Part shown: piece by piece, positions 1 through 64,000 of the stretch
How the letters are laid out: each line of letters opens with the position of its first letter
Numbering within the stretch: the stretch's first letter is position 1
Assembly: GCA_043228905.1 (NCBI GenBank)
Contig: JBHGNT010000005.1
Span: 23,870,001-23,934,000 of the forward strand
DNA: 64,000 nucleotides
Source: Azolla caroliniana
Lineage: Eukaryota; Plantae; Polypodiophyta
Direction: 5' to 3'
The notes under the pieces: model-generated
What the model was told of the DNA's origin: nothing
The model's database searches: none
What the model saw: only the letters and a program-made list of their open reading frames with translations
Made by a program: the position numbers and the translations under genes

Positions 1-997
1 TGCTTAGTGCCAAGATAATTCCTAAAAGCTCAAAGAAGCATAAGAACCTCCAATTTTCTAACCTACAAGAGGGTACACGATGGAATAACCATGAGTATGA
101 CCTCTACAAGGAGTAGTAACTCTTAACGAGTTAAGATGAGTGCATAAGAGGAATGCCTCTTTGAGACCCCATAACAAATACAAATATAACTCAGACGATG
201 TGGTTGATGGCTTCCTCTAGAATATGTTCTAAGGTTCTTTTTCGTATAGAATGTGCCTTGCCTAAATGATTATGTCACCTGCACAATTAATGCTCACATA
301 TTGCTTACATTTGTGGAATCGTCACTACTTGCTAATACCTAACATATTTTGTTTCAAATGAAGCAATTACCCTCATTGTTGAATGTGGACCAATGTTTAT
401 GAATTTAAGAAACACAAAATTGGCTACCACATGTAGCAATAACGTTAATCATAACCTCTTGAAAATTTACCTTCACTTTCCAATAAGCTCCTTGTCCTCC
501 TAAGCCTAGACTTGAAAAGCATAAGTTTTACGCCATTTTCTCTACAATAAGCTACTCTTCTTCATAAGTCTTGTGTCGTTTGCATTGGAAGAATGTTTTG
601 TGACTTTAGAGATTATGTTGGATGATATTTTCTCTATTCCACGGACAAGACTCCTACGTTGTGTGCCATTCAATGTCAAACTTGTATGTATGCTCTTTGA
701 AACCGTGATTGGTTTTTGGTTAATAGAGTGGCAAGTTCAAGTTTCTTCTTGTGAATTCATAATGAAATCCATCAAGGAGGTCACACTATTCTCCAATTGA
801 GTAGCAAAAAACCCATGATCAAATATATGCTTCAAATCATGTAGAAGAACTGAAAATATATTATTTGTGTCAATGCATAATAAAATTGATCATCAATACA
901 TTGAATCTTGAAGAAAACCTAGAGAATTCCCTAAGGCTGAGCTAGAGGAGAGAAGGACAAAAAACAAAAGGTGACCATTGATGGACAGCATTTGTAA

Positions 998-1582
998 TTA
1001 AATCCAGAGGTAGGTTTCATAAAGGGTTACGAGTATGGCCGTGGTGGCAGTAGGTGTCCGGGAGTAGACACGACCGATGGTATACCCGAAAGTGTTACGG
1101 AAGTCTCCGGTACCCCCAGTGATAGCATACTCCCAAGGCTGGCCACTCGTAAAGTCGGCCTCGCCTTGTGTCGTGAATGTGCCTTCGAGGCCAATGTTGT
1201 TCTTAGACTTGGGGGTGCGCTTAAAGGTGGGGTCGGAGTAGTGTACCACGGTCCTAGCCACAAAGTACGTCGCAGGTAAAGTGTTGGAGGCTACAGTCGA
1301 GGTCCCGCGGATGAAGCCAATGGATGGAGAAGTCGCATTGGGTGTTGCGGTGATGGGGTACGCGTACACGACCCCAAGCCCGACCCCCGTCCGTGTCCCG
1401 TTCACGGCCGCCACACTCGCATTCACATTCACGAACTCGTTCACTCCAAATTGTTGATGCGAGTAGTAACGTAGGACGATCTGGTGCCGTCTCTTCGCCG
1501 AGGTGGCACCCGTAGGAACCACCACCAATACCAACAAGAGTAGAGAAACCATAGCTAAAACTAGGGGAGCCTTGTTTGCCAT
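998..1582 (-). CDS. Dirigent-like secreted protein (194 aa, intronless), copy 1
   Basis: Hydrophobic N-terminal signal peptide; dirigent-type motifs LRYYSHQ, GLGVVYAYPIT, IGFIRG and YAITGGTGDFRNTFGY; N-glycosylation sequons NAS, NGT, NAT; GC-rich ORF in AT-rich flanks. Confidence 0.88.
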   Translation of the reverse strand: MANKAPLVLAMVSLLLLVLVVVPTGATSAKRRHQIVLRYYSHQQFGVNEFVNVNASVAAVNGTRTGVGLGVVYAYPITATPNATSPSIGFIRGTSTVASNTLPATYFVARTVVHYSDPTFKRTPKSKNNIGLEGTFTTQGEADFTSGQPWEYAITGGTGDFRNTFGYTIGRVYSRTPTATTAILVTLYETYLWI

Positions 1583-1904
1583 TAGTGCTGAGCTTGAATT
1601 TTTTACTTAGGAAATGGGATTGCTACTTCCTTGGCCTTCAATCTTCTTAAATAAGGGGGTTTTTGGGCGATTCTTTAACTTGATAGATGGATAGAACGTG
1701 CAAGAACGTGGTTGCATGCGGCCTTACTTTCAAGTAATAGCCTAGATCGAGATTACATTTAAATTTGTCAAAGCTCTCTTTGCAACCTTAGGCCCAAATT
1801 ATATTACTAGGATTTTCAATGCCATCCTTTCATAAAAAATTTCCTTTTACAACAGAAAATCATGTAACATTAGAATATTGGGGATAGCTCCATTACCACA
1901 TGGT

Positions 1905-1941
<37 letters not shown>

Positions 1942-3364
1942 TCACTTTTTCAAAGTGTACCCAACCTTTCATTCTATAAATATTGTGAACAAATCAGTAA
2001 TATCTACCAGATATAACGTAATTTAACCTCGTCGTACATCGTTTCTGTTTTAATCGTCAACTTGTAATCATATATTAAACGACAAGTAAATATATGAATT
2101 CCCTTATTGCATCCTCCTTGTGGGATTGAGTGACTTTTGCATAAGAATGGTTTTGAAGTATATTAAAGTATGTCGTTAGACTTCATTACTACACACTTAT
2201 TTGGGGCCACAAGGTAAGACGAGAGGTAATACTTCGACTAATGTTAACACTAAGACTAGGGGGAAATGTTGGTGTGTTTGGTTATGGTGTAAGGTAAAGA
2301 TTCTTTTTATGGTTATGAGGGTTTGGTTGACTTCAAGTTTTCTTATTGACATCTTCACACAATTGTATATTCGTATATGTACTATAGTTGCATGATGAAC
2401 ATACATAAACCATAGTGACAATTGGAGCATTCCTAAATCCATCAACATTAACATAGTTTTACCTCAATTTGACAAATGACCCTAGCTATACAAATTTAAA
2501 AAACTATCATGGGATATCAGGAACATATATATGTTGGTGAAGGGTCTCCTAGGGAGTCTTTTTCTTTCTTTGTGTTCTCCTTTGTGCTAATGGAAACAAC
2601 TCGAGTACATTATACAAATTCTCCTTGACTTATTTCACAATCAAGTCATCTAGTATGTGAACACCACCATTATTTGGACTTCTTTATGCTTCTTCGTTGA
2701 TTTTATGCTCTATTAATTGCCAATGCCTTGCAATGGGTTTCTTTGTAATTCTTGATATTATGTTTCAACATGTTATTGATCTTCTCGTCCACTATTGAAC
2801 GATAAGTTTTCTCTACATCCAGCAAACATGGGATAGGTTTGTCTTCTGAATATTTGGGAGTTCATCAAGTCACCAAACTATTATTGTTAGACTCCTTAAT
2901 TACATATGAGATTCAAGTGTATAAGTTGGTATGCTAGCCTCATCGATATTTTTTTCACTACCATCACTAATGATGGAACCTAAGCTACAATAATAGTTAA
3001 CACGTGAATTGTTGTCATTTAAGTGAAAATTCCAATGAGTTCGCTTCTTGGGACTCTTTTACTTGGAGGGATCCATATCCTCTTTAATTCCAAGCATCTT
3101 CTACTTCAAAAGATAAATAATTTGTTTTCCTAAATGTTCATTCTTTCTTAATGACTTACACTTGTAATGTGGTTCTAATGAACCTTGATCAAAATGAATC
3201 ATTACATTCTTATATGTAGCCATGACCTTGGGCACTCCAAAATGAATGGCATTGGTTGTCATAATTATCTAGAGTAGCACCATTGGTCCAACATCTATTC
3301 TTAGTTGGTTTCAATCCATTTCTTCTTTGATATAATATTACCAACATGTGAGCATCATTGACCT

Positions 3365-4126
3365 TTATATATAAATATCTATTTTCGCTAGATTAGTCAT
3401 TTGTTAAATTTCAATTGGTACCTAGCAATATCATTTTGATTGTTCAAACCTTAACATCCAATGCTTTATATAACTATACTCCAAACGTGTTTAGCAACAT
3501 AGGTTTACACTATAGGGATGTGATTCAAAATAAGATGGCCATAAATGGTCCCCATTCATTTTTAATGGAAAATTGTTTTGCAAACTATTAATATTCTTTG
3601 GAATAAGGAAGATATGGTTCAACCTTATTTTATTTAAGCTACTCAAACATTTTCCTTTAACATCATGCATAATTTGTTTCTTAGTTAAAGTTGTAAACAT
3701 TTTATCTATATGATCGTGTGTATGACCAACCATTAAAAAACTCATGTGGGCATCATTGGCCTTTGTATACATATATCTATTTTCTCTAGATTAGTCATTT
3801 GTTAAATTTCAATTGGTACCTTGCAAGATCATTTTGATTATTCAAACCTAAACATCCAATGTTTTATATAACTATACTCCAAAGGTGTTTAGCAACATAG
3901 CTTTACAATATAGGGGTGTGATTCAAAATGGTATGTCCATCAATGGTCCTTATTCATTTTTAATGGAAAATTATTTTACAAACTATTAATATTCTTTGGA
4001 ATAATCAAGATATGGTTAAGCCTTATTTTATTTAAGCTACTCAAACATTTCCTTTAACATCATGCGTAATTAGTGTCTTCGATAAAGTGGTAAACATTTT
4101 ATCTATATGATCATGTGTATGACCAA
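3365..4126 (-). pseudogene. About 400-bp two-unit tandem repeat containing a decayed transposase-like fragment (also about 45091-45852)
   Basis: 3365-3770 is repeated at 3771-4126; translation FLMVGHTHDHIDKMF resembles the VGHTHEDID motif of transposon-derived proteins. Confidence 0.5.
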
Positions 4127-5021
4127 CTTGAGTTTCTTATCTAAATCTAAAGCTCAGTTTACGAAGAAAGTTTGATTGAATAAAAATGAAATCCAATGTA
4201 TAGTTTCTTTGAGATTCTATGATTCCCAATCATTATTGCAATATGGTACTTCAAGCGTTCTACAAATAAAGGTTTGAGACACCAGATGTTTGTAATTAAA
4301 CTTTGATTTTTGGGTGCATTCACTTAAACCTAATAAATAAACAACCTTCACTTAAATAAAAATAGATTACCATACAAGAACAAAATAATAGTTATTGATC
4401 TTAACATTCTAGTTCATTTAACCTTTTAGTCTTTAGTGATCTGTCAATGAATATAGTTAAATAACTTTTAATCTTAGATTATTACTTGCTACTTAGTCAA
4501 TTAGCCCATTTAGCGAATTAGTTGCTAGCAAGCTAGTAGCTAGTTCACCAAATAGCTAATAGCGCTTACAACCAAAAGATAAACAATAGCTAATAATCTT
4601 AGCTTATTAGCGATTAGACATCTAATAGCTATTGGTTACCTTGTAATAACTATTGGAATTTGTGATCTTAGCTAATAGGAAATTAGATATTGGTTCAGCT
4701 CGTCATAGCTAATGCTCTTTGTTAGTTTATTAGATAGTGGTCTTATTAGGTACAAGTAAGCTAATAGTTAATCGTTATCAGCCAACTAGTAGTGCTCTTA
4801 TTAACTATATGTGTTGTATTAGGTAATTATTTGTGGTTAATAACTAATGTAGATACTTAACTATAATGTTAGTGATATTAGCTTATTAGATTGTAGACAC
4901 CTATTAGGTAATTTCTTGTGGCACATCGATGTACCTAAAACAACTATTTCCTAACCTATAGGTAAATACCTTCCTCTCATTCTCTTTGTCATGCTCTTGT
5001 GCTATCTCTTCTCTTTTTGTT

Positions 5022-5225
5022 ACATTATAGCCAGCTTACCTTATTGGTAAGTCGTTTACACTACTAGCACTACATCTTGGGTTCGAAACCCAATTTTTTC
5101 TCACCTCTCTACTTTTAGTGCATAAATAACTACATTTCACTAGATGCCAATGTGGAATGTAGGGGTTGAACCCATGACCACATGGCCTCCATTGGGCAAC
5201 CTTAACAACTGAGCTACATCCATCT
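5022..5225 (-). mobile_element. tRNA-derived SINE, copy A (also about 46748-46951)
   Basis: Minus strand GGATGTAGCTCAGTTGTTAAGG (A box) ... GGGTTCAACCCC (B box) ... TTCCA, then an approximately 130-bp body shared with 13174-13375; flanked by (CT)n. Confidence 0.75.
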
Positions 5226-6165
5226 AGACAAATTCTCTCTCTGTCTCTCTTTTCTCTCTCTCTCTCTCTCCGTCGCATGCATAAGGCAAGATTCGAACCA
5301 TGTACCTCCATGTCTCTCTCTCTCTCTCTTCTCTTTTTTATTACATTGTAGTTAGCTTTTGTTGCTTTATTGACTTCAAGAAAGCTTTTGATATGGTACC
5401 TCGTGACCATCTTTGGAGGCGAATGGAAGAACTTGAGGTGCCAAGTGAATATATGCTTGCAATTTCCCGAATTTATGAGAAGGTTATATGTTGTGTGCGT
5501 ATGAGAGATAAACACTCAGATTTTTTTAATACCACTATTGGTGTTAAGCAAGGATGCCCACTCTCACCAACACTATTTGGTCTATGCATTGATGAATTGG
5601 AAGAAATGGTTACCAAGTTTGCAAAGGAAGAATGTGTTGAAGAAGTGGTCATTGGGAATGTTGTGATTATGCTTTTGCTATATGCGGATGATGTAGTGCT
5701 TTTTGCAAATACTTTAGGAGATACACAAAAGCTTATGAAGGCATTGGAAAAAATTTGCATGCATACTAAATTAAGTGTCAATAGCTCTAAAATAAAGATT
5801 ATGCTTGTGAAGATCCCAAAAAGAGATAAACCATGCATTATGTACAACAATGAGCCACTTGGATGTGTGGAAAGCTTCAAATATCTTGGCCTTGAAGTTC
5901 CTTCAAATCATAGATGGAATGAATGTGCTAGACGCCACTCAGAGGCGGGTAAACGAACATATTATGCATTTGAGAACACGTGCAATCTTGGAGATATTAA
6001 GTGTTGGGTCCTCAAGAAATATCTTTTTGACACTTTGGTAACACCAGGTTTTCTCTATGGGGTAGAAGTATGGGGCGGTAGCATCCCTAAATCTATGTGG
6101 AAAGAGTTTGAAAATGTCCAAAAACATTTTCTTACAAAGTTTCTATAAGTTAAGAAACAAACGCT

Positions 6166-6614
6166 TGTCACGGACAGGTAGACCAGGATAGGGATAAGTA
6201 GGCGAGCTAAATATTAAGAGAGAGCGAAAGATAGATATATAAATAGAGAGAGCATAGAGAAGAGAACAAGAGAGAGAGAAGGTAGACAAAAGAGCAAGAA
6301 CTAAATTATGCTTCGGTAACTGGTGTTGTTCACCTTGATTGTAATCAAGGTGCACCGAAATATTTATACAAGAATGTGGTGATATGCATGCAAGCTATAG
6401 AAACATCTAGAGAGTGCATGGAAACTTCTAGAGAGTGCATGAAGATGCATTCTCTAGAAGTTTCTTGAAAGTTCTAGTGATTAACATAGAATGTAATAAG
6501 TTGAAACGTATACAATATATAATGCATAGATGGATATAGCTCAATTGGTAAGGTTGCCCAATAAGACCAGGAGGTCATGGGTTCAACCACCTACATTCCA
6601 TTGTGTCTATGACA
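6166..6614 (-). mobile_element. Solo LTR (449 bp) inside the LINE RT, carrying a tRNA-like cassette and HSEs (also 47892-48340)
   Basis: TGTCA...TGACA termini; TSD acgct/acgcc; the LINE frame VKKQT|PYTLLLE is restored on removal; orientation inferred from TATAAATA on the minus strand near 6361-6368. Confidence 0.85.
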
Positions 6615-7206
6615 ACGCCCTACACCCTCCTCCTTGAGACGAGATCGCTTCCCATTGAGATCATAGCCATGGAAAGGGTTGTTGAATACATGCTTAAGGT
6701 TCAAAAAAGTCCCTCACATCAACTTCCTAGAATTGCATGGGAAGCAAGAAAAAAGACACATAAAAGCAAAATTTTGTGTTCTGGTTAGATGCAAGATATA
6801 GAAAAATGGTTTGGTAGATGGGATGCGAGACACTTGTTTCATGATGCATCACTAGATTTCTCTATAAATGAGGCCTTTTGCAACACCAATGTATCATGAC
6901 ATGGGACAAATGTGGAGGCTCACGCTTCACACATTATACTACACATGTTGCACCTAACTACAAAACCATATTCTTTGCGGAACAGGGAAATCGTACACAT
7001 CCATACATGTTAGAGCCCATACCGTTATCTGCCATTCGAACCATTGCTTCCATGCGACTTAGCTCACATGCATTGCAATGTGAAACATGGCGTTGGGGCA
7101 CAAATGATGAGAGTGGTCAGCTATGCACACTTTGCCCTAAACAAGTTCGCAAGTCTGAGTATCACACTTTGATACAATGCTCTGCCTTTGATCATATTCG
7201 ACCATG

Positions 7207-7661
7207 TGTCAGGAACTCTATTAAGGCAGAGAAGGAATTAGTACTAAAAGAAGGATTAGTACTATTGTTGGGGAATAGTACTAAGACAGAGAAGGATTAG
7301 TACTATGAGAGGTGTCGAACTTTGAGAGAAGGAATGAGTGAGTGAGAGAGAGAGAGAGAGAGAGAGAATGATGATGCGAAAGATATATGTATTATATGAC
7401 GGAAGATATACAACAGTAGTTAGAAGGCTTAAGACTGGCGTTGAACCGATTTGGTTCGAACTAATGCCTTGCGCCTCCTTTTATAGTGTCTTCAGGAATA
7501 CTCCTGAAGTTTCTAGAATGTTCCAGAGAAATCTGGAATATACATCAATTTCCTAATAAAACCTAAATGAAAATAATATCCTTCAAATTACAACTCATAA
7601 CCTAATGGTAAAGTCTCGACCCGTGTAACAAAAGGTTATGGGTTCGAGTCTAGTTATGACA
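7207..7661 (-). repeat. 3' LTR of the chromovirus
   Basis: Identical by eye to 12496-12950; preceded on the minus strand by PPT AAAGGGGGGATAG. Confidence 0.95.
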
Positions 7662-10600
7662 CTATCCCCCCTTTAAAACGACGAGTTTCACGAGTCGTTT
7701 TGGATTGAGGACCCGGTTTCTCGGGATATCGTCGATGGAAGTCTTCTAGAAGAGCACGAGCATTGGTCACATTCTCGATCGGTTCCCAAGTACGCTCGCT
7801 GGGACTATATCCTAGCCAATCGACTAGATAGTAGAGCTTGTTGCGAACAATCTTGGAATCGAGGATGGCAGCGACCTCATACTCAGGTCCATCTTCGAGC
7901 TCGATAGGAGGTGGAGGTTGTATAGTACGTCCTGGGATAGTGCTCTCGTGATAGGGTTCGAGGAGAGAACTATGAAACACCGGGTGTATCCGAAGTTGCG
8001 GAGGTAGCTCGAGACGAAAAGCGACATCATTAATCTTCCCGATAATACGGAAAGGACCTAATCGTCGATAATCCAACTTCTCACATGGGCGAGTAGTCTT
8101 GATGTGTCGTCGTAGCAGCCACACCCGATCTCCAATGTTAAAACTGGATGGAAGTCGATGACGATCTGCGTAGTCCTTGTGTGATTGTTGAGCTTGCTGG
8201 AGTTGAGTAGATAAATCCGCTTGTATCTTGCGTAACCGCTCCAAACGATCCTCCGCGCAAGGATTTGTGGACACTTCTGGGGTTTCAAGGACACACCACC
8301 GGGGATGATATCCCGTATAAGCGTAGAATGGCGTGACTTTAGTCGATGCGTGGATAGCGTTATTATAGGCAAATTCGGCGAACTGAAGAATATCTGCCCA
8401 GTCATTCTGATGATAGTTGAGAAAGCACCGCAGATACTGCTCCAGTGTTTGATTTGTTCGTTCGGCTTGACCGTCGGTTTGTGGGTGGTAGCCGGAGGAG
8501 AGGTTACAAGTGACCTTTAGCATTTTAAAAAGGTGCTTCCAGAATTTTGACACAAACTGGGGTCCACGATCGCTGATGATATTATCAGGGAGTCCATGAT
8601 GCCGACATACTTCCCGCATGACAATTTCGGCGGTGTCTTCACTAGATATTTCTTTAGTACATGGTAAGAAATGAGCCATCTTCGTATATCGATCCACCAC
8701 TGTGAGAATCGCACTGAATCCCTTAGAGACTGGAAGATCTGTAATGAAGTCAAGAGCAATGGATTGCCATGGCTTGCTTGGAATTGGTAATGGTTCTAAT
8801 AAACCATATGGATGATGTCTTGGCATTTTCGCTCTGCAGCATGTATCGCAAGTCCGAACAAAATCTTCGACAAATTGTCGCATACGGGGCCACCAGAATG
8901 ATCGTTGTACTAAATCTAATGTTTTAGTACTACCAAAATGTCCTGCTGTATATGTGTCATGGCAGTTTTGTACTACTCGAAGGCGGCAAGAACCATTAGG
9001 AACATACAAAAGTTCTTTAAAGAAGAGTAATCCATCACAGTATTTGAATTGCCGATAATCCGTACCTGGTGATTGTGATTGTGAACATGACGCTCGAGAG
9101 GGGTCAATTTGTGCTAGTATAGCTTGGGCGAAAGCGTCAGTCTTCAAGTCCTCACGTATAGTATTGGTAATGTCGGAATCCACGGGCATGTCAAAGATCT
9201 GTGCTGCTTGCAGTCGTGCTGGACCCAAGATTACTTGCTTCTGGTTATCGAAAGCTGGCTCACCGGGACGTGGTGTTAGATACGAACGCCGTGATAATGC
9301 ATCTGCCTTCCCTTGGTGCTTCCCCGGACGATATGTAATTTTGAAGTCGAAGCGTGTGAGGAAGTGGGCCCACCGAGCTTGACGTCGATTCAGTACACGA
9401 GCATCTTGAAAGTAGGCAAGGTTCTTGTGGTCACTGAATACAGTGACCTGATGAGGAGATCCCTCTAGGAAATGCCTCCATTGCATAAAAGAATCAACTA
9501 TTGCTAATAGCTCTTTATCATGAATTTCGTAGTTGATTTCGGCGGCGTCAAACTTACGGGAGTGGAAAGCCACAGGATGTAGCTTCTCGTCGTTACCCTG
9601 TTGTGACAGAATGCTCCCCAATGCGAAATCCGATGCATCAGCTTCGATAATGAATGGTTTTTCCGGATCCACATGACCTAAAATTGGAGCTGATGTAAAC
9701 GCCTTCTTAAGACTCTCGAAAGCCATGTCCGTCTCTTTAGACCAAATGAATGATTGTCCCTTCCTGGTGAGCTGTGTGAGAGGCAGCACAATTTTTGAGT
9801 AATTTTGTATGAACTTCCGGTAGAAATTTGCAAAGCCTAGGAAGCATTGCACATCCCGCACCGAACGCGGAGTGTGCCATTCTATCACCGTTTTGACCTT
9901 GGCTGGATCCATAGATATGCCTTCTGAGGAGATGACATAGCCGAGAAACTCCACTTGGTTGCACCCGAAACTACATTTCTCTAACTTTGCATACAGACCA
10001 TGTTCTCGAAGTCGTTTTAGTACTAATAGTACATGAGAATCATGTTCTTCTTGGGTCTTTGAATAAACCAGTAGATCATCCAAATAGATGATCAAAAAAT
10101 CATCCAAGAGATCTCGAAATATATCATTCGCCATGTGCTGGAAGACTGCCGGCGCATTAGTGAGTCCGAACGGCATGACCGTATACTCGAAGTGCCCATA
10201 TCTGGTGCGAAACGCGGTCTTCCATTCATCTCCTGGTCGGATCCGTACGAGGTTATAGGCTCCTCGTAAGTCGATCTTCGTGAAGAACCTGGCACCGTTG
10301 ATCCGTTCTAAAAGACTTGAGATAAGGGGAAGAGCATACCTATTTCTTACTGTGACCTTATTCAAGCCACGGTAATCTACAACGAGTCGAAGCGAGCCAT
10401 CTTTTTTCTTGACGAAGAAAATGGGTGCGCCGGCTGGAGATTTCGAATGCCGAATGAAACCGTTCTCCAAATTCTCCTCTATATAGGCTCGAAGGACTTC
10501 TAGCTCGGTTGGTGACAAATTGTAGATCGGCCCCCATGGCGGCTCTTTTCCCGGTTGTAAGTCGATGGCGCAGTCGTACGGCCGATGATGAGGAAGTGTG

Positions 10601-11250
10601 TTGGCTTGTACTTTATCGAACACATCAGCATACTGACGATACTTCTCGGGAAGTTGAACGGTGGACTCCTCTTTGGTGGTGCTGGAGGGTTGTACTGATA
10701 TTGCAAAGAGAAACATTTCCTCCTTGCGCCCTTCCTCACGCAACTGGCGTAGCGAAATGGTTGCAACCTTCTGGGTAGATCCTTGGGTTTGTCGCAACCG
10801 GATTTCCCTTGTCCTCCAATCTATGTCTGGGTCATGTAACTCGAACCATGGTAATCCTAAAACTATGGGATGTTCTGGAATACTAATAATATTAAATGAT
10901 ACTACACATGTTAAGTTATCTAGGACAATATTAACGGGTTCCGACTCTTCTATGATATTACCAGAAGCAATGGGACGACCATCAATGACTACTACTGAGG
11001 CTGGACATGGGAGCTTTCTGAGAGATATCTGATGAGCTCGGGCAAAATTCCTATCCATGAAGCAAGAATTAGCTCCGGAATCTAGAAGGGCTAAGGTATG
11101 TACTGGAGGGGTACTTTTAGTACTAACTGCTACTTGGACTACGAACACATCACTAACTTGCTTAGAGGGAATGGAACCACTAATGGGCTGCACAGATCTA
11201 GGGCTGTCCAACCAAACGGCTCCTATTTTGGCTGGACTTAGTCGTTTAAC
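7654..11250 (-). CDS. pol: Pol polyprotein (protease, RT, RNase H, integrase, chromodomain); probably entered by -1 frameshift
   Basis: LLDSGA protease; YLDD RT; ADASD/DHKNL RNase H; HHCC plus DDE integrase; GPF motif; chromodomain EYEVAAILDSK..YLVDWLGY..TWEP; no ATG start, frame open from the slippery site. Confidence 0.95.
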   Translation of the reverse strand, partial: VKRLSPAKIGAVWLDSPRSVQPISGSIPSKQVSDVFVVQVAVSTKSTPPVHTLALLDSGANSCFMDRNFARAHQISLRKLPCPASVVVIDGRPIASGNIIEESEPVNIVLDNLTCVVSFNIISIPEHPIVLGLPWFELHDPDIDWRTREIRLRQTQGSTQKVATISLRQLREEGRKEEMFLFAISVQPSSTTKEESTVQLPEKYRQYADVFDKVQANTLPHHRPYDCAIDLQPGKEPPWGPIYNLSPTELEVLRAYIEENLENGFIRHSKSPAGAPIFFVKKKDGSLRLVVDYRGLNKVTVRNRYALPLISSLLERINGARFFTKIDLRGAYNLVRIRPGDEWKTAFRTRYGHFEYTVMPFGLTNAPAVFQHMANDIFRDLLDDFLIIYLDDLLVYSKTQEEHDSHVLLVLKRLREHGLYAKLEKCSFGCNQVEFLGYVISSEGISMDPAKVKTVIEWHTPRSVRDVQCFLGFANFYRKFIQNYSKIVLPLTQLTRKGQSFIWSKETDMAFESLKKAFTSAPILGHVDPEKPFIIEADASDFALGSILSQQGNDEKLHPVAFHSRKFDAAEINYEIHDKELLAIVDSFMQWRHFLEGSPHQVTVFSDHKNLAYFQDARVLNRRQARWAHFLTRFDFKITYRPGKHQGKADALSRRSYLTPRPGEPAFDNQKQVILGPARLQAAQIFDMPVDSDITNTIREDLKTDAFAQAILAQIDPSRASCSQSQSPGTDYRQFKYCDGLLFFKELLYVPNGSCRLRVVQNCHDTYTAGHFGSTKTLDLVQRSFWWPRMRQFVEDFVRTCDTCCRAKMPRHHPYGLLEPLPIPSKPWQSIALDFITDLPVSKGFSAILTVVDRYTKMAHFLPCTKEISSEDTAEIVMREVCRHHGLPDNIISDRGPQFVSKFWKHLFKMLKVTCNLSSGYHPQTDGQAERTNQTLEQYLRCFLNYHQNDWADILQFAEFAYNNAIHASTKVTPFYAYTGYHPRWCVLETPEVSTNPCAEDRLERLRKIQADLSTQLQQAQQSHKDYADRHRLPSSFNIGDRVWLLRRHIKTTRPCEKLDYRRLGPFRIIGKINDVAFRLELPPQLRIHPVFHSSLLEPYHESTIPGRTIQPPPPIELEDGPEYEVAAILDSKIVRNKLYYLVDWLGYSPSERTWEPIENVTNARALLEDFHRRYPEKPGPQSKTTRETRRFKGGIVS
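11198..11250 (-). promoter_or_regulatory. -1 programmed ribosomal frameshift signal
   Basis: G_TTA_AAC (11244-11250), 6-nt spacer, 11-bp stem GTCCAGCCAAA/TTTGGTTGGAC; pol is in the -1 frame. Confidence 0.8.
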
Positions 11251-11402
11251 TCTTCTTCTAATTGGCTAAGGACATCAAATTTGTTTGCGAGATTCGGACT
11301 ATTAGTACTATTAGGACTATTATGACTATGAGGATTATCAGAGATTCCTACTGACATAGACTCGGGTTTAGTATAGTCAGAACTAACAATGACTTGGTTT
11401 AC

Positions 11403-12407
11403 CTACCTTCTTGGTCTATGGGGACAGTTTATCGCGATATGCCCTGGTCCACCGCAATAAAGGCATAATCGGTTTGTTCGGCGTCGTTGCTTTTCCTCCT
11501 CCGATAGCGGCCCACGACGACGTGTAGTGTCAATTTCCATTGGAGTTGGAGTACTTACTGGAGGCGCATTATGTGACTCCCTTTGAAAAGGTTTCGCTAC
11601 CACTGAGGCATAGGTAGGCTCGGATCTTGCCCTCGGCATCTGAAATTGTCGTTCCGAACGTCGCTCGAAGAGGCGGTTGTCACATCTGACCGCTCGACTG
11701 ATTGCTTCTGTTAATGATTTTGGCTCTTCAGGGAAAGTCAAGAGTAAATCCTTGACATCGTTGCGTAGACCATAGCGGAACTGCTCCATCAATGCTTGAT
11801 CATCCCAGGGGATATCGGCGGCGAGTAGGCGGAAATCTGCAGCATATGCGGAGGCTGGACGGTCACCTTGGCGTAATCGCCGGATTTTGTTGATTGCAGT
11901 CCTTATGCTGTCAGTATCTCCAAAACATGCTTTAAACTCACTTATGAATTCTTCAAAATTATTTAGTACTGGAGATTCCTTTTCTAGTAGCGGAGCGAAC
12001 CATGCTAATGCTGAGCCATTTAACAACGTGCCTACTAAACCCACTCGTGATGCATCGGTGGGATATCGGGACGGATGCATTTGAATAACTAACCGTACCT
12101 GGTTAAGAAACCCTCTAAACTGCGATCGCGTTCCATCGAACTTCGTGGGAAGGCCAATCTTGGGTTCTTTATGAATCCCTTGTGCTCCGTGCCCTTGTTG
12201 TTGCATTGCTACGATGGTTGCTTCGAGTTGTTGCACGCGTAACGCAAGTTCCCCATGCTGTTGTTGCGTTTGCTGCTTTTCTAAGGAAATTTGCTGAAGA
12301 TCCCCCAACAAGCGTTGATTTTCTTGTTCCAAAGCATGAAACTTCTCTTTCAAGCATTGAAATTCCGAGAAAACAGATTGATACTCTTCAGCGCTAACGG
12401 TGGCCAT
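11403..12407 (-). CDS. gag: Gag (PEG10/sushi-like capsid plus CCHC zinc knuckle)
   Basis: PTKFDGTR, LRQG, PTPMEID and CLYCGGPGHIAINC motifs; N-terminal coiled coil; the frame stays open past the TAG to 11238. Confidence 0.93.
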   Translation of the reverse strand: MATVSAEEYQSVFSEFQCLKEKFHALEQENQRLLGDLQQISLEKQQTQQQHGELALRVQQLEATIVAMQQQGHGAQGIHKEPKIGLPTKFDGTRSQFRGFLNQVRLVIQMHPSRYPTDASRVGLVGTLLNGSALAWFAPLLEKESPVLNNFEEFISEFKACFGDTDSIRTAINKIRRLRQGDRPASAYAADFRLLAADIPWDDQALMEQFRYGLRNDVKDLLLTFPEEPKSLTEAISRAVRCDNRLFERRSERQFQMPRARSEPTYASVVAKPFQRESHNAPPVSTPTPMEIDTTRRRGPLSEEEKQRRRTNRLCLYCGGPGHIAINCPHRPRR

Positions 12408-12481
12408 GGGATGAAGGAAAAGGGAAATAAGAGACTAGTAGGAAAGGAGAGAGACAGAAGGAAGAGGGAGACTAGTAGGGA

Positions 12482-12493
12482 AAATCGGTTCAA
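12482..12493 (-). promoter_or_regulatory. Self-complementary primer binding site (Tf1-like)
   Basis: TTGAACCGATTT, 2 nt after the 5' LTR, is the exact complement of AAATCGGTTCAA at 12730-12741 (minus strand), 33 nt downstream of the TATA box; no TGG tRNA-type PBS. Confidence 0.82.
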
Positions 12494-12495
12494 AC

Positions 12496-12950
12496 TGTCA
12501 GGAACTCTATTAAGGCAGAGAAGGAATTAGTACTAAAAGAAGGATTAGTACTATTGTTGGGGAATAGTACTAAGACAGAGAAGGATTAGTACTATGAGAG
12601 GTGTCGAACTTTGAGAGAAGGAATGAGTGAGTGAGAGAGAGAGAGAGAGAGAGAGAATGATGATGCGAAAGATATATGTATTATATGACGGAAGATATAC
12701 AACAGTAGTTAGAAGGCTTAAGACTGGCGTTGAACCGATTTGGTTCGAACTAATGCCTTGCGCCTCCTTTTATAGTGTCTTCAGGAATACTCCTGAAGTT
12801 TCTAGAATGTTCCAGAGAAATCTGGAATATACATCAATTTCCTAATAAAACCTAAATGAAAATAATATCCTTCAAATTACAACTCATAACCTAATGGTAA
12901 AGTCTCGACCCGTGTAACAAAAGGTTATGGGTTCGAGTCTAGTTATGACA
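12496..12950 (-). repeat. 5' LTR of the chromovirus
   Basis: TATAAAA on the minus strand at 12768-12774; followed by a PBS-position sequence at 12482-12493. Confidence 0.95.
12780..12817. promoter_or_regulatory. Heat-shock element array in the LTR U3 (also 7491-7528)
   Basis: TTCagGAAtaCTCctGAAgtTTCtaGAAtgTTCcaGAG: eight in-phase nGAAn/nTTCn units, six perfect, adjacent to the TATA box. Confidence 0.75.
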
Positions 12951-13173
12951 CCATGCTTTCCACATCTCTTCGATCGAGCCCAATCTTTGCATGAATTCCT
13001 ATCACAACCACAATGTGCACTCTCGATTGCAACATTCATTGGTAAAGTTCTTGAACATCGAGAGTCACTACTCACTTTCACACGTATCACGTGAAATGTA
13101 ATATTTTTGGTCTCATATGTCATATTTGACTTCTAGAGACGATAATATAATCAATCTATCTCTCTCTCTTTTT

Positions 13174-13375
13174 ATTGTAATTAGCTTACCCTATTGGTAA
13201 ATTGTTACCCTACAAGTCAGTATGTCTTAGGTTTGAAACCCAATTTTACTCACCTCTCTATTATGTACTCCATACATATGTCTTAATTCACTAGATGTCA
13301 CTGTGGAATGTAGGGGTTGAACCCATGACCACCTAGTCTCCATTGGGCAACCTTACCAACTGAGCTACATCCATC
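13174..13375 (-). mobile_element. tRNA-derived SINE, copy B (also about 49151-49352)
   Basis: Minus strand GGATGTAGCTCAGTTGGTAAGG...GGGTTCAACCCCTACATTCCA; homologous to 5022-5225; the LINE inserted into its 3' end. Confidence 0.78.
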
Positions 13376-13376
13376 T

Positions 13377-13429
<53 letters not shown>

Positions 13430-13479
13430 AAATAATGACTTTCATTATGAAAGAAAAAAACACCACCATGACTAACTTA

Positions 13480-14640
13480 CTACAAAGTATAAAACCCTTC
13501 TATCAAGGAATCTAAAGAATACTATGACACCAAACTCAATGCCACCCTACACACCAATTCAAATGGCAAGTATGATGATATGTGACCTTGCAGAGTTCTC
13601 TCTCTTCCTGGTTGAGATTTCGTGAGTTCTCTAGCACTGTCAATTGCCACAAAAGAAGTCCTTTTAACTTTAGAACATATTTTCTCACCCCAACTTGCGA
13701 ATAAAAAATGAAGGCATTCCGCATATTCCAATTGAACCATAGCCCCCAATACCTCAAGAACTCAAAAATAATTTGAAAATGAGGCATCGGTTCATTGTTC
13801 TCCTTATGTGCAAAAACCCAACTGAAGGAAGATAGACTTACTCCTGTTAGAGACATCCTGATACACCTTCAAACCATCCTTTCCATCGGGCATGAAATAA
13901 ATCGATGCCTACTATGTTCCAATTCCACTGAACAAAAGAAACACAATCCTTTAGTAATGTTTCTTTTTTTTAATGCATCCCCTAATGGTAAAGCTCCAAC
14001 CATAACTCTCCAAATAAATACCTTGGCTCGTAGCATCAATCGAGAACACCAACTTGCCTTGATCACATGAAACCACCAAGTAATGGGCTTATGAAAACCC
14101 CATATCTTTATAACCTTTTCTTCCAACCACTTATGTTTGTCAATCAACTTGTGATAAGCAACATTTGTTGAGATCATAGTCAATCTCTTATTTCCAACAA
14201 ACCTCCAATCAAACTCTTGAGATCACCCATCTAAATCAGGAATTGGCTCATGCGAAGATAGTATTTGTTGCAACGTATCCCAAATAAAGTTATAACCTTT
14301 TGGAATACGAAATGTTGATCTTATTGTTCGAAAAGCCATTAATCTTCTTTGTGAAACCAACATAGCATCCTTAACTGTTACCAAACACAATCTTGTCATC
14401 TGATTAAATTGAAGGTTAAGAATTTGTTTACCTTCCCACCTCAACAACCTTGATGTTACCAAAACCTCCATTTGTAATGAATTGGCACATCCCCTTTCTT
14501 GTGGGGGATGCCATTCCACAAAATCCAACATACTTTGCCAAGATGTCAACAAATGATTAACTATCATAGACCCTGTACATTTGACATCCCTGTTAGAATT
14601 AATTACATTCTACCAATTCGCTTCAACCTTCATGTTTCCA
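13480..14640 (-). pseudogene. Decayed L1-type LINE ORF2 3' fragment with zf-RVT domain (also about 49440-50600)
   Basis: KVFIWRVMVGALPLGDALKKR...CFFCSVELEHSRHRFISCP; frameshifted and stop-interrupted. Confidence 0.75.
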
Positions 14641-14925
14641 AGACTCTCTCTCTCTATTGGTCTCACCCTTGTTGTCTTCTCGGTCTTGGTCTCGCTCACG
14701 CTTACAACAAAATGTGTTAAGTGTCATTGCATCATGCATGAAATTTTTAACATGTCAAAAAAGTAGACATAAATGATTGCAGAAATTTGTATAATAATTA
14801 TAATAAATGTCATTGCAATAAGTTTAGGAAAAAAACTATTAGAAATAACTTTCCCCCCCCTTTGCTTTCAAATTACAAAAATATATCTTTCTTTAATGAA
14901 CATTAAGACAAATTTGACCTCTATA

Positions 14926-15692
14926 CAATAGACATTTTGTTAAGTGCGCACTTTGAATGCAAGGAAGAAGTGTGCACTTAATCCAGTTGCGCAATTAGGG
15001 GTTTTTGGAAATTTTTAGGGTTTTTTGAAATATTTTCCTTCTGTGCTTTAATCATATAATTCTTGATAAGAAAAGTGATCAATTTGCATGATATAATTTA
15101 CTTGAAACGTTTCTGGTTTTAGCATATATACTCTTCATTTTCTTTCTCGATTCTAGATTACCTTCAATTTTCACCTTTTTGCTACGTTTGAGGAATACAT
15201 ACAATGAAAAGGCTGAATTAAAGTGTAATCCAACGATAATCGAACCATGTCATGCACGTGATATTTTTTGCCCTTCTTTTCTTATTTTCTTTAATCAAGA
15301 ATCTAATCATTGACTCGTAATCGTAAACACACACATAGAACACATGACACACATACACATACACATACACATACATATAAACACAGAAACTCCTTTTGTT
15401 GTTTTCTTAATGTTTGGAATATAGTTTCAATTTGGTTTAATGTAATAAAGAATCTAAATCATAGACTCGTAATCATAAACACACACACACACACGTAGAA
15501 CACATGACACACATACACACAAAAACTCCTTTTGTTGTTTTCTGAATGTTTGGAACATAGTTCAATTTGGTTTAATGTAATTTCGTCATGAAACAAATGT
15601 AATTTTGTTTATCTGGATTTTGACCTCTATAAAAAGCGCACTTAATATAATGGTGCACTTAAGTGGGCACGCACTTAACCGAATGTCTATTG
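14926..15692. mobile_element. Tc1/mariner-type MITE, 767 bp (also 50887-51653)
   Basis: TIR caatagacatt..gttaagtgcg / cgcacttaac..aatgtctattg; TA on both flanks; internal tandem duplication at 15300-15580. Confidence 0.8.
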
Positions 15693-17841
15693 TACCTCTA
15701 ATAGATAAGCCATATCCTTAACCACAAGAATATTTACTTTTACTTATTATAATATCAAACTTAGATAAGTTTTCGAACTATGGATAAACCCCCTCTTTAT
15801 CCACGTGCAATTTGTTTCTTCTGTTCTCTCCTCTCTTTTTCTTCCATAAATGGGTTTATATTAAATGATGGTTCACCTTGACATTTATTTGGTCTATTAA
15901 TATCTCGTTATATACTAAGGATCCGTGCTTCTAGAGCGCCATGCGATTGCCATAGTTCAAAAATCTTGTTCAAGGTGGAATCAAAGAAATTTTCTATTTG
16001 TAAAAAATACAACTAAATTGGGATTGTTGTAGTAATAGGTCCTTGAATCCGCCACGATTGGGAGGATGCCATCGGATGGTCGTTATTGTGAGCCATTAAA
16101 ATATAATGTTTGGCAAAGAAATAAGATGGGGTCAAACAAATAAGCATAACATAATGTTGTGATGTAAATGTATCAATTGGCAAACATGAATCGATATCAT
16201 GATCTCATATCAGTACCCCTCTAGACATATGAGATGAGGTTCAAGATTAGGTAACTATGGTAACACAAAGGTGTTTTAAAAACGATGGGGGCAACAAATG
16301 AATGTCTTTCCCTTATCTCTATATCAACTTTTTTTATGACGACTTCCCGAGGCTTAACCATGTTGGTTCGCCTCATGAATAGTTTATACACAAGAAAATG
16401 TTAAAATTGAACTAAGTCTTTGTGCCCGCCCATGTGGTTTCAGTTCTTTAATTCCTATAATGAGGACCCCGAACTTCACTTAGACCTAAAGTTTAAACAT
16501 GTTTTATAGTTGTATTTATGAATAATATTGTATAGTCTTGGTCATATTTGAGCTCGAATACTCAAGAACAAAGACATTAAACACTTAAGCTACCCAAATG
16601 GCTTAATCATATTGAATGTTAATATGTATACATATGAGAGATATGAGAAGATGTACACGCTTTTTTTTTTTAAAAGAAAAACAAATGATCCACAATCCTT
16701 ATTTCCACCTCATTGCCTACAAAATTATGTTGGTACATTACCCAACCTCAAGTCTTATCATTACAATGGCATACCATAAGGAGCAACCTAATTGTCAAGC
16801 CAATACCAGTCCTCTTTTTCGTAATAGACCCATGTGGCCCATCACATGGTTACTTCATTACAAATGTCTTTGGTAATGAAGGTCTCATTGTGGCCTCATT
16901 ATCATGTAATGAGTATGGCATATTGGATGTACGTTTCATAAGGGCGACCTCGAACAAAGTGGATCAAGCCCGTACGCCTACACACATAATTATGGTCATG
17001 TTTGTTTAATCGTTATGTAAGGAAAAATTGAGGTGACCAAGGGGGATAACAAAAAAAAAATTGTTAAAAAAGGATGGTGATTACACCTTCCCCTCAAAAA
17101 ATGTGAAGACGATCACCAAGATCCTTACCTCAAAACAGACACCATACGACATCTCAATATTATGTAACAAATTCCTAATATATACATGGTATGTTTATGA
17201 CATGTATACGATCACATATGTATACATGTGATCACATATGTATATATAAAAGAATCGTTAACAAAACATAAACCAACAAATGATGTAATTAAGACATGTA
17301 ATCCAAGCATGTAGCCTCTACACACACATAACATCCAAAAAATAAAAGTGAACTTAATATGCAATTGAGGTATTGACCTCTTACGCATACGACACATCGC
17401 ATAACAAATACATGGCAATTGAGGTATTGCGCTCATACGCATAATTGTCCTATCATACCCAAAGTTGTTAATTTTTATCTAATATCCAATTGGTCACCAC
17501 GTCTATATTGTGAATATGTAGTTACAAATGAACCAGCTAAGGTTATTGGGATCAAACCTAGCACAATTCCGGATGTCAACCACTTTTGCGGCGGCGAAGT
17601 ATAAATGGGTTACTATATTTCTTTTGGAGCGTGAGCCAGTTGTACTTCCGGCTACTGGACTTTCATCATCTAGGGTGCAGCACTATGTACATTTTATACG
17701 AACAAACTATGACCAATATAATATAATTGAATGATATACATTTTAACATATCCACTTAAACATGATCGAGAATGGGAGAAGAAAAATTGAATATAAAATT
17801 ATTATTACTCATATAAATAAAAGGAAGTACCGAAGTTCCTT

Positions 17842-18251
17842 TGTTGACGACTTTCTGAAGCAAGCTCGAACAAACAATGATCGATCACCATTAGAAGGAA
17901 ATTAACATCAACAAAGAAACATTAGGAAGTCACTTGAATACCATATGTTAGAGATTATTTCAAATGCAAGCATAAGATAAGGAATTAAATGAAAGAAAAA
18001 CAGGAACTCAGTCACAACCGAGTCAAATGCGGGATAGGGAACACAAGCAGAAATAGAGAGAATAACATAAATGAAAGTGCATAGAATATATCGTGGAAAA
18101 CCCCAACTAGGGTAAAAGCCACGGGTGTCCATAGACACTGAACAAATCAGTATGAGAGAAATATACAATGAACAAGCACACACATGCACCGACCTGAGCT
18201 TGCACACTTCGTTGACTGGCGGTAACAATAGAGAAGCTCTCGCTACCCCTT

Positions 18252-18307
<56 letters not shown>

Positions 18308-18573
18308 ATGGTTACTCTATTGCAGAGGCAACAACCTCGCATGTGTTCTACACAGTTACACAGACCACGCTCAACTAGACAATGAACAAGACGACTCTCT
18401 GCAACTCTTACAATGAACACAGACATCAGGTTTGATCTCGTTATCTTTATACTTAGATAACTTTTGGGCTATTTACATAACTGGCATATTAAGTAGGCTC
18501 GACTAAAAAAAAACCTATTTACATTTTCATTTGTCCTGAATTCGCCAATCCGAAAGGGACCTAATTCTCAACA
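17842..18573 (-). repeat. 3' LTR of a Ty1/Copia element (also 53803-54534)
   Basis: TGTTGA...TCAACA termini; PPT AAGGGGGAGTT directly adjacent at 18574-18584. Confidence 0.8.
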
Positions 18574-21468
18574 AACTCCCCCTTCACTTCGAATGGGACC
18601 TCACTAGTCCAATCTAACTCTGACATGCTTCTAGCCTTTCTTTCGACAACACCTTTGTCAACATGTCAGATCCGTTCTCCGATGTGTGGATCTTCGTCAA
18701 AGCAAACTCCCCTTCTACTACCCGCCCTCGGAGCCAATGGTATCTTCTTTGAATATGCATGGTCCTTGAGTGGTAGGCCGCATTCTTTGCAAGGTGGATG
18801 GCACTTTGGTTGTCGCAGTACAGTCTGAATTCACCTTGTCGACTCCCAGTTGTCCGACAAACTCCCTCATCCATATCATTTCCTTGCCGGCATCGACAAC
18901 TACCATGTACTCAACTTCTGTGGTCGACAATGCCACGGCCTTTTGTAACCTTGACTGCCACAAGACGGCTCCCCCTGGACAAGTCATCACATACCCAGAT
19001 GTGGACTGAGTGGTATCTACATCAACCGACATGTCTAAGTCGGCAAAGCCTTCTAACACGGGGTTACCTTAACCGAATTGAAGACACATGCTCGAGGTGC
19101 CTTTGAGGTACTGAAGTATCCACTTTACTATTGCCCAATGTTCTCTTTCAGGGTTGCTCATGTATCGGTTGACGACTCCGACTACGTATCCAATGGCAAG
19201 CGTGGTACATACCATTGTGTACATCAGGCTTCCGACTGTTGCAGCATATGGCACCTTCATCATCTCAGCTTTCTTCGTCTTCGTCTTTGGACATTGTGTC
19301 GACGATAGCTTACTGTTTGTCGGAAGTGTCGAGCCGACCAATTTCCCGCTTTCCATGTTGCATCTCTAGAGCACCTTTGTCACGTATTTCTCTTATGACA
19401 GCCATAACAATTTCTAAATCCAATCTCAAACAATGTGCATCCCCAAGATTTGTTTTGCCGGACCCATGTCTTTCATTGAGAACGACTTGCTCAAGGCCTT
19501 CTTCAACATTCGTATCTTCATCTGGTCCCGTTCAACAATCAACATGTCGTCCACATATAGCAAGAGAATAAGACAATCTCCTCCCTCGAACTTCTTCACA
19601 AACAAACAATGGTCGGCCTGTGTTTTGTGGTACCCTTGATCGGCCATGAAGGATTCAAACTTCCGGTACCATTGTCGGGGAGCCTGCTTCAGTCCATAAA
19701 GGGTCTTCCTCAACCGACACACTAGGTTCTCCTTTCCTTTCTCGATGAATCCTTCTGGTTGTTGCATGCAGATTTCTTCCTCTAAATCCCCATGCAGAAA
19801 TGTCGTCTTGACATCCATTTGTTCGACTTCTAGATCCATGTTGGCTGCTATGCTTAGTACTGTTCGGATGGATGTCATTTTCACCATCGGGGCAAATATT
19901 TCATCGAAATCCACCCCCTTTTTCTACTGGAAGCCCTTTACGACGATTCAGGCTTTATATCTGGGTCGATTCCCGCCATCTCCCAGCTTCATCTTATACA
20001 CCCACTTGTTTCTGAGTGCCCTCTTTCCTTTTGGCAACTCCATCAGCTCATATGTGTGGTTTTCATGCAGGGAATCCATCTCATCCTACATGGCCCTTAG
20101 CCACTTTCTGTTGTGGGTGTCTTTCTTTGCTTCCTCAAAGCTTTCCGGCTCCCCCTCGTAGGTTAGTAGCACATATTCTTTATCTGAAAATCTTGGGGGG
20201 GGGGGGGGGCGGGGGGGGGCTTCTTTCTCTTAGAGGGTATCGTCTTCCTTTGTTTTCCTCAGTTGGCTCATTGAGATCTTCTTCTTCTCCTTCCACCGGT
20301 TCTTCATCTAGGTTGGAGTTGACTACTTCTTCATCGGATCCGACACCATGTTCGACTCCAACTCCTGATTAGCCTCTGATCGACCCGAATCCTTGTCCGA
20401 GTTCGATCAACTCTCCACGTTCTTCAGTTGATTGTCTTCCGATATTTTAGGAGGATGTGTTCGACCCCGATATGTCTCGGCTTCGAACAACCTTCTTGTC
20501 GACTAAGTCCCATAGTCGGTAGACAAATTCATCATCTCCATAGTAGAGAAATATGCATGGTCGAGATTTTGGATCTAATTTTCTCCTTTGGTCCTTATCC
20601 ACATGCACATAGGCAAGACAACCAAACACCTTTAGATGTCGGTATGACACGTTGTCGTGAAGATTTTCGACAACAGTGTGAAAATCGCATGGAACAAGGA
20701 AAATCGAGAAGGTGTAATGTGCACATGTATGAAAGGAGTGACGGTTACACATGTATGTTAGCACGTTAATGTGCACGTGTGATGTGTGTTTAGGTGTTCA
20801 TTACACAAGATATAAAAATAAACCTAGGGCCTAGTGGCATACAATGAGGTGCAAGTAAGGTTTTGAACCTTACGCCTCGAGGATAGGAAGCAATTGACAT
20901 ACCATTAGGCTAGGTTGTTTTCTTCATTATACTTTTCACATGTAACAACTTGTACATGAGAGCTTGAATGAGAGCCATGGTCATCATGCATCACATGTGA
21001 TGCATGAGCGCCAAATGGCAATCATGCATCACATGCATTTCATGCATTGTATGCATGTCTTACACCCTCCATCCATCATATGCATGGGGTCATCTATATA
21101 AAAGGAAAGGAAGGGAAAAGAAAAGGGGGAGCAATGTATCGAATGAATAATAATAATAATAAATCTTAGTTATCTCATTGGCGATGTGTCTTGTTCCTCA
21201 ATTTTGAAGTCAAAGGTTCAAACCGGGAATTGGAATTCTCGTCTGTATCTATCTATCTTTAATATTTTCTCGTGTGCGCTAGTCCTTCCGGTCCAGAACA
21301 CTAACGGTTCCGCTTCATTGTCTTGAACAATCCATTTGATCCTCCATCACCACTTGCGGATAGAGGCCAGTGCTTGTCTGTGCACGTGTAACACGCACAT
21401 CTCGACGTTTGGCACATGCGTCACGTGCTTCACGACATCTTTGTGGTGCGATAAATATTTTCTCAATA

Positions 21469-21527
<59 letters not shown>

Positions 21528-22659
21528 CAACCCACACAAGCATCTTCGACAACAATAACGACCCGATTCTAAACCTAAACGACGGTCAATTCCTTACAAG
21601 CACAAGTCACCCGATTCATCCTCCTTGGTCAAAGACCCCGGTGGTCCTGTTCGACCGACCCGCAGGCGGATTTCCGCGACAACGTCTTTGCCAATTCACA
21701 CTCTCTATGGGACATCATCGTCCAAGGGTGCCAAGGGTGATTTGTTTATCATGTACACCATTTTCATCAGCGCCACAACCCAAAACATCTTGGACAATTT
21801 TGCATGTGCTAGCATACTTCAAACCCTTTCCATTAATTATGGTTTGGTTCATCCTCTCTGCCAGCCCGTTAAGCTATGGTGTCTTCGGCACGATGTATTC
21901 AAGACGGATTCCTTTCGATCAACAATACTGTTCAAACTATCCTCGGTACTCTCCTCCGTTGTCAGCTCGAACTGCCTTTAGTTGTCGGCCGATCTCCCAT
22001 TCGACTCTCACTTGGAACTCCTTGAAGACGGATAATTCTTGATCCTTCGCCTTCAAGACAGAAACCCACAACTTCCGGCTATAGTCATCTATGAAGGTCA
22101 CAAAGTATTGTGAACTGGCGTGCGACTTAGTGTCGACATAGCATACATCAGTATGCACGAGTTCCAATGGCATTCTTTTCCTTGTCGGGGTTTGGGGTTC
22201 GGGTTCGGAAGGATGTTTTGTTCTGCTTATCGACCAAGCAGTCGATGCACTTCTCCAGTTCCACGTTCTTCACCTTCGGAATGAGGTTATCATCGCAAGT
22301 CTTCCCATCCCCTTCTAGCTCATGTGACACAACCTCTTCTGCCACAGCTCGCCGACAGTGTTGACTGCCACGTTCGCTTCTTCTTGACATATCCGAGCAT
22401 GCATCAAGTACGGAGTGCTGGTTTTCTTAGCTCAGGCCACAATCAGGCTCCCTTTGCTGAACTTCATGACTCTATTCCGGATGCTACCTGTGTAGCCTTC
22501 GTCATCTAGCCGATCGGCTGATACCAGGTTCAGTCGAACATCCTTCAGTACTAGCCGACACCCAGTCGACGTTACTAGAAACACATCACCAATGCCAACG
22601 ATTCGGCATGCTCCTTCATTTCCCATCCTTACAAGACCGTGATCTCTATACCTTGTATG
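18574..22659 (-). mobile_element. Degenerate Ty1/Copia internal region (GAG-pre-integrase, INT, RT, RNase H), 5'-truncated (also 54535-58595)
   Basis: LELVHTDVC, FIDDYSRK, VRADNGGEY, QMDVKTTFLHGDL, LYGLKQAPRQW, LLYVDDML, LYCDNQSAI; many stops and frameshifts. Confidence 0.92.
20653..21681 (+). mobile_element. Solo LTR of the TGTCGTGAAG family nested in the Copia integrase (also 56613-57617)
   Basis: TGTCGTG...CGCGACA termini; 4-bp TSD ACGT; removal restores GKDVSYRHL. Confidence 0.82.
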
Positions 22660-22789
22660 TGTCAGGAGCAGTACTAAGATAGAGAAGTACTGTCAAGAAC
22701 AATACTAAGATAGAGAAGGAATTAGTACTAAAAGATGAAGATTAGTACTAAGGGAGGTGTAGAACTCTCGAGAAAATGAAAGAATGAGT

Positions 22790-22820
<31 letters not shown>

Positions 22821-24172
22821 GATAACAAAAGATATATATTATGTTAAGGGAATATACAATAGTAGCTAGGAGGCTTAAGACTGGCGTTGAACCGATTTGG
22901 TTCAAAATAATGCCTTGTGCCTCCTTTTATAGTGTTCTCAGGAGTACTCCTTTTCTAGAATGTTCTAGAGAAATCTAGAATATACATCAATTTTCTATAG
23001 TAAAACTTAAATGAAAATAATATCTTTCGTATTATAATACATAGTCTAATGGTAAGAGCTCGACCCATGTAACATAAGGTCATGGGTTCGAGTCTTGCCA
23101 TATCATGACACTATCCCTTTTTTAAAACGACGAGTGTCACGAGTCATTTTGGATTGAGGACTTGGTTTGTCTGGATATTGATCGATGGAAGTCTTCAAGA
23201 AGAGCATGAGCATTGGTCACATTCTCTATTGGTTCCCAAGTATGCTCGTTGGGACTATATCCTAGCTAATCGACTAAATAATAGAGCTTGTTGCGAACAA
23301 TCTTGGATTTGAGGATGGCAGCAACCTCGTACTCAGGTCCATCTTCAAGTTCAATCGGGGGTGGAGGTTGTGGAATCCGTCTTGGGATGGTGCTATCTTG
23401 ATAGGGTTTGAGGAGAGAACTATGAAACACCGAATGTATGTGAAGTTGTGGGGGTAGATCGAGACGAAAAGCGACATCATTAATCTTTCCAATAATACTG
23501 AAAGGACCTAATCGCCGATAATCCAACTTCTCGCATGGGCGAGTAGTCTTGATGTGTCGTCGTAGTAGCCATACCTGATCTCCAATGTTAAAATTGGATG
23601 GAAGGCGATGACGATCCGCGTAAACATTGTGTGTTTGTTGAGCTTGTTATAGATGAGTAGATAAATCGGCATGTATCTTGCATAACCGCTCCAAACGATC
23701 CTCGACGCAAGTATTTGTGGGTAACTCTGGGGTTTCAAATACACACCACGGAGGGTGACAACCTGTATAAGCATAAAATGGTGTAACTTTAGTCGATGAG
23801 TGGACAGAGTTATTATGGGCAAATTTGGCGAAGTGGAGAATATCTGCTCAATCATCCTGATGATAGTTTAGAAAGCACTGAGGATACTGCTCCAGCGTTT
23901 GATTTGTTCGTTCTGCTTGGCCGTCCGTTTGCGGGTGGTAGCCGGAGGAGAGGTTACAAATGACCTTAAGCATTTTAAAAAGGTGCTTCCAGAATTTTGA
24001 GTCGAATTGGGGTTCACGGTCGCCGATGATATTATTAGGAAGGCCATGATGGCGACATACTTCATGCATGACAATTTCGGCAGTTTCTTCACTGGAGATT
24101 TCCTTAGTACATGGCAGGAAATGAGCCATCTTCATATATCGATCTACTACTGTTAAAATTGCATTGAATCCT

Positions 24173-24397
24173 CCCCTCTCTCTTCTCCCTTTTTATCCCC
24201 ATCCTCCTGTCAATTTGCTTTATTCCCTGTCCCCCCCCCTGACAGAGATACGCACAATCCCCTTAATAAATGCGTGCTGCTTAGTATTTACATCCACCGA
24301 TTCATGTACAAAATATCAAGTCACGCGTCCATCCGTGTAAGAGCCGGTTTATGCGCTTTCTCTCCGATTCCGCCTATGGCCGGTTTTCTTCACGACA
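24173..24397 (-). mobile_element. Truncated LTR end of the TGTCGTGAAG family at the chromovirus pol deletion junction
   Basis: Ends ttcttcacgaca (reverse complement TGTCGTGAAGAA), followed by gcgt and resumption of the chromovirus pol. Confidence 0.6.
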
Positions 24398-24529
24398 GCG
24401 TATTGGCTTGTACTTTATCGAACACATCGGCATAATGATTATACTTCTTTGGAAGTTGAACGATGGACTCCTCTTTAGTGGTGTTGGAGGGTTTTACTGA
24501 TATTGCGAAGAGAAACATTTCTTCCTTGC

Positions 24530-24533
24530 GCGC

Positions 24534-24577
<44 letters not shown>

Positions 24578-27500
24578 CCTCTCTTGTTCTCGGCCGATTC
24601 CGATACGTGTCCGGAATAGCCCCGGTTTGTACCACGACCGGTGTAGTTGGACCGGAGAGGGTCGGCTTCCCAGCATCCATCTCTTCCTGGTCTGAGACCC
24701 CCGTGGTTCCGCCCTTGTACACGCACGCGCGTAATATCGCGACATCTTTGGTGAACCTGACGTGAAAGGCGGCAAGGGAGAATGGAGTTGGAAGAAGACG
24801 ACTTCGCACAACTTTTTGTCGAAGGGGTGAGGGAGTTTGGACGAGCAACAACATGAAGAGAGACGCAAGTTATTAGGTGAGTCGTCGAAAGAGTCAGTCA
24901 TTTCAACGGGGACAAAGTCCCATTCTACTTGGAAGCCTACAACGCAGAAATGGAGGAGCAAGATGTAGACGAGGCGTTGAGGCTGGAGTTCTTCTGTCGG
25001 ATCGCGGCCCCTTGGGTATACGCAGAAGTAAAGGAGCTCAGAGAGGTCCACAGTTCGTGGGAAACTTTCGAAAGGGCGCTCTGGCGGGCACACGGCGAAC
25101 CGCCAAGGAGTCGAAACTAGCGCGACTTCGACCAATGGGTAGCATCGTCCAAGACCCACTGTGGAGCAACTAAGGCGTTCCAGGAGTTCGGGCGACGCTT
25201 TGCACGGCTCCCAAAGCGAAAACAAAGACTGGTGGGGGCAGACAAAGTCCTACTATTCGTTAGGTCGATAGACCAGGTGGAACGGAAGGTCATCGGAATC
25301 GAGCTCAAAGAAGATGATGGAGTGAATGGCCTTACGGAGGACTAGTCGAAAGTCGGAAGGCTATGCCAACGGCTAGATGATGAGCGAGCTGATAGAGCAA
25401 GGTGGAAGGCGCGCGACAGCGCGCCATCACAGCGGGAAGAGGGCGAGCGGCAAAGAGAGTCGGCAAGGATCGGCTTTGGGGCCAGGATTGCGGAGGCGTA
25501 CGCAGCTCTCGAGGCAATGCTTGAGGAAGAGGAAAGATCGAGGCCGCAAGCTGACGCCGAGGAGACGGACTTGCCCCACAAGATCGCAGAAGATCGGTAC
25601 GACGGTGCCATGGGAGAGGGTGCGGAGCAAGCGACCCTCTCGACTTGTGAAGGAAGACCGGCCAAGGAGGAGGTCGGAAGCGGAGAAGAGCCCTCCATGC
25701 GGATTCCGGAGACTCCGGCAATCGAGCTTGTTTGCCGACATAAGACCACAGAGATGGAAGGCGCAAGCGAGGAGTCCTGGCACATTGCCAGCGAAGATGG
25801 GTAGGAAATGGACTACGAGAAGGTCGAGCACGGAGCCGCGGCAGAGGAGGAAATGAGAGCCGGCGCCGAGGGGAGCGGAATCGGAAGTCGAACCGACTGG
25901 GGATCGGACTGGTCGATATCCCGATTCAGGTGGAGCACGATCCATACGTGGATCGTGCGACTAGGGCAAGGTTCGGCATGAAGGTGCCGACACGGAAGAG
26001 GGTGCGGGACGAGCCGCCCTCTTTTACATGGGGAGAAAGACCAGCCGGGCGAAGGTCGGGAATCGAGAAGAAGATGATCGAGGGTACGGAACGAGTCCGG
26101 CAGGATCGGCATCGGAGCCAAAACTCCGGACATTGGAGAATCAAGCCCAGGTGAGCTTGATCAATCATAGAGCAGATGCTTTCCACCGACACCACTAAAA
26201 GGGTCGGTGGCCCCGGACGAGTTGTCGAGAGTCGTTACGAAATCGGTATCCCCACATCTTGACCGGAAACTTCGGTAGTTCGACCGGCGTGGCAACATGA
26301 GACCGAAAGAGATGGAAGATGGAGGCGGGAGCACAGCAAGGAGAGCGACGACGAGTCCGGGAGAAGTACAAGGGAAGAAGCGGAGAACGAAGACCGATCC
26401 TATGGGTCACCTCACACCGGGCTAGAGACTTCGGCGGTCGGCATCGGATCCGACGTAAGACCAAGATACTCACGGTGGCGGCAGGAGAACGGGACCCGGC
26501 CGAGAACCGGGCGGAGTGGACATCCGGATAACCGATCCAAAAGGGAGGAAGAGGCAAGCCTACGGGGAGGCCGGGAACACGATACGTCGGTACCACAGGA
26601 GAGGGTGTGGAGTGAGCCACCCTCTTGATTTGCGGAGAAAGACAACCCAGGATAAGGGTCAAAGATACAACAAACCTGAGGAGGATCCTTCACACTAGTT
26701 CTAGAGGCTCTGACGGTCGGCCCGAGAGCCGGCGTGAGACCTAGAGTGACAAACGGTGGCGGCGAGGGGACGAAGGCAAGGCTGCGGATGGGCGGTCTAT
26801 GGAGATCCTCACACCGATCCAGCGGTCGGCCCGAGTGCCGGCGTGAGTCCTATAGGAGAGAACGGTGGTGGCAAGTGAACATGACCAGCAAAAGAGGCCG
26901 ACGCGAAGGTCGGGACTACGGCGAGAGGAAAACGGCAAGCGGTGTTGCCGCGACCTTACACACACCGGTTCTAGACACTCTGGCAACCAGCAACGAGAGC
27001 CGGTGTGAGACCTAGAGAGAAGAACAGTGAACCAAAGACGGCAAGGGGGTGGTCCCATGAAGACACTCACACCGATCCGGAGACTCCGGCAACCAGCGAC
27101 GACCGCCGGCATGAGACCTAGAGAGAAGGACGGTGGCGGCAGGAGAACGTGATCAGACGACGGAAAGCAGAGCGAAAAGAGGTATGAGGCCGGCGAGGCG
27201 GCCACGAACCGGATACAGACCCGACCGGCAAAGTCAGCAAAGACAAAGATCGGACGCACTTGGTACACGAGTCGGTGACCCAACAAGACAAAGGCCTGAG
27301 AAGGATCCTTCACACCTGCCCGGAGACCCCGGCTTTTCGGCCGATGTTGCAACGTGAGACCGAGGGTAATGGAAGGTTGCGGCAAGGGGACGAAGGCGGC
27401 AACAACAGAGGCACCAACCAACCAAGGCATTACGTGAACGAAGGAGGCCATGCGGGCTGGGACGCGGCAAGGGTGATCTTCCAGTAAGCTACCGGGGACA

Positions 27501-28867
27501 CCCGGTTAAGGAGCGGTGTTCCGAGCCAGAAAGGGCACACCCGAAAGCGGGACAAGAGACGTGTGAGTGGCCATCGAGGGCCAAAGCAAGCACGAGTACG
27601 GGACGGCGTTCAGCACAGGCGGTGCCGAACAAGGAAGGCGGAAGACGCCACACGGCACGGCAACCATAGAAGGAACAAGGAGCGCGTATTGGGGTCACCT
27701 AAGGACCGAAGAACGAACGCGCATCTCGGGGACAATAATGTCACACGGGAGCGCGGAGCGGAGAGAGTCAACACGCGGAGGGTTTCGGGACGCGGAGACG
27801 ATCGAACCAACAGAGGGACATACGCGGCACGCAAGATGCGGAATCCGGCGTACAACCGAAGTGACCGGGGGTGCGATCAGAGAACATACGTAGCGGATAA
27901 AGGAGGGGTGACCGGATCGGCAACGGTGTTCGGGAGGACCGATCGGGGAAGAAGGCGCGAACGTCGGATGTGGGCGGGGCCGATAAGGAGCCGGCAAGAT
28001 GGTCGAGTGCCGGTAAGGTGGAGGACCCGGTTAATCACCGTCATCGAAATCTCTCACCCTTTTCCTTTCTTGGCACATACCGGTGGTGGATGTGCGGTTT
28101 GATGGGGGTGGATGTCGTGAAGATTTCCGACTATAGTGTGAAACCGGGGTGGAATGGGCAAGTCGGTGGTGTGCAACATGTGCACATGTATAGTAGGAAA
28201 CGATGTATAGAATAAGGGGGAGTATTTATCCCACATTGTAACGCCCTCCCCTCCTTGGTCTATAAAAGGAGGAAAGGGTCTCTTGTAAAAGGGTTGCCCA
28301 TTTTTCAGTCATAAGGGTATTACCATTTTGATCGAGGGTCTCTTCGTTAGGAATTGGTCTAGGGTTAGAAACTTTCTTTTGTATTCTTCTTCTTCTCCTC
28401 CTCCTTCTTGAGAAGTTGGGGCGCCGCAGCCATGGCGGCAAAGCTCTGTTAGGGTTGTGTTCTTCGTCGTTGTGCGTGTTGAGTCCTTGTGTCTGTTCTG
28501 AGTGTAGCCCGACCCGAAGTAGGGTTTGTATCAATCTTTGTGAATATACATATATTTATATATAGATAGATAGATATAAGGATGCGAGAGTTCAAATCTC
28601 TGCCGGTGTCGCATGTGTTTCCCTTACTCTGTTCTCTGTACAAACGAGGCGTGGTCTGAATCAGTGTTGCGCGCATATTCTCTCTCTCTCTCTCTCCTCT
28701 CCTCTCTTGTTCTCAACCAATTCCGGTACATGTCCGGAATAGCCCCGGTTTGTACCACGACCGGTGTAGTTGCACCGAAGAGGGTCGGCTTACCAGCATC
28801 CATCTCTTCCTGGTCTGAGACCCCCATGGTCTCGCCCTTCTACACGCACGCGCGTAATATCGCGACA
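24530..28867 (+). mobile_element. Non-autonomous (gag-only) LTR retroelement with tRNA-Trp PBS, nested in the chromovirus gag (also about 60472-64000)
   Basis: Partial 5' LTR 24530-24744; PBS TGGTGAACCTGACGTGAA 24749-24766; decayed gag-like HFNGDKVPFYLEAY...SWETFERAL; PPT GATGGGGGTGGA 28101-28112; 3' LTR 28113-28867; no PR/RT/INT motifs seen. Confidence 0.82.
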
Positions 28868-31246
28868 ACATGTAGTGTCAATCTCCATCGGAGTCGGAGT
28901 ATTCACTTGAGACACATTATATGACTCCCTCAGAAAAGGTTTCGCTACCATTGAGGCGTATGTGGGCTCTGATCTTGCCCTCGGCATCTGGAATTGTTGT
29001 TCCAAACATCGTTCGAAAAGGCGGTTGTCACATCTCACCGCGCAACTGATTGCTTCTGTTAATGACTTTGGTTCTTCGACGAAGGTCAAGAGTAAATCCT
29101 TGACATCATTGAGTAAACCATAACGAAATTGCTCCATCAATGCTTGATCATCCCAAGGGATATGGGCGGCGAGTAGGCAGAAATTTGCAGCATATGTGGA
29201 GGCTGGACGATCACCTTGGCGTAATCGTCGGATTTTGTTGATTGTTGTCCTTATGTTATCAGTATCTCCAAAACAAGCTTTAAACTCACTTATAAATTCT
29301 TCAAAATTGTTTAGTAATGGAGATTCCTTTTCTAACAACGAAGCAAACCATACCAATGTTGAGCCACTAAGTAGAGTGCCTACTAGTCCCAGTCGTGATG
29401 CATCGGTGGGATATCGAGAATGATGCATTTGAATCACTAAACATACCTGATTCAGAAAACCTCTAAACTATGATTGGGTCCCATCAAATTTTGCAAGAAG
29501 ACCGATCTTGGGTTCTTTGTGAATCCCTTGAGTGCTTGATCCTTGTTGTTGTAGTGATACAATAGTCGTGTCAAGTTGTTGTACACCTAACGTCAGCTCC
29601 CTATGTTGTTGTTTTTCCAGCGCTATTTGTTGAAGATCCCCCAACAAACGGTGATTTTCTTGTTCTAGTGCTACAAATTTCTCTTTTAGGCATTGGAGCT
29701 CCGAGAAAACAGATTGGTATTCCTGAGCGCTAACAGTTTCCATTTTACTAGGGAGGATAAGAGGATTAGTATGAAGGGAAAAAAGGGGTAAGAAATGAGG
29801 GAAACCGGAAAGAAGACCGGAAAAAAGGGGATATGTAAGAATATAAAAGGAAGAGGAGGAAAGGAGGAGACAGAAGGAGGGAAATCGGTTTAAACTGTCA
29901 GGAATAGTACTGAGACAAAGAAGAAATTAGTACTAAGAGAGGAATATTGGTACTAAGAGGAATAGAGGGTGTAGAACACTCGAGAGAATGAGAGAGAGAG
30001 AGTGAGTGAGTGAGAGATCGAGGGAGAGAAAATGATGATGACAGCGATATATTATGTGAGAAGAATATACAATGAAGGCTAGGAGGCTTAAGACTGGCGT
30101 TGAACCGATTTGGTTTGAAATAATGCCTTGTGCCTCCTTTTATAGTGTTCTCGGGAGTAATCTTGAAGCTTCTAGAATGTTCCAGAGAAATCTGGAATAT
30201 ACATTAATATCCTATGAATTACAATAGATAGTGTAATGGTCAAGAGCTTGACCCATGTAACATAAGGTCATGGGTTCGAGTCTTGCCATATCATGACAAA
30301 ACCAATGCAGTAGAACGAGGACCCACTCGAACCCCTAGACCAGACTAGAGCATATTGGACATACTCATCGAGGATTGAAGAGGCTAATTGTGGGTTCGAC
30401 GTACAATGTATTGTCCCACGGGCGTGTCATGTGTTGGTCAGAGGCTGGAGTATGAAAGACAAGTGGGGGATGAGTCAGAAGCAGAAAGTATTAGTTATTA
30501 GTTAGCTAGAATTAAAATAGGAACGAACGGATCTGAAAGAGTTGCAACGATCTGGATCCAGACCGATTCGTAGCCAGTTGCCGGTATGGCACCGTTTTGT
30601 AATCAGAACCGGATTCCTATAAAAGGATCCGAAGAACGATGTATTAAGTATGGTGGAATGAATATAAGTAGAATTGTCTTTGAGAATATTGTGTACCTTC
30701 CTTTCTGTGCTTATGGTTTTATCTTACGAATGACATCAATCTGTGTATGTTGTTAATCCAGAACCGACCCGAAAATAGTCGGATATAATTATAATCCTAC
30801 CAAAAGCATAAACCCTGTAACCACCCTTTGGTGAAGTGATCCGAAAGGAGACCCTGTGTTAGTGGCTAGTCCGGCCCAGGATTAAAAACCTTATTGTGCA
30901 TGTTTAATTGGAACCATTTACAAACTTGTCAATTTTCATCACAAACTATTGATTTTTATCCTTATTGATATAGTTTAAACAATATCCACCCATCCAACAA
31001 TGAAGATATTTTACATGCCTTGTGTAAGCTCAAACAATATAAACACTTACATTACAAAATAAGTGCACTTTGGGTCATATAAAACAATTGGCTTGGCCAA
31101 GTTAGCTACAAGGGATACAATCATTGTCCAAATATTCGGTTAATCCAAACAACCTTTCCAAATATCATGAATCCTCCTTTGGTCAAGGGATCCTTTAGTA
31201 GAATTTCTACTACCCGTTGTCTCTGAATGTTAGAAGGGGATGTATG

Positions 31247-31830
31247 TAGCAATGGGCCTAGTTTAGTTTCGGTTTGGTTTGGTTTCTTTGCCTTGAAACC
31301 AAACTGAACTAAACCAAACCATTTATATAAAACAAAAACCAAACCAAACCATTTAAGAAAAGGTAAACCAAACTATTTAAACCAAAACCATTTAGGGAAA
31401 TGTTGAAATCAAACCGAGCCATTTAATAAAAAGTTTAAACCTAACAACATTTAAGCCAAACTAATTAAAAAATTAAATAAATAGAAATATACTAAATTAA
31501 ATAAGCACTTATGTTAATTTAAATAAATAAGCATTAATTAAGCCATTAGATTAAATAAACATTTAAGTTAAATGAATTAAATCAATAAAAAACATTAATT
31601 AAACATTAAATTACATAAACATTTCAGGGATAAAAAAAGTTAGCCCAAACACCTATAAACCTTTAAACCAAACCACTTAAACCGATAAACCCCAGTTTCA
31701 AAACCGAACTGAACCATTTGACTAATAATTAAAACTAAACCAAACCATTTAATTATTTTGGAACTTATAAACCTTTAAACCATGGCTTAACGGTTCAATT
31801 TAGTTTGAGTCGAAATTGGGCCCATTGTTA
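31247..31830. mobile_element. hAT-type MITE, 584 bp
   Basis: TIR TAGCAATGGGCC / GGCCCATTGTTA; perfect 8-bp TSD GATGTATG (31239-31246, 31831-31838); AAACC subterminal repeats. Confidence 0.88.
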
Positions 31831-32393
31831 GATGTATGTAGCATATTGGTGAAGAAGAATTATTACGTCAACCAAACCCCTAGAATTTCAACTACTCATT
31901 GTCTTCTAAATGCGAGAAGGGAATGTTTTAATGTAGCATATTTGTCAAGGTGAATTCTTAAGTCAACCAAACCCCTAATTCAACCTACACGTGTTGCTTT
32001 TTAACATAAAGCCACAAGGATCATACATATATATCTTTTTTTTATTTCAATTACATGGTGCATATGTATACGTACCATCACCGATTCTCATTCCCCCCTG
32101 CCCCTCAAGCCTCTACTTGTTTTATTATGACTGGAGATGGTGCTGACACTTTCTTGACCCTTGCAACTTGTTTTTCGTAATAGTAATGGTAACCATGGCA
32201 AGATTTTGACGGGTTTCATGCCCGTCAAAAACATACACATAGTAAAAATGCTCGTCAAATGAGATATAAAGTTTAAATTTTCATTTTCATGTGAAAGGCC
32301 CCTACAAATTATGCATGTCAAATAACATACTAAAATTCTATTTTCCATGTCATATATATTATATATATACATATGTCACTTATTATAGATAGT

Positions 32394-32570
32394 CAGTAAC
32401 CATTTGGTTAAGTGTGTGCCCACTTAAGTGTGCTATTCTATTAAGTGCGCATTTTATAGAGGTCAAAATCTAGATCAAAAAATTTACATTGTTTCATGAT
32501 GAAATTACATCTAACCAAATTGAAACTATGTTCAAACATTTAAAAAACAATAAAATCATATAAAAATCTG
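32394..32570 (-). mobile_element. Fragment of the Tc1/mariner MITE family seen at 14926-15692
   Basis: Reverse complement of about 15530-15692 (gttaagtgtgtgcccacttaagtg...tatagaggtcaaaatc). Confidence 0.7.
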
Positions 32571-33420
32571 ATTATTACACATTGAATGGTATGGTATGTG
32601 TGCCAATTAGCAAATTTCACATTCAGTGATATAATTTATTCATATTCATCCCCTCCTTCGTAGTGTTTCCCTACCTGAATACTCTTTCTATTGCTTCTTG
32701 TTATTTTTATTTTATTTTTTTCCAAAAAAAGATACTACATTAGTATTAGAAAACCGCCATAAGGCTAAACATACAAGCTATACCGATCCCCTATATTTTT
32801 CTAAAGTCTAACCATTGGCTTGAATAAACACTTTGGTGTTGAGTAGAACCACTCCACCTTACCAAAATACCGTCTATAAAATATACCTATGTCCCAAATG
32901 GCATGAAACTCCACCCGCCTAAGCTCCGCTTGATGCGTATTACCTTTTATTGTTATTGATGCATCTTCTTAATCTTCTTATAATTCTTATTCTTCTTCCT
33001 TCTTTTCCTTATTCTTTCCTAAACCACTTCTTTTTCTTGATTCTTATTGATCCTAATTTGTTTCATTCTTCTTCTTCCACTGCAAATGCATTTCCTTGAT
33101 TCTTCTTCTTTTACTCTATGTACTCCCTTTTCATGATGTTTCTTCCTACTAATACCCCTTCCCTTCTTCTAATGAGTTCTTAATTCTTATTATTCCGTCT
33201 ACTTCCCCTTCCCCTATTCATCATCATCTACTTCCTTCTGTTTCTTTCTTTGTATTTCCTTCTCCTTGCTCCCTCTCCTTTCTGGTTCGTCTTCTTCTAC
33301 TTCATGTAGAGTTCTAGTCCATGAGAGAAAATACAAATTTCATAATATATTTGCGCCTGTAAAGCTTCATAAACTAGATTGTAGCCCCATAAATAGCTAC
33401 TTTCAAGATGATAGTTCCAA

Positions 33421-36400
33421 CTACTTAGCATCCATAAGAGCCCCGCTGGTCACGCCGAAGGCACATTTCGCGGGATTCAGGCTTAAGCGTGCAGTGCGAC
33501 AACGTTCCAAGCACAACTGCAAATGCGTAAAATGGTCGGGTTTTATCCCATATACCGCAAAATCGTCTAAAAAAACTTGCATGAATGACAGAATATATTC
33601 CCCAAAGATCTCCGTGATTGTCCGTTGAAATGTCGCCGGCACCGTCTTTAGCCCAAACATCATGACGTCTGCCACATAGACTCCCCAGTCCGTGACAAAT
33701 GTCGTCTTCTCTTGGTCATCGGGATGCATGCGTACCTGGTTGTATCCACTGAATCCATCTAAAAAACTATACATGTCATGCCCTACGACGGCGTCCAGTA
33801 CGCTATCGGTGAATGGTAAAGGGAATGCGTCTGTAATGGTTATGGCGTTTAATTTTCGGTAATCCACGCATACTCATATTTTGCCATTTTTCTTTGGAAC
33901 GACTACTATCGGACTTAACCATGTGGCTTGTTTAACTGGCCGTATGAATCCCGCCTTTAGGACTTTGTCAATTTCTTCTTTTACGCGGGTCGCGTAGTTC
34001 GGGTTCATGCGGTAGCGACGTTGCTTGACCAGTTTTGCGTCGGTTGCTAAATTAATCTTATGTTGATAGAACTTTGGATCTAACCCCTTCATGTCCTCGT
34101 GAGCCTAGGCGAACACATCTTTATATTTCTTGAGTAGTTCGATCATTGCATCTCTCTGGTTCGGCCTTACTTCTTTTGCGATGGAGAGGAAACGGGGTTC
34201 TGACGTCATACCCACGTTTACTTCTTCCAGGGCTGAGGCGGTGACTCATCGTGAAATTTCCATTTCCCTCTCGAATGCTACCCGTGCTCTGCTTAGTTCT
34301 AATATTGACTCCAGGTTTGGTTCGTAAGCCTCATCGTGGAGAGTACTGGTCGTGGCATATTCTACCGCGGTTGCGATGACGTTGATTTCGAACAGCGGAA
34401 TAATCCGAGGGTGCTCATCTAGGTATGCCTCTAATTTTGCATCATCCACCCCAGCCAACATATTTATATCTTCCGCGTATAATGGTGTTATACCCTTGGA
34501 TTGTGTCGCCCTTTCCTCCGTTGGTACACGAACCTTGGTGCGTCCGTGTTGAAAACTGATACACTTGTGTTGCCAGCTCTGCTTGATATTCGCTGCACGA
34601 AGCCACGGTCTGCCCAGCAGCACAGGGTACACCCCTGGGGCATCCAGGGCGAGGACTACCGCCGAGATGTCGAAGCAACGTACTTCCACGATAATGCCTA
34701 CCTTGCGTATCAACCCCAATGGTCGTACTAAGCGGGTATCTGCCATACGGAGCTAGAACGGGCAAGCCTCCCATTCTGAAATGCCTAACTGCTCGCATGT
34801 TTTCACGCTAATTACATTAACGCCCAAGCCACCATCGATTACGCATCCTGGGATTTCTTGACTGTGTAATATCAACGTAATAGCCGGGTTGTGGTGATCC
34901 ACTACAGACGGTTCGTTGCTAATGTCCGTGAAATTCGTAGCGACACTCACCCCGGGTATGCCCGTCACCCGTTCTTCCATGGTCTGGCGGAAGCGTGGGA
35001 CTAGTTGCAACAGCTTCTCCATGGATAACGTTATTTTGCAACCTGCCAGTGCTTGCCAAATGGGGTCCGGGGCCGGTCCTTCGTCCTCCACTAGCTCCAT
35101 CGCGTTCGCGGATTCCTTCCGCATGCGTTCCGTATTTGTCGCAGTTGCTTTTTCAACCCATGCATGGGCTGTTCGTCGTATCTCATCTTGCGTGGCCCAA
35201 TCAACCGTTTTTGTTTGTTGACGTGTTGTGACTTGCTGCACTTCTGTCGTAATCGTATTGACGACGAGCCCTTGCCCTTGCGTACTGGGCATTGTGTGGC
35301 ATAATGTCCGGGCTGCTGACAAACAAAACAATGGATGCTAGATTTGCCCTTCTCGGCCCCTGGTGGTGTGTGCCGATCCCTCGGTCTGGCTTTGTTTGTC
35401 GGAGCGTACGCAATGGTTGTTGTTGGTCCCGGCGTGGTTCTTGGTGTCGGTCATCATCCGAGCTTTCGTCATATCGTCGGTGGTCCTGATATTGCCGCTG
35501 CTTTCCACGAGGTCCATTGAAGCCGCCACATTTGTTTGTCGGCTGGTGATTCTCATAGCGCCGGCCCCCTTTAGTATATCTGGGGGGACCACGGTAGTCC
35601 TCATCCTCTGGCTCGTCTTCCTTGGAATCGTTGTGATTCCGGCAATTCCAGTAGTGCTAGTCATCACGTGGGTTGTGATCCATATACCGTGGTCGGTCTT
35701 CTTGCCTCCTTTGTTCAGTACGGCGTGGGGGACGCTATGTGTCCATGTTGTGTACTGTGGGAGCGGCTCTGTTCAATATATTGTATTCGCACTGCTCGAC
35801 TGTGTGAGCCTTCGAGTGACAGATTGGGCAGTGGATTCGCATGTTGCACTCCAGTGCAAAATGCCCCGAATTCAAGCAAATTGTGCACTGGATTGCTTGA
35901 CGAAAATGTTGTTCCTCGTCCTGAGGTAACGCTTGTCGTAATGAGGACATAGAAAACCTTTCCTCTACGTTGTCCAGCTCGAGTTGTAACGCTCTATCGA
36001 TGACCATATCGGTTGTTTCCCCTTTCACGCTATTGTTGTTGAGCGTTGTCCGTATGGGTCGGCGTAATGCCGCCAGAAATGTCTCCCGTGCCTCGTCCTT
36101 CGCGAGGCCCCGTTCTAGTTTCCCCCGTAAATTTTGGAAACGTAAGCTGAAATCCATGATCGTCTCGGTCGGCAGCTGCTTAATTGTGTAGAAATGTCCG
36201 AGGATTTCGCGTTGTGAAACCCTCCGATGGAAGAACCGCAAAAAGGTGGACTCCAGTTGGTCGAAGGTCGTGATTGCTGGCAGATCCATCTGTGAATGCC
36301 AAAACGTCGCCCGCGCATCCAATGTTAACCCGAACTCCGTCATTTTGGACTGGTGCGCTACCGCCTCAGAAAGGCTCTGTGCCATGTGGTTTGCATTCCA

Positions 36401-37150
36401 GACATTGAGGAACAGACAAATGTGGGTTGCGGTGTCGGTTTCGCTGTTAAAGCGGGGATAGGCAAAGGCCATGCTGGGGGCTATGGCGGGCAGGGAAAGA
36501 GCACAGTGTTGTTGTGGTGAGCATGCTTCCCGCGTATTGTCGAGGTATTTGGAGAGCGGGAAATCACCTTTGTGGTCCCGACAGGTAGTGTTGAGGTCGT
36601 TGAGGCGAGGCTTCTACCGTGCGCGTTCCTCTGCCTGGCGTGTGATGGACCTTGTGATCGGCCGGTCTGGTCGTGTTGGTTTTCTGGAGTGTCTGCAGCT
36701 AAACATCCATTCGTCGTTGTTCTTCTATGAGAAGACACAGATCACCAAGCGTGCCAAAAGTGTTACCAACTAGAAACACGGTCTACGGTCAGTCCTTTGA
36801 CCTAGACTTCCAAGTGACTGTGTGACAACGAATGGTAGCGTCTGTGCGTAATACTTGGTGGGATATTCCCCATAACCTAGCGACGTATAAGGGAGACGGT
36901 TACAACCAAGCTCCTTTGACAGTGGGCTAGGGCACACACCGTTACTTACTCCTACGCTCTTAGGTGTTACAAACACATAGTAGATTAGCTGTAGTTACAC
37001 ACAGATATCAGAGAAGATAGAACTCTATTACGATACGCCTCTTACATTCCAAAATTACACGCTACCTCTATTAGAGGCTTTTTGCCCTTTATATACGCAA
37101 GGTCTTTTAGCCGTTCATGCTTCCCGCGTGAACCGTTACATGCGTTACAA
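33421..37150 (-). mobile_element. Truncated non-chromovirus Ty3/Gypsy (partial 5' LTR, gag, protease, partial RT)
   Basis: LTR edge at 36761; PBS-like TGGCACGCTTGGTG 36743-36756; gag with two CCHC-like knuckles (35735-36472); VIDGGLGVNVI protease; FLDGFSGYNQ and FLDDF RT; breaks off at 33421; far LTR end not found. Confidence 0.85.
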
Positions 37151-37259
37151 TATTATACTATTCCGTATTCCTGCGCTCTTGTCCATCGATTACAATTCCG
37201 GAGGACAACAAATACATAGATTGATTCATCCATTGATTGATCCCCCCCCCCATTACACA

Positions 37260-38103
37260 AGCCTTATGAGGGTTTTTATAGGTTTATCTATCCTTCTAAC
37301 ATGCACAAAACCATGGGCTTGAACCCATGGTTTTCTGGCACAAGTTTTCCTTGTGGCATGCACAAAAGCATAGGCTAAAACCATGGTTTTGTGTACAAGG
37401 TTTTGTATGTTTTTTTCCTATGGAATACTAAATATGAGAAGGAAATATACAAAATCTAACGCAATTAGTAGTAGCTTTAGTGGTAAGATAATTTCTTCCT
37501 ATCTTAGAATTGCAAGGTTCAAATCTTACTTGCACCCTTTTATATGCACTTGAATGTCATTAGACCCTAGGCTAATTTTCATATTTATAATCATGTGTGT
37601 GGAGCCACACTATTTCACAATTTCTCCCATTGGACACAGAACATCACGACATCCACCCCCACCAAACCGCACATCCTCCGGCATGTGCGAAGAAGAAAAG
37701 AGTGATGTGGTAGAGTCAAAAGGTGGTTTGTCTTTGATTTCCTCCTTCCTTATGCGTCGTCCTTTGTCCTCCATTTTGAGTACATGCATTCCTTCCACCC
37801 GATCAACCATATCATTCAATCACCTTTCGCATTTCCATGACCACTTGTCGTAGCCCCTTTTGCTCCTCCTGAGCATAACTCTTCACGCATCGTACATGTG
37901 CCGCCTTCATCTCGACCATCTCCTTGGTCATCAAACTTCCTTGGATCGTCTTTTCTCAAGGTTTAAATTTTGCTTGCACCCTTCTATATGCACTTGAATG
38001 TCATCAGACCCTAGGCTAATTTTCATATTTATAATCATGTGTATAATGTGTGTGGAGCCACACTATTTCACAATTTCTCCCATTGGACACAGAACATCAC
38101 GAC
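37260..38103 (-). mobile_element. Fragment of the TGTCGTG family: PPT plus 3' LTR start at 37651, with a local duplicate of the LTR start at about 37965-38103
   Basis: Reverse complement GGATGTGCGGTTTGGTGGGGGTGGA|TGTCGTGATG matches 28088-28122; left boundary uncertain. Confidence 0.65.
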
Positions 38104-38959
38104 TGCACGACCGAGAGTATGGCCAAGATGTGCGCCCGAGAGCACGGCCTAAAAGCGCAACCGAGAGAAGGGCCGAGTGCCGAGTGCGAAGACAGCCAAA
38201 GAAAAGACGAAGAAGTAGAGTACGAAGAAGAAAAGAAAGAGGAAAGAGAAGAGGGGTAGAGAGGAGAATTTCACAAGCTCAAGGGTATCCATTAAAATCT
38301 CAAAAATTTGAGGGTAAAAACAAAAATGTCTAAAACCAAGGGGTACAAATCATGAAATTTCGAAAACACAACACACATGATGAAAGAAAGAATACATAAA
38401 CACACAACATGATTTCATGACCCATGCCACGTTGAACTAGTTGATTAGTGTATGATCCAATCACGACTTCTCTTGACCGAACAAGAAGGTTCGAGTCAAG
38501 CAAAGCTTCGATCGAAGCTATCAATCGTAGAGCAGTGATCCGGTCAAGGGATTTCCGACCGTTGAGATGACCGATGGAGTTCCGGTTGAGAAGAGTTACC
38601 ATGGCGAGTGGGTTCACCGTGCAATGCACTGTCCCACAAGCGTGCCATGTGTTACCCGTAAGAATATACGGGGAGGCATAAGGGTATGTGTAATGATGTG
38701 GTTGATGTGTATGTGTAAAGTAAATGAGTGTGTGAGGATGAGTATGTGTATGGACACATGCACAATTATGTGCATGTGTACAAGAATGTGTAACGGTCTT
38801 ATTATATAAACCCCCTATGGGGTATGTAATGGGATAACCTTTTTTCCCCTCTCACATTTGTGTCATTTTCTATTTGTCTTTCTCTCTAGCTCTCTCACTA
38901 TCGTAACCCCCTTGGGAAGGGGGTGAAGCCATTCTAACCTTCACCCCCCCACCACAACA

Positions 38960-40612
38960 ACAGTACACAGTTGTTTATCTGATCAACAGGTCTCCCTCAG
39001 TATCATTAAAGGGTGATGTTCCACAGAGAGTGTGGACAGGGAAGGATGTCTCCTAACAACACCTGAGGGTGTCCCGATGTTTGGTGTATATGCATGTACC
39101 AAAGGATCAGAGGTCAAAGCTTGACAGTAAGTTGAAAGCATGCATATTCATGGGATACTCGGAAGATGAGTTCGGCTATAGGCTATGGGACCTAGTCGAC
39201 AAGAAGGTAGTGAGAAGTCAGGATGTAGTCTTTCTTGAAGATAAGACAATTGAAGACTAGAAGCAACAGAAGTCGAAACCGACTCCCTGGTCAACCCCGA
39301 CTACCATCGACCTAAGGCCAAGTGAATGAGCATCGTCAACTGTTCGGAGACGGCCAGTCAGCACAGCCGAATCTGAGTCGGTCGACTCGGAGAGACCGAC
39401 TGACTATGAGTCAGAGTCGGCAATGCTGCCAAGGTCAATTGAAGAGTATGAGTTGTAGTCGTCCAAGCTGGAGATGCCAATTGATGTGCAGGAACCCGAG
39501 CGGAGAGAAGAGTTGGTAGAGACATCCGAAAGAGAGCCAACAACAAGTGGGAGAAGATACTCACTCAGAGAAAGGAAAGCACCGACTACATATGCCAGTC
39601 AATACATCCTCTTGACTGATGAAGGTGAACCAGAGTGCTATGAAGAAGCCATTGCCGACGAGCACAGAGAAAAATGGCTGAGCGTGATGCAAGATGAGAT
39701 GGAATCCTTGCACGAGAACTACACCTACGACCTGGTAGAGTTGCCGAAAGGTAAGAGAGCACTAAGGAATAAATGGGTCTACAAGGTGAAGACTGGAGAA
39801 GCCGACAGTGAGCCCAGGTATAAAGCCCGCATAGTGGTGAAGGGTTTTCAACAGAAAAAGGGCGTCGACTTTGACGAAATATTCGCACCAGTCGTGAGGA
39901 TGACATCCATTCGAACTGTTCTGAGCATAGCGGCCAGTATGGATCTGGAGATCGAATAGTTGGATGTCAAAACCGCATTTCTGCACGGGGAGCTAGAAGA
40001 AGAAACCTATATGCAGCAACCCGAAGGCTTTGAGGAGAAAGGGAAAGAGAATCTGGTGTGTCGACTGAAGAAAAGCTTGTACGATCTAAAACAAGCTCCA
40101 CGCTAATGGTACAAGAAGTTCGAGTCTTTCATGATAGAACACCGTTTCCAGAAAACACGGGTTGATCATTGTGTGTTCGTCAAGAGGTACGAAGAAGGAG
40201 ACTTCTTGACTCTCTTGTTATATGTTGATGACATGTTGATAGTCGGTCAAGATACAAGGAAGATTGGAAGCTTGAAGAAAGCTCTCGGCAAATTGTTTGC
40301 CATGAAAGACATTGGACCAGCTAAACAGATCTTAGGAATGCATATAGTTCGAGACAGAACTCAAAAGGTGCTCTGGTTGTCACAACAAAAGTATGTGACA
40401 AAGATCCTAGAAAGATTCAACATGTCGGACGCAAAGCCAGTCGATTCGGTGTTGCCGACAAACTGCAGGTTGAATGCGAAGCAGTGCCCGAAAGGGGAGA
40501 AGGAGAAGGCCGAGATGAGGAAGATACCATATGTGTTGACCGTCGGCAGTCTAATGTATGCTATGGTCTATACTAGACCAGACATAGCATTTGTTGTGGG
40601 AGCAGTAAGCCA
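38960..40612 (+). mobile_element. Ty1/Copia fragment (integrase C-terminus and RT), related to the 18574-22659 family
   Basis: VYLINRSPS, RSKLDSK, RYKARIVVKGF, LLYVDDMLI, VGSLMYAM; truncated at both ends. Confidence 0.88.
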
Positions 40613-42721
40613 ATTTGGTCAAGGAAAGCATTGTCCTTTGGAAAAAGCATCCAACAACAATCTATTTAACACATGACATTCTATAAAAATGTACAAATGA
40701 GCGAAAAACAAATTTGGCTTTTAAACTTACCATTTAGTGAAGGAAATATTTCCACACGATCAAAGGATTTCTTCTACTTTCAGAAAGTATGGAGTAAAAT
40801 TTTCTCCCTTTTTTGGAAAAAAAAGATTCTCCTAAGATGAAATCTCTTAAGAAAAAACATGGTCTACTTAAATAACACACGAGGTTCTATTATGTTCTAT
40901 TCCATAACCATTCAATGTTATTGTCAAATAAAAAAACATTTTCACCTTAAACGGTTCACTTTTGAAAAATTCTTCATAATAGATTCAATAGTAATATTAT
41001 TTTTTATGAATCCATACACTAAAATTCATCGTTCTTCTTCTTCTTTTCCAAAAAAGAAGTTCATTGTTCTTTTTAATGACGAACATCTAGATAAGTTTTA
41101 TCTAACTCTTATTATATATGCATTAAATAAAAGCCAAAGTAAACTTGCTAGCTTGGTACATAGAGTATGTAAACAATGAAGATGTGAGAAGCACGATCTT
41201 TTTCTAACTTCACTATCATCTCATTAAAAAATACATCCAACAACCCTAGAAAGAAAGTCCAAATGTTCAAAACAAAAAATGGCCCATGTGCTCAAGATGT
41301 TGAAAATAAGGGAATATTGAATCATGCATGACAAAAATGTATCAGTATAGAAAATTCATCGTTGTCATCTTCATATTAAACATAAACACAATTATCAAAG
41401 CATCAATCCTAGAGTAATAACATGTATTCCATTTTTCTAACATGTAATGTGCGAACTATGTTACCACGATCGTATACTTTTATAGGTAAACAATCAATGC
41501 TTAGATGGAGGCCATGAAATTATTAATCGTTTTCTTGCTACTTATGATTCAACATAAGCCTTTCTTTGTTGCTCAATCTTGTATCGAATTAATTCATAGT
41601 TCATGTGTTTTTTCTCATTCCTCTCATAAGATTATTGTATTCTTTGTATACTTAAAGATTGATTAATACCATAATAGTCAAGGCAATATGCTCTCTTAAT
41701 ATCTTAACTTTATTTATGCCAATTTGCTTAGTGCCAAGATAATTCCTAAAAGCTCAAAGAAGCATAAGAACCTCCAATTTTCTAACCTACAAGAGGGTAC
41801 ACGATGGAATAACCATGAGTATGACCTCTACAAGGAGTAGTAACTCTTAACGAGTTAAGATGAGTGCATAAGAGGAATGCCTCTTTGAGACCCCATAACA
41901 AATACAAATATAACTCAGACGATGTGGTTGATGGCTTCCTCTAGAATATGTTCTAAGGTTCTTTTTCGTATAGAATGTGCCTTGCCTAAATGATTATGTC
42001 ACCTGCACAATTAATGCTCACATATTGCTTACATTTGTGGAATCGTCACTACTTGCTAATACCTAACATATTTTGTTTCAAATGAAGCAATTACCCTCAT
42101 TGTTGAATGTGGACCAATGTTTATGAATTTAAGAAACACAAAATTGGCTACCACATGTAGCAATAACGTTAATCATAACCTCTTGAAAATTTACCTTCAC
42201 TTTCCAATAAGCTCCTTGTCCTCCTAAGCCTAGACTTGAAAAGCATAAGTTTTACGCCATTTTCTCTACAATAAGCTACTCTTCTTCATAAGTCTTGTGT
42301 CGTTTGCATTGGAAGAATGTTTTGTGACTTTAGAGATTATGTTGGATGATATTTTCTCTATTCCACGGACAAGACTCCTACGTTGTGTGCCATTCAATGT
42401 CAAACTTGTATGTATGCTCTTTGAAACCGTGATTGGTTTTTGGTTAATAGAGTGGCAAGTTCAAGTTTCTTCTTGTGAATTCATAATGAAATCCATCAAG
42501 GAGGTCACACTATTCTCCAATTGAGTAGCAAAAAACCCATGATCAAATATATGCTTCAAATCATGTAGAAGAACTGAAAATATATTATTTGTGTCAATGC
42601 ATAATAAAATTGATCATCAATACATTGAATCTTGAAGAAAACCTAGAGAATTCCCTAAGGCTGAGCTAGAGGAGAGAAGGACAAAAAACAAAAGGTGACC
42701 ATTGATGGACAGCATTTGTAA

Positions 42722-43306
42722 TTAAATCCAGAGGTAGGTTTCATAAAGGGTTACGAGTATGGCCGTGGTGGCAGTAGGTGTCCGGGAGTAGACACGACCG
42801 ATGGTATACCCGAAAGTGTTACGGAAGTCTCCGGTACCCCCAGTGATAGCATACTCCCAAGGCTGGCCACTCGTAAAGTCGGCCTCGCCTTGTGTCGTGA
42901 ATGTGCCTTCGAGGCCAATGTTGTTCTTAGACTTGGGGGTGCGCTTAAAGGTGGGGTCGGAGTAGTGTACCACGGTCCTAGCCACAAAGTACGTCGCAGG
43001 TAAAGTGTTGGAGGCTACAGTCGAGGTCCCGCGGATGAAGCCAATGGATGGAGAAGTCGCATTGGGTGTTGCGGTGATGGGGTACGCGTACACGACCCCA
43101 AGCCCGACCCCCGTCCGTGTCCCGTTCACGGCCGCCACACTCGCATTCACATTCACGAACTCGTTCACTCCAAATTGTTGATGCGAGTAGTAACGTAGGA
43201 CGATCTGGTGCCGTCTCTTCGCCGAGGTGGCACCCGTAGGAACCACCACCAATACCAACAAGAGTAGAGAAACCATAGCTAAAACTAGGGGAGCCTTGTT
43301 TGCCAT
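42722..43306 (-). CDS. Dirigent-like secreted protein, copy 2 (protein identical to copy 1)
   Basis: Same 194-aa translation at offset +41724. Confidence 0.88.
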   Translation of the reverse strand: MANKAPLVLAMVSLLLLVLVVVPTGATSAKRRHQIVLRYYSHQQFGVNEFVNVNASVAAVNGTRTGVGLGVVYAYPITATPNATSPSIGFIRGTSTVASNTLPATYFVARTVVHYSDPTFKRTPKSKNNIGLEGTFTTQGEADFTSGQPWEYAITGGTGDFRNTFGYTIGRVYSRTPTATTAILVTLYETYLWI

Positions 43307-43628
43307 TAGTGCTGAGCTTGAATTTTTTACTTAGGAAATGGGATTGCTACTTCCTTGGCCTTCAATCTTCTTAAATAAGGGGGTTTTTGGGCGATTCTTT
43401 AACTTGATAGATGGATAGAACGTGCAAGAACGTGGTTGCATGCGGCCTTACTTTCAAGTAATAGCCTAGATCGAGATTACATTTAAATTTGTCAAAGCTC
43501 TCTTTGCAACCTTAGGCCCAAATTATATTACTAGGATTTTCAATGCCATCCTTTCATAAAAAATTTCCTTTTACAACAGAAAATCATGTAACATTAGAAT
43601 ATTGGGGATAGCTCCATTACCACATGGT

Positions 43629-43667
<39 letters not shown>

Positions 43668-46600
43668 TCACTTTTTCAAAGTGTACCCAACCTTTCATTC
43701 TATAAATATTGTGAACAAATCAGTAATATCTACCAGATATAACGTAATTTAACCTCGTCGTACATCGTTTCTGTTTTAATCGTCAACTTGTAATCATATA
43801 TTAAACGACAAGTAAATATATGAATTCCCTTATTGCATCCTCCTTGTGGGATTGAGTGACTTTTGCATAAGAATGGTTTTGAAGTATATTAAAGTATGTC
43901 GTTAGACTTCATTACTACACACTTATTTGGGGCCACAAGGTAAGACGAGAGGTAATACTTCGACTAATGTTAACACTAAGACTAGGGGGAAATGTTGGTG
44001 TGTTTGGTTATGGTGTAAGGTAAAGATTCTTTTTATGGTTATGAGGGTTTGGTTGACTTCAAGTTTTCTTATTGACATCTTCACACAATTGTATATTCGT
44101 ATATGTACTATAGTTGCATGATGAACATACATAAACCATAGTGACAATTGGAGCATTCCTAAATCCATCAACATTAACATAGTTTTACCTCAATTTGACA
44201 AATGACCCTAGCTATACAAATTTAAAAAACTATCATGGGATATCAGGAACATATATATGTTGGTGAAGGGTCTCCTAGGGAGTCTTTTTCTTTCTTTGTG
44301 TTCTCCTTTGTGCTAATGGAAACAACTCGAGTACATTATACAAATTCTCCTTGACTTATTTCACAATCAAGTCATCTAGTATGTGAACACCACCATTATT
44401 TGGACTTCTTTATGCTTCTTCGTTGATTTTATGCTCTATTAATTGCCAATGCCTTGCAATGGGTTGCTTTGTAATTCTTGATATTATGTTTCAACATGTT
44501 ATTGATCTTCTCGTCCACTATTGAACGATAAGTTTTCTCTACATCCAGCAAACATGGGATAGGTTTGTCTTCTGAATATTTGGGAGTTCATCAAGTCACC
44601 AAACTATTATTGTTAGACTCCTTAATTACATATGAGATTCAAGTGTATAAGTTGGTATGCTAGCCTCATCGATATTTTTTTCACTACCATCACTAATGAT
44701 GGAACCTAAGCTACAATAATAGTTAACACGTGAATTGTTGTCATTTAAGTGAAAATTCCAATGAGTTCGCTTCTTGGGACTCTTTTACTTGGAGGGATCC
44801 ATATCCTCTTTAATTCCAAGCATCTTCTACTTCAAAAGATAAATAATTTGTTTTCCTAAATGTTCATTCTTTCTTAATGACTTACACTTGTAATGTGGTT
44901 CTAATGAACCTTGATCAAAATGAATCATTACATTCTTATATGTAGCCATGACCTTGGGCACTCCAAAATGAATGGCATTGGTTGTCATAATTATCTAGAG
45001 TAGCACCATTGGTCCAACATCTATTCTTAGTTGGTTTCAATCCATTTCTTCTTTGATATAATATTACCAACATGTGAGCATCATTGACCTTTATATATAA
45101 ATATCTATTTTCGCTAGATTAGTCATTTGTTAAATTTCAATTGGTACCTAGCAATATCATTTTGATTGTTCAAACCTTAACATCCAATGCTTTATATAAC
45201 TATACTCCAAACGTGTTTAGCAACATAGGTTTACACTATAGGGATGTGATTCAAAATAAGATGGCCATAAATGGTCCCCATTCATTTTTAATGGAAAATT
45301 GTTTTGCAAACTATTAATATTCTTTGGAATAAGGAAGATATGGTTCAACCTTATTTTATTTAAGCTACTCAAACATTTTCCTTTAACATCATGCATAATT
45401 TGTTTCTTAGTTAAAGTTGTAAACATTTTATCTATATGATCGTGTGTATGACCAACCATTAAAAAACTCATGTGGGCATCATTGGCCTTTGTATACATAT
45501 ATCTATTTTCTCTAGATTAGTCATTTGTTAAATTTCAATTGGTACCTTGCAAGATCATTTTGATTATTCAAACCTAAACATCCAATGTTTTATATAACTA
45601 TACTCCAAAGGTGTTTAGCAACATAGCTTTACAATATAGGGGTGTGATTCAAAATGGTATGTCCATCAATGGTCCTTATTCATTTTTAATGGAAAATTAT
45701 TTTACAAACTATTAATATTCTTTGGAATAATCAAGATATGGTTAAGCCTTATTTTATTTAAGCTACTCAAACATTTCCTTTAACATCATGCGTAATTAGT
45801 GTCTTCGATAAAGTGGTAAACATTTTATCTATATGATCATGTGTATGACCAACTTGAGTTTCTTATCTAAATCTAAAGCTCAGTTTACGAAGAAAGTTTG
45901 ATTGAATAAAAATGAAATCCAATGTATAGTTTCTTTGAGATTCTATGATTCCCAATCATTATTGCAATATGGTACTTCAAGCGTTCTACAAATAAAGGTT
46001 TGAGACACCAGATGTTTGTAATTAAACTTTGATTTTTGGGTGCATTCACTTAAACCTAATAAATAAACAACCTTCACTTAAATAAAAATAGATTACCATA
46101 CAAGAACAAAATAATAGTTATTGATCTTAACATTCTAGTTCATTTAACCTTTTAGTCTTTAGTGATCTGTCAATGAATATAGTTAAATAACTTTTAATCT
46201 TAGATTATTACTTGCTACTTAGTCAATTAGCCCATTTAGCGAATTAGTTGCTAGCAAGCTAGTAGCTAGTTCACCAAATAGCTAATAGCGCTTACAACCA
46301 AAAGATAAACAATAGCTAATAATCTTAGCTTATTAGCGATTAGACATCTAATAGCTATTGGTTACCTTGTAATAACTATTGGAATTTGTGATCTTAGCTA
46401 ATAGGAAATTAGATATTGGTTCAGCTCGTCATAGCTAATGCTCTTTGTTAGTTTATTAGATAGTGGTCTTATTAGGTACAAGTAAGCTAATAGTTAATCG
46501 TTATCAGCCAACTAGTAGTGCTCTTATTAACTATATGTGTTGTATTAGGTAATTATTTGTGGTTAATAACTAATGTAGATACTTAACTATAATGTTAGTG

Positions 46601-47084
46601 ATATTAGCTTATTAGATTGTAGACACCTATTAGGTAATTTCTTGTGGCACATCGATGTACCTAAAACAACTATTTCCTAACCTATAGGTAAATACCTTCC
46701 TCTCATTCTCTTTGTCATGCTCTTGTGCTATCTCTTCTCTTTTTGTTACATTATAGCCAGCTTACCTTATTGGTAAGTCGTTTACACTACTAGCACTACA
46801 TCTTGGGTTCGAAACCCAATTTTTTCTCACCTCTCTACTTTTAGTGCATAAATAACTACATTTCACTAGATGCCAATGTGGAATGTAGGGGTTGAACCCA
46901 TGACCACATGGCCTCCATTGGGCAACCTTAACAACTGAGCTACATCCATCTAGACAAATTCTCTCTCTGTCTCTCTTTTCTCTCTCTCTCTCTCTCCGTC
47001 GCATGCATAAGGCAAGATTCGAACCATGTACCTCCATGTCTCTCTCTCTCTCTCTTCTCTTTTTTATTACATTGTAGTTAGCTT

Positions 47085-49150
47085 TTGTTGCTTTATTGAC
47101 TTCAAGAAAGCTTTTGATATGGTACCTCGTGACCATCTTTGGAGGCGAATGGAAGAACTTGAGGTGCCAAGTGAATATATGCTTGCAATTTCCCGAATTT
47201 ATGAGAAGGTTATATGTTGTGTGCGTATGAGAGATAAACACTCAGATTTTTTTAATACCACTATTGGTGTTAAGCAAGGATGCCCACTCTCACCAACACT
47301 ATTTGGTCTATGCATTGATGAATTGGAAGAAATGGTTACCAAGTTTGCAAAGGAAGAATGTGTTGAAGAAGTGGTCATTGGGAATGTTGTGATTATGCTT
47401 TTGCTATATGCGGATGATGTAGTGCTTTTTGCAAATACTTTAGGAGATACACAAAAGCTTATGAAGGCATTGGAAAAAATTTGCATGCATACTAAATTAA
47501 GTGTCAATAGCTCTAAAATAAAGATTATGCTTGTGAAGATCCCAAAAAAAAATAAACCATGCATTATGTACAACAATGAGCCACTTGGATGTGTGGAAAG
47601 CTTCAAATATCTTGGCCTTGAAGTTCCTTCAAATCATAGATGGAATGAATGTGCTAGACGCCACTCAGAGGCGGGTAAACGAACATATTATGCATTTGAG
47701 AACACGTGCAATCTTGGAGATATTAAGTGTTGGGTCCTCAAGAAATATCTTTTTGACACTTTGGTAACACCAGGTTTTCTCTATGGGGTAGAAGTATGGG
47801 GCGGTAGCATCCCTAAATCTATGTGGAAAGAGTTTGAAAATGTCCAAAAACATTTTCTTACAAAGTTTCTATAAGTTAAGAAACAAACGCTTGTCACGGA
47901 CAGGTAGACCAGGATAGGGATAAGTAGGCGAGCTAAATATTAAGAGAGAGCGAAAGATAGATATATAAATAGAGAGAGCATAGAGAAGAGAACAAGAGAG
48001 AGAGAAGGTAGACAAAAGAGCAAGAACTAAATTATGCTTCGGTAACTGGTGTTGTTCACCTTGATTGTAATCAAGGTGCACCGAAATATTTATACAAGAA
48101 TGTGGTGATATGCATGCAAGCTATAGAAACATCTAGAGAGTGCATGGAAACTTCTAGAGAGTGCATGAAGATGCATTCTCTAGAAGTTTCTTGAAAGTTC
48201 TAGTGATTAACATAGAATGTAATAAGTTGAAACGTATACAATATATAATGCATAGATGGATATAGCTCAATTGGTAAGGTTGCCCAATAAGACCAGGAGG
48301 TCATGGGTTCAACCACCTACATTCCATTGTGTCTATGACAACGCCCTACACCCTCCTCCTTGAGACGAGATCGCTTCCCATTGAGATCATAGCCATGGAA
48401 AGGGTTGTTGAATACATGCTTAAGGTTCAAAAAAGTCCCTCACATCAACTTCCTAGAATTGCATGGGAAGCAAGAAAAAAGACACATAAAAGCAAAATTT
48501 TGTGTTCTGGTTAGATGCAAGATATAGAAAAATGGTTTGGTAGATGGGATGCGAGACACTTGTTTCATGATGCATCACTAGATTTCTCTATAAATGAGGC
48601 CTTTTGCAACACCAATGTATCATGACATGGGACAAATGTGGAGGCTCACGCTTCACACATTATACTACACATGTTGCACCTAACTACAAAACCATATTCT
48701 TTGCGGAACAGGGAAATCGTACACATCCATACATGTTAGAGCCCATACCGTTATCTGCCATTCGAACCATTGCTTCCATGCGACTTAGCTCACATGCATT
48801 GCAATGTGAAACATGGCGTTGGGGCACAAATGATGAGAGTGGTCAGCTATGCACACTTTGCCCTAAACAAGTTCGCAAGTCTGAGTATCACACTTTGATA
48901 CAATGCTCTGCCTTTGAACATATTCGACCATGCTTTCCACATCTCTTCGATCGAGCCCAATCTTTGCATGAATTCCTATCACAACCACAATGTGCACTCT
49001 CGATTGCAACATTCATTGGTAAAGTTCTTGAACATCGAGAGTCACTACTCACTTTCACACGTATCACGTGAAATGTAATATTTTTGGTCTCATATGTCAT
49101 ATTTGACTTCTAGAGACGATAATATAATCAATCTATCTCTCTCTCTTTTT
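47085..49150 (+). mobile_element. Same RTE-X-like LINE in copy 2, without the chromovirus
   Basis: ORFs 47026-47874, 48329-48514 and 48604-49071; the C-terminal ORF reads straight through the empty site (HIRPCFPHLF). Confidence 0.85.
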
Positions 49151-49353
49151 ATTGTAATTAGCTTACCCTATTGGTAAATTGTTACCCTACAAGTCAGTAT
49201 GTCTTAGGTTTGAAACCCAATTTTACTCACCTCTCTATTATGTACTCCATACATATGTCTTAATTCACTAGATGTCACTGTGGAATGTAGGGGTTGAACC
49301 CATGACCACCTAGTCTCCATTGGGCAACCTTACCAACTGAGCTACATCCATCT

Positions 49354-49390
<37 letters not shown>

Positions 49391-52300
49391 AAATAATGAC
49401 TTTCATTATGAAAGAAAAAAACACCACCATGACTAACTTACTACAAAGTATAAAACCCTTCTATCAAGGAATCTAAAGAATACTATGACACCAAACTCAA
49501 TGCCACCCTACACACCAATTCAAATGGCGAGTATGATGATATGTGACCTTGCAGAGTTCTCTCTCTTCCTGGTTGAGATTTCGTGAGTTCTCTAGCACTG
49601 TCAATTGCCACAAAAGAAGTCCTTTTAACTTTAGAACATATTTTCTCACCCCAACTTGCGAATAAAAAATGAAGGCATTCCGCATATTCCAATTGAACCA
49701 TAGCCCCCAATACCTCAAGAACTCAAAAATAATTTGAAAATGAGGCATCGGTTCATTGTTCTCCTTATGTGCAAAAGCCCAACTGAAGGAAGATAGACTT
49801 ACTCCTGTTAGAGACATCCTGATACACCTTCAAACCATCATTTCCATCGGGCATGAAATAAATCGATGCCTACTATGTTCCAATTCCACTGAACAAAAAA
49901 AACACAATCCTTTAGTAATGTTTCTTTTTTTTAATGCATCCCCTAATGGTAAAGCTCCAACCATAACTCTCCAAATAAATACCTTGGCTCGTAGCATCAA
50001 TCGAGAACACCAACTTGCCTTGATCACATGAAACCACCAAGTAATGGGCTTATGAAAACCCCATATCTTTATAACCTTTTCTTCCAACCACTTATGTTTG
50101 TCAATCAACTTGTGATAAGCAACATTTGTTGAGATCATAGTCAATCTCTTATTTCCAACAAACCTCCAATCAAACTCTTGAGATCACCCATCTAAATCAA
50201 GAATTGGCTCATGCGAAGATAGTATTTGTTGCAACGTATCCCAAATAAAGTTATAACCTTTTGGAATACGAAATGTTGATCTTATTGTTCGAAAAGCCAT
50301 TAATCTTCTTTGTGAAACCAACATAGCATCCTTAACTGTTACCAAACACAATCTTGTCATCTGATTAAATTGAAGGTTAAGAATTTGTTTACCTTCCCAC
50401 CTCAACAACCTTGATGTTACCAAAACCTCCATTTGTAATGAATTGGCACATCCCCTTTCTTGTGGGGGATGCCATTCCACAAAATCCAACATACTTTGCC
50501 AAGATGTCAACAAATGATTAACTATCATAGACCCTGTACATTTGACATCCCTGTTAGAATTAATTACATTCTACCAATTCGCTTCAACCTTCATGTTTCC
50601 AAGACTCTCTCTCTCTATTGGTCTCACCCTTGTTGTCTTCTCGGTCTTGGTCTCGCTCACGCTTACAACAAAATGTGTTAAGTGTCATTGCATCATGCAT
50701 GAAATTTTTAACATGTCAAAAAAGTAGACATAAATGATTGCAGAAATTTGTATAATAATTATAATAAATGTCATTGCAATAAGTTTAGGAAAAAAACTAT
50801 TAGAAATAACTTTCCCCCCCCTTTGCTTTCAAATTACAAAAATATATCTTTCTTTAATGAACATTAAGACAAATTTGACCTCTATACAATAGACATTTTG
50901 TTAAGTGCGCACTTTGAATGCAAGGAAGAAGTGTGCACTTAATCCAGTTGCGCAATTAGGGGTTTTTGGAAATTTTTAGGGTTTTTTGAAATATTTTCCT
51001 TCTGTGCTTTAATCATATAATTCTTGATAAGAAAAGTGATCAATTTGCATGATATAATTTACTTGAAACGTTTCTGGTTTTAGCATATATACTCTTCATT
51101 TTCTTTCTCGATTCTAGATTACCTTCAATTTTCACCTTTTTGCTACGTTTGAGGAATACATACAATGAAAAGGCTGAATTAAAGTGTAATCCAACGATAA
51201 TCGAACCATGTCATGCACGTGATATTTTTTGCCCTTCTTTTCTTATTTTCTTTAATCAAGAATCTAATCATTGACTCGTAATCGTAAACACACACATAGA
51301 ACACATGACACACATACACATACACATACACATACATATAAACACAGAAACTCCTTTTGTTGTTTTCTTAATGTTTGGAATATAGTTTCAATTTGGTTTA
51401 ATGTAATAAAGAATCTAAATCATAGACTCGTAATCATAAACACACACACACACACGTAGAACACATGACACACATACACACAAAAACTCCTTTTGTTGTT
51501 TTCTGAATGTTTGGAACATAGTTCAATTTGGTTTAATGTAATTTCGTCATGAAACAAATGTAATTTTGTTTATCTGGATTTTGACCTCTATAAAAAGCGC
51601 ACTTAATATAATGGTGCACTTAAGTGGGCACGCACTTAACCGAATGTCTATTGTACCTCTAATAGATAAGCCATATCCTTAACCACAAGAATATTTACTT
51701 TTACTTATTATAATATCAAACTTAGATAAGTTTTCGAACTATGGATAAACCCCCTCTTTATCCACGTGCAATTTGTTTCTTCTGTTCTCTCCTCTCTTTT
51801 TCTTCCATAAATGGGTTTATATTAAATGATGGTTCACCTTGACATTTATTTGGTCTATTAATATCTCGTTATATACTAAGGATCCGTGCTTCTAGAGCGC
51901 CATGCGATTGCCATAGTTCAAAAATCTTGTTCAAGGTGGAATCAAAGAAATTTTCTATTTGTAAAAAATACAACTAAATTGGGATTGTTGTAGTAATAGG
52001 TCCTTGAATCCGCCACGATTGGGAGGATGCCATCGGATGGTCGTTATTGTGAGCCATTAAAATATAATGTTTGGCAAAGAAATAAGATGGGGTCAAACAA
52101 ATAAGCATAACATAATGTTGTGATGTAAATGTATCAATTGGCAAACATGAATCGATATCATGATCTCATATCAGTACCCCTCTAGACATATGAGATGAGG
52201 TTCAAGATTAGGTAACTATGGTAACACAAAGGTGTTTTAAAAACGATGGGGGCAACAAATGAATGTCTTTCCCTTATCTCTATATCAACTTTTTTTATGA

Positions 52301-54212
52301 CGACTTCCCGAGGCTTAACCATGTTGGTTCGCCTCATGAATAGTTTATACACAAGAAAATGTTAAAATTGAACTAAGTCTTTGTGCCCGCCCATGTGGTT
52401 TCAGTTCTTTAATTCCTATAATGAGGACCCCGAACTTCACTTAGACCTAAAGTTTAAACATGTTTTATAGTTGTATTTATGAATAATATTGTATAGTCTT
52501 GGTCATATTTGAGCTCGAATACTCAAGAACAAAGACATTAAACACTTAAGCTACCCAAATGGCTTAATCATATTGAATGTTAATATGTATACATATGAGA
52601 GATATGAGAAGATGTACACGCTTTTTTTTTTTAAAAGAAAAACAAATGATCCACAATCCTTATTTCCACCTCATTGCCTACAAAATTATGTTGGTACATT
52701 ACCCAACCTCAAGTCTTATCATTACAATGGCATACCATAAGGAGCAACCTAATTGTCAAGCCAATACCAGTCCTCTTTTTCGTAATAGACCCATGTGGCC
52801 CATCACATGGTTACTTCATTACAAATGTCTTTGGTAATGAAGGTCTCATTGTGGCCTCATTATCATGTAATGAGTATGGCATATTGGATGTACGTTTCAT
52901 AAGGGCGACCTCGAACAAAGTGGATCAAGCCCGTACGCCTACACACATAATTATGGTCATGTTTGTTTAATCGTTATGTAAGGAAAAATTGAGGTGACCA
53001 AGGGGGATAACAAAAAAAAAATTGTTAAAAAAGGATGGTGATTACACCTTCCCCTCAAAAAATGTGAAGACGATCACCAAGATCCTTACCTCAAAACAGA
53101 CACCATACGACATCTCAATATTATGTAACAAATTCCTAATATATACATGGTATGTTTATGACATGTATACGATCACATACGTATACATGTGATCACATAT
53201 GTATATATAAAAGAATCGTTAACAAAACATAAACCAACAAATGATGTAATTAAGACATGTAATCCAAGCATGTAGCCTCTACACACACATAACATCCAAA
53301 AAATAAAAGTGAACTTAATATGCAATTGAGGTATTGACCTCTTACGCATACGACACATCGCATAACAAATACATGGCAATTGAGGTATTGCGCTCATACG
53401 CATAATTGTCCTATCATACCCAAAGTTGTTAATTTTTATCTAATATCCAATTGGTCACCACGTCTATATTGTGAATATGTAGTTACAAATGAACCAGCTA
53501 AGGTTATTGGGATCAAACCTAGCACAATTCCGGATGTCAACCACTTTTGCGGCGGCGAAGTATAAATGGGTTACTATATTTCTTTTGGAGCGTGAGCCAG
53601 TTGTACTTCCGGCTACTGGACTTTCATCATCTAGGGTGCAGCACTATGTACATTTTATACGAACAAACTATGACCAATATAATATAATTGAATGATATAC
53701 ATTTTAACATATCCACTTAAACATGATCGAGAATGGGAGAAGAAAAATTGAATATAAAATTATTATTACTCATATAAATAAAAGGAAGTACCGAAGTTCC
53801 TTTGTTGACGACTTTCTGAAGCAAGCTCGAACAAACAATGATCGATCACCATTAGAAGGAAATTAACATCAACAAAGAAACATTAGGAAGTCACTTGAAT
53901 ACCATATGTTAGAGATTATTTCAAATGCAAGCATAAGATAAGGAATTAAATGAAAGAAAAACAGGAACTCAGTCACAACCGAGTCAAATGCGGGATAGGG
54001 AACACAAGCAGAAATAGAGAGAATAACATAAATGAAAGTGCATAGAATATATCGTGGAAAACCCCAACTAGGGTAAAAGCCACGGGTGTCCATAGACACT
54101 GAACAAATCAGTATGAGAGAAATATACAATGAACAAGCACACACATGCACCGACCTGAGCTTGCACACTTCGTTGACTGGCGGTAACAATAGAGAAGCTC
54201 TCGCTACCCCTT

Positions 54213-54268
<56 letters not shown>

Positions 54269-57200
54269 ATGGTTACTCTATTGCAGAGGCAACAACCTCG
54301 CATGTGTTCTACACAGTTACACAGACCACGCTCAACTAGACAATGAACAAGACGACTCTCTGCAACTCTTACAATGAACACAGACATCAGGTTTGATCTC
54401 GTTATCTTTATACTTAGATAACTTTTGGGCTATTTACATAACTGGCATATTAAGTAGGCTCGACTAAAAAAAAACCTATTTACATTTTCATTTGTCCTGA
54501 ATTCGCCAATCCGAAAGGGACCTAATTCTCAACAAACTCCCCCTTCACTTCGAATGGGACCTCACTAGTCCAATCTAACTCTGACATGCTTCTAGCCTTT
54601 CTTTCGACAACACCTTTGTCAACATGTCAGATCCGTTCTCCGATGTGTGGATCTTCGTCAAAGCAAACTCCCCTTCTACTACCCGCCCTCGGAGCCAATG
54701 GTATCTTCTTTGAATATGCATGGTCCTTGAGTGGTAGGCCGCATTCTTTGCAAGGTGGATGGCACTTTGGTTGTCGCAGTACAGTCTGAATTCACCTTGT
54801 CGACTCCCAGTTGTCCGACAAACTCCCTCATCCATATCATTTCCTTGCCGGCATCGACAACTACCATGTACTCAACTTCTGTGGTCGACAATGCCACGGC
54901 CTTTTGTAACCTTGACTGCCACAAGACGGCTCCCCCTGGACAAGTCATCACATACCCAGATGTGGACTGAGTGGTATCTACATCAACCGACATGTCTAAG
55001 TCGGCAAAGCCTTCTAACACGGGGTTACCTTAACCGAATTGAAGACACATGCTCGAGGTGCCTTTGAGGTACTGAAGTATCCACTTTACTATTGCCCAAT
55101 GTTCTCTTTCAGGGTTGCTCATGTATCGGTTGACGACTCCGACTACGTATCCAATGGCAAGCGTGGTACATACCATTGTGTACATCAGGCTTCCGACTGT
55201 TGCAGCATATGGCACCTTCATCATCTCAGCTTTCTTCGTCTTCGTCTTTGGACATTGTGTCGACGATAGCTTACTGTTTGTCGGAAGTGTCGAGCCGACC
55301 AATTTCCCGCTTTCCATGTTGCATCTCTAGAGCACCTTTGTCACGTATTTCTCTTATGACAGCCATAACAATTTCTAAATCCAATCTCAAACAATGTGCA
55401 TCCCCAAGATTTGTTTTGCCGGACCCATGTCTTTCATTGAGAACGACTTGCTCAAGGCCTTCTTCAACATTCGTATCTTCATCTGGTCCCGTTCAACAAT
55501 CAACATGTCGTCCACATATAGCAAGAGAATAAGACAATCTCCTCCCTCGAACTTCTTCACAAACAAACAATGGTCGGCCTGTGTTTTGTGGTACCCTTGA
55601 TCGGCCATGAAGGATTCAAACTTCCGGTACCATTGTCGGGGAGCCTGCTTCAGTCCATAAAGGGTCTTCCTCAACCGACACACTAGGTTCTCCTTTCCTT
55701 TCTCGATGAATCCTTCTGGTTGTTGCATGCAGATTTCTTCCTCTAAATCCCCATGCAGAAATGTCGTCTTGACATCCATTTGTTCGACTTCTAGATCCAT
55801 GTTGGCTGCTATGCTTAGTACTGTTCGGATGGATGTCATTTTCACCATCGGGGCAAATATTTCATCGAAATCCACCCCCTTTTTCTACTGGAAGCCCTTT
55901 ACGACGATTCAGGCTTTATATCTGGGTCGATTCCCGCCATCTCCCAGCTTCATCTTATACACCCACTTGTTTCTGAGTGCCCTCTTTCCTTTTGGCAACT
56001 CCATCAGCTCATATGTGTGGTTTTCATGCAGGGAATCCATCTCGTCCTACATGGCCCTTAGCCACTTTCTGTTGTGGGTGTCTTTCTTTGCTTCCTCAAA
56101 GCTTTCCGGCTCCCCCTCGTAGGTTAGTAGCACATATTCTTTATCTGAAAATCTTGGGGGGGGGGGGGGCGGGGGGGGGCTTCTTTCTCTTAGAGGGTAT
56201 CGTCTTCCTCTGTTTTCCTCAGTTGGCTCATTGAGATCTTCTTCTTCTCCTTCCACCGGTTCTTCATCTAGGTTGGAGTTGACTACTTCTTCATCGGATC
56301 CGACACCATGTTCGACTCCAACTCCTGATTAGCCTCTGATCGACCCGAATCCTTGTCCGAGTTCGATCAACTCTCCACGTTCTTCAGTTGATTGTCTTCC
56401 GATATTTTAGGAGGATGTGTTCGACCCCGATATGTCTCGGCTTCGAACAACCTTCTTGTCGACTAAGTCCCATAGTCGGTAGACAAATTCATCATCTCCA
56501 TAGTAGAGAAATATGCATGGTCGAGATTTTGGATCTAATTTTCTCCTTTGGTCCTTATCCACATGCACATAGGCAAGACAACCAAACACCTTTAGATGTC
56601 GGTATGACACGTTGTCGTGAAGATTTTCGACAACAGTGTGAAAATCGCATGGAACAAGGAAAATCGAGAAGGTGTAATGTGCACATGTATGAAAGGAGTG
56701 ACGGTTACACATGTATGTTAGCACGTTAATGTGCACGTGTGATGTGTGTTTAGGTGTTCATTACACAAGATATAAAAATAAACCTAGGGCCTAGTGGCAT
56801 ACAATGAGGTGCAAGTAAGGTTTTGAACCTTACGCCTCGAGGATAGGAAGCAATTGACATACCATTAGGCTAGGTTGTTTTCTTCATTATACTTTTCACA
56901 TGTAACAACTTGTACATGAGAGCTTGAATGAGAGCCATGGTCATCATGCATCACATGTGATGCATGAGCGCCAAATGGCAATCATGCATCACATGCATTT
57001 CATGCATTGTATGCATGTCTTACACCCTCCATCCATCATATGCATGGGGTCATCTATATAAAAGGAAAGGAAGGGAAAAGAAAAGGGGGAGCAATGTATC
57101 GAATGAATAATAATAATAATAAATCTTAGTTATCTCATTGGCGATGTGTCTTGTTCCTCAATTTTGAAGTCAAAGGTTCAAACCGGGAATTGGAATTCTC

Positions 57201-57428
57201 GTCTGTATCTATCTATCTTTAATATTTTCTCGTGTGCGCTAGTCCTTCCGGTCCAGAACACTAACGGTTCCGCTTCATTGTCTTGAACAATCCATTTGAT
57301 CCTCCATCACCACTTGCGGATAGAGGCCAGTGCTTGTCTGTGCACGTGTAACACGCACATCTCGACGTTTGGCACATGCGTCACGTGCTTCACGACATCT
57401 TTGTGGTGCGATAAATATTTTCTCAATA

Positions 57429-57460
<32 letters not shown>

Positions 57461-58721
57461 AGTCAACCCACACAAGCATCTTCGACAACAATAACGACCC
57501 GATTCTAAACCTAAACGACGGTCAATTCCTTACAAGCACAAGTCACCCGATTCATCCTCCTTGGTCAAAGACCCCGGTGGTCCTGTTCGACCGACCCGCA
57601 GGCGGATTTCCGCGACAACGTCTTTGCCAATTCACACTCTCTATGGGACATCATCGTCCAAGGGTGCCAAGGGTGATTTGTTTATCATGTACACCATTTT
57701 CATCAGCGCCACAACCCAAAACATCTTGGACAATTTTGCATGTGCTAGCATACTTCAAACCCTTTCCATTAATTATGGTTTGGTTCATCCTCTCTGCCAG
57801 CCCGTTAAGCTCTGGTGTCTTCGGCACGATGTATTCAAGACGGATTCCTTTCGATCAACAATACTGTTCAAACTATCCTCGGTACTCTCCTCCGTTGTCA
57901 GCTCGAACTGCCTTTAGTTGTCGGCCGGTCTCCCATTCGACTCTCACTTGGAACTCCTTGAAGACGGATAATTCTTGATCCTTCGCCTTCAAGACAGAAA
58001 CCCACAACTTCCGGCTATAGTCATCTATGAAGGTCACAAAGTATTGTGAACTGGCGTGCGACTTAGTGTCGACATAGCATACATCAGTATGCACGAGTTC
58101 CAATGGCATTCTTTTCCTTGTCGGGGTTTGGGGTTCGGGTTCGGAAGGATGTTTTGTTCTGCTTATCGACCAAGCAGTCGATGCACTTCTCCAGTTCCAC
58201 GTTCTTCACCTTCGGAATGAGGTTATCATCGCAAGTCTTCCCATCCCCTTCTAGCTCATGTGACACAACCTCTTCTGCCACAGCTCGCCGACAGTGTTGA
58301 CTGCCACGTTCGCTTCTTCTTGACATATCCGAGCATGCATCAAGTACGGAGTGCTGGTTTTCTTAGCTCAGGCCACAATCAGGCTCCCTTTGCTGAACTT
58401 CATGACTCTATTCCGGATGCTACCTGTGTAGCCTTCGTCATCTAGCCGATCGGCTGATACCAGGTTCAGTCGAACATCCTTCAGTACTAGCCGACACCCA
58501 GTCGACGTTACTAGAAACACATCACCAATGCCAACGATTCGGCATGCTCCTTCATTTCCCATCCTTACAAGACCGTGATCTCTATACCTTGTATGTGTCA
58601 GGAGCAGTACTAAGATAGAGAAGTACTGTCAAGAACAATACTAAGATAGAGAAGGAATTAGTACTAAAAGATGAAGATTAGTACTAAGGGAGGTGTAGAA
58701 CTCTCGAGAAAATGAAAGAAT

Positions 58722-58764
<43 letters not shown>

Positions 58765-60477
58765 GATAACAAAAGATATATATTATGTTAAGGGAATATA
58801 CAATAGTAGCTAGGAGGCTTAAGACTGGCGTTGAACCGATTTGGTTCAAAATAATGCCTTGTGCCTCCTTTTATAGTGTTCTCAGGAGTACTCCTTTTCT
58901 AGAATGTTCTAGAGAAATCTAGAATATACATCAATTTTCTATAGTAAAACTTAAATGAAAATAATATCTTTCGTATTATAATACATAGTCTAATGGTAAG
59001 AGCTCGACCCATGTAACATAAGGTCATGGGTTCGAGTCTTGCCATATCATGACACTATCCCTTTTTTAAAACGACGAGTGTCACGAGTCATTTTGGATTG
59101 AGGACTTGGTTTGTCTGGATATTGATCGATGGAAGTCTTCAAGAAGAGCATGAGCATTGGTCACATTCTCTATTGGTTCCCAAGTATGCTCGTTGGGACT
59201 ATATCCTAGCTAATCGACTAAATAATAGAGCTTGTTGCGAACAATCTTGGATTTGAGGATGGCAGCAACCTCGTACTCAGGTCCATCTTCAAGTTCAATC
59301 GGGGGTGGAGGTTGTGGAATCCGTCTTGGGATGGTGCTATCTTGATAGGGTTTGAGGAGAGAACTATGAAACACCGAATGTATGTGAAGTTGTGGGGGTA
59401 GATCGAGACGAAAAGCGACATCATTAATCTTTCCAATAATACTGAAAGGACCTAATCGCCGATAATCCAACTTCTCGCATGGGCGAGTAGTCTTGATGTG
59501 TCGTCGTAGTAGCCATACCTGATCTCCAATGTTAAAATTGGATGGAAGGCGATGACGATCCGCGTAAACATTGTGTGTTTGTTGAGCTTGTTATAGATGA
59601 GTAGATAAATCGGCATGTATCTTGCATAACCGCTCCAAACGATCCTCGACGCAAGTATTTGTGGGTAACTCTGGGGTTTCAAATACACACCACGGAGGGT
59701 GACAACCTGTATAAGCATAAAATGGTGTAACTTTAGTCGATGAGTGGACAGAGTTATTATGGGCAAATTCGGCGAAGTGGAGAATATCTGCACAATCATC
59801 CTGATGATAGTTTAGAAAGCACTGAGGATACTGCTCCAGCGTTTGATTTGTTCGTTCTGCTTGGCCGTCCGTTTGCGGGTGGTAGCCGGAGGAGAGGTTA
59901 CAAATGACCTTAAGCATTTTAAAAAGGTGCTTCCAGAATTTTGAGTCGAATTGGGGTTCACGGTCGCCGATGATATTATTAGGAAGGCCATGATGGCGAC
60001 ATACTTCATGCATGACAATTTCGGCAGTTTCTTCACTGGAGATTTCCTTAGTACATGGCAGGAAATGAGCCATCTTCATATATCGATCTACTACTGTTAA
60101 AATTGCATTGAATCCTCCCCTCTCTCTTCTCCCTTTTTATCCCCATCCTCCTGTCAATTTGCTTTATTCCCTGTCCCCCCCCCTGACAGAGATACGCACA
60201 ATCCCCTTAATAAATGCGTGCTGCTTAGTATTTACATCCACCGATTCATGTACAAAATATCAAGTCACGCGTCCATCCGTGTAAGAGCCGGTTTATGCGC
60301 TTTCTCTCCGATTCCGCCTATGGCCGGTTTTCTTCACGACAGCGTATTGGCTTGTACTTTATCGAACACATCGGCATAATGATTATACTTCTTTGGAAGT
60401 TGAACGATGGACTCCTCTTTAGTGGTGTTGGAGGGTTTTACTGATATTGCGAAGAGAAACATTTCTTCCTTGCGCGC

Positions 60478-60519
<42 letters not shown>

Positions 60520-63500
60520 CCTCTCTTGTTCTCGGCCGATTCCGATACGTGTCCGGAATAGCCCCGGTTTGTACCACGACCGGTGTAGTTGGACCGGAGA
60601 GGGTCGGCTTCCCAGCATCCATCTCTTCCTGGTCTGAGACCCCCGTGGTTCCGCCCTTGTACACGCACGCGCGTAATATCGCGACATCTTTGGTGAACCT
60701 GACGTGAAAGGCGGCAAGGGAGAATGGAGTTGGAAGAAGACGACTTCGCACAACTTTTTGTCGAAGGGGTGAGGGAGTTTGGACGAGCAACAACATGAAG
60801 AGAGACGCAAGTTATTAGGTGAGTCGTCGAAAGAGTCAGTCATTTCAACGGGGACAAAGTCCCATTCTACTTGGAAGCCTACAACGCAGAAATGGAGGAG
60901 CAAGATGTAGACGAGGCGTTGAGGCTGGAGTTCTTCTGTCGGATCGCGGCCCCTTGGGTATACGCAGAAGTAAAGGAGCTCAGAGAGGTCCACAGTTCGT
61001 GGGAAACTTTCGAAAGGGCGCTCTGGCGGGCACACGGCGAACCGCCAAGGAGTCGAAACTAGCGCGACTTCGACCAATGGGTAGCATCGTCCAAGACCCA
61101 CTGTGGAGCAACTAAGGCGTTCCAGGAGTTCGGGCGACGCTTTGCACGGCTCCCAAAGCGAAAACAAAGACTGGTGGGGGCAGACAAAGTCCTACTATTC
61201 GTTAGGTCGATAGACCAGGTGGAACGGAAGGTCATCGGAATCGAGCTCAAAGAAGATGATGGAGTGAATGGCCTTACGGAGGACTAGTCGAAAGTCGGAA
61301 GGCTATGCCAACGGCTAGATGATGAGCGAGCTGATAGAGCAAGGTGGAAGGCGCGCGACAGCGCGCCATCACAGCGGGAAGAGGGCGAGCGGCAAAGAGA
61401 GTCGGCAAGGATCGGCTTTGGGGCCAGGATTGCGGAGGCGTACGCAGCTCTCGAGGCAATGCTTGAGGAAGAGGAAAGATCGAGGCCGCAAGCTGACGCC
61501 GAGGAGACGGACTTGCCCCACAAGATCGCAGAAGATCGGTACGACGGTGCCATGGGAGAGGGTGCGGAGCAAGCGACCCTCTCGACTTGTGAAGGAAGAC
61601 CGGCCAAGGAGGAGGTCGGAAGCGGAGAAGAGCCCTCCATGCGGATTCCGGAGACTCCGGCAATCGAGCTTGTTTGCCGACATAAGACCACAGAGATGGA
61701 AGGCGCAAGCGAGGAGTCCTGGCACATTGCCAGCGAAGATGGGTAGGAAATGGACTACGAGAAGGTCGAGCACGGAGCCGCGGCAGAGGAGGAAATGAGA
61801 GCCGGCGCCGAGGGGAGCGGAATCGGAAGTCGAACCGACTGGGGATCGGACTGGTCGATATCCCGATTCAGGTGGAGCACGATCCATACGTGGATCGTGC
61901 GACTAGGGCAAGGTTCGGCATGAAGGTGCCGACACGGAAGAGGGTGCGGGACGAGCCGCCCTCTTTTACATGGGGAGAAAGACCAGCCGGGCGAAGGTCG
62001 GGAATCGAGAAGAAGATGATCGAGGGTACGGAACGAGTCCGGCAGGATCGGCATCGGAGCCAAAACTCCGGACATTGGAGAATCAAGCCCAGGTGAGCTT
62101 GATCAATCATAGAGCAGATGCTTTCCACCGACACCACTAAAAGGGTCGGTGGCCCCGGACGAGTTGTCGAGAGTCGTTACGAAATCGGTATCCCCACATC
62201 TTGACCGGAAACTTCGGTAGTTCGACCGGCGTGGCAACATGAGACCGAAAGAGATGGAAGATGGAGGCGGGAGCACAGCAAGGAGAGCGACGACGAGTCC
62301 GGGAGAAGTACAAGGGAAGAAGCGGAGAACGAAGACCGATCCTATGGGTCACCTCACACCGGGCTAGAGACTTCGGCGGTCGGCATCGGATCCGACGTAA
62401 GACCAAGATACTCACGGTGGCGGCAGGAGAACGGGACCCGGCCGAGAACCGGGCGGAGTGGACATCCGGATAACCGATCCAAAAGGGAGGAAGAGGCAAG
62501 CCTACGGGGAGGCCGGGAACACGATACGTCGGTACCACAGGAGAGGGTGTGGAGTGAGCCACCCTCTTGATTTGCGGAGAAAGACAACCCAGGATAAGGG
62601 TCAAAGATACAACAAACCTGAGGAGGATCCTTCACACTAGTTCTAGAGGCTCTGACGGTCGGCCCGAGAGCCGGCGTGAGACCTAGAGTGACAAACGGTG
62701 GCGGCGAGGGGACGAAGGCAAGGCTGCGGATGGGCGGTCTATGGAGATCCTCACACCGATCCAGCGGTCGGCCCGAGTGCCGGCGTGAGTCCTATAGGAG
62801 AGAACGGTGGTGGCAAGTGAACATGACCAGCAAAAGAGGCCGACGCGAAGGTCGGGACTACGGCGAGAGGAAAACGGCAAGCGGTGTTGCCGCGACCTTA
62901 CACACACCGGTTCTAGACACTCTGGCAACCAGCAACGAGAGCCGGTGTGAGACCTAGAGAGAAGAACAGTGAACCAAAGACGGCAAGGGGGTGGTCCCAT
63001 GAAGACACTCACACCGATCCGGAGACTCCGGCAACCAGCGACGACCGCCGGCATGAGACCTAGAGAGAAGGACGGTGGCGGCAGGAGAACGTGATCAGAC
63101 GACGGAAAGCAGAGCGAAAAGAGGTATGAGGCCGGCGAGGCGGCCACGAACCGGATACAGACCCGACCGGCAAAGTCAGCAAAGACAAAGATCGGACGCA
63201 CTTGGTACACGAGTCGGTGACCCAACAAGACAAAGGCCTGAGAAGGATCCTTCACACCTGCCCGGAGACCCCGGCTTTTCGGCCGATGTTGCAACGTGAG
63301 ACCGAGGGTAATGGAAGGTTGCGGCAAGGGGACGAAGGCGGCAACAACAGAGGCACCAACCAACCAAGGCATTACGTGAACGAAGGAGGCCATGCGGGCT
63401 GGGACGTGGCAAGGGTGATCTTCCAGTAAGCTACCGGGGACACCCGGTTAAGGAGCGGTGTTCCGAGCCAGAAAGGGCACACCCGAAAGCGGGACAAGAG

Positions 63501-64000
63501 ACGTGTGAGTGGCCATCGAGGGCCAAAGCAAGCACGAGTACGGGACGGCGTTCAGCACAGGCGGTGCCGAACAAGGAAGGCGGAAGACGCCACACGGCAC
63601 GGCAACCATAGAAGGAACAAGGAGCGCGTATTGGGGTCACCTAAGGACCGAAGAACGAACGCGCATCTCGGGGACAATAATGTCACACGGGAGCGCGGAG
63701 CGGAGAGAGTCAACACGCGGAGGGTTTCGGGACGCGGAGACGATCGAACCAACAGAGGGACATACGCGGCACGCAAGATGCGGAATCCGGCGTACAACCG
63801 AAGTGACCGGGGGTGCGATCAGAGAACATACGTAGCGGATAAAGGAGGGGTGACCGGATCGGCAACGGTGTTCGGGAGGACCGATCGGGGAAGAAGGCGC
63901 GAACGTCGGATGTGGGCGGGGCCGATAAGGAGCCGGCAAGATGGTCGAGTGCCGGTAAGGTGGAGGACCCGGTTAATCACCGTCATCGAAATCTCTCACC

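What the first reader, a model, noticed from the sequence alone, without database searches (positions are those of the whole stretch)
6527..37540. Outward-facing tRNA-like (Pol III A/B-box) cassettes in the U3 of three different LTR families
Seen: chromovirus LTRs end in TAACCTAATGGTAA...GGGTTCGAGTCT...TGACA (7595-7661, 12884-12950), conserved in older copies at about 23040-23110 and 30228-30298. The dissimilar solo LTR 6166-6614 ends in TAGCTCAATTGGTAAGG...GGGTTCAACC...TTCCA (6527-6600). TGTCGTG-family LTRs carry TAGCCTAATGGTA...GGTTCAAAACC (about 20845-20915, minus) and TAGCTTTAGTGGTAA...GGTTCAAATC (about 37470-37535). In each case the cassette is in U3, upstream of the TATA box and antisense to the element. 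Known: A/B boxes recruit TFIIIC and Pol III; tRNA genes and B boxes act as heterochromatin barriers in yeasts; Cassandra TRIMs carry 5S sequence in their LTRs. Inference: independent captures at the same position and orientation suggest a selected function, such as a portable insulator for the LTR promoter or a source of outward Pol III RNA. I do not know of this being described for these families.
Basis: partly seen in the sequence, partly recalled or inferred. Interest (0 to 1): 0.85.

Follow-up and report, generated by a model that had tools for sequence, protein, structure and literature searches.

The report
Backwards tRNA promoters in moss retrotransposons
Jumping genes of a non-seed plant, likely a moss, carry a worn, back-to-front tRNA-gene promoter near the outer edge of their end repeats, and because its promoter boxes are kept across many lineages while the rest has decayed, it likely binds the host factor TFIIIC and may shield the element's own promoter from silencing, a role not yet described in plants.

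Summary
Observation confirmed and extended. All seven cited LTRs carry an antisense A-box/B-box cassette in U3, upstream of the Pol II TATA box. Two of the three 'families' are sub-lineages of self-priming Tcn1-type chromoviruses; the third is a non-chromovirus gypsy. Among 32 related metagenome loci with readable U3, 13 carry the cassette at the same place and strand, none in sense. Across 11 Tcn1 families (integrase identity 63%) the boxes are 76% identical and the spacer between them 37% (shuffled 30%). The G19-G53 distance stays 33-34 nt, and the tRNA cloverleaf is gone. The kept bases match those TFIIIC reads in yeast, including 44-48 upstream of the B box. Best reading: a captured tRNA/SINE head kept as a DNA site for TFIIIC, probably a portable barrier for a heterochromatin-targeting element. 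Binding, transcription and barrier activity are untested, and successful lineages lack the cassette. One sub-lineage shares its cassette with a free SINE-like repeat, suggesting recapture. Closest known: Helenus/Cassandra TRIMs, foamy-virus LTR Pol III units, HIV-1 U3-R tRNA-like sequence. This scan noted similar cassettes before in fungal LTRs (unchecked notes).

The parts
7207..12950 (-). Intact, very young Tcn1-type chromovirus (identical 455-bp LTRs 7207-7661 and 12496-12950, 5-bp TSD CCATG, gag 11403-12434, pol 7654-11265 with chromodomain)
   Evidence: self-priming PBS with 12-nt complement 33 nt after the TATA box
7598..7650 (+). A/B-box cassette in the 3' LTR U3, pointing into the PPT and the end of pol; G53 20 nt from the LTR end
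12887..12939 (+). Same cassette in the 5' LTR U3, pointing outward into flanking DNA
23042..23094 (+). Cassette in older Tcn1 LTR 22660-23110
30229..30282 (+). Cassette in older Tcn1 LTR 29896-30298
6166..6614 (-). Solo LTR of a second Tcn1 sub-lineage, inserted in a LINE (target duplication 4 of 5 matching)
   Evidence: LTR similar to L076 and to a nested LTR in L072
6537..6589 (+). Cassette of the solo LTR; 88-90% identical to the head of the free SINE-like repeat; C61 changed
20653..21681 (+). Solo LTR of the TGTCGTG (non-chromovirus gypsy) family, inserted in a copia element
20860..20912 (-). Cassette 215 nt into U3; fits T8/G10/A14/G19 and GTTCRANNC
36762..37651 (-). TGTCGTG-family LTR ahead of a tRNA-type PBS, gag (35735-36613) and non-chromovirus RT (33421-33873); left end approximate
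37472..37525 (+). Cassette 135 nt into U3 of that LTR
13156..13422 (.). Free SINE-like high-copy repeat with two convergent A/B heads (13314-13367 minus; 13187-13239 plus) between (GA)n runs; likely donor of the solo-LTR cassette
5002..5270 (.). Second copy of the SINE-like repeat (heads 5163-5216 minus, 5037-5089 plus)
28113..28680 (+). Control: TGTCGTG-type LTR without the antisense cassette (right end approximate)
   Evidence: best antisense score -5.1

Best explanation
The cassette is a tRNA/SINE-like head lying back to front in U3 whose promoter boxes are conserved while its tRNA fold is lost, and it is likely kept as a DNA binding site for the host Pol III factor TFIIIC that would act as a portable chromatin boundary just upstream of the LTR's Pol II promoter. 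Shown: position, strand, box-selective conservation, fixed spacing, loss of fold. Inferred: (1) TFIIIC binds; (2) the outward orientation puts the TFIIIB site on the AT-rich U3 segment that the element carries with it, not on random flank; (3) the bound complex keeps the promoter open when a chromodomain integrase drops the element into heterochromatin; (4) cassettes arise by repeated capture of SINE or tRNA heads, possibly by template switching just after plus-strand priming at the PPT, which would give this strand and position. The odds that the boxes are selected for TFIIIC binding are put at about 0.7; the confidence below is for the whole barrier reading.
For: Boxes 0.76 vs spacer 0.37 (shuffled 0.30), upstream flank 0.35, downstream flank 0.34 over 55 pairs of 11 Tcn1 families with mean integrase identity 0.63. 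In 14 Tcn1 cassettes: AGGT at 44-47 in 12 of 14 (not used to find the boxes), pyrimidine 48 in 14 of 14, GTTCRA in 13 of 14, full GTTCRANNC in 9 of 14. Yeast TFIIIC contacts a base upstream of the B box, and changes at 44-47 alter binding and transcription (PMC11724288 section 26). G19-G53 distance 33-34 nt in 11 of 11 families while the distance to the LTR end varies from 20 to 58 nt. No cloverleaf: pairing 48.2% vs 48.1% shuffled, no consensus fold. The segment where TFIIIB would sit is more AT-rich than the next 60 nt in 11 of 11 loci. Present in 10 of 10 readable rows of one supported clade (97/96). Chromodomain keeps the three aromatic cage residues; such domains are reported to target heterochromatin (PMC3350952, PMC7466625 passages). 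tDNA barriers work in either orientation in fission yeast (PMC2040200 passages).
Against: No binding, chromatin or expression data. G10 of the A box is kept in only about 5 of 14 Tcn1 cassettes and C61 in 10 of 14, and the fission-yeast barrier needs an intact A box. Whole lineages lack the cassette (L014, L017 group, L023 group, LTR 28113) or let it decay (L010, L025) yet keep the aromatic chromodomain residues where read. TFIIIC tolerates much longer A-B spacing (up to 93 bp in yeast), so the fixed spacing is not explained by binding alone. Within one family the spacer CpG and both flanks were as invariant as the boxes. A barrier role for tRNA genes is said not to be described in plants (PMC13578239 passage). 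The non-chromovirus family has no shown chromodomain, and its two cassettes are conserved in the spacer too (0.79). 10 of the 13 high-scoring loci trained the matrix.
Confidence: 0.45

Rival explanations
1. The cassette is a working Pol III promoter and the RNA is the point: an outward transcript from the 5' LTR, or an antisense transcript over the PPT and integrase end from the 3' LTR, that limits or times the element or decoys silencing.
For: The same box conservation; A box and upstream AT tract kept, which binding alone needs less; strand fixed in 13 of 13 clear loci although barriers are orientation-free; precedent in foamy-virus LTR Pol III units (PMC3993851 passages) and Cassandra.
Against: A run of 4 or more T lies inside the LTR after the B box in only 3 of 16 cassettes examined; no conserved RNA fold or transcript sequence; G10 mostly lost.
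Confidence: 0.2
2. Passenger: tRNA/SINE heads are captured repeatedly at this spot by a bias of reverse transcription and then decay; apparent box conservation reflects fresh captures, all of which share the boxes.
For: The solo-LTR lineage shares its cassette with a free SINE-like repeat (spacer 0.66; 88-90% overall); loss or decay in several lineages; exact tRNA spacing is what fresh captures would give; an earlier unchecked note read a fungal case as a passenger (e1-9852194).
Against: Within clade I the spacers keep residual kinship (0.348 vs 0.269 null) and track integrase identity (rho 0.54, pairs not independent), as for one old capture; anticodon and acceptor stems are gone while boxes persist, which fresh captures would not show.
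Confidence: 0.17
3. RNA-level role: the antisense copy on the element's genomic RNA pairs with D-, variable- and T-loops of host tRNAs to help packaging, dimerisation or strand transfer, as proposed for HIV-1 U3-R (title only seen) and the Ty3 bipartite primer site (recalled, not read).
For: Strand and U3 position fit; conserved bases are the conserved tRNA loops; fixed spacing.
Against: The window's Tcn1 element self-primes (12-nt complement; PMC6317226 passages), so no primer tRNA needs tethering; wobble-tolerated G>A or T>C changes occur at only 1 of 70 sites checked; the sequence follows no single tRNA.
Confidence: 0.1
4. Landing pad: the boxes recruit TFIIIB/C so that Pol III-targeting retrotransposons insert into these LTRs, as earlier unchecked notes proposed for gut-fungus chromoviruses.
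For: Notes e1-10420520 and e1-10420559; Ty3 targeting is established (PMC7175516 passages).
Against: None of the 7 cassette-bearing LTRs in window 1-41724 is interrupted upstream of the A box, and the loose ends shown (a subset; 212 not shown) gave no common insertion point. It would be a consequence, not a reason for retention.
Confidence: 0.08

Closest known systems
Helenus / Cassandra / Ajax (TRIMp3; Kojima 2024, PMC10886601; parts 1-4 of 6 of the text read, supplements not read)
   Same: [quoted passage not shown]
   Different: Those are short non-autonomous TRIMs thought to use the Pol III promoter to transcribe themselves. Here the carriers are 5.7-kb autonomous elements with a Pol II TATA box, and the cassette points away from the element. 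The paper mentions that 'not a few' Repbase LTRs hold part of a tRNA but analyses only TRIMs; its only plant case is Selaginella.
Foamy-virus LTR Pol III miRNA cassettes (PMC3993851; passages read)
   Same: Autonomous retro-element with A/B-box Pol III units in the LTR/U3, dispensable in some lineages.
   Different: Those make defined hairpin miRNAs with terminators; here no conserved hairpin or terminator.
HIV-1 U3-R tRNA(Lys3)-gene-like sequence (Piekna-Przybylska 2010; only the title seen in a reference list; paper not held)
   Same: tRNA-gene-like sequence embedded in U3.
   Different: By its title it promotes minus-strand transfer in a tRNA-primed virus; the Tcn1 element here self-primes and keeps promoter boxes, not one tRNA's sequence.
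tDNA / B-box heterochromatin barriers of fission and budding yeast (PMC2040200 passages; PMC13578239 passage)
   Same: The inferred mode of action: TFIIIC, TFIIIB and Pol III on A/B boxes, orientation-free.
   Different: Host loci, real tRNA genes, shown in yeasts; here carried by the transposon, in a plant, untested.
Tcn1 clade chromoviruses (PMC6317226, PMC2864245, PMC3350952; passages read)
   Same: Domain order, aromatic-cage chromodomain, self-priming, 5-bp TSD, non-seed-plant host.
   Different: The passages returned for tRNA/PBS terms describe no U3 cassette.

Membership tests
Tcn1-clade chromovirus (carrier) | Gypsy PR-RT-RH-INT order with C-terminal chromodomain keeping the aromatic cage | tested here: met
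   (Y, W, Y present)
Tcn1-clade chromovirus (carrier) | Self-priming PBS instead of tRNA PBS | tested here: met
   12-nt complement 33 nt downstream of TATA
Tcn1-clade chromovirus (carrier) | Groups with named Tcn1 references in an RT tree | not tested
   no named reference sequences fetched; trees hold unnamed relatives only
Helenus (TRIMp3) | tRNA-derived A/B boxes inside the LTR | tested here: met
Helenus (TRIMp3) | Non-autonomous, about 300-1300 bp, no coding capacity | tested here: not met
   5744-bp element with intact gag and pol
Helenus (TRIMp3) | Pol III promoter placed to transcribe the element itself | tested here: not met
   antisense in 13 of 13 clear loci and 7 of 7 window LTRs; sense scores at most 7.3 in the 32 loci
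Functional tRNA gene | Cloverleaf with acceptor and anticodon stems | tested here: not met
Type 2 Pol III promoter | B box GTTCRANNC | tested here: met
   9 of 14 Tcn1 cassettes exact, the other 5 one base off; both non-chromovirus copies exact
Type 2 Pol III promoter | A box T8-G10-A14-G19 at tRNA distance | tested here: inconclusive
   distance met; all four bases in only 3 of 14 Tcn1 cassettes, G10 usually changed
Type 2 Pol III promoter | Downstream oligo-T terminator | tested here: not met
   inside the LTR in 3 of 16
Type 2 Pol III promoter | TFIIIC/Pol III occupancy and transcription | not testable with these tools
   no raw-read or confirmed RNA holder offered
tDNA chromatin barrier | Blocks heterochromatin spread in a box-dependent way | not testable with these tools
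   needs reporter and chromatin data
Ordinary SINE insertion in an LTR | Sporadic copy with own TSD and 3' tail | tested here: not met
   head only, fixed in whole lineages and in both LTRs

The most novel reading that the evidence does not exclude
Autonomous retrotransposons of mosses have repeatedly captured, and even refreshed from circulating SINEs, an outward-facing tRNA promoter that works as a built-in TFIIIC/Pol III insulator, letting elements that aim at heterochromatin keep their own promoter open; this would be the first tDNA-type barrier in plants and a transposon-borne anti-silencing device shared with fungal chromoviruses.
Probability: 0.35. Interest if true: 0.85.

Novelty: new variant of a known kind. 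Interest (0 to 1): 0.66.

Why it matters
Elements with an H3K9-reading chromodomain are thought to insert into silent chromatin, which raises the open question of how they are then transcribed. A promoter-side TFIIIC site carried in both LTRs gives a concrete answer that a single base change can test in a model moss. [quoted passage not shown] The family is present at high copy (summed contig depth up to about 2 million against about 100 for unique DNA in one run; not a copy number), so it could also scatter many potential TFIIIC sites over the genome.

Tried and rejected
No whole genome is held, so no genome-wide copy set. Functional tRNA rejected; relaxed ARAGORN at 85% flagged only the SINE-like head among many noise hits. 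Cloverleaf or shared RNA fold rejected. No RNA holder listed and no raw reads; contigs of guessed-RNA runs were laid but say nothing on expression, strand or start. Self-primer pairing with the cassette as a general mechanism was considered and dropped, because the B-box-like hairpin occurs only in some clade-I LTRs (read). Pattern scans of viral contigs gave 13 and 4 unrelated loci, none with an integrase hit; the profile scan gave 7 distant loci; the genome-contig scan gave 4 relatives, none with a cassette. No further non-chromovirus U3 was obtained, so that family rests on 2 cassette-bearing and 1 cassette-free LTR. Host: the Atlas could not read the dirigent-like ORF; the nearest named homologues are fern proteins at 41-42%, so 'moss' is inferred from the Tcn1 features, not shown. 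Not-in-print claim rests on searches (listings) of an open-access library; Repbase entries, subscription papers and Helenus supplements were not seen and may already note such LTRs. The Ty3 bipartite-PBS search failed on a malformed term and was not repeated.

Full report
Setting. The window is plant DNA (dirigent-like gene; nearest named homologues are fern proteins at 41-42%) packed with retrotransposons, and bases 1-28058 are repeated from 41725 on. No genome is held. The intact element at 7207-12950 (minus strand) has identical 455-bp LTRs, a 5-bp target duplication, gag, and pol ending in a chromodomain with its three aromatic residues. Its PBS is complementary over 12 nt to the LTR 33 nt after the TATA box, so it likely self-primes. 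These are the marks of Tcn1 chromoviruses, which in plants are reported only from mosses and club-mosses (PMC6317226 passages). 'Moss' is therefore likely, not shown.

The observation. All seven cited cassettes are present, antisense, and on the U3 side of the TATA box. A matrix trained on 10 non-window cassettes gave 14 hits of 18 bits or more in 1-41724 against 0.15 per shuffle. The five Tcn1 copies score 34-45; the two non-chromovirus copies 18.7, near the top of the shuffled range. Four of the other hits are the heads of a free repeat (below); three are weak (5298, 21216, 28364). The cassettes are not tRNA genes. Four other LTRs in the window, one of them a TGTCGTG-type LTR at 28113, have none.

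Who carries it. The solo LTR is not an unrelated family: its LTR resembles that of L076, a Tcn1 relative 54% identical in integrase. The TGTCGTG family is a non-chromovirus gypsy with a tRNA-type PBS (the class is read from RT motifs by recall). A profile scan returned 79 metagenome loci. An LTR start was located in 33 of those tried, 1 too short. Of 32, 13 score above 20 bits antisense, 2 are partial (L010, L021), 17 score 10.5 or less; no sense score exceeds 7.3. Ten of the 13 trained the matrix and 2 are near-copies, so the scores are not independent; the boxes were first seen by plain motif. On an integrase tree of 28 of 45 rows (near-duplicates and most distant rows left out; all 45 in the quick tree) one clade (97/96) has the cassette in 10 of 10 readable rows. 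A second clade (99/98) has it in 4, decayed in 2, absent in 1, unread in 1. Its sister group and the other outgroups lack it. The tree needs at least three changes, which may be gains or losses.

What is conserved. Over 55 pairs of 11 families (mean integrase identity 0.63) box identity is 0.76, the anticodon-arm spacer 0.37 (shuffled 0.30), the flanks 0.35 and 0.34. The box figure includes anchor bases, but AGGT at 44-47, not used as an anchor, is kept in 11 of 11 there and in 12 of 14 in a wider set. The G19-G53 distance is 33-34 nt in 11 of 11 (32 in the solo family), while the distance to the LTR end runs from 20 to 58 nt. A cloverleaf drawn on 16 cassettes pairs no better than shuffled and no consensus fold forms. 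[quoted passage not shown] Against a full promoter: G10 is mostly changed, C61 is lost in 4 of 14, and a T-run inside the LTR follows in 3 of 16. Within one family, variants at 8% or more touch 6 of 21 spacer and 1 of 27 box-core positions (Fisher p 0.03), but the 3' flank and far upstream region show none either, so this is weak. In the non-chromovirus pair the whole cassette region, spacer included, is the best-kept part of U3 (0.72-0.80 against 0.42-0.62 around it, shuffled up to 0.72).

Origin. Clade-I spacers keep residual kinship (0.348 vs 0.269), as expected of one old capture. Clade I against clade II, and non-chromovirus against Tcn1, are at chance. The cassette of L061, L076 and the solo family shares its spacer (0.66) with a free 270-bp repeat at 5002-5270 and 13156-13422, whose head keeps the acceptor stem and which is also found, 28 differences over 191 nt, in a run of another organism. 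Earlier-branching clade-II members have other spacers. The simplest reading is replacement by a fresh SINE head at the same place and strand; the reverse flow, a SINE born from an outward LTR transcript, is not excluded. Copying of a small RNA just after plus-strand priming at the PPT would give this strand and position (inference).

How it likely works. A DNA site for TFIIIC fits best (about 0.7). The outward orientation places the TFIIIB site on U3 DNA that travels with the element, and that segment is more AT-rich than the next 60 nt in 11 of 11 loci, as upstream of plant tRNA genes (PMC13578239 passage). Chromodomains of this type are reported to steer integration into heterochromatin, and tDNAs block heterochromatin spread in fission yeast in either orientation. 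I commit to a portable promoter-side barrier at 0.45. Rivals are a functional outward or antisense Pol III RNA (0.2), a passenger renewed by biased capture (0.17), pairing with tRNA on the genomic RNA (0.1) and a landing pad (0.08). Cassette-free lineages with intact chromodomains show that it is optional.

Relation to known systems. tRNA-derived boxes in LTRs define Helenus, but those are short non-autonomous elements thought to be transcribed from that promoter; this fails two of three Helenus features. Foamy-virus Pol III units and the HIV-1 U3-R tRNA-like sequence (title only) are partial parallels. Eight literature searches listed nothing on such cassettes in moss elements; Repbase, subscription papers and supplements were not seen. 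Earlier unchecked notes of this scan describe similar boxes in fungal LTRs; four relatives from genome contigs had none. Verdict: real, selectively conserved, a new variant of a known kind, function untested; interest 0.66.

Noticed in passing
window 5002-5270, 13156-13422 (duplicates 46728-46996, about 49133-49399): High-copy 270-bp repeat with two convergent tRNA-like A/B heads between (GA)n runs; neither an ordinary SINE layout nor a clear MITE; also present in another organism's run.
   Followed up: partly
U3 of 7207-7661, 29896-30298, 6166-6614; L001, L002, L013: Arrays resembling heat-shock elements (TTCnnGAA repeats; label recalled) between the cassette and the TATA box; absent from the other LTRs counted.
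   Followed up: partly
window 1-28058 vs 41725-64000: Near-identical tandem segmental duplication (99.6-99.9%); the intact chromovirus sits in the first copy only, with an empty site near 48927-48932, so it inserted after the duplication, unless this is an assembly of two haplotypes.
   Followed up: no
L003 about 900-1200 and 6200-6500 (minus): Two diverged copies of a repeat with a further A/B-like cassette outside any U3 identified.
   Followed up: no
window 37652-38103: LTR fragment that breaks off inside the cassette just before the B box, joined to a PPT region and a full LTR: a deletion or tandem derivative.
   Followed up: no
window 21216 and 28364, 28580-28605 (+): Weak sense-strand B-box-like sites downstream of the TATA box in two TGTCGTG-type LTRs; may be chance.
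   Followed up: no
window 22660-23110 and 29896-30298: The two old Tcn1 LTRs that flank one internal region are only 78% identical and have no shared target duplication, so the element is probably a recombinant.
   Followed up: no
window 998-1606 (-): Dirigent-like gene with close relatives only in unnamed metagenome records.
   Followed up: partly
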